Shown: positions 1-64,000, counted from the first letter of the stretch. The stretch is DNA of 64,000 nucleotides from Candidatus Oxydemutator sp. (GCA_965203445.1 OZ241883.1:1472001-1536000), one strand, 5' to 3'. Numbers and translations are program-made. The notes: generated from the letters alone by a model not told the origin.

Positions 1-401
1 CGCAGCACGCCTTTTTCGTCGAGCAGAAAGGTGCTGCGCTCGATGCCGCGCACCTTCTTGCCGTACATGTTCTTCGTCTTGACGACGTCGAACAGCGTGC
101 ACGCCTCCTCGTTCTCGTCCGACCCCAGGTCGAACGGAAACTTGTACCTCTGCTTGAACTTGTCGTGCGACTTGACGCTGTCGCGCGAGACGCCGATGAC
201 CTTGGCGTTGTGGCGCGAAAAGCTGCGGATCTTGTCGCGGAAGTTCCGGCTCTCGATGGTGCAGCCGGGGGTATTGTCGCGCGGGTAGAAGTAGATCACG
301 ACCTTGCTGCCACGCAGCGCCGCCAGCGAGAGTGTGCCGCCGCCGCTTTTGGGCAGTTCGAAATTCGGGACTTTTTTGCCGATGGCAACCGTGTCGCTCA
401 T
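1..401 (-). CDS. bcp: Peroxiredoxin BCP/PrxQ (3' end outside window)
   Basis: Manual translation from ATG at 401: MSDTVAIGKKVPNFELP...VIYFYPRDNTPGCTIES...IERSTFLLDEKG; AAGGAG RBS; divergent from dapA. Not in ORF track. Confidence 0.92.
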   Translation of the reverse strand, partial: MSDTVAIGKKVPNFELPKSGGGTLSLAALRGSKVVIYFYPRDNTPGCTIESRNFRDKIRSFSRHNAKVIGVSRDSVKSHDKFKQRYKFPFDLGSDENEEACTLFDVVKTKNMYGKKVRGIERSTFLLDEKGVL

Positions 402-535
402 AGTGATGCTCCTTGCAGGCTCGATCGGGCGACGATTGTATCATTGCCGTTTGCCGACGGGCGGCGCCGGCTCGTTCGGGGCCGCCGCGCGGCGCCGGGA
501 ACGGCGGTGCCGGCGGCGTCGGATATAATCCCCGA

Positions 536-1414
536 ATGTTCCAGGGCAGCATGGTCGCCATCGTCACGCCGATGCGCGAGGACGGTGCGATTGACTATCC
601 GGCGTTCGCCGACCTGATCGAGTTCCACGTGGACAGCGGCACCGACGCGCTGGTGCCGGCGGGTACCACCGGCGAGTCGGCGACGCTCGATTTCGACGAG
701 CATTGCGAGGTGGTGCGCTTCGCCGTCGCGCGGGCGCGCGGGCGCGTCCCGGTCATCGCCGGCACCGGCGCCAATTCCACGCGCGAGGCGCTGGAGCTCA
801 CGCGCCGCGCGCAGCAGGACGGCGCCGATGCCTGTCTGCTGGTGACGCCGTACTACAACAAGCCGACGCAGGAAGGGCTGTACCGCCACCACGAGTTGAT
901 CGCCAGGGAGGTGAACGTCCCGCAGATTCTTTATAATGTGCCCGGGCGCACCGCCTGCGACATGTTGCCGGCGACGGTGCAGCGGCTGAGCCGGGTGGAC
1001 GGCATCGTCGGCATCAAGGAAGCCACCGGTTCGATCGAGCGCGGTATCGAGATCATGCAACTTTGTGGAAAAGATTTTTCGGTGTACAGCGGCGAGGACG
1101 CCACCGCCGCGGAGTTGATGTCGCGCGGCGCCAGGGGCGTGATTTCGGTCACCGCGAACGTGGCGCCGGCGCAGATGCACGCGATGTGCGAGGCGGCGCT
1201 TTCGGGCGACGACGAGCGCGCCCGGGCGCTCGACCGGAAGTTGCAGGGCCTGCACGAGACGTTGTTCATAGAGTCCAATCCGATTCCGGCGAAGTGGGCC
1301 TTGTCCGAGGTGCGCAAGATCCCGCCGGGCATACGCCTGCCGCTAACGCCGTTGTCGCCGGAGCACCATGCGGACGTGCGCGCCTCGATGCGCCGCGCCG
1401 GGGTGTCGCCATGA
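536..1414 (+). CDS. dapA: 4-hydroxy-tetrahydrodipicolinate synthase
   Basis: MFQGSMVAIVTP, GTTGES, YNVPGRT and GIKEATG motifs. Confidence 0.97.
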   Translation: MFQGSMVAIVTPMREDGAIDYPAFADLIEFHVDSGTDALVPAGTTGESATLDFDEHCEVVRFAVARARGRVPVIAGTGANSTREALELTRRAQQDGADACLLVTPYYNKPTQEGLYRHHELIAREVNVPQILYNVPGRTACDMLPATVQRLSRVDGIVGIKEATGSIERGIEIMQLCGKDFSVYSGEDATAAELMSRGARGVISVTANVAPAQMHAMCEAALSGDDERARALDRKLQGLHETLFIESNPIPAKWALSEVRKIPPGIRLPLTPLSPEHHADVRASMRRAGVSP

Positions 1415-2457
1415 GGGCGCGCGTGCCGTTCGTCGCCGCCTGCGTCTGGCTCGCCGGCTGTTCGGCGTCGCGGGAGGATTCCTCGTGGTTCGACCAGCTC
1501 GACCTGCCGAGTTTCGGTTCCGACGTTTTCATGGGCGGCGACAATGCGCCGCTCGAGGTGCCGCCCGATCTCGACGCCATAGACGCCGACGACAGCCTGC
1601 GGATTCCCGGCGGTAAGGGACGGATCAGCGTCGCCGACGACGCCGCGCTCGGTAGCCGCGTGCTGCCCCAGCGCCTGGATTTGCGCCTGCGGCGCGACGG
1701 CGGTCTCGTGTGGCTCGCGGTGGACGTAAGCCCGGTCGCGTTGTGGCCGCGGATACGGGAGTTTTTGCGACGCGGCGGTTTCGAGATCGCCGAAAACGAC
1801 CCGACGCACGGCTACATCGAGACCGCGTGGCGCGAACGCCGCCTGCAGGTTGCCGGCGAACGGGATTACGCGCGCTTGCGCACGCGCCTGCACGTTCGTC
1901 TGGAACGCGAGCCGAACGCGGTGACCAACTTGTTTCTGTCGTCGCGCGACGCCGGTTACGCGCGCGGCGAATGGCGCCTGCTGCCGCCGGATAGCGGCTT
2001 CGAGCGGCGCATGTTGCTGCGTTTCCGCGATTATCTCGCGGCCGGGCGCGAAGTGGCGAGTCCACGCATGGCGTCGCTCGACGACGTCAAGACCGCGCTC
2101 GACATAGACAACGTCGCGGGGGTCGCGGTGTTGACGATCGGCCAGCGTTACCGCAGGGCGTGGCGTCGCGTCGGTGCCGCCCTCGAGCGCGCCGGCATCG
2201 AGACGTTCGGCGACGACCGCAGCCGCGGCATTTACCTGGTGCGCGACACCGGCGTCTCCGCCGGCGGCGCACGTTCGATAGACGGCGTAGCGGCCCGCGC
2301 CGAACCGTTGCAGCTGCATTTGCTTGCAAAGGGCGACCGCACGCTGGTGACGGTGCACCCGAACGTCGGCGGCGACGACGTGCCGTACGCGCTCGCGCAT
2401 CGGATCCTGAAGCGGCTCCGGATGGCGTACGAAGTGGGGGACGTGGTCTCGCGCTGA
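1411..2457 (+). CDS. bamC: Outer membrane protein assembly lipoprotein BamC/NlpB-like
   Basis: Lipobox LAGC, PLEVPPDL motif, ATGA overlap with dapA (conserved position). Confidence 0.8.
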   Translation: MRARVPFVAACVWLAGCSASREDSSWFDQLDLPSFGSDVFMGGDNAPLEVPPDLDAIDADDSLRIPGGKGRISVADDAALGSRVLPQRLDLRLRRDGGLVWLAVDVSPVALWPRIREFLRRGGFEIAENDPTHGYIETAWRERRLQVAGERDYARLRTRLHVRLEREPNAVTNLFLSSRDAGYARGEWRLLPPDSGFERRMLLRFRDYLAAGREVASPRMASLDDVKTALDIDNVAGVAVLTIGQRYRRAWRRVGAALERAGIETFGDDRSRGIYLVRDTGVSAGGARSIDGVAARAEPLQLHLLAKGDRTLVTVHPNVGGDDVPYALAHRILKRLRMAYEVGDVVSR

Positions 2458-2524
2458 AACGCCCCGTCCCGATGGTTTGTTGCGCGCGGTTGGCCGCTTA
2501 TGACAAAATAACTCCTTTCGGAAA

Positions 2525-2743
2525 ATGGCAGAAGACACTTTTCATCATAAGGACGACGAGCCGGGCTTTGTCATCGGCTGGAAGTATAAGTACAAGTTCG
2601 AGTCCGGGCAGTACGACGAGGAGATGACGTACGGAGAAGCCAGACGGCGCGTCTCGCGGCTTCACGACGAGCACCCCGACATGACGTTCTGGCCGAAGAA
2701 AAAGCACGTCACGTCGGCGTTTTACAATCCCGATGCACACTGA
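2525..2743 (+). CDS. Small hypothetical protein (72 aa)
   Basis: Fills the gap between bamC and leuC; codon usage looks gene-like; charged/aromatic composition unlike the Arg/Ala-rich shadow ORFs. Confidence 0.7.
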   Translation: MAEDTFHHKDDEPGFVIGWKYKYKFESGQYDEEMTYGEARRRVSRLHDEHPDMTFWPKKKHVTSAFYNPDAH

Positions 2744-2788
2744 GGCCGTGCGCCCGCGGCGCGCGCCCGTGCGCCGCGAGCTTGCCCG

Positions 2789-4192
2789 ATGGCGGGGCTG
2801 ACGCTGTACGACAAGCTGTGGCGCGACCACCTGGTGCGCGAGGAGGCCGACGGCACCGCTCTGCTCTACATAGACCGCCATCTGGTGCACGAGGTCACGT
2901 CGCCGCAGGCTTTCGAGGGCTTGCAACTGGCCGGGCGCAGGCTGTGGCGCGCGTCTTCCATAGTCGCCGTCGCCGATCACAACGTGCCGACGCAACACCG
3001 CGAGCGCGGCGTCGGCGACCCGGTCTCGCGCGTGCAGTTGGAGGCGCTGGCGCGCAACTGCGACGCGCATAGGCTGACCTACTACGGTCTCGGCGACGAA
3101 CGCCAGGGCATCGTCCACGTCATCGGCCCCGAGCGCGGCGTCACGCTGCCCGGAAGCACGCTGGTGTGCGGCGATTCGCACACCTCGACGCACGGCGCGT
3201 TTGCGGCCCTGGCGATGGGCGTCGGCACGTCCGAGGTCGAGCACGTGTTTGCGACGCAATGCCTGCTCACGAAAAAATTGCGCAACATGCGGGTGCGCGT
3301 GGGCGGCGCGTTGGCGCGCGGCGTCACGGCCAAGGATCTGGTGCTCGCGATCATCGGCGAGATCGGCACGGCCGGCGGCGCCGGCTGCGCCGTCGAGTAC
3401 ACTGGCGCCGCGATCCGCGCTCTCTCGATGGAGGGCCGTATGACCGTCTGCAACATGACGATAGAGGCCGGCGCGCGCGCCGGACTGGTCGCGTACGACG
3501 ACGTCACGCGCGATTATCTGTGCGGACGCCCGTCGGCGCCGACCGGCGCTGCGTGGGAGCGGGCGCTTGCGACGTGGCGCGATCTGCATTCGGACGAAGA
3601 CGCGGTCTTTGATCGGGAAGTCGCAGTGGACGCCGGCGCCGTCGAACCGCAGGTTACGTGGGGAACCTCACCGGAAATGGTCGCGCCGATTGGCGGGCGT
3701 GTTCCCGACCCTGATGACGAGGAGGACCCGGTCAAGGCCGAAGGCTGGCGCAAGGCGCTGTCCTATATGGACTTGCGTCCTGGCACTGCGATTCGTGACA
3801 TCGTTCTCGACAAGGTTTTCATCGGGTCGTGCACGAACTCGCGGATCGAGGACTTGCGCGAGGCGGCGGGCGTCGTTAAGGGACGCCGCGTCTCCGCCGA
3901 CGTTCGCCAGGCGCTGGTAGTGCCCGGTTCGGTGCCGGTCAAGCGCCAGGCCGAGCGCGAGGGCCTGCACCGCGTGTTCCTGGAGGCCGGTTTTGAGTGG
4001 CGCGACCCTGGTTGCTCGATGTGCCTCGGCATGAACGAGGATCGCCTGGGCGCGGGCGAGCGCTGCGCCTCGACGTCGAACCGCAATTTCGAGGGACGCC
4101 AGGGGCAGGGCGGGCGCACCCATCTGGTCAGCCCGACGATGGCGGCGGCGGCGGCGGTGTACGGGCGCTTCGTGGACGTGCGCGAGATCTGA
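2789..4192 (+). CDS. leuC: 3-isopropylmalate dehydratase large subunit
   Basis: [32 protein letters not shown] and [12 protein letters not shown] motifs. Confidence 0.98.
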
Positions 4193-4276
4193 GGCCGCGC
4201 GCCCGGGAAATTACGTGACGGCGGCGCTCTTTTTTGCGCGAAAGCGCGGCTGCTTTCTCGTCGCCTGGGGTTCGTG

Positions 4277-4930
4277 ATGCGTCCGTTTCAGGTCCGCCGG
4301 GGAATCGTCGCGCCGCTCGACCGCGCCAACGTGGATACCGACGCGATTATTCCGAAACAGTACCTGAAGTCGGTCAAGCGCACCGGTTTCGGGCCGAATC
4401 TGTTCGACGATTGGCGCTATCTCGATCCGGGCGAGATCGGATCGGATCACGCGCGCCGGCGCCGCAATCCCGATTTTGTATTGAACCGGCCGCGCTACCA
4501 GGGAGCCGGTGTTTTGCTTGCGCGCGAGAACTTCGGCTGCGGGTCGTCGCGCGAGCACGCGGTGTGGGCGCTGACCGACGCCGGTTTTTTTGCCGTCGTC
4601 GCCCCGGTGTTCGCCGATATTTTCTGCGCCAATGCGTTCAAGAACGGGCTGCTGCCGGTGGCGCTGCCGGCGGCCGCGGTGGACGAGATGTTCGCGCGCA
4701 CCGAGGCGCGCGCGGGTTACGCGCTGACGATAGACCTGCCGGCGCAGCGCGTCTGCGACGACGAGTCCTCGTGGGCGTTCGAGGTGGATGCGTTTCGCAA
4801 GCGGTGCCTGCTGGAGGGGCTGGACGAGATCGGTTTGACGCTGCGCCACGCCGACGATATTCGTGCGTATGAGGAACAACGCAGAAAGACCGCGCCGTGG
4901 CTGTTCGACGACTTGAGGCGCCTCTCGTGA
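4277..4930 (+). CDS. leuD: 3-isopropylmalate dehydratase small subunit
   Basis: [13 protein letters not shown] and [11 protein letters not shown] motifs. Confidence 0.97.
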
Positions 4931-6033
4931 ACGAGCCGCCGAAGCGGATTCTGCTGTTGCCCGGCGACGGCATCGGGCCGGAAGTCGTGGCCGAGGCCGT
5001 CAAGGTCGTGGACTGTATGCGCGCCGCGGGTGATCTCGACGCCGAGTACGAGTACGGCCTGATCGGCGGCGCCGCCTGGGAGGAATGCGGCAGTCCGCTG
5101 CCCGAACGGACGCTGGCCGCCGCCCGCCGCTGCGACGCGGTGCTGATGGGCGCGGTCGGCGCGCCGCAATACGAGAAACTGGCGCGCGAGCTGCGTCCGG
5201 AACGGGGGCTGCTCGGCATCCGCCGCGCTCTCGGCCTGTTCGCAAACCTGCGCCCGGCGCTGTCGTTCGCGCCGCTCGCCGCGGCCTCGAGCCTGAAGGC
5301 CGACAAGGTGGCGGGCCTCGATCTGCTGATCGTGCGCGAATTGACCGGGGGCGTCTATTTCGGGGAACCGCGCGGCATCCGCACCGGCGCCGACGGCGTG
5401 CGCGTCGGCTTCAACACGATGGCCTACCGCGAGGACGAGATCGTGCGCATCGCAAAGGTCGCGTTCGCCGCGGCCCAGGAGCGCGGCGGGCGTCTGTGCT
5501 CGGTGGACAAGGCCAACGTGCTCGAAGTCTCGGAGTTGTGGCGCGACGTCGTAGCGCGCGTCGCGCGCGATTATCCCGACGTCGAATTGAGCCACCTCTA
5601 CGTGGACAACGCCGCGATGCAACTGGTGCGCGAGCCGAAGCAGTTCGACGTGATCGTCACTTCCAATCTGTTCGGCGACGTGCTGTCCGATTTGGCGGCG
5701 ATGCTGACCGGTTCCATCGGCCTGTTGCCGTCGGCGTCGCTGAACGCAAGCGGTGACGGTTTATACGAGCCGGTGCACGGTTCGGCGCCCGACGTCGCCG
5801 GGCGCGGCGTCGCCAACCCGCTCGCCGCGATTTTGTCGTTTGCGATGCTGCTGCGTTATTCACTGAAACTGCCGGACCTGGCCGCGCGCCTCGAGCGCGC
5901 GGTGGCGGCGGCCCTGGCGCGGGCGCGCACCGCGGACATTGCGGCGGGCGCGCCGGCGATCTCGACGCGCGCGATGGGCGACACCGTGGTTACGTGTTAC
6001 GCCGAGGCATCCGACGTCGCGGCGTTGCGGTGA
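4927..6033 (+). CDS. leuB: 3-isopropylmalate dehydrogenase
   Basis: [19 protein letters not shown] and [10 protein letters not shown] motifs; GTGA overlap with leuD. Confidence 0.97.
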
Positions 6034-6108
6034 CCGGCGGCGCCGCGTTTCCGGTGTCGGAGCCGGTCTGCTTGCGACGGCGGACGTCGTCGTAGTCTGC
6101 AATAGTTT

Positions 6109-6756
6109 TTGGCGGTGCTGCGGGTTGAGTCGTTGCGTCGGGACGGTCTCGGCCCGATCTCGTTGACGATAGGCGACGGCGAATGTCTCGCGGTCACCGG
6201 CCCTTCCGGTTCCGGAAAATCATTGCTGCTGCGCGCAATCGCGGATCTCGACGCGAACGAGGGTTCGGTGTTCGCGGGCGCCCTCGAGCGGGCGCGGACG
6301 CCGGCGCCGGCGTGGCGGCGGACGGTCGCCTACGTCCCGGCCGAGCCGGGCTGGTGGGGCGACGTCGTGCGCGATCATTTTGATTCGCCGTATCCGACGG
6401 CGCTCGTGCAGTCCATGGGGTTTGGGCGCGAGGTCTTCGAGGCCCGCGTCTCGCGGCTTTCCACCGGCGAACGCCAGCGGCTCGCGCTTGCGCGTTGCCT
6501 CGCGCGCTCGCCCGAGGTGCTGTTGCTCGACGAGCCGACCGCGGCCCTGGACGAGCACAACAAGCGGGAGGTCGAGGCGACGTTGACGGCGTGTCTTGCC
6601 CGCGGCGCGTCGCTGTTGCTGGTAACCCACGACCTCGCCCAGGCCGCGCGCCTCGCCGCGCGCTCGCTTACGCTGGAAAACGGACGCCTGGCCGCCGGCT
6701 CGCCCGGGTCTGGGTGGGAGCGCCCGCAGCACTCGCTACACCCAGGGCGCCGATGA
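6109..6756 (+). CDS. ABC transporter ATP-binding protein, FetA/YbbL-like
   Basis: Walker A GPSGSGKS, LSTGERQR, LLLDEPT; coupled to a FetB-like permease; start codon uncertain. Confidence 0.8.
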   Translation: MAVLRVESLRRDGLGPISLTIGDGECLAVTGPSGSGKSLLLRAIADLDANEGSVFAGALERARTPAPAWRRTVAYVPAEPGWWGDVVRDHFDSPYPTALVQSMGFGREVFEARVSRLSTGERQRLALARCLARSPEVLLLDEPTAALDEHNKREVEATLTACLARGASLLLVTHDLAQAARLAARSLTLENGRLAAGSPGSGWERPQHSLHPGRR

Positions 6757-7550
6757 GAGACTACGTCTCAATCGGCTACGGCGACCTCGCGCTGGCGTCG
6801 GTGCTGCTCGTCGCAAACGCCGGTTTTTCGATAGCGCTCAGACTCGGGCTGGAACGCCAGATGTTGGTCGCGGCGGCGCGCATGACCGTCCAGTTGCTGC
6901 TGATCGGCGCGCTCCTCAAGTTTTTGTTCGCGCTGGCGTCGTTGTGGGTGACGCTGCTTGCGATGTCGGTCATGGCGGCGGTCGCCGGCTACGAGATCAA
7001 CGCCCGCCAGGAGCACCGCATCGCCGGCGGCGGAAGCTACGTCCTGGGCGCGCTGACGGCGCTGATCGCGGGCTTTCTGGTGACGGCGTTCGCGCTCGCC
7101 GCGCCGATCCGCCCCGAACCCTGGTACGCGCCGCACTTTGCGATTCCGCTGTTCGGCATGATCCTCGGCAACGCGATGACCGGCATCAGCCTGGGCCTCG
7201 ATACGCTGACGACGGCGGTGCGCCGCGAGGCCGCATCCATCGAGGCGCAGTTGACGTTGGGCGAGACTTTTCGGTGCGCGATGCGCCCGGTCGTTCGGCG
7301 CGCGCTGCGCAGCGGCTTCATGCCGATCATAAACGCGATGGCGGCGACCGGCGTTGTGGCGTTGCCTGGAATGATGACCGGGCAGATTCTCGCCGGGGTG
7401 GACCCGTCGGAGGCCGTGAAGTATCAAATACTGGTGATGCTGCTGATCGGCGGCGGCACCGGGCTGGGCGTGTTGCTTGCGGTGTTCGGGGCGGTGCGCC
7501 TGCTCACCGACGAGCGCCATCGCCTGCGGCACGACCAGCTGGGCGGGTAA
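6753..7550 (+). CDS. fetB: ABC transporter permease, FetB/YbbM (UPF0014)
   Basis: RMTVQLLLIG, IPLFGMILGN, LPGMMTGQILAG..P..AVKYQI motifs. Confidence 0.88.
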   Translation: MRDYVSIGYGDLALASVLLVANAGFSIALRLGLERQMLVAAARMTVQLLLIGALLKFLFALASLWVTLLAMSVMAAVAGYEINARQEHRIAGGGSYVLGALTALIAGFLVTAFALAAPIRPEPWYAPHFAIPLFGMILGNAMTGISLGLDTLTTAVRREAASIEAQLTLGETFRCAMRPVVRRALRSGFMPIINAMAATGVVALPGMMTGQILAGVDPSEAVKYQILVMLLIGGGTGLGVLLAVFGAVRLLTDERHRLRHDQLGG

Positions 7551-7663
7551 GGGCCAGGCGGCGCCCTTGTGCGTGCTTGTACATGCGTCCGGTGCGTTGC
7601 GCGACGGATCGTCGCGCGGTGTCTGATACGGCGGTGTGTTTCGCAGGGCGCGTCAGGGCGCGA

Positions 7664-8464
7664 TCACCGTTTTTCGCCGGACGCGGCAGCGGAGGTATAA
7701 ACCTTATCGCAGGTTTCGGAACTGCTCCTCAGTTTTATCAATTCGGCGATCTTTTCATCGCCGATCTGGCGTCCTACGGGCGCGAAAAGCGCTCGTGACC
7801 TTGAAGCTGCGTCAGCCGCCGGAGTTTGCACGTAGTAGACGGCGATACTTTTCCTGTAAGTTCCTTGCGGCATCGTCAGTCCTCTGCTCATTCCGTGCCA
7901 TGCATTGGTGGTGTCAAAGATAACCGCGCGGTTGCAATACGGGACGATTTCCCTGGCCAGATCGCCCGGTGCGTCGGCGCTGCCTGGAAGCCACATTCCG
8001 AGCCACCCCCCGTACTCTTTCTTAAAGTCTTTTTCGAGATAGACGAGGAGATTGAGCTTGCGCTGCATGCCCGTCTTGGGGTGTATCGAGTAATCCAAAT
8101 GCGGGTTCAGATTTCCGCCGTTCGCGTGTATATGCAGTCCTCCCCCGTGGAGACCGATGTCCGCGTGCAGCTTGGCGCTCGCCAGCCCTTCCAGAAAATG
8201 AACGAACTCGGGAGAATTGAGTTCTATGAATACCTGATACTGGAGCCGATTGAAAGAATCCCATGCGTTGAGAGTTTTTTTGTTTTCCAGCGGATTGTCA
8301 TACGTGTTCCAGTTCCCGCCGTTGTAATCCGGGAATCCCCGCGACAGTTCCTCGGCAATATCCGCGCGGAAAAAGTTCTCTATCACTACGTGTGGATAGG
8401 GAACGTTTTTCGTGAACGCGTCGGGGCTGATCTCGAGAGCGTCTTTGTTTATGAAACTGTACAT
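7664..8464 (-). CDS. 2OG-Fe(II) oxygenase (prolyl-hydroxylase-like)
   Basis: GGGLH, H-x-D (HLDYSIH), NRAVIF, WHG and RKSIAVYY; GGGAGA RBS before ATG 8464; visibly AT-richer than flanks. The frame is open to 8623 through the poly-C tract. Confidence 0.85.
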   Translation of the reverse strand: MYSFINKDALEISPDAFTKNVPYPHVVIENFFRADIAEELSRGFPDYNGGNWNTYDNPLENKKTLNAWDSFNRLQYQVFIELNSPEFVHFLEGLASAKLHADIGLHGGGLHIHANGGNLNPHLDYSIHPKTGMQRKLNLLVYLEKDFKKEYGGWLGMWLPGSADAPGDLAREIVPYCNRAVIFDTTNAWHGMSRGLTMPQGTYRKSIAVYYVQTPAADAASRSRALFAPVGRQIGDEKIAELIKLRSSSETCDKVYTSAAASGEKR

Positions 8465-8508
8465 TTGTGGTTCTCCCAATGTAGCGTCGTCCGCGTCGTC
8501 CGTAAAAC

Positions 8509-8532
8509 GGGGGGGGGGGGGGGGGGGGGGGG
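8509..8532. repeat. G24 homopolymer tract
   Basis: 24 consecutive G counted directly. Confidence 0.9.
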
Positions 8533-8727
8533 TAGAGGATATGCCATCGTTTTGCGGACGCGGGTGTTGCTGAAATTGGTCATAATCTGGAAATTGTATA
8601 CGATTTCCCCGAGATTTTCTCAAGGATGTCTGAGGACAATCGTATCCGTTTGACGTTTCACGGGCCGGGGAATCCCACCCTCCGATGGCGGGATGGTATC
8701 CTGATACGGGGAGCGGGGGACGAATCG

Positions 8728-9795
8728 GTGACGCACAACGGCAACGCGGCCAGGATCAACGTGGCGATAGTCGGCGCGACCGGCGCGGTCGGCGCGATCA
8801 TGCGCCGCGTCCTCGAGGAGCGCGATTTTCCCGTCGCGCGGCTGTACCTGCTCGCCAGCAGCCGCTCGGCGGGCGAGACGCTGGACTTTCGCGGCGCCGC
8901 CGTCGTCGTCGCCGACCTCGAGGACTTCGACTTTTCCGGCGTGCAGCTCGCTTTTTTCTCGGCCGGCGCGTCGGTGTCGGCGCGCCACGCACGGCGCGCC
9001 ACGGCCGCCGGCTGCGTCGTCGTGGACAACACCTCGTGCTTTCGCTACGACGACGACGTTCCGCTGGTCGTGCCCGAGGTCAATCCCGGCGCGCTCGCGC
9101 ACTACGACACGCGCGGCATCATCGCCAATCCGAACTGTTCGACGATTCAGATGGTGGTCGCGCTGAAGCCGCTGCACGATTTGTTCGGCGTCGTGCGCGT
9201 CAACGTCGCGACCTACCAGGCGGTGTCCGGCGCCGGGCGCCGCGCGGTTCGTGACATGCTGGCGCAGTCGCGCGCGCGCCTGGCCGAGCGCCCGCTCGAA
9301 CCGGGAATCTATCCGAAGCCCATCGCGTTCAATGCGCTGCCGCAGATAGACGTGTTCCTCGACAACGGCTATACGAAGGAAGAGATGAAGATGGTCTGGG
9401 AGACGCGCAAGATATTGGGCGACGAGCACATCGGGGTCAATCCGACGACGGTGCGCGTGCCGGTCGTGCACGGGCATTCGGAGGCGGTGCACGTCGAGTG
9501 CGCGCGCGACGTCGACGTGGACGCCGCGCGCGCGGCGTTGGCCGGCGCCGCCGGCGTTACCGTCGTGGACGAGCGGCGCGACGGCGGCTATCCGACGGCC
9601 GTGACCGAGGCCGCGGGCAGCGACGACGTCTTCGTCGGGCGCCTGCGCCGGGACATCTCGCATCCGCGCGGCCTCGATTTGTGGGTCGTAAGCGACAACC
9701 TGCGCAAGGGCGCGGCCACCAACAGCGTGCAAATTGCCGAGATGCTATTACGCGAGTATCCGCTGCCGTGGCGCCGCGCTCGAGGTGACGGATGA
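8728..9795 (+). CDS. asd: Aspartate-semialdehyde dehydrogenase
   Basis: VGATGAVG, ANPNCST, YQAVSGAG and DNLRKGAATN motifs. Confidence 0.97.
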   Translation: MTHNGNAARINVAIVGATGAVGAIMRRVLEERDFPVARLYLLASSRSAGETLDFRGAAVVVADLEDFDFSGVQLAFFSAGASVSARHARRATAAGCVVVDNTSCFRYDDDVPLVVPEVNPGALAHYDTRGIIANPNCSTIQMVVALKPLHDLFGVVRVNVATYQAVSGAGRRAVRDMLAQSRARLAERPLEPGIYPKPIAFNALPQIDVFLDNGYTKEEMKMVWETRKILGDEHIGVNPTTVRVPVVHGHSEAVHVECARDVDVDAARAALAGAAGVTVVDERRDGGYPTAVTEAAGSDDVFVGRLRRDISHPRGLDLWVVSDNLRKGAATNSVQIAEMLLREYPLPWRRARGDG

Positions 9796-11063
9796 GACGC
9801 TGCGTTTTTGTCGCGTTGTTTTTCTGCTGCGCGGCGCAGGCGCTGGAATTGGGCGAACCGCTGGTCGAGAACGCGCCTGGCGAGACGCTCGACGTCAGCA
9901 TCCCGCTGCTGGGCGTCGGCGAGACCGACCGCGCGTTGCGTCTGGTCGGAGCCGACCGCGCCGCTTACGCCGAGGCCGGAATCGAATACACGCCGCTGCA
10001 CGAGCGCCTCGTGTCGGAATTGGTGCTGGGTGGGTCGTCGCCGCGCGTCGTCGTCAGCAGCATCGGGCCGGTGTACGAGGCCGCGTTCGACCTGGTCGTC
10101 GGCATCGCCGGCGTCGCCGGCGCGTCGTTCAAACCGGTGCGCATCGTCCTGAAGACGCCGCCGTCGCCCGCGCCTGAAATAATGACGCCGCCCGGGGTGC
10201 TCGCGCGCCTGCTGTCGCTGCTCGCCGAAGAGCGCGGTCTGTCGCGCACAGCCGCGTTCGCCGAGCTCAAGCGCCTGGTCGCCGGCGGTTCTTACCGCGA
10301 GGGCGACAGGCGTCTGGTGATGGGGTTCAAGCGGGGTGATTTTGCCCCGGCTTTCGTCGGCGGCGTCGAGGCGCTGCTCGATGACGAGGCCGGCGCCTTG
10401 TTCCGGCGGCGCGTGGATCAGGGTCGCGGCGCCCATGCCTTGTCCGAGGTATTGTTCGGCGACGGCGAATACGCGCTGCTCGCACAATTGTTGGTCGCCG
10501 GTACGGTAAGCGCGATGCGAGACGGCGAGGGCGTGCCGCAACGCCTTCGCCGGCTGAACGAGAAAGTTGCGGCGCTTGAAAACCGCATCGTCGAGCTTGG
10601 CTATCTGCTGGAACGCGGCGCGGGCGAACCTCGGGAGGAGGCGCGCGTGCGCTGGTGGGAGCGCGTTGCCGGGCTGCTTGCGCACCACGGTTGGCACAAC
10701 CGCCGCCTGTTGTCACGGCCAGCGTGGATCGGTTTTGCCGCCTTTTGGGGATTGTTGCTGTTGTTGCTGGCGTGGCGGCAGTGGCGGCGCTTGCGCGCGG
10801 CGCCTGGTGCCGATACCGTCCGAGCGACGGGCGAGCGGGCGCCCGCGGCGCCGGGTTCCGGTGTTTTGCCCGGACAGAGGGAACTCGAGCAGGCGCGCAC
10901 GCGCGGCGCCGCGGACACGGCCGCCGGCAAGTTGCACCTGGCCTACGCCTATATCGAGATGGGCGAGTCGGAAAAGGCCTCGAGCCTGCTGGACGAAGTC
11001 ATCCGCGACGGCGACGCCGGGCAGGTCGAGCGCGCGCGCAGTTTGCAGGGGAAGTTGGGGTGA
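9792..11063 (+). CDS. fimV: FimV/HubP-like protein (short form)
   Basis: Signal peptide, one TM segment, C-terminal KLHLAYAYIEMG...LLDEV FimV motif; located between asd and truA. Confidence 0.8.
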   Translation: MRRCVFVALFFCCAAQALELGEPLVENAPGETLDVSIPLLGVGETDRALRLVGADRAAYAEAGIEYTPLHERLVSELVLGGSSPRVVVSSIGPVYEAAFDLVVGIAGVAGASFKPVRIVLKTPPSPAPEIMTPPGVLARLLSLLAEERGLSRTAAFAELKRLVAGGSYREGDRRLVMGFKRGDFAPAFVGGVEALLDDEAGALFRRRVDQGRGAHALSEVLFGDGEYALLAQLLVAGTVSAMRDGEGVPQRLRRLNEKVAALENRIVELGYLLERGAGEPREEARVRWWERVAGLLAHHGWHNRRLLSRPAWIGFAAFWGLLLLLLAWRQWRRLRAAPGADTVRATGERAPAAPGSGVLPGQRELEQARTRGAADTAAGKLHLAYAYIEMGESEKASSLLDEVIRDGDAGQVERARSLQGKLG

Positions 11064-11836
11064 GGCTCGCCGCGTGTCTGGAGTACGACGGTGCGGATTT
11101 TTTCGGATGGCAGAGTCAGGCACACGCGCGCAGCGTGCAGGATTGCGTCGAGGCGGCCTTCTCCCGGGTCGCCGATCACGAGCTCAAGGTCACGTGCGCC
11201 GGGCGCACCGACGCCGGCGTCCACGCCACCGGGCAGGTCGCGCATTTTGAGTCGCACGCGCGGCGCCGCGCCGACGACTGGCGACGTGGTGCCGACGGCC
11301 ATCTGCCGGACGACGTACGCGTGCGCTGGGTGCGCCCGGTGGGCGATGAGTTTCACGCTCGTTTCAGCGCGCTCAGGCGTCGCTACCGTTACGTCATCCT
11401 GAACGCGCCGGCGCCGTCGGCGCTGTTGCGTCGTCTCAGCGGTTGGGAATACCGTCCGCTGGACGCCGGGGTCATGCACGAGGCCGGGCAGACGTTGGTG
11501 GGCGAGCACGACTTCAGTGCGTACCGAAGCGCCGGATGCCGCTCGAGGACGCCGACGCGTCGCGTCGAAAGCCTGCGCGTCCACCGCGACGGGCGTTTTA
11601 TCTACGTGGACGTTTGCGCCAATGCCTTTTTGCAGCACATGGTGCGCAACGTCGTCGGCGTGTTGCTCGAAATCGGACGCGGCGAAAAACCGCGCGATTG
11701 GGCGCGCCAGGTGCTGGCCTCGCGCGACCGTACGCAAGGCGGCGTCACCGTCGCGGGTGCCGGGCTGTATCTGGTCGGGATAGAATACGACGCGCGTCAC
11801 GCCCTGCCCGACGGTGCGATATGGCCGCGCTTTTGA
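11060..11836 (+). CDS. truA: tRNA pseudouridine(38-40) synthase
   Basis: EYDGADFFGWQ, AGRTDAGVHA, FHARFSA and FLQHMVRN motifs. Confidence 0.97.
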   Translation: MRLAACLEYDGADFFGWQSQAHARSVQDCVEAAFSRVADHELKVTCAGRTDAGVHATGQVAHFESHARRRADDWRRGADGHLPDDVRVRWVRPVGDEFHARFSALRRRYRYVILNAPAPSALLRRLSGWEYRPLDAGVMHEAGQTLVGEHDFSAYRSAGCRSRTPTRRVESLRVHRDGRFIYVDVCANAFLQHMVRNVVGVLLEIGRGEKPRDWARQVLASRDRTQGGVTVAGAGLYLVGIEYDARHALPDGAIWPRF

Positions 11837-11861
11837 CAGGGCCGCATCGGCGGCGCGGATT

Positions 11862-13094
11862 ATGGCTTTGATCGTGGAAAAATTCGGCGGCACCTCGGTC
11901 GGATCGGTCGAGCGCATCCGCCACGTGGCCTCGATAGTCGCGGCGGATTGCGCGCGTGGCGACCGGGTCGTCGTCGTATTGTCGGCGATGGGCGGCGAGA
12001 CCGACCGCCTGACGGAGTTGGCGCGCGCGGTGGACGCCGATTGCGGCGGGCGCGAACTCGACGCGCTGCTTGCGACCGGCGAGCAGGCGAGCGTTGCCCT
12101 GCTTGCGCTTGCGCTCGGCGGCGAGGGGCTTGCGGGAGTGTCGCTGAGCGGCGCCCAGGTGCGCGTCCTGACCGACGACGCGTACAACCGCGCGCGTATC
12201 GTCTCCATAGAGACCGACGCCATTCGCGGCCACGTCGCCGCCGGCAGGGTACCCGTAGTCGCCGGTTTTCAGGGCGTCGACGGCGACGGTAACGTCACGA
12301 CGCTGGGGCGCGGCGGCTCCGATACCACCGCGGTCGCCGTGGCCGCGGCGCTCGGCGCGCGCGAGTGCCGCATATACAGCGACGTGGACGGCGTCTATAC
12401 CACCGACCCGCGCATCGTGGACAAGGCGCGGCGTCTCGACCGGATTACGTTCGAGGAAATGCTCGAGATGGCGAGTCTCGGATCGAAGGTTCTGCAAATA
12501 CGCGCGGTCGAACTGGCCGGTAAGTATAATGTGCCTCTCAAGGTGCTTTCGGCCTTCCGCGCGGGGTCGGGCACGCTGATCACCTACGAGGACGACGACG
12601 TGGAAAATCCCGGCATCGCCGGTATCGCCTTCAACCAGGACGAGGCCCAACTGACGGTGCGCGGGGTGCCCGACGAGCCGGGGGTCGCGGCGCGGTTGCT
12701 GGGGCCGGTGGCCGACGCCGGCGTCGAGGTGGACATGATCGTGCAAAACGTCGGTTCGCGCGACGGTGTCGCCGACTTTACGTTCACCGTCCATCGCCGC
12801 GATTACCGGCGCGCGCGCGAGATTGTGGAGCGCACCGTGGCCGGGTTGGGCGCCGGGCGCGTCACCGGCAACGCGACCATCGTCAAGGTCTCGCTGGTGG
12901 GCGTCGGCATGCGCTCGCACTCCGGCGTCGCCTCGAAGATGTTCCGCGCGCTTGCCGACAACGGCATAGACATTCGCATGATCTCGACGTCCGAGATAAA
13001 AATATCGGTGGTGCTCGAGGAGAAGGACATGAAGTCCGCGGTGCGCGTTTTGCACGACGCCTTTGAACTCGAAAGCGACGGTGGTGCGCCGTGA
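11862..13094 (+). CDS. lysC: Aspartate kinase
   Basis: KFGGTSV, TLGRGGSDTTA, DVDGVYTTDPR; C-terminal ACT domains. Confidence 0.96.
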   Translation: MALIVEKFGGTSVGSVERIRHVASIVAADCARGDRVVVVLSAMGGETDRLTELARAVDADCGGRELDALLATGEQASVALLALALGGEGLAGVSLSGAQVRVLTDDAYNRARIVSIETDAIRGHVAAGRVPVVAGFQGVDGDGNVTTLGRGGSDTTAVAVAAALGARECRIYSDVDGVYTTDPRIVDKARRLDRITFEEMLEMASLGSKVLQIRAVELAGKYNVPLKVLSAFRAGSGTLITYEDDDVENPGIAGIAFNQDEAQLTVRGVPDEPGVAARLLGPVADAGVEVDMIVQNVGSRDGVADFTFTVHRRDYRRAREIVERTVAGLGAGRVTGNATIVKVSLVGVGMRSHSGVASKMFRALADNGIDIRMISTSEIKISVVLEEKDMKSAVRVLHDAFELESDGGAP

Positions 13095-13168
13095 GCGTGT
13101 AAGTGCTTTGTTTCCGCGCCGTTTTTATTTTCGTATATACTACACTCTCACCAAGAGAGGTCCTGAAA

Positions 13169-13378
13169 GTGTTAATTTTGACAAGAAGAGTGGGCGAGAC
13201 CCTGATGATCGGCGACGACGTGACGATCACGATCTTGAGCGTACGCGGCGGCCAGATTCGCGTCGGTGTCAACGCACCGAAAAACACCGCCGTGCACCGC
13301 GAAGAAGTGTACGAGAAAATGCGCAAGGAAAACGCCGCCACCGTCCCGCAGGCTTCCGCTCCCGGCAGTTCCTTCTGA
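13169..13378 (+). CDS. csrA: Carbon storage regulator CsrA/RsmA
   Basis: (M)[17 protein letters not shown]...VGVNAPK..VHREEVY; AGAGG RBS before GTG. Confidence 0.96.
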
Positions 13379-13624
13379 AAAAGAAGTTCCGCAAAACGGC
13401 CCGCGAAAGTGATCTTTATGATCCGTGCGCGACGCCCGTCGGCATCGTTCCAAACGATGCCGACGGCGAGGACGGGAACCCGCCCGCCAAACTTGCCCGC
13501 CGGGTTGTCGCCACGTTCCGGCAACGTCCCGCGGCAGCATTGGCCGAGATCGGGCTATTCCCTGTAAAGAATTGATATTCTGTTGAAAATATGCTGCCGG
13601 TCGTGTTATTATCGCCAGCCCAGC

Positions 13625-13717
13625 GGAGAGATGGCCGAGTGGCTGAAGGCGCTCCCCTGCTAAGGGAGTATGGGGTGATGAGCCCCATCGAGGGTTCGAA
13701 TCCCTCTCTCTCCGCCA
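13625..13717 (+). tRNA. tRNA-Ser(GCT)
   Basis: GGAGAGATGGCCGAGTGG...CT GCT AA anticodon loop, long variable arm, GTTCGAATC, CCA end. Confidence 0.96.
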
Positions 13718-13806
13718 GCTGCGCGACACGTTGTTGACGGATTAGTCCGGGGTATTCACGGTAGCCTGCTTTGGGGCGCTTGTTTGTCCCTGAGTAAGCC
13801 CGACAC

Positions 13807-14535
13807 TCAAATGCTTCTTTCTGCGGCCGTCCTCGCGGCCTCTGCTTCGTGAAACCGTCCGAGTTTTTCAAAACTCCAGAATTTTATCCGTTTCCGCATG
13901 TCTCCAAACGTCGGCTCGCGCTTCTTGCTTTCAAAAACGTCCACCTTCTTTCTATTGGAGACGATATACATGTCCGCCGCGTAATCTCGTAGCGTGCTGA
14001 ATTTTTCTAGTGAGCGAAGAAAATCGGTCGTGTATTCGACTTCAAACAAAGAGGCCGGCATCCGACGTTCATTAAACCAGATGACGTCTATTGTCTTTGC
14101 GTGTCGCATCAATTCCGGATAACCGAATTCCGGCAATTCGGCCAGGTCGCATAGATCCATCAGACGCTTGCCGCCGGGCACGGCAAGCCTTTTCCTGTCT
14201 TGCATCGGGGTGTAGGTGCTGTATCCTCTCATGCGGCCTAATTCAAGCAACAGGCCTTGATAATAACCGTGCCGATCCGATTCATTTTTCTTTGATACAG
14301 GTGTGTCCGCCGTCAGGTGCTCGAACTTGTCATGTTCTTTTTCCAGGCAATAGAGGCCGGGTTTGATTTTTCTGATTGCATCACTTTGTTGCGCTATTCT
14401 GCGCACGGAAGCAAAAGGTGTTCTGGTTTTCCACGTCAGTGCATGGTCGCTGAAGGTCTCCTGGTATAGTTGTTTTAGCGTGGCGCATCCCCCCAACCGC
14501 TCTAAGGCCACGATTACTTGTTCGGTTTGTGTCAT
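13807..14535 (-). CDS. Putative HTH (HARE-HTH-like) + PD-(D/E)xK-fold nuclease
   Basis: N-terminal LGG.ATL..LY and WKTRTPFASVRR; C-terminal IDVIWF...FEVE; AT-richer; immediately after the tRNA. Confidence 0.6.
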   Translation of the reverse strand: MTQTEQVIVALERLGGCATLKQLYQETFSDHALTWKTRTPFASVRRIAQQSDAIRKIKPGLYCLEKEHDKFEHLTADTPVSKKNESDRHGYYQGLLLELGRMRGYSTYTPMQDRKRLAVPGGKRLMDLCDLAELPEFGYPELMRHAKTIDVIWFNERRMPASLFEVEYTTDFLRSLEKFSTLRDYAADMYIVSNRKKVDVFESKKREPTFGDMRKRIKFWSFEKLGRFHEAEAARTAAERSI

Positions 14536-14639
14536 GGACGACAATCATAACAAAATTTCTCGCCTGCTTTCAGGCGGGCGGGGTTGTCCGATGAATGAAA
14601 AGCGCGTCGTATGGACGTGGGTGTGTGGAGGTGGCTCAC

Positions 14640-14671
14640 TTGACTGGGCGGTTGGTAATGACGGTATTACC
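14640..14671 (+). promoter_or_regulatory. Putative TA promoter with palindromic operator
   Basis: TTGACT at 14640-14645 and inverted repeat GGTAAT-N6-ATTACC at 14654-14671 upstream of the antitoxin. Confidence 0.5.
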
Positions 14672-14729
14672 TGCGCCCCCTCGCTGAATACAGGGTGCGA
14701 CTGGCGCACAGCGGGGGAGGAGGCAACTC

Positions 14730-14975
14730 GTGCGGACAAAAGCGCACCAGACGAAAGTCGGCAAATTGACGAAGAAATACCAGGCGACCATTCCGGTGCA
14801 GGTGCGCCGTGTTTTGGAATTGAAGGTTGGAGATTCCGTCGCGTTCGATATAGGCGACGACGATGTGTATCTTCGCAAAGCCAGGCCGATAGACCGGGTT
14901 TTCGCCGAGGCTCTGGAAAGCACGTTGAGCGAGTGGGCGTCAGAGGCCGACGACAAGGCATATCGTGGTCTATGA
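14730..14975 (+). CDS. AbrB/MazE-family antitoxin
   Basis: KLTKKYQATIP..VR..L.L..GD.V.F swapped-hairpin motif; acidic C-terminus EWASEADDKAY; GGAGG RBS. Confidence 0.9.
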   Translation: MRTKAHQTKVGKLTKKYQATIPVQVRRVLELKVGDSVAFDIGDDDVYLRKARPIDRVFAEALESTLSEWASEADDKAYRGL

Positions 14976-15312
14976 TGCTTTCGACGTCATCGTCGTCCCG
15001 TTTCCGTCCACGGGCAGGAGCGCGATAAGGCGTCGCCCCGCCCTGGTATTGTCGGTGGCCGCCGCCTTCGACCGCAAGACGAACCATGCGGTGTCGGCAA
15101 TGATCACAAGCGCCGACAATTCCAGTTGGCCGCTGGACGTGCCGCTCAGTGATCTTGACGCGGCGGGACTGGTCTCGCCGTCGGTGGTGCGGATGAAGTT
15201 GTTCACCCTGGACAATCGGTTGGTTTTACGCAAAGCGGGCGCCCTTGCCGCAAATGACCGCGGCACGGTATGCAAGGCGCTCGCCCGACTGCTCACTATT
15301 GGCGCGAGGTAA
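14965..15312 (+). CDS. PemK/MazF-family toxin (endoribonuclease)
   Basis: FDVIVVPFP...RRRPALVLS, MITS, AGL..PSVVR; overlaps the antitoxin. Confidence 0.9.
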   Translation: MVYDAFDVIVVPFPSTGRSAIRRRPALVLSVAAAFDRKTNHAVSAMITSADNSSWPLDVPLSDLDAAGLVSPSVVRMKLFTLDNRLVLRKAGALAANDRGTVCKALARLLTIGAR

Positions 15313-15553
15313 AGCGTCCGACGGCCGGCCCGGCCCACCGCCGTGCACGACCAACCGGTTTTTTGTCGCCGGTTCCGGGATTGCGCGGTTGATGGGGCGG
15401 TTTGCAAAATAGTCGTCGTCGGCCCGCTCCTGAAGTAGTTCGGCCGGCGTCGGAGAGCGCGGGCCGACGCCGACGCCCGCGATCCAATCGTTTGCGGTGT
15501 TTTCAGTTGCCGCCTTTGCCTGCATGAACGCGGGCATTCGACCAAGCGGCAAG

Positions 15554-15900
15554 ACGAGTCGGCCGATAAGCCGGGTTCTGTCGAGAACGGTCATTCATCT
15601 GGGGCGTACGTCGCCGCACGCCTCTTGCGGTCTACCCGGAAGCCGCGCGCGGGCCACGCGTCGCGCAATGCGCATGCCTCCCTATTTAACCTTGCTCCGG
15701 GCGGGGTTTGCCCTGCCGCCGATGTTGCCATCGGCGCGGTGCGCTCTTACCGCACCTTTTCACCCTTGCCGCGCACGCGGCGGTATATTTTCTGTGGCAC
15801 TTTCCATAGGCTCACGCCTTCCAGGAGTTACCTGGCGCCCTTGCCCTGCGGAGCCCGGACTTTCCTCTGTGCGAACACAGCGACCGTCTGGCCGACTCGT
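15554..15900 (-). ncRNA. rnpB: RNase P RNA (class A)
   Basis: Reverse complement contains GAGGAAAGTCCGGGC, GGAAAGTGCCACAGAAA and GACAGAACCCGGCTTA; the ends pair as helix P1 (acgagtcggcc/ggccgactcgt). Confidence 0.96.
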
Positions 15901-15958
15901 GCGCAAGCATAACACGCTACGGCGCAATCCGGCGGTCTATTGTAATATCCGCGTTGCG

Positions 15959-16453
15959 ATGGCCGTGTGCGCGAACATCCGTATCGTCTCTGGCGGACAG
16001 ACCGGCGTGGATCGCGCGGCGCTCGACGCCGCGCTCGACGCCGGCGTCGAATGTGGCGGCTGGTGTCCCGAAGGGCGCGCGGCCGAGGATGGACGCCTGG
16101 ACGAACGCTACCCGCTCGACGAACTCGAGGGTGGCGGCTACATGGAGCGCACCCGCCGGAACGTGATCGACAGCGACGCGACGCTGATCCTTTACTTCTC
16201 CGAACTCGAAGGCGGCACGCTGATCACCCGCCAGTTTTGTATCGAAAACGGCAGGCCTTGCCTGGCGGTGGACGCCGTGCGCGAGAACGCCGCCGTCGCC
16301 GCCGGCCGCGTCGCGTCGTTCGTCGCGCTCCATCGCGTCGCTACGCTCAACGTCGCCGGGCCGAGGGCCAGCAAGCAGGCCGGGGCGTATCGCTACGCCA
16401 AAGAGGTCGTCGCGCGCTGGCTTGCCGGCGCGACCGGCGCTTCGGCGGCTTGA
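15959..16453 (+). CDS. Putative molybdenum carrier / circularly permuted YpsA SLOG-family protein
   Basis: IVSGGQTGVDRAALD, GGWCP.GR.AEDG, RTRRNV.DSDATL and LNVAGPRAS motifs. Confidence 0.85.
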   Translation: MAVCANIRIVSGGQTGVDRAALDAALDAGVECGGWCPEGRAAEDGRLDERYPLDELEGGGYMERTRRNVIDSDATLILYFSELEGGTLITRQFCIENGRPCLAVDAVRENAAVAAGRVASFVALHRVATLNVAGPRASKQAGAYRYAKEVVARWLAGATGASAA

Positions 16454-16740
16454 GCGCGGATGGACACGCTCGAACGTCTGCGCCGCGTCAGGCAGTCGCA
16501 CGACTACTGCAATCGTATGCCGGCCGCGGCTCTGGCCAGCGCGGCTTGCACGGTCGGCTTCGCGCCATGGTGCGCCAGTGCGCCGCTGCTCGATGAATAC
16601 GAGCTTGGCGTCGGCGACGATCAGGGCCGCGCCCTGATGGCTTCCGACTGGCGCCGGTACAGGTGCAGGATTTCCGGCATACGCGCTGGATTCGGCGGTT
16701 TTGGCGGCCTCGCCTTATAATTTGTCGCTCTGGGCGGCGT

Positions 16741-16829
16741 GCGAAAGTGGCGGAATTGGCAGACGCGCCGGCTTTAGGTGCCGGTGGGGGTTGTTCCCCG
16801 TGAGAGTTCGAGTCTCTCCTTTCGCACCA
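16741..16829 (+). tRNA. tRNA-Leu(TAG)
   Basis: GCGAAAGTGGCGGAATTGGCAGACGC, anticodon loop TT TAG GT, variable arm, CCA end. Confidence 0.95.
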
Positions 16830-16907
16830 TCTTGCGAAGGCCGCGAAGTGCGGCGCCGGGCGGCGGGGGTATAATTCCGCTCGTCGGGAAAATTGCGATG
16901 GTAGTCC

Positions 16908-18224
16908 ATGGATTTTTCGGTTGAAACGGCGGGCGCCCTCGGGCGCAAGTTGCGCATACGCGTGGCCGCCGAAGACGTGCGCAGGCAGGTGGAGCAGCGC
17001 CTGCGCAAATTGTCCAAGAGCGTGCGTCTCGACGGCTTTCGTCCCGGCAAAGCGCCGCTTCAAGTCGTCGAGCAGCGTTTCGGACGCGAGGTCTTCAACG
17101 AGACCGCCTACGATTTGATGCAGTCGCACTATGACCAGGTGTTGCGCGAGGAATCGCTGAAACCGGCGGGTCCCCCGAAGTTCGGCGACGTGCAGGCGCG
17201 CCCGGGCGAGGCCCTGGAGTTCACCGCCGCGGTCGAGATTTACCCCGAGTTCGAGGTCGCGGCGATGGACGACGTCACAATCGAGAAGCCGCACGCCGAG
17301 GTGAGCGAGGCCGACGTGGACGACATGGTCGAGCGCGTGCGCAAGAACCATACCGACTGGAAAACAGTGGCGCGCGCGGCGCGCCGCGGCGACCGCCTGG
17401 TCGTGGACGTCACGCGCCGAGGTGCGAGCGCGGACGCGCCCGGCATCGCCGAGGACGTTGCGCTGGTGGTGGGCGAAGACCGTATCCTGGGCGCCGCCAC
17501 CGAGCAATTCGAAGGCGCGTGCGCGGGCGACGACCGCAGCGTGCGCGCCGCGGGCGACGCCGAGACGGCCGCGGACGGCGTCGGCGAGACCGTCTATAAA
17601 GTCACCGTGAAATCGGTCGAGGAAGCCGTTATTCCCGAATTGGACGAGGCTTTTTTCAAGACCTGCGGCGTCAAGGAAGGCGGCCTGGACGGCTTGCGCG
17701 CGATGTTGCGCGAGGGCATGGAAAACGAACTGCGCACGCGCCTTGCGGCGATGCTGAAGCGGCGCGTGATGGACGCGCTGCTCGGGCAGAATGCATTCGA
17801 GGTACCCGCCGTCATGGTCGCGCGCGAGATCGAAAACCTGCGTCGTGACGCGATGCGTCGCTTTCAGATAAAGGAGGGGGATGAACGACGCCTGCCGGAC
17901 GACCTGTTCGGCGACGAGGCACTGCGGCGCGTGCGCCTGGGCTTGTTGTTGCACCGTTACGCCGAACAGCACGGTATCCGCGCCGACCGTGCCGCCTTCG
18001 AGACCAAGCTTAACGAACTGACCGCCACCTACGAAGATCCCGACGCCGCCAGGAGTTATTACCGTGGCGACGAGCGGATGCGCCTGTCGGTCGAGGCCCT
18101 GGCGGTCGAGGACGGCGTCGTCTCCGACGTGCTCGGCAAGGCGCGGGTGGAGCGCCGGGCCTATTCTTTCGACGCCGTTGTCCGCGCCGGCGCGCACCCG
18201 GAGAAAACCGATGACCCGGCGTAA
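16908..18224 (+). CDS. tig: Trigger factor
   Basis: GFRPGKAP ribosome-binding motif; upstream of clpP. Confidence 0.93.
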
Positions 18225-18837
18225 CGAGGCGCGCGCCCCCGAGAGCGCGGGCGGCCTGGTTCCGATAGTCGTCGAGCAGACCTCGCGCGGCGAGCGTTCG
18301 TACGACATCTATTCGCGTCTGTTGAAGGAGCGCGTGGTGTTCGTCGTCGGCGCCATCGAGGATCACATGGCGAATCTCGTGGTCGCCCAGATACTGTTTC
18401 TCGAATCGGAGAATCCGGACAAGGACATTTCGCTGTACATCAACTCGCCGGGCGGTTCGGTCACGGCCGGGCTTGCGATCTACGATACGATGCAGTTCGC
18501 AAAACCCGACGTCAGCACCCTGTGCGTCGGCCAGGCGGCGAGCATGGGCGCGTTGCTGCTGGCCGGCGGCGCGCGTGGCAAGCGCTACGCGCTGCCGCAC
18601 ACCAAGGTGCTGATCCACCAGCCGCTGGGCGGTTACCAGGGGCAGGCCAGCGACGTGGACATCCACGCCAGGGAAATCCTGAAAGTGCGCGACCAGGTCA
18701 ACCGCATCTTCGCCGAGCACACCGGCCAGAAGCCGCAGCGGATACGGCGTGACACCGAGCGCGATCACTTCATGGACGCGCAGGAGGCGTGCGCGTACGG
18801 GCTGGTGGACGAAATCCTGAGGCAGCGCGGATCTTGA
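18211..18837 (+). CDS. clpP: ATP-dependent Clp protease proteolytic subunit
   Basis: [24 protein letters not shown] and IHQPLGG motifs. Confidence 0.98.
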
Positions 18838-18872
18838 TGGGATAGAATGGGAGCGCGCTTCGGGAGCCGATC

Positions 18873-20126
<1,254 letters not shown>

Positions 20127-20234
20127 CGTCCTTACCATGCGTGCGCCGCTGCGCGTTTTTTGCGGCAATGATTGAAATTTGCGCGCGCAACCCCCATAGT
20201 GTCCGCAGAAACCCTAGCACCCGGGAGGCAGCCC

Positions 20235-22685
<2,451 letters not shown>

Positions 22686-22862
22686 CGCGGGTGGCGGGCG
22701 TCGTCGCCCGCTATTGCTTCCGGTTTTGTTGTAAAATCCGCCCGTCGCAAGCACTTTCGGTTGGCCTCGGACGACGTGTGCGTTCGCGGGCGCTTAAGCC
22801 TACGGAAGTATTCGCGGCCACACCTAACTTTTATCCATACATCCAAGGAGACCAGACAATAA

Positions 22863-23135
22863 ATGAATAAATCCGAGCTAATCGAGTCAGTCGCAAGCAG
22901 TGCAGACATGTCGAAGGCGGAGGCGCAGCGCGCCGTGGAAGCCATGGTAAATTGCATCGCTGGCAGTCTGCGCAAGGGAGAGCAGGTGACCATCGTCGGT
23001 TTCGGCACCTTCCTGGTGCGCCAGCGCGGCGCCCGCACCGGACGCAACCCGCGAACGGGTGAGACCATAAACATTGCCGCCAGCCGGGTGCCTGCCTTCA
23101 AGGCCGGCAAAAGCCTGAAGGAGTCGCTGAACTGA
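22863..23135 (+). CDS. hupB: HU DNA-binding protein
   Basis: MNKSELI...GFGTF...GRNPRTGE...PAFKAGK; follows lon. Confidence 0.95.
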   Translation: MNKSELIESVASSADMSKAEAQRAVEAMVNCIAGSLRKGEQVTIVGFGTFLVRQRGARTGRNPRTGETINIAASRVPAFKAGKSLKESLN

Positions 23136-23151
23136 CGTGCCGCCGAGTTCG

Positions 23152-23226
23152 GGGTGCTTGGCTCAGCGGGTAGAGCGCCGCCCTTACAAGGCGGAGGTCG
23201 GGGGTTCGATTCCCTCAGCACCCACC
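23152..23226 (+). tRNA. tRNA-Val(TAC)
   Basis: GGGTGCT..GCTCAG, anticodon loop CT TAC AA, GTTCGATTC; 3' end reads ACCG, so CCA is not fully encoded. Confidence 0.92.
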
Positions 23227-23236
23227 GGAAATTTCA

Positions 23237-23313
23237 GGAGTGGTAGTTCAGCTGGTTAGAATACCGGCCTGTCACGCCGGGGGTCGCGGGTTCGAGTCCC
23301 GTCCACTCCGCCA
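23237..23313 (+). tRNA. tRNA-Asp(GTC)
   Basis: GGAGTGGTAGTTCAGCTGGTTAGAATACCGGCCTGTCACGCCGG...CCA. Confidence 0.96.
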
Positions 23314-23361
23314 CTTGTCTCACGGCTGCCTGGCGCCTGTGGCGCATAGACGCTTATAATG

Positions 23362-23396
23362 ACGGGGGCCGGCCGACTGGCCGGCCCCCGTTTTTT
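23362..23396 (+). terminator. Rho-independent terminator after the tRNAs
   Basis: acgggggccggcc-gact-ggccggcccccgt followed by a T run. Confidence 0.8.
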
Positions 23397-23407
23397 ACGC
23401 AAGGAAC

Positions 23408-25297
23408 ATGCTTCTAAGTATACGAGAAAAAGCCACCGGTTGGGTCGCCTACGCGATCGTTTTCTTCATCTCCATCCCTTTCGCGCTGTGGGGGATACAG
23501 CAGTATTTCGGTTGGAGCGACGCGCCGATCGTGCTCGAGGTCGGCGACGCCGAGGTCAGCACCGTGCAGCTCGGGCGCGCCTTCGCCCAGCGCAAGCGCG
23601 ACGTCGAGGCCGCGACGCAGGGTGGCGAGATGCCGCCGGACCAGGCTATCTTGTCGCAGGTCGTCGGCGAATACCTGGGCCGGGAATTGTTGACCCAGGC
23701 GATTGTGCACCACGGCTACGAGGTCGCCGACGCGGTGCTGGCGCGGACGATCACGGAGCTGCCGCAGTTCCAGACCGACGGCGTATTCGACGCCCGCAAA
23801 TATACGTCGTTCTTGCAGGCGCAGCGGATTCCGAAGACCGCCTTCGAGGACAACTACCGCGAGCAGCTCAAGCGCGACCAGTTCCTGGACGCGGTGCGTG
23901 TCTCGAGCTTCATCCTCGAGGGCGAGCGGCGGCGCTACGCGGCGCTCTTCAACCAGCAGCGCAAAGTTCGTTACGTGGTCGTCGCCGCCGACAATTTTAT
24001 CGAGCCGGGCAGCGTCGACGACGAGCAGGCGAGGCGGCACTACGACGACAACCGCGATCACTACCGCTCGATGCTGCGGGCGCGCTTTCGCTACGTCGAG
24101 ATCAAGGCCGATGAACTGGTGGACGCCCAGGTCCTCGGCGAGGACGAGATCGCGCAATACTACGAAGCCAACGCCGAGGAATTCTCGTCGCCCGAGCGGC
24201 GGCGCCTGCGCTATATCCTGGTTTCGGACGAGGAACGCGACGCGCCCGAGGTCGCGGCGCGCGTCGAGGAGATCAACGCGCGCCTGGCCGCGGGCGACGA
24301 CTTCGCCGACGTCGCGCGGCGCTATTCCGACGATCCCCTGACCGCCGAGGACGGCGGCGAACTGCCGTGGCTCGGCGTCGAAGACGTCGGCGTCGACGCC
24401 GTGCGCGAGGTGGTCTTCGCGCTGGGCGAGGGCCAGGTGAGCGAGCCGCTTGCCGGCGACGCCGGCGTGCAGATCTTCCAGCTGGCGGAGATCGAACCGT
24501 TCCGGCGGCAGCCGTTGGCCGAGGTGCGCGACGAGCTGGTGCAGTCGCTGAAAACGCAGCGCGCCGAGGAGACGTACTCCGGTCTGGTCAACGAGCTCTC
24601 CAACCTCGCCTATGAGCAAGGCGAGTTGTTCTTCAGGGTACTGACCAGGGAATACGGAAACCTGGTGCGGATCCGCGTGAGCGACTGGCTCGAAGCCGAC
24701 GAAGAGGAGGGACTTTTCGCGTATCCCAGGGCCAAGCAGATCGCGTTGACGCGGCTGGTGGCGGGCGAGGAATACAACAGCGGTCTGGTCGAGGTGGAGC
24801 GCGGCCACGCGCTGTTCTTCGCGCTCGAGGAAAAGATCGATCCGCTGCCGCAGGAATTCGACGCCGTGAGGGAAGACATTATCGCCGGCCTGCTCGCGCG
24901 TCGCGCCGAGCAGGCGGCGCGCGCACGGCGGGATGAATGGCTGGCCACGCTGCGCGCCGGCACCGCGACGCTGGACTCGCTGACCGCGGACGGTGCGTTC
25001 ACGCCGGTGGATGCCGGCTACATACACCGTTTCGACACCGAGCATCCCGCGGCGGTCGTCGAGGTCGCCTTCTTGATGCGGCAATCGCAGGATGCCGCGG
25101 CGTACGACTCGGCGCTGGTCGAGGGCGACGTCGCGATCGTCGAGTTGTCGGGCGTTCGCGTCGGCGATGATCTCGAACCGGAAGCGCTGTCGTACTCCGA
25201 CCGTGAAACGCAGGCCGTGGTCGAAAGCCTGCGCGGCGAGTTCAAGGTCAAGCTCCACCAGGAGCGGTTGCAGGAGTTGCTCGAGGAGTCTTTCTGA
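23408..25297 (+). CDS. ppiD: Periplasmic chaperone PpiD
   Basis: N-terminal TM, SurA-like N domain, parvulin F.DVARRYSDD...GGEL; conserved position after hupB. Confidence 0.88.
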   Translation: MLLSIREKATGWVAYAIVFFISIPFALWGIQQYFGWSDAPIVLEVGDAEVSTVQLGRAFAQRKRDVEAATQGGEMPPDQAILSQVVGEYLGRELLTQAIVHHGYEVADAVLARTITELPQFQTDGVFDARKYTSFLQAQRIPKTAFEDNYREQLKRDQFLDAVRVSSFILEGERRRYAALFNQQRKVRYVVVAADNFIEPGSVDDEQARRHYDDNRDHYRSMLRARFRYVEIKADELVDAQVLGEDEIAQYYEANAEEFSSPERRRLRYILVSDEERDAPEVAARVEEINARLAAGDDFADVARRYSDDPLTAEDGGELPWLGVEDVGVDAVREVVFALGEGQVSEPLAGDAGVQIFQLAEIEPFRRQPLAEVRDELVQSLKTQRAEETYSGLVNELSNLAYEQGELFFRVLTREYGNLVRIRVSDWLEADEEEGLFAYPRAKQIALTRLVAGEEYNSGLVEVERGHALFFALEEKIDPLPQEFDAVREDIIAGLLARRAEQAARARRDEWLATLRAGTATLDSLTADGAFTPVDAGYIHRFDTEHPAAVVEVAFLMRQSQDAAAYDSALVEGDVAIVELSGVRVGDDLEPEALSYSDRETQAVVESLRGEFKVKLHQERLQELLEESF

Positions 25298-25373
25298 GGT
25301 TGCGCGCGCGCCGCGCACGCCGGACGAGAGGCCGCGGCGGCGACGCCGGCGTTTTCTTGAGGAGAATCAGACC

Positions 25374-26663
25374 ATGAAAAAAATTGCGCTGCACTGGCAG
25401 ATCGTCATCGCGCTGGGACTGGCCGTGGTCGTCGGCCTGCCGACGACGCCGCAGACCGAGGTGTTCGGCGTGCGCCTCTACGACGTGCTCGGTTTCTTCG
25501 GGCAGATGTTCATGAACGCGCTGAAGATGATCGTCATCCCGCTGGTGTTCGCCTCGATAGTCACCGGCGTCGCGTCGGTCGCCGGCGAGCGCGGGTTTGC
25601 GCGCCTGGGCACCAAGACCTTCAGCTACTACCTCGCCACCAGCCTGTTCTCGATCATCACCGGCCTCGCGCTGGTCAACGCGATCCAGCCGGGCGCCTTC
25701 TTCACCGGTTCGCCCGACGCGCTCGGCTTGTCCGCCGATACGTCCGAGGTCATGGACAAGGTCGGCGGGCGCGGTTTTGGCGACCTGGTCGGCGTGTTCG
25801 TGCGCATGATACCGGTCAACGTGTTCCAGGCCGCCGCCGAGGGCCAGTTTCTCGCGATCATATTCTTCGCCGTCGTGTTCGGCTACTTCATGGCCAGGGT
25901 GCGCGAGGAATTCGCGTCGCCGCTGGGCGATTTCTGGGAAGCCGTCTATCGGGTGATGATGAAGATCACGCTGTGGGTCATCCGCTTCGCGCCGCTCGGC
26001 GTGTTCGCGCTGGTCGGCAAGGTGGTGATGTCTTCGGGGCTCGAGGTGTTCAAGCTGCTGTTCTGGTTCTTCATCACCGTGTTGGCGGCGCTCGCGGTGC
26101 ATTTCTTCGTCGTGCTGCCGCTGATTTTGCGTTTCGTCGCGCGCCTGAGTCCGCTCGCCTATCTGCGGGCGATGCTGCCGGCGGTGTTGATGGCGTTCTC
26201 GACCGCGTCGTCGTCCTCGACGCTGCCGCTTACGATGAACTGCGCGCGCAACCGCGTCGGCGCGTCGAACCGCGTCAGCGGCTTCGTGCTGCCGCTGGGC
26301 GCCACCGTCAACATGGACGGCACCGCGCTCTACGAATGCGTCGCGGTGCTTTTTATCGCCCAGGTCTATGGCGTGGAGATGTCGCTTGCGACCCAGATCG
26401 TGGTCGTGCTGCTGGCGCTTTTGACCTCGGTCGGCGTCGCCGGCGTGCCCGCGGCCAGCCTCGTCGCGATCACGCTGATCCTGACCGCGGTCGGCCTGCC
26501 GGCCGAGGCGATCGGTCTGATCCTCGCGGTCGACCGCGTGCTCGACATGTGCCGCACCAGCGTCAACGTGTACAGCGACGCCTGCGCCACCGGCGTCGTC
26601 GCGCGCAGCGAAAACGAGGAGTTGCTGAAGCCGGAATTGCTGAAGCCCCAGAGCGCTGCGTGA
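25374..26663 (+). CDS. Dicarboxylate/amino acid:cation symporter (GltP family)
   Basis: [21 protein letters not shown] and DMCRTSVNV motifs. Confidence 0.93.
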
Positions 26664-26724
26664 CTGCTTCGTGACCGCTTCGGTCTGACCCGCGCCGCCC
26701 GGCCCAGGCGACTCGCGTCGTCGG

Positions 26725-27504
26725 CTATGGCCTGCTCATGCCGAGCAGGTTGTAGCCCGCGTCGACGTGCAGCACCTCGCCGGTGACGCCGCTCGCGTAA
26801 TCCGAGCACAGGAAAGCCGCGGCGTTGCCGACCTCTTCTATCGAGACGTTTCTGCGCAGCGGCGCGTTGCGCTCGACGTGCTCCAACATCCTGCGGAAGT
26901 CGCCGATACCGGCGGCGGCCAGGGTCTTGATCGGCCCCGCCGAGATCGCGTTGACGCGCGTGCCTTCGCGCCCGAGGCAGTCCGCGAGATAACGCACGTT
27001 GGCCTCCAGGCTGGCCTTGGCCAGCCCCATCACGTTGTAGTTGGGCACGACCTTCTCGGCGCCGAAATACGTCAGCGTCAGCAGTGCGCCGCCGTCTTGC
27101 ATCAGCGGCCGCGCGCCGGCGGCGAGCGCCGTGAAGCTATAGCAGCTGGTCTCGTGGGCGGTCGTGAAACCGGCGCGGCTGGCGTTGCCCAGGTAGTCGC
27201 CGCCGAGCTCCTCGCGCGGCGCGTAGGCGATGGAATGTACGACGACGTCGAGCTTCTGCCAGCGCGCGCCGAGCGCCTCGAACAGCGCCGCGATCTGGGC
27301 GTCGTCCTGCACGTCGCAGGGGAGCGTGATGGTCGCGTCGCATTGCGCGGCCAGTTCCTCCACGCGCCCGCGCAGGCGCTCGTTCTGACAGGCAAAGGCG
27401 AGTTCGGCGCCTTCGCGTCGCATTGCCCGCGCGATGCCCCACGCGATGGAGCGGTTGCCGGCGACACCGGTGATCAGCGCGCGTTTTCCTTCCAACAGTT
27501 TCAT
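26725..27504 (-). CDS. fabI: Enoyl-ACP reductase
   Basis: [19 protein letters not shown] and [10 protein letters not shown] motifs. Confidence 0.96.
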
Positions 27505-27872
27505 GCGGGGGTCTCCCTGGGGTTTCGTGGTTTTGTGGATTTTCCCTCGGCGGCGGGTTCACGGGCCGGGATGGATGGTTGCGCGCCGCCGGAACCACGG
27601 GCCGGCGACGGTTCTCGCGGCGGCGTATTCCCATCATAGCAGACCGCGCAAGCAGCGCAACTATGCGCCCGCAACTATCGGCCCGCGACCATCCGCATAC
27701 GCGGGCGGCGACACAAAGCGGCCGCGCGTTCGGCATGATCCGCCGTTTGTACGCGTTGGTTTTCCCCTGCCGGAATGCTTCCCGCCCACGCGGAAACGAC
27801 ATAGGGAAAAGGCGCGGACGGCGGCGCTACGTGCTGCGGTCGTTCGCCGCCTTTCCTCTATAATGGCGCGCC

Positions 27873-30020
27873 ATGCCCGTCTTTTACCGCATATGCGCCG
27901 CGACCGCGGCGATTCTGTCGCAGGCGTGCGGTGACGGCGCGTGGAACAACCCCTACGCCGACGCCGCCGACGCCAACGTCCTGTATTCGAGCTTTTCCGA
28001 ACGCCCCAAGCACTTCGATCCGGCGCGCTCCTACAGCAGCAACGAGTATGAGGTGCTGGGACAGGTCTATGAACCGGCGCTGCACTACCACTACTTGAAG
28101 CGCCCGTACGAACTGATGCCGTTGACGGCCGCGGCGATGCCGGAAACGACGTACCTGAACGCCGCCGGGCGCACCGTGCGCGACGCCGCCGACGCCGCGT
28201 TCATCGCCTACGAGATCACGCTGCGCCCCGGCGTCCGCTACCAGCCGCACCCGGCGTTCGCCAGAAACGACGACGGCGGCTACCGCTACCGCCCGCTGGC
28301 CGCGGCCGAACTCGACGACTACCACGAGTTGCGCGACTTTGCCGAGACCGACAGCCGAGAGCTGCGCGCCGCGGACTACGCCTACCAGATCAAGCGCCTC
28401 GCCGACCCGGCGCTGCATTCGCCGATTGCGAGCATCCTCGAGGACTACGTCGTCGGTTTCAAGGAGCTGCGCGAGCACCTGGCCGCGGCGCGCCGCGAAT
28501 TGGCGCCGGGCGCGTGGCTTGATCTGCGCGCCTTCGAGATGCGCGGTCTGCGCGTGCTCGACGCGTACCGCTACCGCGTCGTCGTGCGCAGCGACTATCC
28601 GCAATTCATCTATTGGCTGGCGATGCCGTTCTTCGCGCCGATGCCGTGGGAGGCCGACGCCTTTCACGCGCAGCCGGGTTTCGAGGAGCGCAACCTGACG
28701 CTCGACTGGTACCCGGTGGGCAGCGGCGCCTATATGCTGACCGAGAACAATCCGAACGTGCGCATGGTGCTGGAACGCAACCCCAACTTCCGCGGCGCGC
28801 GCTATCCGCACGCGGGCGAGGACGGCGACGCCGCGCGCGGTCTGCTCGCCGACGCCGGCGCGTCGCTGCCGTTCATAGAGCGCGTGGTCTACAGCCTCGA
28901 GAAGGAAAACATCCCGTATTGGAACAAGTTTCTGCAGGGCTACTACGACGCTTCCGGCATCTCCTCGGACAGCTTCGATCAGGCCGTGCAGCTGGGTTCG
29001 GGCGGCGAGTTCGCGCTGACCGACGACATGCGCGAGCGTGGCATCCGCTTGTCGGTGACGTACGCGCCGACCGTGTATTACATCGGCTTCAACATGCTCG
29101 ATCCGGTCGTCGGCGCCGCCGGCGGCGAGCGCGCGCGCAAGCTGCGCCACGCGATCTCGATCGCGATTGATCAGGAGGAGTTCATCTCGATCTTTCTGAA
29201 CGGGCGCGGCGTCGCCGCCCAGGGGCCGCTGCCGCCCGGCATTTTCGGCCACCGCCAAGGCGCCGCCGGCGCCAATCCCGTCGTCTATGACTGGCGCGAC
29301 GGGCGCGCCGTGCGCAAGCCGCCCCAGGCGGCGCGGCGCCTGCTGGCCGAGGCCGGCTACGCGGGCGGCATAGACCGCGACACCGGCAGGCCGCTGGTGC
29401 TGTATTTCGACTCGGTCGGCACCGGCCCCGACGCCAAGGCGTGGCTCAACTGGATGCGCAAGCAGTTTGCGAAGCTGGACGTCCAACTGGTCGTGCGCAG
29501 CACCGACTACAACCGCTTTCAGGACAAGCTGCAAAAGGGCACCGCGCAGATCTTTCGCCTGGGCTGGAACGCCGACTACCCCGACCCGGAGAACTTCTTT
29601 TTTCTGTTCTACGGGCCGAACGCCAAAGTCGCGCACCAGGGCGCCAATTCCTCGAACTACCGGAACCCCGAGTACGACCGCCTGTTCGAGCGCATGCGCA
29701 GCCTGCCGAATTCGCCCGGGCGCCTCGCGGTCATAGACGAGATGCACGAATTGTTGCGCCGCGACGCGCCGTGGATCTGGGGCTTTCACCCCAAGTCCTT
29801 CGTGCTGCACCACGAGTGGCTCGCCAACGCCAAGCCCAATCAGATGGCGCACAACGGCTTGCGCTATCTCAAGCTGGACCCGGCGTTGCGCGCGCGCCGC
29901 CGCGACCAATGGAACCGCCCGCGCATGGGCCCGGTCGTCGGTCTCGCCGGCGCGCTGCTCGCGTTCCTGGCGCCGGCGGTCGTGATCTACCGGCGCCGCC
30001 GGCGCGAGGCCGCGCTGTGA
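27873..30020 (+). CDS. Peptide ABC transporter substrate-binding lipoprotein (family 5)
   Basis: Lipobox-like SQAC, FDPARSY, GWNADYPDPENF; C-terminal TM. Confidence 0.9.
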   Translation: MPVFYRICAATAAILSQACGDGAWNNPYADAADANVLYSSFSERPKHFDPARSYSSNEYEVLGQVYEPALHYHYLKRPYELMPLTAAAMPETTYLNAAGRTVRDAADAAFIAYEITLRPGVRYQPHPAFARNDDGGYRYRPLAAAELDDYHELRDFAETDSRELRAADYAYQIKRLADPALHSPIASILEDYVVGFKELREHLAAARRELAPGAWLDLRAFEMRGLRVLDAYRYRVVVRSDYPQFIYWLAMPFFAPMPWEADAFHAQPGFEERNLTLDWYPVGSGAYMLTENNPNVRMVLERNPNFRGARYPHAGEDGDAARGLLADAGASLPFIERVVYSLEKENIPYWNKFLQGYYDASGISSDSFDQAVQLGSGGEFALTDDMRERGIRLSVTYAPTVYYIGFNMLDPVVGAAGGERARKLRHAISIAIDQEEFISIFLNGRGVAAQGPLPPGIFGHRQGAAGANPVVYDWRDGRAVRKPPQAARRLLAEAGYAGGIDRDTGRPLVLYFDSVGTGPDAKAWLNWMRKQFAKLDVQLVVRSTDYNRFQDKLQKGTAQIFRLGWNADYPDPENFFFLFYGPNAKVAHQGANSSNYRNPEYDRLFERMRSLPNSPGRLAVIDEMHELLRRDAPWIWGFHPKSFVLHHEWLANAKPNQMAHNGLRYLKLDPALRARRRDQWNRPRMGPVVGLAGALLAFLAPAVVIYRRRRREAAL

Positions 30021-30994
30021 TCGCCTACGTCGTGCGGCGCGCGCTCTACGCGCTGCCGATACTGATCGGCGTCAACGTACTGACGTTCTCGCTGTTCTTC
30101 ATCGTCAACTCGCCCGACGACGTCGCGCGCATGCACCTGGGCCACCGCCACGTGACCCAGGAGCAGGTGGATACGTGGAAGCGCGAGCGCGGCTACGACC
30201 GCCCGTTGTTCTACAACGCCGCCGCCGCCGGCGCCGCGAAACTGTCCGACACGATCTTCTTCGACGAATCGTTGCGCCTGTTCGTGTTCGACTTCGGGCG
30301 TTCCGACAGCGGGCGCGACATCGGCTACGACGTCCGCCAGCGCATGTGGCCGAGCCTCGCGATCGCGGTGCCGACGCTGCTGATCGGTCTGCTGGTCAAT
30401 ATCACCTTCGCGCTGACGATGGTGTTTTTCCGCGCCACCTACGTCGAGTTCTGGTCGGTGATACTGTGCATCGTCGTGATGTCCATATCCGGTCTGTTCT
30501 ACATCATCGGCGGCCAGTACGTGGTCGGCAAACTGCTGAAATTGGTGCCGATCTCGGGCTACGACACCGGTCTTGCGGCGATCCAGTTCGTCGTGTTGCC
30601 GGTGTTCATCGGCGTCGTCTCCGGCATCGGCGCCGGCAGCCGCTGGTACCGGACGATCTTTCTCGAGGAGGCGGGCAAGGACTACGTGCGCACCGCGCGC
30701 GCCAAGGGCCTGGGCGAGTTTACGATACTGTTCCGCCACGTGCTGCCGAACGCGCTGATACCGATCCTGACCGGCGTCGTCGTGATCCTGCCGCTGTTGT
30801 TCATGGGCAGCCTGATCATCGAGTCGTTCTTCGGCATCCCCGGTCTCGGCAGCTACACGATAGACGCGATCGCGCGCGAGGACTTCGCAATCGTGCGCTC
30901 GATGGTGTTCCTCGGATCGGTGCTCTACATCGTCGGCCTGCTGCTGACCGATATTTCGTACACCATCGTCGACCCGCGCGTGAGGCTGGGCTGA
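30017..30994 (+). CDS. Peptide ABC transporter permease (DppB/OppB-like)
   Basis: DYVRTARAKGL, IESFFGIPGLG and DPRV motifs. Confidence 0.92.
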   Translation: MIAYVVRRALYALPILIGVNVLTFSLFFIVNSPDDVARMHLGHRHVTQEQVDTWKRERGYDRPLFYNAAAAGAAKLSDTIFFDESLRLFVFDFGRSDSGRDIGYDVRQRMWPSLAIAVPTLLIGLLVNITFALTMVFFRATYVEFWSVILCIVVMSISGLFYIIGGQYVVGKLLKLVPISGYDTGLAAIQFVVLPVFIGVVSGIGAGSRWYRTIFLEEAGKDYVRTARAKGLGEFTILFRHVLPNALIPILTGVVVILPLLFMGSLIIESFFGIPGLGSYTIDAIAREDFAIVRSMVFLGSVLYIVGLLLTDISYTIVDPRVRLG

Positions 30995-32400
30995 TGCCGG
31001 TCGTGCTGCTGACCGACGCCTTCTTCTTCGCGCTGACCGCGCTGGTCGCGGTCTATGCCTTCGTCGTGACCAGAAAGCCGCACCTGCAAGGCGCGTGGCG
31101 CAAACTGGCGCGCGACCGCACGGCCATGGTGGCGCTCGTCGTGATCGCGTTTTACTTCGTCGTCGCGCTGCTCGACTCGATCCACTTCCGCCCGCGCCTC
31201 GAGACGGGCGCCGACGGCGCCGGCGTCTATGCCAACGAGGTGGTCAGCCTCCTGGATCGCCTAGTGCTGCCGTTGGGCGAGCGCTTCGAGAAGACCTATT
31301 CCGAGCCGTTTGCGACGCACGCCTACGTCAAGGAGACGTTCGAGGAGGACGGCGTCGTGCGCCGCGACTACCCGCGCCTTGCGTACGGCGGCGCCCATCT
31401 CGACGATGCCGCGCACGCGGCCTCGGACATCGCGTGGCGCGCCGTGTCGTGGGCCGCGGCCGGGGCCTCGGTATGCGCCGCGCTGTTCACGCTGGCGTGC
31501 GCCTGGGGCGCGCGCCGGCGCCGCCGGCGCGCCCTCGATCTGATGCGCGCGGTCGCGCGTGGCGCCACCGAATTGCCGCTGCGCGCGGTCGCAATCACGT
31601 TCGCGCTGCTCGTCATCGCGGTGTTCGTCGCCGCCGGCCTGAGCGCCGACTATCACGTGTTCGGCACCGACAAGATCGGCCAGGACGTGCTCTATCAGGC
31701 GTTGAAGAGCGTGCGCACCGGTTTTCTGATCGGCACGCTGACGACGCTGATCATGCTGCCGTTCGCGCTGCTGCTGGGCGTCTGCGCCGGTTACTTTCTG
31801 GGTTGGGTGGACGACGTCATCCAGTATCTGTACACGACGCTGAACTCGATTCCGGGGGTGTTGCTGATAGCGGCGATGGTGCTGATGCTGCAACTGTACA
31901 TGGATCAGCACGGCGAGCGCTTCGACGATCTGGTCACGCGCGCCGACGCGCGCCTGTTGTTCCTGTGCGCGATATTGGGCATCACCAGCTGGACCGGCTT
32001 GTGCCGGCTGCTGCGCGCCGAGACGCTGAAGGTCAAGGAGATGGACTACGTGGCCGCGGCCAAGGTCCTGGGCACGCCGCGCGCGTTGATCCTGCTGCGC
32101 CACGTGCTGCCGAACGTGATGCACATCGTCGTCATCACGGTGGCCCTCGATTTCAGCGGTCTGGTGCTGGCCGAGGCGGTGTTGTCCTACATCAACATCG
32201 GCGTGGATCCGACGATGCACAGCTGGGGCAACATGATCAACGGCGCGCGCCTCGAGATGGCGCGCGAACCGGTGGTGTGGTGGCCGCTCGCGGCCGCGAT
32301 GCTGTTCTTGTTCGGCCTCGTGTTGTGCGCCAACCTGCTGGCCGACGGCGTGCGCAACGCGTTCGACCCGCGCACCGAGACCGCGGGCGCAAACGATTGA
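30994..32400 (+). CDS. Peptide ABC transporter permease (DppC/OppC-like)
   Basis: FGTDKIGQD, YVAAAKVLG...RHVLPN, SWGNMI motifs. Confidence 0.92.
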   Translation: MPVVLLTDAFFFALTALVAVYAFVVTRKPHLQGAWRKLARDRTAMVALVVIAFYFVVALLDSIHFRPRLETGADGAGVYANEVVSLLDRLVLPLGERFEKTYSEPFATHAYVKETFEEDGVVRRDYPRLAYGGAHLDDAAHAASDIAWRAVSWAAAGASVCAALFTLACAWGARRRRRRALDLMRAVARGATELPLRAVAITFALLVIAVFVAAGLSADYHVFGTDKIGQDVLYQALKSVRTGFLIGTLTTLIMLPFALLLGVCAGYFLGWVDDVIQYLYTTLNSIPGVLLIAAMVLMLQLYMDQHGERFDDLVTRADARLLFLCAILGITSWTGLCRLLRAETLKVKEMDYVAAAKVLGTPRALILLRHVLPNVMHIVVITVALDFSGLVLAEAVLSYINIGVDPTMHSWGNMINGARLEMAREPVVWWPLAAAMLFLFGLVLCANLLADGVRNAFDPRTETAGAND

Positions 32401-34073
32401 TCGTGCCGGGCGCTTCCCGAAAACGGGATGAACCGCTGCTGAGCGTGCGCGGTTTGTGCGTCGAGACGGCGCGCCCCGGTGCGCGCGCGACGTTGCTCGA
32501 TAACGTCTCCTTCGACGTTGTCCGCGGCGAAAGTTTCGCGTTGCTCGGCGAGTCCGGTTCCGGCAAGTCGTTGACGGCGCTGTCCATTTTGCGCCTGCTG
32601 CCGGACGGGTTGCGCGTGCGTGCCGGCGCGGTGCGGCTGCACGGCCTCGATCTGTTACGCCAGCCGGCGGCCGCGCTGCGCGGCGTGCGCGGCGGCAGCG
32701 TCGGCATGATCTTTCAAGAGCCGATGACGTCGTTGAACCCGGTGTTGAGCGCCGAGCGCCAGCTGACCGAGGCGCTCGCGCTGCACCGAGGCGAGCGCGG
32801 CGCGCGCGCGCGGCGTTCGGCGTTGCGCCTTCTGGACGAGGTCGGCATCGCCGACGCCGGGCGCGTCCTCTCCAGTTATCCGCACGAGTTGTCGGGCGGC
32901 ATGAAGCAGCGCGTGATGATCGCGACGGCGCTGGCCGGCGAACCCGAACTGTTGATCGCCGACGAGCCGACCACGGCGCTCGACGTCACGATACAGGCGC
33001 AGGTGCTCGAGTTGTTGCGGCGCTTGCAGCGCGACCGCGGCATGGCGATGTTGTTCATCTCGCACGATCTCGGCGTGGTCTCGAGCGTCGCCGGGCGCAT
33101 CGCGGTGATACGCGGCGGGCGCGTGCTCGAGCAGGCCTCCAGCCGGGGTTTCTTCCGCACCGCGCGCCACGACTACAGCCGTCGCCTGCGGGAAATGCTG
33201 CCCGGCCTCGACAAACGCGGGCGCTCGCTGTCGGACGGGACGCCGCTGCGCCCGGCGGCGTCCGCGGGCGCCGCGCTGATCGCCATAACCGATCTGGCGG
33301 TTCATTTTCCGATCAGGAAGGGCCCGTTCAAGCGCGTCGTCGCCCACGTCAAGGCGGTGGACGGCGTGTCGTTCACGTTGCGGCGCGGGCGCACCCTGGC
33401 TCTGGTCGGCGAGTCCGGCAGCGGCAAGACGACAATCGCCAGGGCGCTGCTCGGCCTGGTGCGGCCGAGCGCGGGCGACGCGCGCCTCGCCGGCGCCTGC
33501 GCCGGCGACGGCCAGGCTGAGGCCGGCGCGTGGGATTGGTTGCGGCGCAAGGCGCAGATCGTTTTTCAGGACCCGTTTTCGTCGCTGAACCCCAAAATGC
33601 AAGTCGAGCAACTGGTCGGCGAGGGCCTGCGGGCAAGACGCTTGGCGCACGGCGGCGCGTTGCGCGAGCGCGTCGCGTCGCTGCTGGTGCAGGTCGGCCT
33701 GTCGCCGGACCACATGCGCCGCCACCCGCATCAGTTTTCCGGCGGCCAGCGCCAGCGCATCTGCATCGCGCGCGCGCTGGCGGTGGAGCCGGAGCTGATC
33801 ATCTGGGACGAGCCGACCAGCGCCCTCGACGTCACGGTACAGGCGCGCATCCTCGACTTGTTTCAGAGTCTTCAGGCCGAGTTCGGGTTGAGCTACCTGT
33901 TCATCACGCACGACGTCTCGGTCGTGGCCTACATGGCGCACGAGATCGCGGTCATGCGCCGCGGACGCATTCTCGAGCACGCGCCCGCGACGTCGCTGCT
34001 CGAACGGCCGGCGCATGAATACACCAGGGAATTGTTGGCCGCGGTGCCGCCGCCGCCGGCGGGCGTGGCGTGA
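32397..34073 (+). CDS. Peptide ABC transporter ATPase (two fused NBDs)
   Basis: Two GESGSGK Walker A motifs, LSGGMKQR and FSGGQRQR; start codon uncertain. Confidence 0.92.
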   Translation: MIVPGASRKRDEPLLSVRGLCVETARPGARATLLDNVSFDVVRGESFALLGESGSGKSLTALSILRLLPDGLRVRAGAVRLHGLDLLRQPAAALRGVRGGSVGMIFQEPMTSLNPVLSAERQLTEALALHRGERGARARRSALRLLDEVGIADAGRVLSSYPHELSGGMKQRVMIATALAGEPELLIADEPTTALDVTIQAQVLELLRRLQRDRGMAMLFISHDLGVVSSVAGRIAVIRGGRVLEQASSRGFFRTARHDYSRRLREMLPGLDKRGRSLSDGTPLRPAASAGAALIAITDLAVHFPIRKGPFKRVVAHVKAVDGVSFTLRRGRTLALVGESGSGKTTIARALLGLVRPSAGDARLAGACAGDGQAEAGAWDWLRRKAQIVFQDPFSSLNPKMQVEQLVGEGLRARRLAHGGALRERVASLLVQVGLSPDHMRRHPHQFSGGQRQRICIARALAVEPELIIWDEPTSALDVTVQARILDLFQSLQAEFGLSYLFITHDVSVVAYMAHEIAVMRRGRILEHAPATSLLERPAHEYTRELLAAVPPPPAGVA

Positions 34074-34858
34074 TGAAACGCCCGTTCGGACGCCGCGCCG
34101 CGCCGTGGACGCCGCCGCAGACGTCGGCGCTGTTGTCGCAATGGTATCGCGCGCCGCGCGGCCGGCGCCTGTTGCGCGAGACCGAGGTCGCGCTGGCGCC
34201 GTGGACCGAGCGCGCCGTCGGCTACTACGCGCTCGAGGTTCGCTCGTTTGAATCGAACGCCACGTGGCTGGACGCCAGTCCGGTGCAGGTGCATTTCCCG
34301 CTCAGTCCGGTGCGCCAGAAGGACAGCCGCGTGGTCGGTGATTTCCTGCGTCTGCCGTTCGAGGCCAACAGCCTCGATTTGGTCGTCGCGCACCACGTGC
34401 TTGAGTTCTGCGCCGATCCGCACGAGTTTTTGCGCGAGGTGGATCGCGTGCTGATACCGGAGGGGCGCGTGATCGTCGTCGGCTTCAACCCGTTCGGCGT
34501 GCACGGCCTGCTCCAGTGGTTCAAGTCGCGCGCGGCGGCGCCCTGGGGCGGGCATTTTTACCCGGCGCTGCGCGTGCGCGAATGGTTTTCGGTGCTCGGC
34601 TTCGACCTCGAAAAGACACGTTATTTTGCGTTCCCGTTCGCGCCGCCGCCGGCCGCGGCCGCGTCGGCTCGCGCGCCGCGGGCGACGTCGTGGGCGCGGC
34701 TGTTGCCTTTCTGCGGCGCGTTGTTCGCGCTGCTCGCGGTCAAGCGCGTGTCGCGGGTGGTTGCGGTGGGCGCGTCGTGGGCGCCCAAAAAAGTTCTGGC
34801 CGGCAAGGGAATGCAGCCGACGGCGCGGCTGCGGCAAGGCGCGGTTCCCCGGATATAA
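34073..34858 (+). CDS. SAM-dependent methyltransferase (YafS-like)
   Basis: LPF...SLDLVV.HHVLEF..DPH..LREVDRVL.PEG...GFNP; next to rnhA. Confidence 0.85.
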   Translation: MKRPFGRRAAPWTPPQTSALLSQWYRAPRGRRLLRETEVALAPWTERAVGYYALEVRSFESNATWLDASPVQVHFPLSPVRQKDSRVVGDFLRLPFEANSLDLVVAHHVLEFCADPHEFLREVDRVLIPEGRVIVVGFNPFGVHGLLQWFKSRAAAPWGGHFYPALRVREWFSVLGFDLEKTRYFAFPFAPPPAAAASARAPRATSWARLLPFCGALFALLAVKRVSRVVAVGASWAPKKVLAGKGMQPTARLRQGAVPRI

Positions 34859-34865
34859 TCTCCTC

Positions 34866-35306
34866 GTGCCCGAACTTCCGATCACGATCTACATAGACGG
34901 CGCCTGCCGCAACAACCCAGGGCCGGGAGGATGGGCCGCGCTGCTGAGTTACCGCGGGCGCGAGCGGGAGATCAGCGGCGGCGAGCCGCACACGACCAAC
35001 AACCGCATGGAGCTGCAGGCCGCGATCGGCGCGCTGTCGGCGGTACGCCAACGGCGCCCGTTGCGTATCGTCACCGACTCGCAGTATCTGAAGAACGGCA
35101 TCGAACGGTGGCTGCCGCGCTGGAAGCGCAACGGCTGGAAAACCTCCGCCAAAAAGCCGGTCAAGAACGGCGACCTGTGGCGGCAACTCGACCGCCTGGC
35201 TCGAAACTTCGACGTCGAATGGCGTTGGGTGCGCGGCCACAGCGGCTGCCCCGGCAACGAGCGCGTCGACCGCTTGGCGCGGCGCAGCATTCCCGGGCCG
35301 CGATGA
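34866..35306 (+). CDS. rnhA: Ribonuclease HI
   Basis: DGAC.NNPGPGGW, TTNNRMEL, TDSQY and WVRGHSG.PGNERVD. Confidence 0.97.
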   Translation: MPELPITIYIDGACRNNPGPGGWAALLSYRGREREISGGEPHTTNNRMELQAAIGALSAVRQRRPLRIVTDSQYLKNGIERWLPRWKRNGWKTSAKKPVKNGDLWRQLDRLARNFDVEWRWVRGHSGCPGNERVDRLARRSIPGPR

Positions 35307-36013
35307 GGCAGATCGTCCTCGACACCGAAACGACCGGGCTGGAGGCCGACGCCGGTCACCGTATCATCGAGATCGCGTGCCTCGAGCTGGTGGCGCGCAG
35401 GATTACCGGCGACCACTTCCACCGCTATCTCAACCCCGGGCGCAAGAGCGACCCGCGCGCGTTCGAGGTGCACCGCATCACCGACGAGTTTTTGCTGGAC
35501 AAGCCCTCGTTCGCCGACGTCTGCGACGATTTTTTGCGCTACGTCGAGGGCGCCGAAATCATCATCCACAACGCGGCCTTCGATCTCTCCTTTATCAACG
35601 CCGAATTGCGCCGTGTCGACGCGGCCGCGCCGGCCTTGCTCGAGCGCACCGGCTGCACCTTATGCGACTCGTTGGAACTGGCGCGCACCAAGTTTCCCGG
35701 CTTGCAGAACAACCTGGACGCGCTGAGCGACCGCTACTCGATAGACCGCTCGTCGCGCAACGAACGCCACGGCGCGAGGATAGACGCCGAGCTGCTCGCC
35801 AAGGTCTATCTCGCGCTGACCGGCGGGCAGACGGCGATGTCGTTCGGCGCCGCCGACGCGGCGGTTCTGGCCGAGGCACCCGAACTCGGCGATCTCGGTG
35901 CCGACGATCTGCCGGTGATTCGCGCCGACGCCGACGAAACCGCCCGCCACCGGCGCTTTCTCGAGCGTCTCGCGCGTGAGTCGCGCGGCGGCTGCGTCTG
36001 GCCGCAGGAGTGA
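35303..36013 (+). CDS. dnaQ: DNA polymerase III epsilon subunit
   Basis: LDTETTG, HNAAFD, HGA.IDAELLA.VYL.LTGGQ. Confidence 0.96.
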   Translation: MRQIVLDTETTGLEADAGHRIIEIACLELVARRITGDHFHRYLNPGRKSDPRAFEVHRITDEFLLDKPSFADVCDDFLRYVEGAEIIIHNAAFDLSFINAELRRVDAAAPALLERTGCTLCDSLELARTKFPGLQNNLDALSDRYSIDRSSRNERHGARIDAELLAKVYLALTGGQTAMSFGAADAAVLAEAPELGDLGADDLPVIRADADETARHRRFLERLARESRGGCVWPQE

Positions 36014-36126
36014 CCGGGCCGCGGCTGTCGCGCCGATACGAGCGGCCAGGCGCCGCCCGAGGCCGTTCGCCAGGAATCCGCCCGCGCTGTTATAATCCCC
36101 GTCCATTCAACCCGCAGGGAGACCTA

Positions 36127-36372
36127 ATGATGACGAGAATGTACACGCTCATTGCCGCGGCGCCGCTGGCCCTGATGGCGCTTTTCGGTTGTGCCGGCGA
36201 AGAAAGCGCGCACAAATGGCAAGCCACGATCTATGCGACTGGCGGCGACGAGGGTCAGATGCTGGGCCCGTTTGCCTCGCGCGAAGAATGTACCGAGGCT
36301 TCGATGCAGCATTTGGGCGCCGGCGACGGCCATGATCAGCCGATGGCCTTCGGTTGCGCGATGATGAAATAG
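36127..36372 (+). CDS. Small putative lipoprotein
   Basis: GGGAGA RBS, upstream TGTTATAAT, signal peptide with LFGC lipobox, two further Cys. Confidence 0.7.
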   Translation: MMTRMYTLIAAAPLALMALFGCAGEESAHKWQATIYATGGDEGQMLGPFASREECTEASMQHLGAGDGHDQPMAFGCAMMK

Positions 36373-36415
36373 GCGCTCGTCGGCGACGCTCGTCGCCGTA
36401 CCTGATCGCCGGCCG

Positions 36416-37291
36416 TCAGCCGCGCAGGTTTCGGCGCACGCTTCTGGCGAGCGCCGACGAGTCCAGATCGGGGCCGTCTTCTTCCACCGCCTGGCGCATG
36501 CAGCTCTCGGCCAGCGCCAGGCCGTGCAGACGTATGCCCAGGGCCGTCGCCGTCGCCGTCGCGATGCGCAAGTCCTTCAGGTGCAGCCCCGACTTGAAGC
36601 CGGGGCGATAATCCTCGTCCAACATGCGTTTGCCGTGCACCTCGAGGATTTTGCTGTTGGCGAACCCGCCCAACAGCGCCTCGCGCACGCGCCGCGCGTC
36701 GACGCCGGCGGCGGCGGCGAACTCGAACGCCTCGGCGCACGCCAGCATCGTCTGCGCGACCAGCAGTTGGTTACAGGCTTTTGCGACCTGCCCGGCGCCG
36801 TTGCCGCCTACGTGCGTGACGTTGCGCCCCATCACCCGCAGCAGCGGCAGCGCGCGCGCGAACGCCCGTTGCCGGCCGCCGACCATGATCGAGAGCGTGC
36901 CGGCCACCGCGCCGCTCTCGCCGCCCGACACCGGCGCGTCCAACATCTCGATTTCCCGGCGCGCCAAGCGCGCCGCGATCGCGCGCGTCGCCTCGGGCGA
37001 GATCGTGCTCAGGTCCACGACCATGCTGCCGCGCGCGGCGCCCTCGATGACGCCGCCGGCGCCCAACACGACCTGCTCGACGTCGGGGGTGTCGGACACC
37101 ATCGTGAAGCATATCCCGGCGCGGCTCGCGGCCCGTGCCGGGTCGTCGCAGGCGATGGCGCCGCGCGCGACGAGCGCCGCCAGCGCCTGCTTGCGGCGCG
37201 CGTGGACGAACAGCGTGTGCCCGGCGTCCAGCAGATTGCAGGCCATCGGCCGCCCCATGATGCCGAGGCCGATAAAAGCGATTTTTTCCAT
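36416..37291 (-). CDS. 2-hydroxy-3-oxopropionate reductase / 3-hydroxyisobutyrate dehydrogenase family
   Basis: FIGLGIMG.PMA, DAPVSGG, GQVAKACNQ and PGFK..LH.KDL motifs. Confidence 0.9.
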   Translation of the reverse strand: MEKIAFIGLGIMGRPMACNLLDAGHTLFVHARRKQALAALVARGAIACDDPARAASRAGICFTMVSDTPDVEQVVLGAGGVIEGAARGSMVVDLSTISPEATRAIAARLARREIEMLDAPVSGGESGAVAGTLSIMVGGRQRAFARALPLLRVMGRNVTHVGGNGAGQVAKACNQLLVAQTMLACAEAFEFAAAAGVDARRVREALLGGFANSKILEVHGKRMLDEDYRPGFKSGLHLKDLRIATATATALGIRLHGLALAESCMRQAVEEDGPDLDSSALARSVRRNLRG

Positions 37292-37319
37292 TGTCCGATA
37301 TTCCGATATGATAAGGGTA

Positions 37320-38330
37320 GTGAAAGCCTATTGTAATCAACTGCCGCGCCTGCTCGACCGGGGACTGGCGCCGTTCTACCTGGTGTCGGGCGAGGAACCG
37401 CTGCAACAAATGGAGGCGGCCGATTTGATTCGCGCGCGCGCGCGCGCCGCGGGCTACGGCCACCGCGAGTTTTTTTTCGCGGGAGCCGACTTCGACTGGG
37501 AGCGTCTCGATCTTGCCGCCGACAATCCGTCGTTGTTCTGCGAGCGGCGTTTCATCGAGGTGCGCGTTTTGGCGGACAAGCCGCCGGCGCGCGCCGCCGC
37601 GTTTTTCAACGGCGTGCTCGAGGCGCCGCCGCAAGGAACGTTGTTCCTGGTGCAGGCGCGCAAGGTGGACGGGCGCGCGGCGTGGGTCAGGCGCGTCGTC
37701 GAACGCGGCGTCTGGATACAGGTATACGAAAAGAGCCTGGCCGAACTGAGAAGCTGGCTGGGCGAGCGCATGTTGCGCCGCGGCCTGGTCGCGGGCGACG
37801 GCGTCGTCGAGTTCCTGGCCGCGCGCGTCGAGGGCAATCTGCCGGCGGCGGCGCAGGAGGTCGAGAAACTGAGGCTGGTTTGTGGCGAAGGCCGCGTCGG
37901 TATCGAAGACGTCGAGCGCGTCATTGCCGACGGCGCGCATTACAACGTCTATGACCTGGCCGACGCCGCCGTCGCCGGCGAGCGTCTGCGGGCGGTGCGC
38001 GTGTTGCAGGGATTGCGCGCCGAAGCCGCGCCCGAACCGCTGGTGCTGTGGGCTTTGGCCGACCAGCTGCGCCGTCTGATCGCGCTCGAGCGGCGCGTGG
38101 CCGAAGGCGTCGGCGTCGAATCGCTGCTGCGCACGGTGTGGAAGAAGAAACAGCCGGTGTACCGCAAGGCATTGTCGCGCGGCCTCGGGCGGCGCTGGTG
38201 GATGTTGCTGCACGCTTGCCACGAGGCCGACAAGGCGATCAAGGGCCATGCCGACGACGGCGCCTGGCACGAACTGCTGCGCCTGGTGCTGCGCATGGCC
38301 GGCGCCGGCGCCCTGCGCCGCGCCGCGTGA
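37320..38330 (+). CDS. holA: DNA polymerase III delta subunit
   Basis: [27 protein letters not shown] motifs. Confidence 0.9.
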
Positions 38331-38358
38331 CGGCGGTGCTGCGACCCGCCGCGGTTTT

Positions 38359-39624
38359 ATGGCCGACGCGAACGTAGGGGCGCGCTTGCGGGAGGTCGGC
38401 GAGGCCGCGAGGACTTGCGCCGCGATTATCGGCGCCGCCGACACCGCGCTCAAGAACCGCGCGCTGGACGAGATCGTCAAGCAGTTGCAGATGGCGCGCG
38501 CGCGCCTGCTCGGCGAAAACGAGAAGGACGTGCGCGCCGGGCGCAAGCGCGGCCTCGACGACGCGCTGCTCGACCGGCTCGAGCTGAACGACGCGCGCGT
38601 GGACGCGATGATGGACGGCGTGCGCCAGATAGCCGCGCTGCCCGATCCGGTCGGCGAGATCAGCGACGTGCGACCGCGGCCTTCGGGCATACACGTCGGG
38701 CACATGCGCGTGCCGCTGGGCGTGATCGGCGTCATCTACGAGGCGCGCCCCAACGTCACGGTGGACGCCGCGGCCTTGTGCCTGAAGTCGGGCAACGCGG
38801 CCGTTTTGCGCGGTGGTTCCGAGGCGATACACTCCAACCGCGCGATTGCCGCGTGCATAGAAAGCGGCCTCGAGCGGGCCGGGTTGCCGGCGGCCTGCGT
38901 GCAGGTCGTCAAGATCGCCGGGCGCGAGGCCGTCGGTGCGCTGCTGGCGTTAGACGAGTATATCGACGTCATCATCCCGAGGGGCGGCAAGGGACTGCTG
39001 CGGCGCGTCAAGGCCGAGTCGGCGATTCCGGTCATCCAGCACCTGGACGGCGTCTGCCACGTCTACGTGGACGACCGCGCCGATCGCGACATGGCGCTGG
39101 CCGTCGCCGAGAACGCAAAAGCGCAGCGCTTCGGCGTATGCAACGCGATGGAGACCTTGCTGGTCGCGGAGCGCGTCGCCGCCGATTTCCTGCCGCGTTT
39201 CGCCGCGCGCATGGAACGCCGCGGCGTCGCACTCAGGGGGTGCGAGCAGACGTGCCGCCTGCTGCCGGAGGCCGCGGCCGCCGGCGAGGATGACTGGGGC
39301 GCGGAATACCTGGCGCCGATCCTGGCCGTCAAGATAGTCGCCGGCCTCGACGAGGCCGTCGCCCACGTCGAACGCTATGGTTCGGGGCACACCGACGCGA
39401 TTGTCACCGGCGATTACGCGCGCGCGATGTATTTTTTGCGGCGCGTCAATTCGAGCTCGGTGCTGGTCAACGCCTCGACTCGCTTTTCCGACGGCTACGA
39501 GTACGGCCTGGGCGCGGAGATCGGCATCAGCACCGGCGTTTTGCACGTGCGCGGCCCGGTCGGGCTCGACGGGCTGACTACGCGCAAGTTCGTCGTTTTT
39601 GGCGACGGCCACGTGCGTGAATAG
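38359..39624 (+). CDS. proA: Gamma-glutamyl phosphate reductase
   Basis: [33 protein letters not shown]...[10 protein letters not shown]. Confidence 0.97.
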
Positions 39625-39650
39625 GGCGGCGCGGGAACCGGAGGTGCCTG

Positions 39651-40292
39651 GTGATCGCGGTCATGGGGGGCGTTTTCGACCCGGTCCATTTCGGCCACCT
39701 CAGGCCGGCCCTCGAACTGCTGGCGTGTCCGGAAGTCGCGCAGCTGCGTCTGGTGCCGTGTCGCGTGCACGCGGACAAGGCGCCGGCCGCGGCCGCGCCC
39801 GGTCATCGCTTGCGGATGCTCGAGCTGGTCGCGGGCGGCGGTCTGGCGGTGGATGCGCGCGAACTTGCGCGCGACGGCACGTCCTACACCGCCGACACGC
39901 TCGATCACCTGCGCGCCGAGGTCGGCGACGGGCAATCGCTGGCTTTCGTCGCGGGCCGCGACGTCGCGGCGCAGATCGCGGACTGGGAGCGCGCCGCGCG
40001 CTTGCCGCGCTTAAGCCATCTGATAGTGTTGGCGCGCCCGCGGTGCGGACGCGCCGCCGCGACGCGCGCGCCGTCGTTGCCGTGGCGCAACGCCCGCGAC
40101 TTGCGGGCGCTGGCGGCGCGCCCCGCCGGACTCGTGTATTTCATGCCCAATCGTTCGCTCGATATTTCCTCGACGACGATACGCGCGATGATCGGGCGTC
40201 GGCGCGAGCCGCGCTATCTGCTGCCGGGGGCGGTGTGGAATTACATCCGCCGCCACCGTCTTTACGGCTGGAACGACGCCGGTGAAGGCTGA
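39651..40292 (+). CDS. nadD: Nicotinate-nucleotide adenylyltransferase
   Basis: GG.FDPVHFGHL, SYT.DTL and ISSTTIR motifs. Confidence 0.92.
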   Translation: MIAVMGGVFDPVHFGHLRPALELLACPEVAQLRLVPCRVHADKAPAAAAPGHRLRMLELVAGGGLAVDARELARDGTSYTADTLDHLRAEVGDGQSLAFVAGRDVAAQIADWERAARLPRLSHLIVLARPRCGRAAATRAPSLPWRNARDLRALAARPAGLVYFMPNRSLDISSTTIRAMIGRRREPRYLLPGAVWNYIRRHRLYGWNDAGEG

Positions 40293-40608
40293 TCAACTGT
40301 GCCGCCTGGTGCTCGATTGCCTGGGTGACATGAAGGCGCGCGACGTGCTCGATCTCGACGTGCGCGGCAGAACGACGATCACCGACCACTTCATCATCGC
40401 CACCGGCACCTCGAGCCGCCACGCGCAGGCCGTGTCCGACCGCATCGTCGAGACCGCGCGCGAGCACGGCGTGCGCCCGCTGGGCGTCGAGGGCCGCGAC
40501 GCCGCCGACTGGATCCTGATCGACCTGGGCGACGTCGTCGTGCACGTGATGCAGGACGCCGCGCGCGGGTTTTACGATCTGGAGGAATTGTGGCGCGCCG
40601 CGATTTGA
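40282..40608 (+). CDS. rsfS: Ribosome silencing factor
   Basis: IATGTSSRH, W.LIDLGDVVVHVM...R.FYDLEELW. Confidence 0.95.
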   Translation: MKADQLCRLVLDCLGDMKARDVLDLDVRGRTTITDHFIIATGTSSRHAQAVSDRIVETAREHGVRPLGVEGRDAADWILIDLGDVVVHVMQDAARGFYDLEELWRAAI

Positions 40609-43600
40609 TCGCGGCGGCGCGCAAGGCGGCGTATCCGGCGCTGTGCGCGCTCGCCGCGGCACTGGTGCTGCTCGCCGCGCTGAGCGTCGCCGCGCGCTGG
40701 CTGCTGGCCGACGCCGACGACTACCGCGACGAATTCGCCGCCATCGTCGGCGACGCGCTCGGCGTCGAGCTCGAGGTCGCGGGGCTGCGCGCGCGTCCGC
40801 GCGGCCGCGGTTTGACGGTGACGGCGTCGGGGCTGGTGCTGCGCTCGGCGCCGCTGCCGATGTCAATGCGCGAGGCGACGGTCGAATTCGACCTGCTGCG
40901 GTCGCTGTTTTCGATGCGACCGCGGATCTCCGCGGTGCGCGCCGCGGGCGCCACTCTCGATCTCGCGGCCCCCGACGCGCGCCTGAGCGGCGCTCTGGTC
41001 GCCGCTCTGTTCGGCGACGACGGCGCCGGCGTCACGCCGCCGGACTTGTACATAGAGGACGCGCTCGTCCGCTGGCGCGATACCGTAACGGGCGAGACTC
41101 GCCGCTTTGAGAACGCGCGCTTTGCGCTGCACCGTACGGGATTCTCCGGCGGCGGTCTGCGCGCGCTCATCGAGACCGATCTGCCGCCCGCGCTTGGACG
41201 GCGGCTGCGCCTGGTCTTCGACGTCCCCGACGTCGCGGTCTCCGCTTCGGCGAGTTTTCACGCCGACCTCGACGCCGTCGAGATCGGCGGCGGCTGCGAA
41301 CTGGCGACGGGCGAGCGTTGCTGGGAGGGCCGGGTTTCCGGCAAGCTGTGGGGTGCCGTGGACCGCGGCGACGTGCGCCTCGGATGGTCCGAGGCGCTGC
41401 TGCAACCGGGCGCCGCGGACGCGCCGGCGTTTCCGCTCGGCGGCAACGCGCGGTGGTCCGGCGCGGGCCGACGCTCGTCGTTCGTATTGACGCTCGCGGA
41501 TTTGCCGCTGGCGCACGTTCCCGCCTGGTTGCCCGCGGAAACGCTGCCGCCGCGCTTTGCCGCGTGGCTGCGCCGTGCGCTGCGCGCCGGGCGCGTTGCG
41601 CGAGCGCGGGTGAGCTTTGCCGGGGCGCCGGCGGACTTTTCGTTCGTCGAAGACGTGCGCGTAAGCGCCGATATCACCGGCGCCGAGGTGGACTACCGCA
41701 AGGGTCGTCCGTCGTTGCGCGACGTCGACGCGAGGGTCGTTTTCGAGGGCGGCGCCTTGCGGGTGAGCGCCTCGCGCGTGCAAATCCTCGATACGCGTTC
41801 GGACCATGCGGTCGTCACTATCGCCGACGTGCGGCGGCCGTTGTTGTCGGTGGACGCGCGCGCGCGCGGGCCGCTGGCCGACGTGCTTTCGTATCTGCGC
41901 GTGATCGGGCTGTTCGATGCATACGGCGTGACCACCGCGCATCTGACCGCGAGTGGTGACAGCCGCTTGCGGCTGATCGTAAAAACCCCTCTCGACCGCG
42001 AGGTCGAGCACGCCACGCTGGTCGAGGGCACGCTCGATTTTGAAGGTTCGGGTCTGTCTTTTCCGGCGCTTCGATTCGGCTTCGACGACGTGCGCGGCAG
42101 CCTGGCGTTCGACCGCGACGGTGGCCGTGCCGACGAGATCGAGGCCGAATGGAGGAGCCACCCCGTCGCAATTCGCGCGCGCACCACGGACGGCGGCACC
42201 CTGGTCGCCGTCGGCGCGAAGTTCGCGCCGTACCCGGCGTTTGCCGACTTGGCGCCCGCGTTCGCGGATTTCGTCAGCGGCGAGGCGCGATGGAACGCCG
42301 AGGTGTTCATTCCGAATCCGGGCCGGCGCCCGGCGCCCGCGGGCGGCGCGACGTTCGGCGTGCGCCTGACGTCGGATCTGCGCGGCCTCGCCGTGGACCT
42401 GCCGTCGCCCCTCGGCAAGGGCGGCGGCGAGACGAGACCCCTTTTGTTCGAGACCGGTCTGGGGGCGTCGTCGTGGCGCGCCGCCTACGGCGGCCTGCAC
42501 GTGGCCTCGTCGGGCGTCGGCGCCGCGCGGCGGGGCGCGCTCGAACCGGCGGCGACGCTGAACGTGCGCGGCGTCGTCGAAGAGCGCACCGACTTCGGCG
42601 AGTGGATGCGGTGGTGGCGCATGCACGGGGACGACGTCGGCGACGGCGGGTTTGCGCCGCCCGAGGCATTGCACCTCGTCTTCCGACGCGCCGCCGTCGG
42701 CGGGGAGGCGCTCGGCACGATGGAGTTGAAGACCATGCGCGCGCGCGACGGGCAGTTGAAGTTGCACCTGGATTCGGCACCGATCCGGGGCGAAATGGCG
42801 TTTGCGAAGGCGGGCGCGACGGCGCCGCGCGTCTACGTGGATTTGGCGCGTCTGCACCTGACGGGAGCCATGTTCGAGGGGCCATCGTCCGAGTTGCCCG
42901 ATCCCGCGGCCCTGCCGCCGTTGGCGCTCAAGATCGGGGAGTTTCGGATGGACGGGATCGCGGCCGACGACTTGCGCGTGGTGACCAACCCGGCGGGGCC
43001 GGGCATGGAAATCTCGAAGGCGAGTTTTCGCAGTCTCGAAGACGGGCGGGCGATCACCGACGTCAGTCTCGCCGGCAGTTGGATCGGCGGCGACAATCCG
43101 CGCAGCGACGTCGAATTCAGTCTGGCGAGCGAGGATTACGGCAGCCTGTTGAGGCTGTGGGGTTTTCGCACCGGCCTGCGAGGGGGGCGCGGCGAGGTGC
43201 GCGGGCGCGTCGCCTGGAACGACGATCTGCCGCGTTTCGGCCTGGACAAGATCGAGGGCGACGTGGCCATCGCCCTGCGCGACGGCACCGTCGAGACGGT
43301 CGAGCCCGGCGTCGGCAAGCTGCTCGGTTTGTTGAACATCTCGGAGATCGCGCAGCGCTTCACGCTCGACTTCAGGGACGTCTTTAACAAGGGTCTCGTG
43401 TTCGAGGATCTGCGCGGCGACCTGTCCTTCGGCGGCGGCAACATGACGACCGACAATTTCACCGTCGAAAGCTCATCGCTCGACATGACCATCCGCGGGC
43501 GCACCGGCATCGCCGCGCGCGATTACGACCAGCGCATCGAGGTCGTGCCCCACGTCAGCACGGCCGTGCCGCTGCTGTCGGCGCTGGTCGCCGGCCCGGT

Positions 43601-43751
43601 CTATGCGGCCGTGGTGTACGTAGTCGGCAAGACCACGCGCCTCGACGAGGCGGTGGACAGGAGCGTCGCGCTGAACTATACGCTGACCGGCACCTGGGAA
43701 GACCCCAAGGTGGATTTCGTCGGCGTGCCGGGGGCACCCCCGGCGCCGTAA
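40605..43751 (+). CDS. yhdP: YhdP/AsmA2-family intermembrane lipid transport protein
   Basis: N-terminal TM, long beta-rich body, C-terminal GKLLGLL...LDFRDVF.KGL.F and Y.LTG.WEDPKV; start codon uncertain. Confidence 0.82.
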   Translation: MIAAARKAAYPALCALAAALVLLAALSVAARWLLADADDYRDEFAAIVGDALGVELEVAGLRARPRGRGLTVTASGLVLRSAPLPMSMREATVEFDLLRSLFSMRPRISAVRAAGATLDLAAPDARLSGALVAALFGDDGAGVTPPDLYIEDALVRWRDTVTGETRRFENARFALHRTGFSGGGLRALIETDLPPALGRRLRLVFDVPDVAVSASASFHADLDAVEIGGGCELATGERCWEGRVSGKLWGAVDRGDVRLGWSEALLQPGAADAPAFPLGGNARWSGAGRRSSFVLTLADLPLAHVPAWLPAETLPPRFAAWLRRALRAGRVARARVSFAGAPADFSFVEDVRVSADITGAEVDYRKGRPSLRDVDARVVFEGGALRVSASRVQILDTRSDHAVVTIADVRRPLLSVDARARGPLADVLSYLRVIGLFDAYGVTTAHLTASGDSRLRLIVKTPLDREVEHATLVEGTLDFEGSGLSFPALRFGFDDVRGSLAFDRDGGRADEIEAEWRSHPVAIRARTTDGGTLVAVGAKFAPYPAFADLAPAFADFVSGEARWNAEVFIPNPGRRPAPAGGATFGVRLTSDLRGLAVDLPSPLGKGGGETRPLLFETGLGASSWRAAYGGLHVASSGVGAARRGALEPAATLNVRGVVEERTDFGEWMRWWRMHGDDVGDGGFAPPEALHLVFRRAAVGGEALGTMELKTMRARDGQLKLHLDSAPIRGEMAFAKAGATAPRVYVDLARLHLTGAMFEGPSSELPDPAALPPLALKIGEFRMDGIAADDLRVVTNPAGPGMEISKASFRSLEDGRAITDVSLAGSWIGGDNPRSDVEFSLASEDYGSLLRLWGFRTGLRGGRGEVRGRVAWNDDLPRFGLDKIEGDVAIALRDGTVETVEPGVGKLLGLLNISEIAQRFTLDFRDVFNKGLVFEDLRGDLSFGGGNMTTDNFTVESSSLDMTIRGRTGIAARDYDQRIEVVPHVSTAVPLLSALVAGPVYAAVVYVVGKTTRLDEAVDRSVALNYTLTGTWEDPKVDFVGVPGAPPAP

Positions 43752-43760
43752 GGACTCTGG

Positions 43761-43900
43761 TCGGGAACGCCGTGGGGGCGTTCCCTTACCGGTCGCCCCG
43801 CCATGTAGCCCTCTCCGGTTGGGAGGCGCAGCAACCGGCCAAGCGTCAGGGTTCCCCTACTGGTCGCCCCGCCATGTAGCCCTCTCCCCCTAGGAGAGGG
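43761..43900. repeat. Composite intergenic repeat cluster (REP-like palindromes plus a direct repeat)
   Basis: Palindrome gggaacgcc-N5-ggcgttccc at 43763-43785; 26-bp exact direct repeat at 43791-43816 and 43862-43887; hairpin ccctctcc-cccta-ggagaggg at 43880-43900. Confidence 0.8.
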
Positions 43901-43905
43901 CGGGC

Positions 43906-44568
43906 CTACTCCCTGTGCATCGCCGAGAACAGGTTCAGCAGGTGCACGAACAGCACGTAGATGTTGGCGTACAGCGACACCGTCATGACCACGTAGTTGG
44001 TCTCGCCGCCGTGCACCATGCGGCTGGTGTCGAACAGAATCATGCCCGACATCAGGATCACCGCGACCGCCGAAATCGTCAGCGACAGCGCCGGTATCGC
44101 AAGGAACAAGTTGGCGACGATGGCCAGCAGCACGACGATCAGGCCGACGAACAGGAAGCCGCGCATAAAGCTGAAATCGCGCTGCGTCGCCAGCGCGTAG
44201 AGCGACAGCCCGGTGAACATCACCGCGGTCGTTGCGAACGCCGAGGCCACGATCTGCGGCCCATTGGACAGCCCCAGATACAGCGTCAGAATCGGCCCCA
44301 GCACGTAGCCCATGAAGCCGGTGAACAGAAAAGTCAGCGGCAGCGCCCAGACGCCGTTGCGCAGGCGGTGTATCACGAACGGCATGCCGATGAAGACCGC
44401 AAGCATGATGAACCAGTTGACTGGACGGGCGCCGCTGGCCATCGCAAAGCCGGCGGTCGCGGCGCTGGTCAGCAGCGTCAGCGTCAGCAGCAGGTAGGCG
44501 TTGCGTATGACCCGGTTGGTCGCCAGCGCCGGGAATTGCGCGCGTGAACGTGAAATGGCTTGTTCCAT
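43906..44568 (-). CDS. yccA: Bax inhibitor-1/YccA family membrane protein
   Basis: NRVIRNAY.LL, DFSFM.GFL, ILFDTS...HGGETNYV; GGAGG RBS. Confidence 0.9.
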   Translation of the reverse strand: MEQAISRSRAQFPALATNRVIRNAYLLLTLTLLTSAATAGFAMASGARPVNWFIMLAVFIGMPFVIHRLRNGVWALPLTFLFTGFMGYVLGPILTLYLGLSNGPQIVASAFATTAVMFTGLSLYALATQRDFSFMRGFLFVGLIVVLLAIVANLFLAIPALSLTISAVAVILMSGMILFDTSRMVHGGETNYVVMTVSLYANIYVLFVHLLNLFSAMHRE

Positions 44569-44909
44569 CGGGGATTCCTCCATTGTGTCCAGATTGCGAC
44601 CCTATTATAGCCTATCCCGCGCCTCACGTTCGGCGCGGGCGCTGCGGCTTGCGCGCCACGGCTGACGGGTGCCGGCCTGATCGGCGCGACCCGTCTTTTG
44701 ACGACGCCCTGGCGCGCTCTGCAAAAGCGCTACGTCGCTTGCAGGGATAGTCGGCGCATAGCAAAGGGTATCGCGACCTTCGCCAATGGCAGCGATTGAA
44801 ATTCCCAATGACACGCGCTACTGCCTGATCGCTCGGGTGATGGTCTTATGTTGTTGATATTCATTATTATTCGGTTCTCGTCGCCGAGAGCGGCAGGATA
44901 TTTTGTTGC

Positions 44910-44937
44910 TTGACATGGTCTGCTGTACGTATAGCAT
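44910..44937 (+). promoter_or_regulatory. Putative sigma70 promoter of xoxF
   Basis: TTGACA-N16-TAGCAT upstream of xoxF. Confidence 0.5.
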
Positions 44938-45034
44938 TGCGTGTATCTGAAGATCGTCTTGGCAAAGCGAGAGACAACGCTTGCCTTCCCTGACGACCGA
45001 CGGATTTTACATTTTCAACCTGGGAGGAAATGGA

Positions 45035-46840
45035 ATGCAAGGGAAATCAACTTTTGCCTTGGTTTCAGCATTGGCGGCCATGGTCGCGTTTTCAACCGCG
45101 CAGGCAAACAGCAAACTGATGAGGATGTCCGAGGACGCCAATCAGTGGGTGATGCCGACGGGGAACTACGCCAACCACCGCTACTCGGAACTGAAGCAAA
45201 TCGATACCAAAAACGTCAAGAATCTGAAAGTCGCATGGACTTTCTCGACGGGCGTGCTTCGCGGACACGAGGGCAATCCTCTGGTCGTCGGAGACATGAT
45301 GTACGTTCATACACCGTTCCCGAACAAAGTGTTCGCGTTGGATCTTAGCAAAGACGCGAGCATAGTCTGGGAGTATCATCCGAAGCAGGACCCGGCGACG
45401 ATTCCGGTCATGTGCTGTGACACCGTCAACCGCGGCGTCGCCTATGCCGACGGCAAGATCTTCTTGTATCAGGCGGATGCGACGTTGGTCGCGTTGGACG
45501 CCAAGAGCGGCAAGAAGGTTTGGAGCGCCAGCAACGGCGACATCTCCAAGGGCCAAACCGGCACTTCGGCGCCTATGGTCGTCGCGGACAAAGTCTACGT
45601 CGGCATCAGCGGCGGCGAATTTGGCGTTCGCGGCCATTTGACCGCGTACGACACCAAAACCGGCAAGCAAGTCTGGCGCGGCTATTCGATGGGCCCCGAC
45701 TCCGATACCCTGATGGGAGCGGACACCACGCACCTCGGCAAGTCCGTGGGCAAGGATTCCGGTCTTACCACCTGGGAAGGAGATCAGTGGAAGATCGGCG
45801 GCGGCACGACCTGGGGCTGGTATTCGTACGACCCCGACCTGAACCTGGTGTACTACGGCACGGGCAACCCGAGCACGTGGAACCCGGTGCAGCGTCCCGG
45901 CGACAACCGCTGGTCCATGACCATCTTTGCGCGCGACGCCGACACCGGCCACGCCAAGTGGGTCTATCAGATGACGCCCCACGACGAGTGGGACTACGAC
46001 GGCATCAACGAGATGATCCTGGCCGACATCAAGGTGCGCGGCAAGGATCGCAAGGTGCTGGTGCACTTTGACCGCAACGGCTTCGCCTACACGATGGATC
46101 GGGTCTCCGGCGAACTGCTGGTCGCCGAGAAGTTCGACGACGTGGTCAACTGGGCGACCGGCATAGACATGAAGACCGGGCGTCCGATGATGGTCAACAA
46201 GTACCGCACCGAGTTCAACGGCGAGGACGTGCTGTCCACCGACATCTGCCCGGCCGCGCTGGGGACGAAAGACCAGCAGCCGGCGGCGTTTTCACCGATG
46301 ACCGGCCTGTTCTACGTGCCCACCAACCACGTGTGCATGAACTACGAGCCGTTCCGCGTCAGCTACACGGCGGGCCAGCCGTACGTGGGCGCCAACCTGG
46401 ACATGTTCCCGGCGCCGACCAAGCCCGGCGCCACTGATCGCGGCCCCCACATGGGCCGGTTCATCGCCTGGGACGCCGACAAAGGCAAGGAAGTGTGGGC
46501 GATAGACGAGAAGTTCTCGGTCTGGAGCGGCGCGCTTGCGACCGCCGGAGGCGTGGTCTTCTACGGTACGTTGGAGGGTCATCTGAAGGCGGTGGACGCG
46601 AACAGCGGCAAAGAGCTGTACAGCTTCAAGACCCCTTCCGGCATTATCGGCAACGTCATGACCTACATGCACGGCGGCAAGCAATACGTCGGTATCTATT
46701 CGGGTATCGGCGGTTGGGCCGGGATCGGCATGGCCGCGGGTCTGACCGGCGACCGCGACGGACTGGGTGCCGTGGGTGGCTACCGTCACCTGCAGAACTA
46801 CACCCGTCTGGGTGGTACTTTGATGGTCTTTTCGCTGTAA
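45035..46840 (+). CDS. xoxF: Lanthanide-dependent PQQ methanol dehydrogenase XoxF
   Basis: Signal peptide, [10 protein letters not shown] vicinal Cys, [16 protein letters not shown] and DEWDYDG with the extra Ln-ligand Asp; no mxaI; GGAGG RBS. Confidence 0.95.
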
Positions 46841-46868
46841 GCTTGTAACTTGTAGCGTTGTGGTTAAC

Positions 46869-46908
46869 CAGCCCCCGGAGCGCTTGCGGTTCGGGGGCTG
46901 AATTTTTT
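46869..46908 (+). terminator. Terminator-like hairpin between xoxF and xoxG
   Basis: cagcccccgga...ttcgggggctg followed by aatttttt. Confidence 0.65.
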
Positions 46909-46916
46909 GGAGACCG

Positions 46917-47396
46917 GTGTTTTCGAGGATACAGCAGGGCGTGTTGCGCACGCTTGCGGTGATCGCCTTCGCGGTTTTGCCGGCGGCGGCCGTGGGCGCC
47001 GATGCCGAGCAGCAGAAACCGTACCTGGTGCACGCCGACGGCAAGGTGAATTGGCCTACGTTCAGCGGCTACCGGCGCTATCACGCGGAGTGCCACGTCT
47101 GTCACGGGCCCGGCGGTCTGGGCAGTTCGTTTGCGCCCAATCTGCTGGATTCGATGAAAAATCTGAGTTACGAACAATATCTGGAAGTGGTCGTCAACGG
47201 CAGGGTCAACGTGGGCACCGCGGTACAAAACGTGATGCCGGGGTTTGCGACCAACTTGAACGTCATGTGTTTCGTGGACGACATCTACGCGTATCTGATG
47301 GCGCGCGCGGACGGCGCCATCGGCATGGATCGTCCAAAGCATACCGGCAAGCCGCCGCAGGCGAGGGAGCGCGAAAAAGCCTGTTTTGGCGATTGA
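46917..47396 (+). CDS. xoxG: Cytochrome c XoxG (4-Cys type)
   Basis: CHVCH heme motif, VMPGF, two additional Cys (NVMCF, KACFG); directly after xoxF. Confidence 0.9.
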   Translation: MFSRIQQGVLRTLAVIAFAVLPAAAVGADAEQQKPYLVHADGKVNWPTFSGYRRYHAECHVCHGPGGLGSSFAPNLLDSMKNLSYEQYLEVVVNGRVNVGTAVQNVMPGFATNLNVMCFVDDIYAYLMARADGAIGMDRPKHTGKPPQAREREKACFGD

Positions 47397-48223
47397 TGAG
47401 AACGTCCGTTGCGCCGGCGTGTCTGTTCGTCGGTTTTGCGATTCTGACGAGTAGTGCGCCGACGGCGCATGCCGCCGACGGCGGCACCGAAGTGGAGGAA
47501 CGCACGGTGCTGCGGGTTTGCGCCGACCCCAACGGCCTGCCTTATTCGAGCAGGGTCGAGGCCGGGTTCGAGAACAAAATAGCCGAATGGATCGCCGCGG
47601 ATCTCGGTATTCCGCTTTCCTATTACTGGTTTCCGCAAAGCATGGGCTTTGTGCGCACGACGCTTACCGCCAGGCGTTGTGATCTCGTCGTCGGCGTCTC
47701 GGCGGCCAATGAATTGTTGCTGAATACCAACCCCTACTACTCCTCGGCCTTTGCGCTGGTCTATCCGGCAAACGCGGGCCACAAGATGGTCTCGCTGGCG
47801 GACGCCAAATGGAAGAACCGGAAACTGCGCATCGGCTTGATCGCGGGCACGCCGCCGACCGGCCTGCTGCTCGAACACGGATTGATGGAACAGGTCGCCC
47901 CCTACCACCTGGTCGTGGACACGCGCGTGGATTCGCCGTCGGAGCAGATCGTCAAGGACCTGCTGGCCGGGAAATTGGACGCCGCCGTTTTGTGGGGGCC
48001 GCTCGCGGGCTATCTCGACAAACGCCACGGTTCGCGTCTGCGGATCGTGCCCCTGATCGCGGATCACTCGGAGAAACACCGCATGATCTACCGCATCACG
48101 ATGGGCGTCAGGGCCGGCGAGATACGCTGGAAGCGCAGGCTGAACCGGTTCATCCGCAAGAATCGGGAGAAGATGCACGCGCTCATGCGCGAATACGGCG
48201 TGCCCCTGGTCGAGGGGCCATGA
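47396..48223 (+). CDS. xoxJ: XoxJ/MxaJ-like periplasmic binding protein
   Basis: LRVCADPN.LPYS, GFENKIAE, WGPLAGY and MGVR motifs. Confidence 0.9.
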   Translation: MRTSVAPACLFVGFAILTSSAPTAHAADGGTEVEERTVLRVCADPNGLPYSSRVEAGFENKIAEWIAADLGIPLSYYWFPQSMGFVRTTLTARRCDLVVGVSAANELLLNTNPYYSSAFALVYPANAGHKMVSLADAKWKNRKLRIGLIAGTPPTGLLLEHGLMEQVAPYHLVVDTRVDSPSEQIVKDLLAGKLDAAVLWGPLAGYLDKRHGSRLRIVPLIADHSEKHRMIYRITMGVRAGEIRWKRRLNRFIRKNREKMHALMREYGVPLVEGP

Positions 48224-48792
48224 TCGCCGCGCCCGTCGCCGTCGTCGTCGCCGCGAGCATGGCCGCGCTTCAAGTCGCGGCGGCGTCCGGCGTCGTCGCG
48301 GAACCGGACGGCTACCGCATGGGCGATTACCGCTCGCCGGTGCCCGCGACCCTGCGCGGTGCCACCGTGGTCGACGCCGAGTCCTTGCGCGCGCTGATCG
48401 AGGGCGGCGCCGACGTCGCGCTGATCGACGTCCTGCCGCGCGACCGCAGGCCCGACGATTTCCCCGCCGACCGTCTGTGGCGCCCGCCGACGCGCCACCA
48501 TCTGCCGAACAGCGTGTGGCTGCCGAACGTCGGCTACGGCAGGCTGTCGGAGGCGTACGAGCGTTATTTCATGGACAACCTCGAGAAATTGACCAACCAT
48601 CGCGCCGGGAGAATCCTCGTCTTTTATTGCGACGCCGACTGCTGGATGTCGTGGAACGCGGCCAAGAGAGCGGTCGAGTTCGGTTTTCGCGAAGTCCACT
48701 GGTTTCCGGGCGGGGTGGATGAATGGGGGCGGATGGGTTATAAATTGATTGCCGGCAGCGCCGTCGAGATGCCCGCGGCCGTCGAGGAATAA
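48220..48792 (+). CDS. Exported rhodanese-domain protein, PQQ-catabolism-associated CXXCW family
   Basis: EPDGYR..DYRSPVPATL.GA, SVWLPN.GYG and FYCDADCWMSWNAAKRA. Confidence 0.88.
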   Translation: MIAAPVAVVVAASMAALQVAAASGVVAEPDGYRMGDYRSPVPATLRGATVVDAESLRALIEGGADVALIDVLPRDRRPDDFPADRLWRPPTRHHLPNSVWLPNVGYGRLSEAYERYFMDNLEKLTNHRAGRILVFYCDADCWMSWNAAKRAVEFGFREVHWFPGGVDEWGRMGYKLIAGSAVEMPAAVEE

Positions 48793-48804
48793 CGGGGAAT
48801 CGCC

Positions 48805-49527
48805 GTGACAAAACTCCCGCCGTTGCGCGCGCTCGCGCTCGCGCTCGCGCTCGTGCTCGCGCCGGGCGCGCCGGCGCAGGACGACGCGGGCGGCTACACC
48901 CGCGAGCAGCGCTTGTTGTTCGACACGCCGCACCTGGACAACGTGCGCGCGCGCGCCTCGCTGTATTATGATTTTCACCAGCACGGCAGCACCGCCGAGG
49001 TCATCGAGGATCGGGAAATCCTGCTGGAGATCACCGATGTGTCCGAGCGCGGCATGAATCTCGAAACGGCTTTTTTGGACGCCGCCGGAAACAGAACCTA
49101 CGCGGTCGAGAATTTTCGCGGCAACCCGATACTGATGTTTTTCCTCGAATGGGACGTGGGCAAGATGGATGACGCCAGCGTCGTCAGCCGCCACCACTTC
49201 CGCCACTTGCTGCGCAACGCGTTCCGCGACGCCGGAAGCGAGAAAGTCACGTTCGCCTACGGCGGGCGCGACGTTAACGGGCACAAGGTGTCGTTTGACC
49301 CGCTGGCCTCGAAGAAGGGCGACCCGAAATACAAAAATTATCCGGCCAAACGCTATGAGTTCATCATAGCCGACGACGTCCCCGGCGGCGTCTATAGCAT
49401 CGCCACGCGGATACCGGCGCCGACGGCGAAAGGCGAGGTGCTGGAATATACCGAGATGAAGTTCAACCGCATCGAACCGGCGGCGGCGTTCGCCGGCCCC
49501 CAATCGGGCGCGGCGCGCCCGCGGTGA
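48805..49527 (+). CDS. Exported hypothetical protein in the xox operon
   Basis: Signal peptide (APA-Q); LF.TPHL, GNP.LMFFLE.DV, VPGGVYSI; gene-like codon usage. Confidence 0.75.
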   Translation: MTKLPPLRALALALALVLAPGAPAQDDAGGYTREQRLLFDTPHLDNVRARASLYYDFHQHGSTAEVIEDREILLEITDVSERGMNLETAFLDAAGNRTYAVENFRGNPILMFFLEWDVGKMDDASVVSRHHFRHLLRNAFRDAGSEKVTFAYGGRDVNGHKVSFDPLASKKGDPKYKNYPAKRYEFIIADDVPGGVYSIATRIPAPTAKGEVLEYTEMKFNRIEPAAAFAGPQSGAARPR

Positions 49528-49531
49528 TCGC

Positions 49532-49894
49532 GTGACGGCGTCTTGCACAAACCGTCTCGCGCGTGCGCCGCGCACGGCCGTTCTGATAGTCGCTCTCGCG
49601 CTGGGCGCGCCCGCCGCGGCCAACGACTTTCCGACCAGGGCGCGCGCCGAGTACGTGTTCGCCTGCATGAGCGCCAACGGCCAGTCCATGGAGATCCTGG
49701 ACAAGTGTTCGTGCAGCATAGACGTGATCGCCGGGCAGATGAAATACGAAGACTACGTGGACGCGGAGACCGCGATCAGGATGCGCCAGTTGCGCGGCGA
49801 CCGCGCGGGCATATTTCGCAGCGCCGAGTGGGCCAGGCGGGCCGTGGACAGGTTCCAGGCGGCACAGGTCGAAGCGGAGGTGCGCTGCTTTTGA
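49532..49894 (+). CDS. Small exported Cys-rich hypothetical protein (quinoprotein-cluster associated)
   Basis: Signal peptide; NDFPT.ARAEYVFACM..NG, KCSCSID and C-terminal RCF. Confidence 0.78.
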   Translation: MTASCTNRLARAPRTAVLIVALALGAPAAANDFPTRARAEYVFACMSANGQSMEILDKCSCSIDVIAGQMKYEDYVDAETAIRMRQLRGDRAGIFRSAEWARRAVDRFQAAQVEAEVRCF

Positions 49895-50073
49895 GAGGGA
49901 CACGCACAAACGCCTGATTCGCATGGTATTTTGGCAGTATCCCATTGCCAAATCGGAAGGTATAGATTGGAAATTCCAATATATTTTTTGCTTGACACGT
50001 GATAATATGGCGGCGTGCTTGGGCACAAAAGCTAATTAGCAAAACCTTTATCGTATTCAGGAGGTATCTACTG

Positions 50074-50157
50074 ATGAAAGAATGGAAAACACCTTTGATC
50101 AGGGAAGTTTCAGTAGGCATGGAAATCAACTGCTATGCCTGCGCGGAAATTTCCTGA
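50074..50157 (+). CDS. pqqA: PQQ precursor peptide PqqA (27 aa)
   Basis: Manual translation MKEWKTPLIREVSVGMEINCYACAEIS with E-x-x-x-Y core; AGGAGGT RBS; directly upstream of pqqB. Confidence 0.95.
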   Translation: MKEWKTPLIREVSVGMEINCYACAEIS

Positions 50158-50242
50158 TATACATAGATAGAAAATCAATACTTGGGTTTTCCCCCTTTCG
50201 GCACGCTGAACTTTGGGATAGAAACGGTGACTTTCGGATCTG

Positions 50243-51172
50243 ATGCGTATCATCGTTCTAGGTTCCGCGGCCGGGGGGGGATTCCCGCAATGGAACTGCA
50301 ATTCTGAATACTGCCGCCTCGCGCGAAGCGGCAGCCCCCAAGCCCCCCAACGAACCCAATCCTCGCTCGCCGTCACCGCCGACGGGGAGCGCTACGTCCT
50401 GCTCAACTGCTCGCCCGACCTGCGCCAGCAGCTGACTCAGACCGAGGCGCTGCATCCGCGCGCCGGCTTGCGCGACAGCCCGGTCAAGGCCGTGGTCCTG
50501 ACCAACGGCGACGTCGACCACGTGGCCGGCCTGCTGACGATGCGCGAGAGCGAGCCTTTCAGTATCTACGCTTCCGACCGGGTGCGGCAGATCCTGAACA
50601 CCAACTCGATATTCAACGTGCTGAACCCGGAGTACGTGCGCCGCCACACGTTCGCGCTGTCGCGCCCGTTTCGCCCGGCCGATGCCGCCGGCCGCGACCT
50701 GGGGCTTACCGTCGAGGCTTTTGCGGTGCCGGGCAAGGTCGCGCTGTTTTTGGAGGACGCGAGCGGCGGCGACAACTTCGGCACGCGCGAGGGCGACACG
50801 GTCGGCCTGCACGTCCAGGATTCCGAGCAAGGCGCATCCTTTTACTATATTCCCGGCTGCGCGCGCCTGGACGACGCGCTGCGCCGGCGCCTTGACGGCG
50901 CCGGCCTGCTGTTTTTCGACGGCACGCTGTTTCGAGACGACGAGATGATCACGATGGGCGTCGGCAAAAAAACCGGGGCGCGCATGGGGCACATCAGCAT
51001 GGACGGCGACGCCGGTTCGCTGGCGGCGTTTCGCAACCTGCGCGTCGCGCGCAAAATCTACGTCCACGTCAACAACACCAACCCGGTGCTGCTCGAGAAC
51101 TCGCGCGAACGCAGGACGGTCGAGGACGCCGGCTGGAGCGTCGCCCGCGACGGGCAGGTGATAGAACCGTGA
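50243..51172 (+). CDS. pqqB: PQQ biosynthesis protein B
   Basis: LGSAAGGGFPQWNCN..YC, RTQSS, RMGH and HVNNTNP motifs. Confidence 0.97.
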   Translation: MRIIVLGSAAGGGFPQWNCNSEYCRLARSGSPQAPQRTQSSLAVTADGERYVLLNCSPDLRQQLTQTEALHPRAGLRDSPVKAVVLTNGDVDHVAGLLTMRESEPFSIYASDRVRQILNTNSIFNVLNPEYVRRHTFALSRPFRPADAAGRDLGLTVEAFAVPGKVALFLEDASGGDNFGTREGDTVGLHVQDSEQGASFYYIPGCARLDDALRRRLDGAGLLFFDGTLFRDDEMITMGVGKKTGARMGHISMDGDAGSLAAFRNLRVARKIYVHVNNTNPVLLENSRERRTVEDAGWSVARDGQVIEP

Positions 51173-51915
51173 GCGGGCTTCCCGGCGAAATGCTTGCGCG
51201 CGCCGAACTCGAGCGGCGCCTGCGCGCGATCGGCGAATCCTACTATCACGACAAACATCCGTTTCATCGTCTGCTGCACGCGGGCAAACTCGAGCGCGGG
51301 CAGGTGCAGGCGTGGGCCCTGAACCGCTACTGTTATCAGGCGGCGATCCCGATCAAGGACGCGCGCCTGATGGCGCGTCTGCCGCACCAGGATTTGCGCC
51401 GCGAGTGGCGCCGGCGCATCAGCGATCACGACGGCGACGAACCGGGCGCCGGCGGCATCGAGCGCTGGCTCAGACTGACCGACGGCTTGGGCCTTGCGCG
51501 CGATTACGTGACGTCGCGCGCCGGCGCGCTGCCGGCGACGAAGTTCGCGGTCGACGCCTACGTGCACTTCGTCTCGGAAATGCCGCTGATCGAGGCCGTG
51601 GCCTCGTCGCTGACCGAGATATTCTCGCCCGTGATCATCGCCGAAAGAATGTCCGGAATGCTCGCCAATTACGATTTCATCACCGAGGAGACCATGGCCT
51701 ATTTCAAGCCGCGCCTGACGCAGGCGCGCCGCGACGTTGATTTCGCGCTGGCCTACGTCCTCGACCACGCGCAAACGCCGGAGCGACAGCGCGGCGTGCT
51801 GCGCGCGCTGCGCTTCAAGTGCGACGTGTTGTGGAGCCAGCTGGACGCGCTGTATTTCGCGTACGTCGAGCCGCGCCTGGTGCCGCCGGATTGTTTTGTT
51901 CCCGATGGACGCTGA
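51169..51915 (+). CDS. pqqC: PQQ synthase
   Basis: YHDKHPFH, NRY.YQ..IP.KDA, RI.DHDG and FKCDVLW.QLD. Confidence 0.97.
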   Translation: MSGLPGEMLARAELERRLRAIGESYYHDKHPFHRLLHAGKLERGQVQAWALNRYCYQAAIPIKDARLMARLPHQDLRREWRRRISDHDGDEPGAGGIERWLRLTDGLGLARDYVTSRAGALPATKFAVDAYVHFVSEMPLIEAVASSLTEIFSPVIIAERMSGMLANYDFITEETMAYFKPRLTQARRDVDFALAYVLDHAQTPERQRGVLRALRFKCDVLWSQLDALYFAYVEPRLVPPDCFVPDGR

Positions 51916-51917
51916 AA

Positions 51918-52223
51918 ATGGACACTGAAAAGCCGGCCCGCAAACGCGCGCTCGTATCGCCCGAGTCTATGCCGTCGCTGCCGCCGCACGTCAGGCTGCA
52001 CCACGACAAGACGCGCGACCGCTGGGTGCTGCTGGCGCCGGAGCGCCTGCTGGAACCGGACGAGGCGGCGCTTGCGATCCTGCGCCTGTGCGACGGCGAG
52101 AAGACGCTGCGCACCATCGCGCGCGCCCTGGCCCAGTCCTATAATGCGTCCGAGGATCTGATATTGGACGACGTCAAGTCGCTGATCCAGGATCTCGCCG
52201 ACAAGGACTTCATACGGATATGA
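51918..52223 (+). CDS. pqqD: PqqD peptide chaperone
   Basis: WVLLAPER, IL.LCDG; between pqqC and pqqE. Confidence 0.93.
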   Translation: MDTEKPARKRALVSPESMPSLPPHVRLHHDKTRDRWVLLAPERLLEPDEAALAILRLCDGEKTLRTIARALAQSYNASEDLILDDVKSLIQDLADKDFIRI

Positions 52224-53347
52224 GCGCGCGCGACAAAAGCATAGGCCTGCCGGTCTCGATCCTGTTCGAGCTGACGCACCGCTGCCCGTTGCAATGCCCG
52301 TATTGCTCGAACCCGCTGCAACTGGAGCAGGCGGCCAACGAACTGACCACCGCGCAATGGTCGGAGGTGATGGAGCAGGCCGTGGCCATGGGCATTTTGC
52401 AGGTGCATTTCTCGGGCGGCGAGCCGGCGTTGCGGCGCGACCTCGAGGACCTGGTCGAGAAAGCCGAAAGCCTGGGCCTGTACAGCAACCTGATTACGTC
52501 CGGCGTCGGCATAGACGACAAGCGCGTGGAGCGCCTGGCCGCGCGCGGCCTCAAGCACGTGCAGATCAGCGTGCAGGACAGCGTCGAGGACAACGCCAAC
52601 CGTATCGGCGGCCACCGCGACGGCTTCGCGCGCAAGATGGCGGCCGCCAACGCGGTGCGCGCGCACGGCCTGCCGCTGACCATAAACGCGCCGATCCACA
52701 AGATGAACGTCGAGCATCTGCCGTCCATCATTGATCTCGCGGTGGCCATGGGGGCCTCGCGCATGGAGGTCGCGCACGTGCAGTACTACGGCTGGGCCTA
52801 CCACAACCGGGCGGCGTTGATGCCGAAACGCGAGCAGCTGGAATGGGCCACCGGCGTGGTCGAGGACGCGCGCCGGCGCCTGCAGGGCGTGATGGTCATT
52901 GATTACGTGGTGCCGGACTATTACGCGCGCCGGCCCAAGGCGTGCATGGGCGGCTGGGCGCGTCAGTTTCTGAACGTGACGCCGTCGGGCAAGGTGCTGC
53001 CGTGCCACGCCGCCGAGAGCATCACGTCGCTGCGCTTCGACAACGTCAAGGAGCGCAGCCTGAAGGACATCTGGCACCACTCGGAGGCGTTCGAGAAATA
53101 CCGCGGCAGCGACTGGATGCCGGCAAGATGCCGCTCGTGCGAGCGCCGCGAAATAGACTGGGGCGGTTGCCGCTGCCAGGCGTTTGCGATAACCGGCGAC
53201 GCCGCCAACATGGATCCGGCGTGCGAGTTTTCCGATCACCACGAGCATCTCGTCAACGTCGCGCTGCTCGAATCCGACCGCAAAGACGCGGATTTCGATT
53301 ACCGCACGCTGCGGGGTATTCCCGTCGTGCAGCAGGCGCGTGCCTGA
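52220..53347 (+). CDS. pqqE: PqqE radical SAM peptide cyclase
   Basis: ELTHRCPLQCPYCSNP, KACMGGW and SPASM C..C.....D.GGCRCQA. Confidence 0.97.
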   Translation: MSARDKSIGLPVSILFELTHRCPLQCPYCSNPLQLEQAANELTTAQWSEVMEQAVAMGILQVHFSGGEPALRRDLEDLVEKAESLGLYSNLITSGVGIDDKRVERLAARGLKHVQISVQDSVEDNANRIGGHRDGFARKMAAANAVRAHGLPLTINAPIHKMNVEHLPSIIDLAVAMGASRMEVAHVQYYGWAYHNRAALMPKREQLEWATGVVEDARRRLQGVMVIDYVVPDYYARRPKACMGGWARQFLNVTPSGKVLPCHAAESITSLRFDNVKERSLKDIWHHSEAFEKYRGSDWMPARCRSCERREIDWGGCRCQAFAITGDAANMDPACEFSDHHEHLVNVALLESDRKDADFDYRTLRGIPVVQQARA

Positions 53348-53349
53348 AC

Positions 53350-54396
53350 GTGCCTGATCTCTCCGCACCCGCCGCCTCGCGCTCCCGCAAAGGGGCCGCC
53401 GGCGATCCACCGACGCGCGCGCCCGCGGCCGATACGCGGCACCGACCTCGCCGTCGGCGCTTGCAGGCCGGCCCGGTCCACAATCTGTCGGTGGCGGAAT
53501 ACGGCCCTGCGCGCGGCGTTCCGGCGTTGTTCCTGCACGGCGGGCCGGGCAGCGGCTGCCGCGCCGCGCTGTGCCGTCTGTTTCCGGCGGATCGGTTTCG
53601 CATCGTCGCTCCCGATCAGCGCGGCGCCGGGGCCAGCCTGCCGCACGGCTGCCTTACGGAAAACACCACGCAAGATCTTGTCAATGACCTGGAGATGATT
53701 CGGCGCGAATTGGGAATCGGGCGCTGGCTCGTGGTCGGCGGTTCCTGGGGAGCGCTGCTTGCGGTCGCCTACGCCGAGGCGCATCCCGAGGCCGTGGCCG
53801 GCCTTGTCGTGCGCTCGCTGTTTCTCGGTACGGAAGAGGAGTTGCAGTGGGCTTTTATAACCGCGCCGCGCGCTTTCTATCCGGCGATGTACGAACGATT
53901 TATCGCGCTGCTGGCGCCGGGCGAACGTCGCGCGCCGTTGCCGGCGTGGTACGCGCGTCTGCTGCACGCCGACCCGGCCGTGGCGGTGCCCGCGAGTTTC
54001 GCGTGGCACGATTACGAGCGCGCGTTGTCGCAGTTGCGCCCGTGCGCGCCGGCTTTTGCGCAGGATTCCACCACTGCTCCCGCCACCCCCGCCGCCGAGA
54101 CGAGGGCGATGCCGTCCACGCCGCGCATGGAGGCGCATTATTTTGCCAACGGCTGTTTTCTCGAACGCGGCCAGTTGCTTGACGACGCGCACCGCCTTGC
54201 GGATATTCCCGGCGCCATCGTGCAGTCGCGCTACGATCTGTTGTGTCCGCCGCGCACCTCGCACGCGCTGGCGCGGCGCTGGCCGGCGGGCCGCATCGTC
54301 AACGTTGAGGCCGCCGGACACGACCAGTCCGAGGCCGGCGTCGCGCGCGCCGTGGCGCGCGCGGTCGCCGAGGTCGCCGCCGAGGCCGGCTTATGA
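53350..54396 (+). CDS. pip: Proline iminopeptidase (S33 alpha/beta hydrolase)
   Basis: HGGPGSG, DQRG.G.S.P, ENTT..LV.DLE, GGSWG, RYDLLC and AGH; GTG 2 nt after the pqqE stop. Confidence 0.85.
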   Translation: MPDLSAPAASRSRKGAAGDPPTRAPAADTRHRPRRRRLQAGPVHNLSVAEYGPARGVPALFLHGGPGSGCRAALCRLFPADRFRIVAPDQRGAGASLPHGCLTENTTQDLVNDLEMIRRELGIGRWLVVGGSWGALLAVAYAEAHPEAVAGLVVRSLFLGTEEELQWAFITAPRAFYPAMYERFIALLAPGERRAPLPAWYARLLHADPAVAVPASFAWHDYERALSQLRPCAPAFAQDSTTAPATPAAETRAMPSTPRMEAHYFANGCFLERGQLLDDAHRLADIPGAIVQSRYDLLCPPRTSHALARRWPAGRIVNVEAAGHDQSEAGVARAVARAVAEVAAEAGL

Positions 54397-55679
54397 CGTC
54401 GCCCGTCGCCCGCCCCGTCGTCTGCCCCGTCGTCTGCCGATGGGCCGCGCGCTCGGCCGTGAGATCGGCCATGCTTGGGGCCGTGCTTGCGGCCGTGCTT
54501 GCGTGCTCGCTCGCCGCGTTGCCGGGCGCGAACCTTGCGCGCGCGCAGGCGCACGTCGTGCACGAGGAGCAGACGTTCAGCGCGGACGGTTCTTCGTGGG
54601 TCTTGTCGGTGCCGGCCGGCTACCGCCTCGAATGGGTCGCCGAGATGGATCGTCCGCGCATGTTGACGCGCGCCGCGGACGGCGCGTTGCTGGCGGGTTC
54701 GGCGTCGCAATACGTCTATCGGCTGGAGCCGCCGTACGACGGGGCCCGGGTGCTGGCCGAGGTCAGCGGTTTTGCGCACGGGGTCGCGGTGCGCGGCGAC
54801 GATCTGTGGGTCGCCGCGAGCAACGGACTCTACCGCGCGCCGTACAACCCCGGCGCGCGCCCGGGCAAACTGTCCAGGAAGGATTTCCAAAAAGTCATGC
54901 CGCTGCCGACCGGCGGCCACCCAAGCCGCACCGTCGCCGTCGGCCCGGATGCGAGGCTCTACCTGAGCCTTGGCATCAGCGGCAATTGCAGCGACGAATA
55001 CTTAGGCCCGGGCTATGATTTCGACGACTACCGCGGCGGCGTGCTGGTGCTGATCGAGGACGCGGGTGCTACGCGCTGGCGCGTGTACGCGTCGGGCCTG
55101 CGCAACCCGGTGGGCTTCGACTGGCATCCGGACACGGGCGTGCTCTACGCCTCCAACCACGGCCCCGACCATCACGGCTACGAGTTGCCGCCGGAGTATT
55201 TCAGCCGCCTCGACGCCGGGTCGTTTCACGGCATGCCGTGGTTCCAGTTCGACGGGCGCGCGATAGAGGCGGACGACTGCATAGCCGGAAAACCGCCGCG
55301 CACCGACGCGGTGCCTCCGGTGGCCACGTTTCCCGCGCGCAACGGGCCGATGGGCGTCGCTTTCGTGCCGCGCGGCGGCGATGCGATGGATGCGGCGTGG
55401 GCCGGCGACGCCGTGGTCGCGCTGCATGGTTCGTGGGCGACCAGGCCGCACGGCGGCTGGATCGGCCCCAGGGCCAGCCGCAGGCCGCCGTGGCTCGCGC
55501 TGGTGCGCTTTGAAGACGGCCGCGCGGAGCGCGTCGAACCGCTGATCGAAGGTTTTCAGAATGCTTCCGGCGCCCGCCTGGCCAGGCCCGTCGGTATCGT
55601 TTTCGGTGCCGACGGCGCGCTCTATTTCAGCAGCGACGGCGGCGCCGTCGAGGGCCTGTTCCGGCTTGCGAAGAAGTAG
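54393..55679 (+). CDS. PQQ-dependent sugar/sorbosone dehydrogenase family beta-propeller
   Basis: GPD.RLY.SLG...NC, YASGLRNPVG..WHP, ALHGSW and RPVGI...DGALY.S.D; start codon uncertain. Confidence 0.82.
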   Translation: MTSPVARPVVCPVVCRWAARSAVRSAMLGAVLAAVLACSLAALPGANLARAQAHVVHEEQTFSADGSSWVLSVPAGYRLEWVAEMDRPRMLTRAADGALLAGSASQYVYRLEPPYDGARVLAEVSGFAHGVAVRGDDLWVAASNGLYRAPYNPGARPGKLSRKDFQKVMPLPTGGHPSRTVAVGPDARLYLSLGISGNCSDEYLGPGYDFDDYRGGVLVLIEDAGATRWRVYASGLRNPVGFDWHPDTGVLYASNHGPDHHGYELPPEYFSRLDAGSFHGMPWFQFDGRAIEADDCIAGKPPRTDAVPPVATFPARNGPMGVAFVPRGGDAMDAAWAGDAVVALHGSWATRPHGGWIGPRASRRPPWLALVRFEDGRAERVEPLIEGFQNASGARLARPVGIVFGADGALYFSSDGGAVEGLFRLAKK

Positions 55680-55685
55680 GCGTCA

Positions 55686-55794
55686 CCCTCTCCCATGGGG
55701 GAGAAGGTTTGTCAAGGCGTTGAAACGGGGCATGCGCCACCCGCTCCCTCTGGGAGAGGGTTGGGGTGAGGGCCGCACATCCCTCACCCCAGCC
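55686..55794. repeat. CCCTCTCCC...GGGAGAGGG-type REP-like palindromes
   Basis: ccctctcccatgggggagaagg at 55686-55707; cccgctccctctgggagagggttggggtgaggg...ccctcacccc at 55740-55790; between convergent genes. Confidence 0.7.
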
Positions 55795-55798
55795 TGGT

Positions 55799-56842
55799 TC
55801 AGCTTGCCAGCAGGTCGCCGAGGATCGCGTTCATGCGCTTGAAGTCATCCTCGAACAGGCCGAGCGTCGTGAAGTGGCCCCACGGACTGTCGAGCACTTC
55901 GAGCTTGCTGCCCGGCACCATTTCCTGTTCGGCGCGGCAGTCGCGCAGCGGCACGAACATGTCCTCGGAAAACGCGATCACGGTCGTCCTGGCCTGGATC
56001 TTCGACAGCGCCTGGCGCAGATCGCCGCCGGCCAACGCGCCGACGTCGCCGTTTTTCCATTTGTCGGCCATGCACAGCAGCGCGTTCGGATCCATCGGCA
56101 GGAACCATTTTTCCCAGAAGCCGGAAAGAAAGTCGTCGACCGACGCAACGTCTATGCGCCGCCACAATTCCTGCTTGTAGAACTCGGTGCACACGCCCAT
56201 CAGCGCGAACACGCGCGCCAGGCGGCGCAGCCCGGTCTCGACCGCGTGCGCCTCGGTGTATTCGCCGCCGTTCCACGCCGGATCGGACTTCAGCGCGTCG
56301 CAGAAGGTGTCCACGTAGAGCGCGTCGTGCGGCGTGCACCGCGCGGTGCCGGCAATCGGCGCGGCGCGGCGCACCACGTCGGGATAGCGCGCCGCCCATT
56401 CGTAGGTCTGCTGCGCGCCCATGGACCAGCCGAGCACCAGTTGCAGTTCGCTTATGCCGAAATGCTCGGTCATCAGGCGGTGTTGGGCGCGCACGTCGTC
56501 GGCAACGTCGAGCGCCGGAAACGACGACATGCCGTGCGGCGCCGGCGTGTTGTGCGGCGAGCTCGAAAGGCCGTTGCCCAGCTGATTCGGAAAGACGATG
56601 AAATAGCGCGACGGATCGAGCGCCAGTCCCTCGCCGACGTAGTGCGCGAGGCTGCCGCTGGTGCCGGAGAACATGATCGGAAACAGGATCGCGTTGTCCT
56701 TGGCCGCGTTCAGTTCACCGTGCGTCGCGTAGGCCAGTTTGCAGTCGGGCAGCGAACCGCCGCGCTGCAACGGAAAATCGCCAAGCGCGAAGGTCTCGAA
56801 CGCGCCGTGGTTGGCGACGCTGTAAAAATCGTTGTCTAACAT
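55799..56842 (-). CDS. Homoserine O-acetyltransferase-like alpha/beta hydrolase
   Basis: LAYATHG.LN..KDNAIL, GNGLSSSP, GWSMGAQQ, D.FVP and WGH; AGGAGG RBS. Confidence 0.85.
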   Translation of the reverse strand: MLDNDFYSVANHGAFETFALGDFPLQRGGSLPDCKLAYATHGELNAAKDNAILFPIMFSGTSGSLAHYVGEGLALDPSRYFIVFPNQLGNGLSSSPHNTPAPHGMSSFPALDVADDVRAQHRLMTEHFGISELQLVLGWSMGAQQTYEWAARYPDVVRRAAPIAGTARCTPHDALYVDTFCDALKSDPAWNGGEYTEAHAVETGLRRLARVFALMGVCTEFYKQELWRRIDVASVDDFLSGFWEKWFLPMDPNALLCMADKWKNGDVGALAGGDLRQALSKIQARTTVIAFSEDMFVPLRDCRAEQEMVPGSKLEVLDSPWGHFTTLGLFEDDFKRMNAILGDLLAS

Positions 56843-56864
56843 GGTTTCCTCCTTTGTCAGAGAC

Positions 56865-56885
56865 TGGTATACATCAAGTATATCA
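56865..56885. promoter_or_regulatory. Palindromic operator upstream of the hydrolase (GntR-like)
   Basis: TGGTATAC-atcaa-GTATATCA near-perfect inverted repeat. Confidence 0.55.
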
Positions 56886-56932
56886 TTGCGCCCGAACCCT
56901 TAATGTAACCCCCGCTTCAACGCCATAACAAA

Positions 56933-56953
56933 CCCTCTCCCCCTAGGAGAGGG
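56933..56953. repeat. REP-like hairpin
   Basis: ccctctccccctaggagaggg, identical to 43880-43900. Confidence 0.8.
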
Positions 56954-56957
56954 TGAC

Positions 56958-57854
56958 TCAGATCTCGTCTAATATGTCGCGTACTTTGTCGCGGTAATCC
57001 TTCTCCGAGATCAGGCCGTCGCGGCGCAGTTTTTTCAGGCGCCTAAGGCGATCCTCAAGGGGGCGCTCCCCGAGCGAGCGTTCGGCCGCGCGCGCGGCGC
57101 GCGCGCGCGGCGTCGCCGGCGCCTCCAACGCTTCGCTCATCGCGATGTCGGGGTCTATCACAATCCAGTCGGCGCGCTTCTTGCCGCCGCGCGTCCTCGC
57201 GTAGCGCACGCCCTGCGTCAGCGCTACGCGATAGTCGGAGCGGGCGATTGCGCCGCGCGCGGCCTGCGCAGGCGGATTGACGACGCCGGTTTTGCGCCCC
57301 ATCACCATGCGTTTGACGATGCCCTTGTGGACGGGGCCGAAGATGACGTGCAGCAGCCCGTTGTTCCAGAACACGCGCCCGGTGGTATGCACCGGTTGGC
57401 TGATGAAACCGATCAGCGAGGCGTTGTCGCGGATTTGAAAGACCGCGTCCTGGTGCGGTTTTGCGTTGCGCAGCGCAATCGCCAGCGCGTTGGCCAGGCG
57501 GCTCGCCGCGGCTTGTGAAAACAGCGGGATCGCGTCGCTCAATTCGGCCGCGGCCACGACGTCGCTTTTCGTTCTCTTTGCCGGCGTCGCCATCAGGCCG
57601 GCTATGATAGCGGTCAGCGTTTGCGGTGCGATCCTGACCGGGTGGTCGTTGCGCGCGCCGCGCGCGCCGTCGCGCGCAACCAGGCGCACGTATTCGTCGT
57701 TGTTCTCCCAGATGGTACGGGTCGCCGGCGCGGCCTGGGTCTGGGCCGGTGTCGCCAGCACCAACGCCGCCGCCAGCGGCAACGCGAACCATAGTTGTCT
57801 ATGGGGGCGGGCGTGGGGCCGGACGTGGGGTCGGGGGTGAGACCGCGTGCTCAT
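56958..57854 (-). CDS. Exported protein with C-terminal SHOCT domain
   Basis: Signal peptide, NDHPV.I, RVF...GLLHVIFG; C-terminal EDRLRRLKKL..DGLISEKDY..K...IL. Confidence 0.75.
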   Translation of the reverse strand: MSTRSHPRPHVRPHARPHRQLWFALPLAAALVLATPAQTQAAPATRTIWENNDEYVRLVARDGARGARNDHPVRIAPQTLTAIIAGLMATPAKRTKSDVVAAAELSDAIPLFSQAAASRLANALAIALRNAKPHQDAVFQIRDNASLIGFISQPVHTTGRVFWNNGLLHVIFGPVHKGIVKRMVMGRKTGVVNPPAQAARGAIARSDYRVALTQGVRYARTRGGKKRADWIVIDPDIAMSEALEAPATPRARAARAAERSLGERPLEDRLRRLKKLRRDGLISEKDYRDKVRDILDEI

Positions 57855-57898
57855 GCCCGCCATTCTAAGGCATCGGGCGGGGCACCGGGCGCAATCGC

Positions 57899-57931
57899 AA
57901 AAAAGGCGGGTGGTTTGCACCACCCGCCTTT
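57899..57931 (-). terminator. Rho-independent terminator of the porin gene
   Basis: aaaggcgggtggt-ttgc-accacccgccttt with an A run on the left (U tract on the - strand). Confidence 0.8.
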
Positions 57932-57960
57932 CGATTTGCCAAATGTCGTGAAGGAGAAAA

Positions 57961-59331
57961 TCAGAAGAACATGATCGCGCCGAAGGCGATCACTTCCTCG
58001 TCCGAGTCGTTGCCGTTGTGCGCCTCGGCCTCGGTCTCGGTGTACTCGAGCACCAGGTTCAGCGCCTCGCCGACTGGATGGTAGAGGCCGACGACCACGG
58101 ATTCGTTGGAATCGAGAATATCGTAGTTCGCCCTATCATCCGCAAGCCGCGCCTGGTCGTAACTGCTGTCGTCCAGGTTGCTTTCGCCGTAACTCAGGCC
58201 GAGTACCGTACCGGTCGGCATCTTATAACGCCCTTGCAGGTACCAGCCGTCCGAATCGCGCTCGTCCCCGGTCACGTCAAAGCCATCCCACAGAAAACCG
58301 GTCGTGCCGATGCCTTCGCCGTCGTAGTAATAGCCGACCAGATCGAAGCCGTGATACGCGAACTTGAAACCGACGTCAAAACCAGTGGCCTCGCCGCTGT
58401 CGTCGCCTGCAAAAGTAGCTCCACCCACGATTTGGTTATCGGGCGCTGCTCTAAAGTCCACTTCCTGGAGGATGTAACTCGCCCACAGCAAACCGGACGT
58501 GCCGGCACCGTTGTCGAACGCATAGTTGACTTTGGCCTCGACGCCGAAGTTGTCGCCATGTTGGGCGCCGGTGGCGCTGTAGGCAATGTCATCATCTGTG
58601 TTGTTTGGGGTGTCGTTGTTATACGAACCCGTATTAGGCGGACTGCCCGCCCCCCAGGTATCCACCAGCGCGGCGGTCAACGTAAGGCCGCCCATGTTCG
58701 GCGACGTGTATTGCAGCTGGGACTTCCAGTCGGCGTACAGATAGCCGACGCCGATGCGCCCGAGCGTCGTGTTGCCGCCTTTCGACGCCAGATCGGACAC
58801 CGTGCCGACGCCGAGCAGCGTCATGTCGTTCAAAATCGCGTCGCTCGCGAACACGCCGAGATCGCGACCGATCTTGAACGTGCCCATGCTGTCGGTGCCG
58901 AACGTCAGAAACACCTGCCGGAAGTTCGAGGAGTTCAGACCCAACGCCCCGTCGTTTCCGCCGAAGTTGCTGCTGCTGTCAACACCGGGCTGGAAACTGA
59001 CGTGCACGCCGGTCCTGATGCCACCGGGGGCATCGGTTGCGGCACTCATGTTGAACCAGGACGGCAGCAGGCCGGTCTGAATGTTGTGGTGGTCGCTGTC
59101 TTTGCCGTCCGAACCGCACGCGAGGCCGCCGGCGACCTTATCCCTGTCAGGGTTAGTGCCGCCGGGATCGCAGTCTATCGCGGTGACAAACGCATTGACG
59201 TTGCCGCTGAAGTCCACTTCCCAGGCACCCATGCGCATCATGGACAGACCCTCGAAAGCGGCGAACACCGGCGCGGTCGTCAGCATGCCGCCGAGCACGA
59301 CGGCCGCTGCAATACTTTTTGAGTGTTTCAT
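57961..59331 (-). CDS. Outer membrane porin
   Basis: Signal peptide, RQVFLTFG...GTFKIGRD.G.F, alternating beta-strand pattern, C-terminal Phe; GAGGAG RBS. Confidence 0.88.
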   Translation of the reverse strand: MKHSKSIAAAVVLGGMLTTAPVFAAFEGLSMMRMGAWEVDFSGNVNAFVTAIDCDPGGTNPDRDKVAGGLACGSDGKDSDHHNIQTGLLPSWFNMSAATDAPGGIRTGVHVSFQPGVDSSSNFGGNDGALGLNSSNFRQVFLTFGTDSMGTFKIGRDLGVFASDAILNDMTLLGVGTVSDLASKGGNTTLGRIGVGYLYADWKSQLQYTSPNMGGLTLTAALVDTWGAGSPPNTGSYNNDTPNNTDDDIAYSATGAQHGDNFGVEAKVNYAFDNGAGTSGLLWASYILQEVDFRAAPDNQIVGGATFAGDDSGEATGFDVGFKFAYHGFDLVGYYYDGEGIGTTGFLWDGFDVTGDERDSDGWYLQGRYKMPTGTVLGLSYGESNLDDSSYDQARLADDRANYDILDSNESVVVGLYHPVGEALNLVLEYTETEAEAHNGNDSDEEVIAFGAIMFF

Positions 59332-59491
59332 GAGTTTCTCCTCATAAGCTATCTGGTAAATCAAGTTCGGGTTCCCCAAACTATGGCCGCCAATTATATA
59401 TGCAACGATTCATATTGCAATTTTTTGGTGTTTTTTCGGCATCGCCACCGCCTGATATGTAAGATACTGATATTGCATGGGAAAACGCTTC

Positions 59492-60256
59492 TCAGCCGAG
59501 TATTTCCGGAAACTTGCCGACAATTTCCCGATGCAGACGCTCGATTTCCGTGGCCTCGCGCCCCCGTTTTGGAAGCGCCGCCGCCAGCGGCAGGTCGGCC
59601 ACCAGCGTCGTCGGACGCCCCGAGAGAATCAACAGACGGTCGCCCAGAAACAGCGCCTCGCGCAGATTGTGCGTTACGAACAACACCGCGCGCGGCGTTT
59701 CTTCAAGTTGCGACAACAGCAGTTTGCGCAGGCGCGTCGCGGTGCGTTCATCAATCGAGGCGAACGGTTCGTCGAGCAGCAACAGCGGCGCCGCCACGGC
59801 GAAGCCGCGCGCCAGCGCCGCACGCCGCGACATGCCGAGCGACAGCGTCTGCGGGTAGGCGTCGGCGGCGTCGCTCAGGTTCATTTTCTCGAGCAGCCAC
59901 GCGATGCGCTCGTCGGCGCGCACGCCCGCCGGCAACGCCAGGCGAACGTTTTCGCGCACCGTGCGCCACGGCAGCAGGCACGGTTCCTGAAACACGTACG
60001 ACAGCGGCAGTTCGTCGTCGCCTCGCCGCGGGCGCGCGACTTCGCCGTCGAAGTCGTCGTCGAGGCCGGCGATCAGGTTCAGCAACGTGGTCTTGCCGCA
60101 GCCGGACGGCCCGGTCAGCGTCACCAGCTCGCGTTCGCCGAGCGCAAACCGCACGTCGCGCAAAACCCGCGTCGCCTGGCCGTCGTGGCGCGCGAAACTT
60201 TTGTCGTGAACGGCGACGCGCAACGCGACCGCCGCCGGCAGCGGCGTCGCGCTCAC
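59492..60256 (-). CDS. NitT/TauT-type ABC ATP-binding protein
   Basis: GPSGCGKTT, VFQEP.LLPW, LSLGMSRR and LDEPF. Confidence 0.9.
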   Translation of the reverse strand: MSATPLPAAVALRVAVHDKSFARHDGQATRVLRDVRFALGERELVTLTGPSGCGKTTLLNLIAGLDDDFDGEVARPRRGDDELPLSYVFQEPCLLPWRTVRENVRLALPAGVRADERIAWLLEKMNLSDAADAYPQTLSLGMSRRAALARGFAVAAPLLLLDEPFASIDERTATRLRKLLLSQLEETPRAVLFVTHNLREALFLGDRLLILSGRPTTLVADLPLAAALPKRGREATEIERLHREIVGKFPEILG

Positions 60257-61011
60257 GGTTTGCGCCAGCGGTTGACGTAGGCCTCGAACGGCTGCAACAG
60301 CGTCAGCTCGACGATCTGCATGATGATGATAAAGGTCAGCCCCCAGGCCATGATGGCCGCGACGTCGAACAGCTGGAAATACAGGTGCAGTTGAAAACCG
60401 ACGCCGTTGCCGCGCCCGAGCAGTTCGACCACGAGCACGATTTTCCAGATCAGCGCTATGCCCGAGCGCGTCGCGGCCGCGATGTACGGCGCCAGTTCGG
60501 GCACGATGACGTGGCGCAGCCTCTTCCACCAGCCGAAGCGGAACACCGTGGCCATCTGTTGCAGGCCGCGATCGGTCGCGCGCGCTCCTTCGCGTATCGT
60601 GACGACGACGTTCGGTATCTTGTTGACGGCGACTGCGGCGATGGCCGCGATTTCGGTCAGCCCCATCCAGATATAGGCGAGGATGATCACGACCAGCGCC
60701 GGCAGATTCAGAAAGAACAACAGCCATGGATCGAAGATCGCGTCGACCTTGCGAAAGCCGCCCATCAGAAAACCGATGGTGATGCCGGCGACCATCGAGA
60801 TCGTGAAGCTGGCGACGACGCGCCACAACGTGACGCCGGTATGAAAGAACAACTCGCCGGTGGCGGCCTCGGCGGCGATGACGCCGGCGACGCTGGCCGG
60901 CGACGGCAGCGTATCCTCGCCGGCGAGCCGCGAACCGAACCACCACAGCAGGATCAGCACGCCGATGGAAGCGACGGCCGTGAGCGGGAATTTTTTCTTG
61001 GTCGCCGCCAT
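60253..61011 (-). CDS. NitT/TauT-type ABC permease
   Basis: LNLPALV, NKIPNV...REGAR and WKIVLVVELLG...GVGF. Confidence 0.9.
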   Translation of the reverse strand: MAATKKKFPLTAVASIGVLILLWWFGSRLAGEDTLPSPASVAGVIAAEAATGELFFHTGVTLWRVVASFTISMVAGITIGFLMGGFRKVDAIFDPWLLFFLNLPALVVIILAYIWMGLTEIAAIAAVAVNKIPNVVVTIREGARATDRGLQQMATVFRFGWWKRLRHVIVPELAPYIAAATRSGIALIWKIVLVVELLGRGNGVGFQLHLYFQLFDVAAIMAWGLTFIIIMQIVELTLLQPFEAYVNRWRKP

Positions 61012-61021
61012 TCGCGCGCGT

Positions 61022-61981
61022 TCAGAAGCGCACTTCGTTCCAGAAGGTTCCGGGTGCCAGGCGTGCGCCGCCGGTCGCCTTGACGCCGCCGAATTGCGTC
61101 AGCAGTTCCATCAGGCGCGCCGCATCAGTGCGTTCGCGCGCGCCCCAGCGCTTCGGTATCCCTTCGCGGTAGCGCTCGCGCAGCGTCGTGAAAGTGGCGT
61201 CGTCGTCGGCGCGCATCAACGGCCGCAGGCGCCGCCACTCGGCGTCGTCGGCGAGCAGCCTGGCGCGCGCGGCGCGCGCGGCGGCGTTGAAGCGCCGGAC
61301 GATGCCGGCGTTTGCGCGCGCCCAATCCTCGCCGAAGACGTAGCCGACCATCGGCGTCGCGTCGGTGCCGAGTCCGGTGATGACGTCGCCGATCTCGACA
61401 AGCCGCCGGTAGCCGACGGCTTCGAGGCGCGCGCAGTAATGCCAGAAATTCAGCACCGCGTCGAGTTTCCCGCGTTCGATCTGTCCGTTCAGCAGCGGCG
61501 GCGCCGCGTATTGCGCGTCGAACGCGGACAGCGGATCGAAGGCGTGCCGTTTTTGCGCCCACGCGCGCAGCAGCAGCCAGCTTTTGTCGAAGGCGCCGCC
61601 GGCGACGCCGACGCGCAAATCGCGCAAATCGCGCAGGTCGCGCGCGTCGCTTGCGGCGGGCACCATGAGCGCGCCTAGCGCCGACGAGTAGGGGATGAAA
61701 CTGAAGCGTTTGCCGCGCGCGCGTTCGCGTGACACCCACACCCAGTCGGTTACAATCACGTCGACCTCGCCGCTCTGAAACACGACGTGCGCGGCCTGCT
61801 TGCTGGCGAACTCCCGCACCTTCAGGGCGAAGCCCTGCTCGCGGTCGAGGCCATGGTGGCGGACGGTGTCGAGTTCCCAGTTGACGGTGCCGAATTTGAG
61901 CGTGCCGATGCGCACGACGTCGTCGGCCGAGGTCGTCGCGGCCAGCAACAGCAAGGGTAGAAACAGGCTTTTGTAAGACAT
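61022..61981 (-). CDS. ABC substrate-binding protein, PqqT-like (putative PQQ binding)
   Basis: GTLKFGTVNWELD...HGLD, DVIVTDW.WVSR.R, DKSWLLL and APPLL; located in the xox/pqq cluster. Confidence 0.75.
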   Translation of the reverse strand: MSYKSLFLPLLLLAATTSADDVVRIGTLKFGTVNWELDTVRHHGLDREQGFALKVREFASKQAAHVVFQSGEVDVIVTDWVWVSRERARGKRFSFIPYSSALGALMVPAASDARDLRDLRDLRVGVAGGAFDKSWLLLRAWAQKRHAFDPLSAFDAQYAAPPLLNGQIERGKLDAVLNFWHYCARLEAVGYRRLVEIGDVITGLGTDATPMVGYVFGEDWARANAGIVRRFNAAARAARARLLADDAEWRRLRPLMRADDDATFTTLRERYREGIPKRWGARERTDAARLMELLTQFGGVKATGGARLAPGTFWNEVRF

Positions 61982-62067
61982 GTCGGAATTATACGGGGAT
62001 TATATACACGGCTGCACAAAGACTTGACAATAGTTGGGTGAGGACCGTTCCGGCCTCATACACCAGC

Positions 62068-62094
62068 AAGGGAACGCCCCCACGGCGTTCCCGA
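62068..62094. repeat. REP-like palindrome, inverted copy of 43761-43787
   Basis: aagggaacgcccccacggcgttcccga is the exact reverse complement (27 nt). Confidence 0.85.
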
Positions 62095-62122
62095 AAAAAC
62101 CCCTGCTATCATAACCGCTGTC

Positions 62123-62761
62123 ATGACTAGGCCGTATCCACTATCGTCCCGCGTCGGCGCCGCCATCGGCGTGCTGCTTGCCGCGCTCGTCGCGCACGTC
62201 GCGGCGCAACCGCGGCACGCCGCGCCCGAGGGTTGGCCGTGCGTGCAGAGTTACGTGCCGAGTGTTTCGGCCGGCAGATTCTGGCAGGGGGAACTGCCGC
62301 GGGAGGAACGCTGGCGCGACGACGCGCGCGTAACGCGCCTCGCCGACGAGTTGCTGAGTCGCGCGTCGGGGCTGGAGGAGAGCCTCGACAAAGTCCGACA
62401 ATTCTTCGCGGCACCGGAAAACGCGACGCGCGCCACGGCCGAGCTGCTGGTCGGTGCGCTGACCGCGGCCGTGAACCGCGAGCGCGGCAGGGTGCTAGAC
62501 GGCATCGGGCGTTTCGGCGCGCGTCAGCGGATGCTGGTCAAGCGCATAGAAAGTCAGGCCAAAAGCATCGAGAAACTGCAAGACGCCGGCGGCGACGCGG
62601 TCGAATTGGAGGACCTGCAGACGCGGCAGCGGTGGGACATCCGCGTGTTCGAGGAGCGCGAGCGCATGGCCGACCATCTGTGCGAGCAGCCGGTGTTATT
62701 AGAGCAGCGGTTTTTTGCGATCGGGCGCGTCGTCGCGTCGCTGTTCGCGCCCGGCGACTGA
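62123..62761 (+). CDS. Exported helical protein of xox/lanthanide-associated clusters
   Basis: Signal peptide; WPCVQ..VP, N.ER..V..GI.RF and W..RVFEER......CE.PV..EQR motifs. Confidence 0.72.
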   Translation: MTRPYPLSSRVGAAIGVLLAALVAHVAAQPRHAAPEGWPCVQSYVPSVSAGRFWQGELPREERWRDDARVTRLADELLSRASGLEESLDKVRQFFAAPENATRATAELLVGALTAAVNRERGRVLDGIGRFGARQRMLVKRIESQAKSIEKLQDAGGDAVELEDLQTRQRWDIRVFEERERMADHLCEQPVLLEQRFFAIGRVVASLFAPGD

Positions 62762-62773
62762 GCGCTCTCCCCG

Positions 62774-63250
62774 TTAATTTCTTGCGGCGCGCGCCTCGAC
62801 CTTGCCGGCCGGGCAACGCACGTTCTCGTAGTTGATCAATACGCTGTTGAAAGACGGCGTGGGCGTGCGCACGCGGTGGTGGCGCAGCCACGCGTACTGG
62901 ATGTCGTAGGCCTGCAACTCGCGCGCCTTCCACGTCAGGCAGTCGTTGACCATCTTCAGCGCCTGGAACCGATCCTGGGCATAGTGGACGAGTTCGTGCA
63001 GCAGCACGCTGCGCGCGTGCAGATCGTTGACGAAGTCCTGGTTGTCGGACATATAGACGATTTTGTCGACGTTGGAAAACCAGCCGTAGACGTCGCATTC
63101 CCGATTGCCACAGGCCTTTTGCGCCAGCTCGCGCTGCGGCAGGACGCGGATTTCGGGCGCCGGCAGCTCGATGCCGACGGTGCCGGTCATGGACTGGATG
63201 AACAGCATCAGCGCGCCGACGATCTGGTTTTGCGCCGCGACTAGTTCCAC
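62774..63250 (-). CDS. Hypothetical protein with HExxH motif (DUF6647-like)
   Basis: SVLLHELVHYAQ, downstream E.QAY..Q, four Cys. Confidence 0.7.
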   Translation of the reverse strand: MELVAAQNQIVGALMLFIQSMTGTVGIELPAPEIRVLPQRELAQKACGNRECDVYGWFSNVDKIVYMSDNQDFVNDLHARSVLLHELVHYAQDRFQALKMVNDCLTWKARELQAYDIQYAWLRHHRVRTPTPSFNSVLINYENVRCPAGKVEARAARN

Positions 63251-63313
63251 GGTGGCCTCGCGGTTTTCAGGAGCCCCTCGCGTCCGGGTGCACGCTCCGG
63301 TGGATGCCGAAGT

Positions 63314-64000
63314 TCAGGTGGCGGTCACCGGCCACGTCGCCGTGTAGGTCTTATTGCGCGAGTCGACCGCCTTTGCGTGCAGCACGTCGCCGCCCGGCCT
63401 GGGCTTGTAGAAGAAGTCGAAGCTCGGGTTGTGGCTGAACGTGATGTCGCCCTTGGCCGCAAACACCGTCTCGCCGTCGTCGTTCATGACCTCGACGGTC
63501 TCGACGTAGTGCGGCGGGATGAACAGCGTCGTTACCTGATCCATCTGCATGCCCGAGTTGTTGGGATGCAGCAGCGACAGCTGGAAGCCGCGCGCGTCTT
63601 CGCGCGCCGCGGTGTGCGCCAATTCCATCTTGCCCATCGTCAGCTGCGCCATCGGGTCGTCGTTCGGCGGCGGCGCCGAGCAGCCGCCGGACGCCTTGAC
63701 AAACGCCGAGTTCATATAGAGTTCGCCGCGGTTGGTCTCGGCGATCACGCGCACGTGGCTGTATTCGTTGACGCGAATGCGGGTGCCGATCTCGGCCGTG
63801 CCGTTTTTCGGCGACAAGGTGAACACGCCGGCCACCGGCGACGGGTTCTTATCCACGACCAGGTAGTGCTTGCGGATGTAGTGATCGGCTTGTTGCGGCG
63901 TCGCCGGGATGATCCGCACCGAGACGTCGGCGCCGTTGGCCGGGCGCACCGGGGCTTCCAGGCGTATGCGTCCGGCGCCGTCCGCCACCGGCCGATCCTG
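63314..64000 (-). CDS. Quinoprotein dehydrogenase-associated SoxYZ-like carrier (5' end outside window)
   Basis: SoxY-like VDKNPSP, TRIRVNEYS.VR..AE and VKASGGCSAP fused to SoxZ-like HPN.SG.QMDQ. Confidence 0.88.
   Translation of the reverse strand, partial: QDRPVADGAGRIRLEAPVRPANGADVSVRIIPATPQQADHYIRKHYLVVDKNPSPVAGVFTLSPKNGTAEIGTRIRVNEYSHVRVIAETNRGELYMNSAFVKASGGCSAPPPNDDPMAQLTMGKMELAHTAAREDARGFQLSLLHPNNSGMQMDQVTTLFIPPHYVETVEVMNDDGETVFAAKGDITFSHNPSFDFFYKPRPGGDVLHAKAVDSRNKTYTATWPVTAT

Follow-up and report, generated by a model that had tools for sequence, protein, structure and literature searches.

The closest described counterpart of the locus analysed here is the 'quinoprotein relay' set of NCBIfam, whose names cover TIGR03865, TIGR04557, TIGR04558 and TIGR04559. 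It comprises the TIGR04557 carrier, the zinc metallohydrolases TIGR04558 and TIGR04559, and TIGR03865, with PP_2677, PP_2678 and PP_2666 as its P. putida representatives. A 2026 review proposes disulfide formation, cofactor stabilisation or PQQ protection as the role of this set and cites RB-TnSeq data in which the ped-type trio of P. putida, grown without rare earths, showed minimal phenotypes. SoxYZ-S4, a xoxF-linked clade of fused SoxYZ proteins from symbiotic sulfur oxidisers, appears in the accessible text of a 2024 paper (PMC11237559). In M. extorquens AM1, the wild type grows with La at 0.16 h-1, and strains deleted for orf6 or orf7 grow at 0.03 h-1, or at 0.08 h-1 with a 9 h lag; according to the authors, both genes are needed only with La (PMC7391723). 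Because two of the proteins already have curated models and the 2026 review puts forward the same ideas, the core set must be regarded as known, though uncharacterised. The initial annotation of this DNA had proposed an undescribed system, a claim preceded by the NCBIfam models, the review and, in its accessible text, PMC11237559.

We refer to the whole 64,000-nucleotide stretch analysed as the window. All five open reading frames for Cys-motif proteins listed in the initial annotation were confirmed, as was the absence of soxABX from the window (Table 1). Their supposed arrangement around xoxF was not borne out: the genes form two modules separated by about 12 kb of DNA that carries unrelated genes, and the quinoprotein gene nearest the carrier encodes a second, PedH-like dehydrogenase just beyond the window end.

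Table 1. Features of the xox-pqq module and of the importer-carrier module, in window coordinates
Feature	Position	Strand	Basis or remark
xoxF, lanthanide-type PQQ methanol dehydrogenase	44981..46840	+	TIGR03075, 770.7 bits, above cut-off
xoxG, c-type cytochrome of methanol system	46917..47396	+	TIGR03874, 178.5 bits vs cut-off 161.75
xoxJ-like periplasmic binding-protein homologue	47396..48223, start approximate	+	TIGR03871, 277.4 bits vs cut-off 212
Rhodanese-like exported protein, YCDADCW	48220..48792	+	TIGR03865 (CXXCW), 201.6 bits vs cut-off 128
p240, exported, without conserved Cys	48805..49527	+	no Pfam/NCBIfam family; M. extorquens orf7 position
p120, 120 aa, exported, all-helical, four invariant Cys	49532..49894	+	no known family; M. 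extorquens orf6 position
pqqA, pqqB, pqqC, pqqD, pqqE (PQQ biosynthesis)	50074..53347; pqqA 50074-50157	+	ORFs, translations
ABC importer	59492..61981	-	PqqT-like substrate-binding protein 61022-61981; permease 60253-61011; ATPase about 59492-60280
p212, exported, two invariant Cys (WPC, LCEQP)	62123..62761	+	no known family
HExxH-158, small zincin-like metallohydrolase (predicted), four conserved Cys	62774..63250	-	alignments A1, A6; predicted model
SoxYZ-like fused carrier	63314..64000, running on to window coordinate 64126	-	TIGR04557, 226.5 bits vs cut-off 140

The first module joins xox and pqq genes. The xoxF reading frame opens at 44981, with a probable start near 45035; the closest solved structures to its product are Ln-dependent XoxF enzymes (6OC5, 939 bits; 6DAM, 918 bits), and the translation contains the vicinal Cys-Cys ('MCCD'). 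MxaJ, a relative of XoxJ, is described in the accessible text of PMC12276312 as a chaperone that inserts PQQ. The pqq genes start immediately 3' of p120 and were named from translations and gene order, without a family model; tblastn recovered pqqB, pqqC and pqqE of the window in the same order in relatives. Translated pqqA carries E-x-x-x-Y, which we take to be the mark of PqqA.

Three exported proteins are encoded between xoxJ and pqqA. The rhodanese motif C137-x3-C141-W142 is invariant in 12/12 orthologues (alignment A8), and its gene comes after xoxJ in all 14 relatives' loci. p240, which matched no family in Pfam or NCBIfam and whose atlas leads were confined to lipoprotein-sorting-like and DUF3108-like clusters, is likewise kept after the rhodanese (14/14 loci) and, in distantly related genomes, has the carrier gene or pqqE as a neighbour. 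p120 has a signal peptide, a conserved region starting at NDFPT, and four cysteines (C45, C59, C61 and C119) that are invariant in 13/13 and 49/49 sequences (alignments A3 and A7); its homologues fill at least 4371 clusters, and a structure search with its predicted model (pLDDT 85.8) found no structural neighbours. Like orf6 and orf7 of M. extorquens AM1 (META1p1746/1747), p120 and p240 homologues lie between xox genes and pqqE, an equivalence by gene order only; unlike the AM1 pair, which follows pqqE, the pair here stands directly after the rhodanese and before pqqA. In the Methylobacterium genus group, p120 and p240 adjoin pqqE in 5/5 loci, i.e. at the orf6/orf7 positions, with xoxJ upstream of them in three of the five and xoxF and xoxG also present in L131 and L132; L131 additionally has a PqqT-type transporter just upstream of xoxF.

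The second module opens with the importer, whose permease and ATPase were identified by family matches. Its binding protein aligned over its full length with the PqqT structures 9B1U/9B1V/9OOZ (E 1.2e-64, 221.6 bits) and, of the PQQ-contacting residues of PqqT taken from PMC11331073, retains most, namely L37, T41, G112, D141 and the key Lys K142, with conservative changes at A42V, N143S, Y188F and I222V. Judged by its sequence, it is a homologue of the PQQ-binding protein PqqT; in contrast to PqqT of M. extorquens AM1 (PDB 9B1U), it is encoded only a few kb from the carrier, HExxH-158 and p212. Of 17 family loci fetched, 15 bear the module, and in 11 of these all three importer genes are no more than a few kb from p212, HExxH-158 and the carrier; the three also occur with the carrier in L049. 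They recur in eight extra-family loci, with the carrier adjoining in L092, L095, L101, L102, L108, L117 and L127; in L071, also outside the family, no carrier was in view. The PQQ-handling link formed by the PqqT-type transporter, the pqq genes and XoxJ had no place in the initial annotation.

p212, which has a signal peptide, keeps WPC40 and C187-EQ invariant in 15/15 sequences (alignment A2) and has homologues in 857 cluster representatives at E<=1e-3 and 126 at <=1e-30. The HExxH-158 gene lies 63 nt 3' of the carrier gene on the common strand. Among 64 sequences of its family, H85, E86, H89, C52, C104 and C146 never vary, and at least 90% of the sequences keep C47; E111, downstream of HExxH, is also invariant, and homologues occupy 2749 clusters. 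DUF6647 was found in 51 of the 64 members, and HExxH-158 itself falls below the DUF6647 cut-off (17.7 vs 24.1 bits). Its predicted model (pLDDT 90.4) has zincin catalytic domains as neighbours at Z 5.5-7.8, nearly all hits in this range being zincins, and Foldseek matches were weak; the model points to a zincin-like fold. Like minimal zincins (selecase/abylysin minigluzincins, YbeY, SprT/Spartan and the M1 catalytic domain), the protein combines HExxH with a downstream Glu; unlike these and DUF6647, it has four conserved Cys. A literature search found no account of a genomic association between HExxH-158, the carrier and PQQ genes. Because it lacks a signal peptide here, HExxH-158 may stay in the cytoplasm, out of the carrier's reach; some orthologues have an N-terminal anchor.

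The carrier is a 270-aa protein with a twin-arginine signal and SoxY and SoxZ domains in Pfam. It shares with canonical SoxYZ both folds and a conserved Gly-Gly-Cys, and differs in having its halves fused and its Cys internal (SGGCSAP) instead of on a C-terminal GGCGG arm. The GGC cysteine noticed earlier is indeed invariant (Cys149, 17/17 sequences, alignment A5); it does not sit on a free C-terminal arm but in the internal linker joining the SoxY-like and SoxZ-like halves. Against the true-SoxY model the carrier scores 58.9 bits, below the cut-off of 125; true soxY and soxZ genes are present as a separate pair some 56 kb away, and soxB was not found in the complete genome. As in the NCBIfam set, the carrier and rhodanese pass their cut-offs and adjoin Ln-type PQQ dehydrogenases. 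Unlike ped-type carriers, to which it is 25% identical (36-60 bits), the carrier groups in a separate, xoxF-type clade. That clade fits SoxYZ-S4 by description only, the accessible text of PMC11237559 likewise placing a fused carrier and xoxF in one cluster of a symbiont-type gammaproteobacterium.

In 35/35 other sampled genomes, a SoxH-like metallo-beta-lactamase-fold hydrolase (MBL) accompanies the carrier, which it adjoins in 32. An MBL-fold partner had been expected just beyond position 64000; none was found there, elsewhere in the genome, or in any of the 19 genomes of the source organism's family (0/19), though the carrier is kept. In this the locus differs from the NCBIfam set and from SoxYZ-S4, whose fusion genes lie near soxH in the accessible text of PMC11237559. 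The accessory set here is an unusual form without the usual hydrolase partner. Another difference from the NCBIfam set is that four more families without a name, together with a transporter of the PqqT type, are attached to it.

Within the family, 17 loci were fetched around carrier matches, and 15 of them hold p212, HExxH-158 and the carrier together; xoxFGJ-rhodanese-p240-p120 is intact in 14/14 loci, and the two modules abut in a relative's locus (L011). p120, p212, HExxH-158 and p240 are widespread: Alpha-, Beta- and Gammaproteobacteria have them as neighbours of the carrier, xoxFGJ and pqqABCDE. Among 65 extra-family HExxH loci, at least one partner was found within 10 kb in 32: the carrier in 21, p120 in 21, MBL in 16, xoxF in 14, p240 in 12, p212 in 12, a PqqT-like binding protein in 8 and pqqC in 7; for loci scoring at least 100 bits, a partner was present in 23/28. 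One Tistlia locus (L083) holds rhodanese-xoxJGF, MBL, carrier, p120, p240, HExxH and pqqBCE, and Anderseniella-type loci unite binding protein, permease, ATPase, carrier, p120, p240 and HExxH. Across 400 other genomes, for which the Fisher P value overstates the association because related genomes are not independent, p120 and carrier were both present in 20, p120 alone in 3, carrier alone in 15 and neither in 362; the two genes were neighbours in 11. One family member (G012) lacks xoxF, pqqC, p120, HExxH, carrier and rhodanese altogether, a co-loss for which one deletion, or one gap in the assembly, of some 40 kb could account, since in a congener only about 30 kb separate the modules. The HExxH profile, applied to the phylum sample, matched only three other genomes, none beside a carrier and all in unrelated contexts, and set membership is therefore patchy. 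The fused modules of L011, the joint recurrence of members in distant lineages, the carrier in 20/23 p120-bearing genomes and the joint absence of the whole set, xoxF and pqqC from G012 agree with the quinoprotein-linked, co-occurring set that the initial annotation had envisaged.

Several functions could be assigned to this set. That it forms, isomerises or re-oxidises the unusual vicinal Cys-Cys disulfide beside PQQ in XoxF-type dehydrogenases, with the rhodanese C-x3-C and the carrier Cys as thiol-disulfide exchangers, was proposed in the 2026 review, which also points to a gene for a thioredoxin-like protein in the operon of M. extorquens. Both XoxF and the second dehydrogenase (by translation) have an adjacent Cys pair, and the rhodanese has its invariant C-x3-C. 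We consider it unlikely, given that Ca-dependent enzymes share the disulfide yet organisms such as P. aeruginosa are without these genes (2026 review), that family searches saw no thioredoxin-fold member in the locus, and that the PqqT transporter/pqq linkage, the metallohydrolases and the SoxYZ fold would be left unexplained. Sulfur chemistry, in which the carrier Cys would bind sulfane, sulfite or thiosulfate sulfur, the rhodanese transfer it and a hydrolase release it, as in Sox, sparing PQQ or XoxF from poisoning by sulfur nucleophiles in the periplasm, draws on the derivation of all three named families from sulfur oxidation, on a TIGR04557-scoring carrier adjoining soxC (L037), on the true soxYZ in the genome and on the inhibition of Hyphomicrobium methanol growth by thiosulfate (cited in the 2026 review). 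It nevertheless seems improbable: the carrier fails the true-SoxY model and has an internal Cys, soxB was not found, bacteria without thiosulfate oxidation have the set too, the authors of PMC11237559 argue for a carbon-metabolism role, and the orf6/orf7 phenotype arose in defined medium with La, with sulfur stress unreported (PMC7391723).

Aldehyde capture was the first option of the initial annotation: formaldehyde would be trapped as a hemithioacetal on the carrier thiol, the dehydrogenase would convert this to a thioester and a hydrolase would free formate, in a protein-bound counterpart of formaldehyde oxidation with glutathione. It is chemically coherent with a glyoxalase-II-like MBL thioesterase beside the carrier in so many sampled genomes, and an aldehyde dehydrogenase lies 8 kb downstream here; the missing MBL weakens it, as a whole family keeps the carrier without that enzyme, the PqqT/pqq linkage is left unexplained, and ped-type and xoxF-type aldehydes are very different, all of which makes it very unlikely. 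The modules might also not form one system but serve separate functions and travel together only because both depend on PQQ. One would be a xox/pqq operon to which the genes of two extra exported proteins belong, the other a transporter for PQQ salvage whose neighbours are unrelated to it. The unrelated genes between them, the absence of HExxH and p212 from many carrier-bearing genomes and a ped-type set without p120 speak for this; we think it unlikely in view of the fusion in L011, the contiguity of carrier, p120, p240 and HExxH in many distant loci and the p120-carrier adjacency in the sampled genomes.

The thiol relay through all Cys proteins that was suggested earlier is not supported, as the even numbers of invariant Cys in p120 (four), p212 (two) and HExxH-158 (four) suggest structural disulfides; reactive Cys seem to be confined to the carrier, which has a single one, and to the C-x3-C of the rhodanese. 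Overall, the earlier interpretation is partly supported. The explanation we favour, to which we give an even chance, is that the locus carries a xoxF-linked form of the known, uncharacterised quinoprotein relay set, acting in the periplasm to make the Ln/PQQ dehydrogenase active or keep it so, and centred on PQQ handling. The carrier's reactive Cys would hold a covalent adduct, either PQQ bound through its electrophilic C5 or a sulfur nucleophile that has been removed from the cofactor, and the rhodanese C-x3-C would load or resolve it. Release would fall to a metallohydrolase, the SoxH-like MBL in most lineages and here, where the MBL is missing, the HExxH zincin, whose gene comes right after that of the carrier; HExxH and MBL coexist in 16 of the 65 extra-family loci, and HExxH is therefore not simply an MBL substitute. 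Free PQQ would be recaptured by PqqT and inserted into XoxF by XoxJ, with p120, p240 and p212 as disulfide-stabilised periplasmic partners, not redox relays. That orf6/orf7 are needed only with La, while the Ca enzyme also requires PQQ, argues for a XoxF/Ln-specific role over general PQQ handling. The accessory set of these dehydrogenases is larger than databases show, with p120, p212, HExxH-158, p240 and the PqqT-type importer added, and its strongest new link is to PQQ handling, through the PqqT-type transporter, the pqq genes and XoxJ.

The source genome is complete, a single contig of 2.38 Mb, and the genes under study fall into two modules. The genes of the first are contiguous and without large gaps, and about 6 kb of other genes part them from the second, which comprises an ABC transporter, the exported protein p212 (which, like p120 and p240 of the first module, has no named family), the small zincin-like protein HExxH-158 and the fused SoxY-SoxZ-like carrier. 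The second PQQ dehydrogenase, encoded past the window end, has PedH as its closest solved relative (6ZCV/6ZCW, E 1e-86).

Features of the two modules and of neighboring genes (window coordinates unless a locus or genome is named; profile scores with cut-offs)
Feature	Position	Strand	Assignment
YpsA/SLOG-family protein, circularly permuted	15497-16453		
xoxF	first gene of module 1, 44981-53347	+	TIGR03075, 770.7 bits; best solved relatives the Ln-dependent XoxF 6OC5 and 6DAM
xoxG	within 44981-53347	+	TIGR03874
xoxJ-like	within 44981-53347	+	TIGR03871
Rhodanese-like protein	within 44981-53347, after xoxJ-like	+	TIGR03865, 201.6 bits (cut-off 128.05)
p240, p120	within 44981-53347, between rhodanese and pqqA	+	
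pqqA, pqqBCDE	end of 44981-53347	+	named from translations and gene order
Prolyl aminopeptidase	53347-55679		TIGR01249, 260.7 bits (cut-off 259.75)
Glucose/sorbosone-dehydrogenase-like, MetX-like hydrolase, SHOCT protein, porin-like protein	between the modules		
ABC ATPase, permease, substrate-binding protein	59492-61981	-	
p212	62123-62761	+	
HExxH-158	62774-63250	-	
SoxYZ-like carrier	63314-64126, beyond the window end	-	TIGR04557, 226.5 bits (cut-off 140)
Lipoprotein-like 150-aa gene, dihaem-type cytochrome c, second PQQ dehydrogenase	L004:1365-4436, window ~64365-67436		
Stand-alone soxY and soxZ	L005:7152-7980, G000:C1:1592152-1592980, ~56 kb past the window	-	TIGR04488, 129.9 bits (cut-off 125); TIGR04490, 125.9 bits (cut-off 76)

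Among the bordering genes, the lipoprotein-like gene adjoins the carrier at 9 of the 15 loci of the organism's own family, Oxydemutatoraceae, and at none of the other loci examined; only one of two same-genus loci (L010, not L013) also has the cytochrome c and PedH-like dehydrogenase. The prolyl aminopeptidase, which may be a PQQ-related peptidase, directly follows pqqE here and in most family loci, usually with the glucose/sorbosone-dehydrogenase-like gene next. Elsewhere in the window, the YpsA/SLOG-family gene lies in a stretch of lower G+C (12000-16000; 0.58-0.62 against about 0.67 elsewhere), and the remainder of positions 1-44000 is housekeeping (leuCDB, asd, lysC, tig-clpPX-lon, ppiD, YhdP).

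The carrier aligns to TIGR04557 over model positions 1-225 of 226, joins Pfam SoxY and SoxZ in one chain with a conserved Cys149, and is encoded about 1.4 kb from the PedH-like dehydrogenase, which together place it in the fused-carrier family; likewise, the rhodanese belongs to TIGR03865 by its score and its Cys...Cys-Trp motif. In contrast, the carrier falls short of canonical SoxY (TIGR04488, 58.9 bits against 125) and SoxZ (TIGR04490, 44.7 bits against 76). Canonical SoxYZ bears a C-terminal GGCGG swinging arm and works with SoxB, whereas here the Cys is internal and a search of the complete genome for SoxB (TIGR04486) at E<=0.001 found nothing. The initial annotation had described a GGC swinging-arm Cys: the residue is indeed conserved (C149, 17/17 sequences), but its SGGCSAP segment lies where the SoxY-like half meets the SoxZ-like half rather than on a free C-terminal arm. 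Separately, the genome has a true soxY/soxZ carrier pair between argH and lysA, an orphan lacking the hydrolase that normally goes with it. In another genome (L037, G314:C16:18300-38299), a fused carrier at 9624-10475 (220 bits on TIGR04557) neighbors soxC (TIGR04555, 598 bits) and an ArsR regulator rather than a quinoprotein, so that TIGR04557 also captures carriers in a sulfur-oxidation context.

The suggestion that the system was undescribed does not survive comparison with existing resources, as NCBIfam already names the rhodanese, the carrier and two "quinoprotein relay system" MBL hydrolase models. A 2026 ped-cluster review describes the P. putida trio PP_2666, PP_2677 and PP_2678, proposes disulfide formation, cofactor stabilisation or PQQ protection from sulfur nucleophiles as their role, and notes minimal RB-TnSeq phenotypes without rare earths (PMC12997753). 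Similarly, PMC11237559 distinguishes two fused SoxYZ clades, one linked to ADH and soxH and the other to xoxF, and argues for a role in carbon metabolism. Our literature search, which had supplements outside its scope, found no paper linking DUF6647/HExxH, p212 or orf6/orf7 to the carrier.

Synteny within the family ties these genes together. The order xoxF-G-J-rhodanese-p240-p120 is unbroken in 14/14 family loci, and p212, HExxH and the carrier occur together in 15 of the 17 loci fetched around carrier-model matches; the close relatives concerned are labelled Candidatus Oxydemutatoraceae or Ca. Porisulfidus. The remaining two (L018, L022) match the window's carrier weakly (26-27% identity), are interrupted by an in-frame stop within the stretch matched by the model and have no partner gene in view. 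Eleven of the 15 module-bearing loci also have the complete ABC transporter no more than a few kb away; one genus differs in that its binding-protein gene adjoins xoxF, as seen in four loci. While xoxF lies about 16.5 kb from the carrier in the window, both modules form one contiguous array (xoxFGJ, rhodanese, p240, p120, carrier, HExxH) in a relative (L011). One further family member (G012, 95% complete), the only one without carrier and rhodanese, shows none of xoxF, pqqC, p120, HExxH, carrier and rhodanese, all present in two control relatives; since the modules lie about 30 kb apart in its congener G005, a single deletion or an assembly gap could explain this absence. Another relative (L121, 9629-12253; L021) carries two tandem carrier copies, with several fragmentary HExxH-profile matches between carrier and p212 that are possibly duplicated or decayed copies.

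Outside the family, the carrier is flanked by p120 and p240 in four loci (L045, L046, L047, L050) and by p120 alone in another (L049). Scanning named genomes with the HExxH alignment recovered 80 loci, 65 from outside the family, and at least one partner lay within 10 kb in 32/65: carrier in 21, p120 in 21, MBL in 16, xoxF in 14, p240 in 12, p212 in 12, a PqqT-like binding protein in 8 and pqqC in 7. Loci scoring at least 100 bits had a partner in 23 of 28 cases, and the 33 loci with no partner in this range were mostly weaker matches or short contigs. For phylogenetic profiling, 400 other genomes were sampled across the phylum, and 35 of these hold an uninterrupted carrier above the cut-off (44 copies). 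Here p120 tracks the carrier, 20 of the 23 p120 genomes being carrier genomes (both, 20; p120 only, 3; carrier only, 15; neither, 362); as related genomes are not independent, a P value for this association is no more than indicative. In 11 of the 20 genomes with both, p120 lies at most 2.5 kb from the carrier. Of the 15 genomes with a carrier but no p120, 14 encode an MBL above the TIGR04558 cut-off, which places them in the ped type represented by the P. putida trio. The HExxH profile gave three matches in this sample, all in carrier genomes; we discounted them as co-occurrence evidence and took them as distant superfamily members, given their unrelated loci (fabA/fabB, chemotaxis, others).

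All five Cys-motif proteins singled out in the initial annotation proved conserved in alignments of orthologues. In the rhodanese, C137-x3-C141-W142 is invariant (12/12), with a spacing of three residues rather than two; p120 retains C45, C59, C61 and C119 in 49/49 sequences, and p212 its WPC40 and C187-EQ in 15/15. Across 64 sequences of HExxH-158, H85, E86, H89, E111, C52, C104 and C146 are invariant and C47 is at least 90% conserved. Four of the five proteins carry signal peptides, the carrier's being of the twin-arginine type; HExxH-158 has none here, and some orthologues have an N-terminal anchor. The even number of Cys in each of p120, p212 and HExxH-158 fits structural disulfides better than a thiol/sulfur relay running through all of these proteins, and the locus cautions that a Cys-bearing exported protein need not be a redox relay.

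The predicted structure of HExxH-158 (pLDDT 90.4) has nearly only zincin catalytic domains as neighbors, at no more than Z 5.5-7.8 and Foldseek E>=0.06; DUF6647 matches 51 of 64 HExxH members and falls below its cut-off for the window's copy, and a search against PDB sequences returned only spurious immunoglobulin Fc rows (E>=0.003). The all-helical p120 model (pLDDT 85.8) had no Foldseek match in the PDB (best E 1.5), generic helical matches in a wider structural search (Z<=5.1) and nothing below E 0.8 for its sequence profile against the PDB, while Atlas look-ups of p212 and p240 returned unnamed clusters and weak leads only. The HExxH (2749 clusters), p120 (at least 4371 clusters) and p212 (857 representatives) families are large and unnamed.

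The initial annotation had further anticipated an MBL partner beyond position 64000. No MBL gene is present among the genes past the window end, and neither TIGR04558 nor TIGR04559 matched at E<=0.001 in the complete genome, which therefore lacks a recognizable MBL component of the whole relay system; TIGR04558 likewise matched in 0/19 family genomes at E<=1e-5. Conversely, a SoxH-like MBL was matched at E<=1e-30 in 35/35 other carrier genomes, within 2.5 kb of the carrier in 32/35 genomes and 37/44 copies. Within the extent of the fetched loci, those of the Anderseniella type likewise have no MBL in view. A FastTree phylogeny of carriers from a relaxed extraction parted the ped-type carriers (19 rows) from all xoxF-type copies; the window's carrier shares 37% identity with the xoxF type (127-220 bits) and 25% with the ped type (36-60 bits). 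The family's own carriers formed one clade in this tree (0.985) and in an IQ-TREE phylogeny of 38 rows, none of them ped-type (99/98). Because they nest within the xoxF-type group, the economical reading of these sequence-based trees is that the MBL was probably lost in the family, a reading that depends on rooting with the ped-type clade. We rejected the idea that HExxH simply stands in for the MBL, since both genes are present at 16 of the 65 loci from outside the family.

The locus can be linked to published genetics in M. extorquens AM1, where the gene order is xoxF1, xoxG, xoxJ, three genes, orf6, orf7, pqqE, pqqCD, pqqB, and loss of orf6 or orf7 lowered the growth rate on methanol with La from 0.16 h-1 to 0.03 h-1, or to 0.08 h-1 after a lag (PMC7391723). 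Five loci from that genus group, which includes M. oryzihabitans, the closest named relative (WP_127729673.1), have p120 and p240 homologues at the orf6/orf7 positions. Three of these (L131, L132, L134) read xoxJ, folK/folB/folP (annotated in L131 only), p120, p240, pqqE, with xoxF and xoxG also in view in L131 and L132, and in the other two (L133, L047) p240/p120 adjoin pqqE. We therefore treat p120 and p240 as positional equivalents of orf6 and orf7, drawn from gene order and not from AM1 sequence. That orf6 and orf7 were required only with La, as the same authors state, argues for an XoxF- or Ln-specific role rather than general PQQ supply.

The transporter extends this connection to PQQ. 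Its binding protein aligns over its full length with the solved structure of M. extorquens PqqT (E 1.2e-64, residues 21-311 against 3-294), and PqqT binds PQQ with a Kd of ~50-60 nM according to PMC11331073 and bioRxiv 2024.06.04.597491. Residues named in the former were mapped with an offset of 27, after which each fell on the right letter: five of nine are identical (L37, T41, G112, D141, K142) and four are conservative changes (A42V, N143S, Y188F, I222V). By full-length match and PQQ-holding residues, this is a predicted PqqT-type homologue, and the LutAEF lanthanide importer was set aside as an identity for the ABC transporter on this match. In L131, from the genus group that includes M. 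oryzihabitans (g120), xoxF is closely preceded by the same transporter.

Taken together, the evidence supports one accessory set serving the Ln/PQQ dehydrogenase, and the pqq genes, PqqT and XoxJ, whose relative MxaJ is described in PMC12276312 as a PQQ-insertion chaperone, point to PQQ handling as what unites it. In the stepwise mechanism proposed for this set, an adduct would form on the carrier's Cys, the rhodanese would load or resolve it and a metallohydrolase would release it; HExxH-158 might hypothetically be exported together with the twin-arginine carrier. A more specific and, in our estimate, improbable proposal would make the xoxF-type set a dedicated periplasmic PQQ-trafficking and repair system, in which Cys149 would covalently tether PQQ at the C5 carbonyl, loading and release would fall to the C-x3-C of the rhodanese together with a metallohydrolase (the MBL, or the HExxH zincin in the MBL-less lineage), p240 and p120 (orf7 and orf6) would pass PQQ with lanthanide to XoxF via XoxJ, and PqqT would recover escapees.

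For years the "quinoprotein relay" genes have carried a name but no explanation, and the present survey makes it easier to test how lanthanide/PQQ dehydrogenases get and keep their cofactors in the periplasm. It lengthens the parts list, with four unnamed widespread families and a PqqT-type transporter accompanying the carrier; places p120 and p240 at the positions of genes with a lanthanum-specific phenotype; and presents a natural variant, a whole bacterial family without the MBL hydrolase, that shows which parts are dispensable. If true, the proposed trafficking system would be the first case of a quinone cofactor carried bound to a protein, and would supply the assembly machinery so far missing for rare-earth enzymes.
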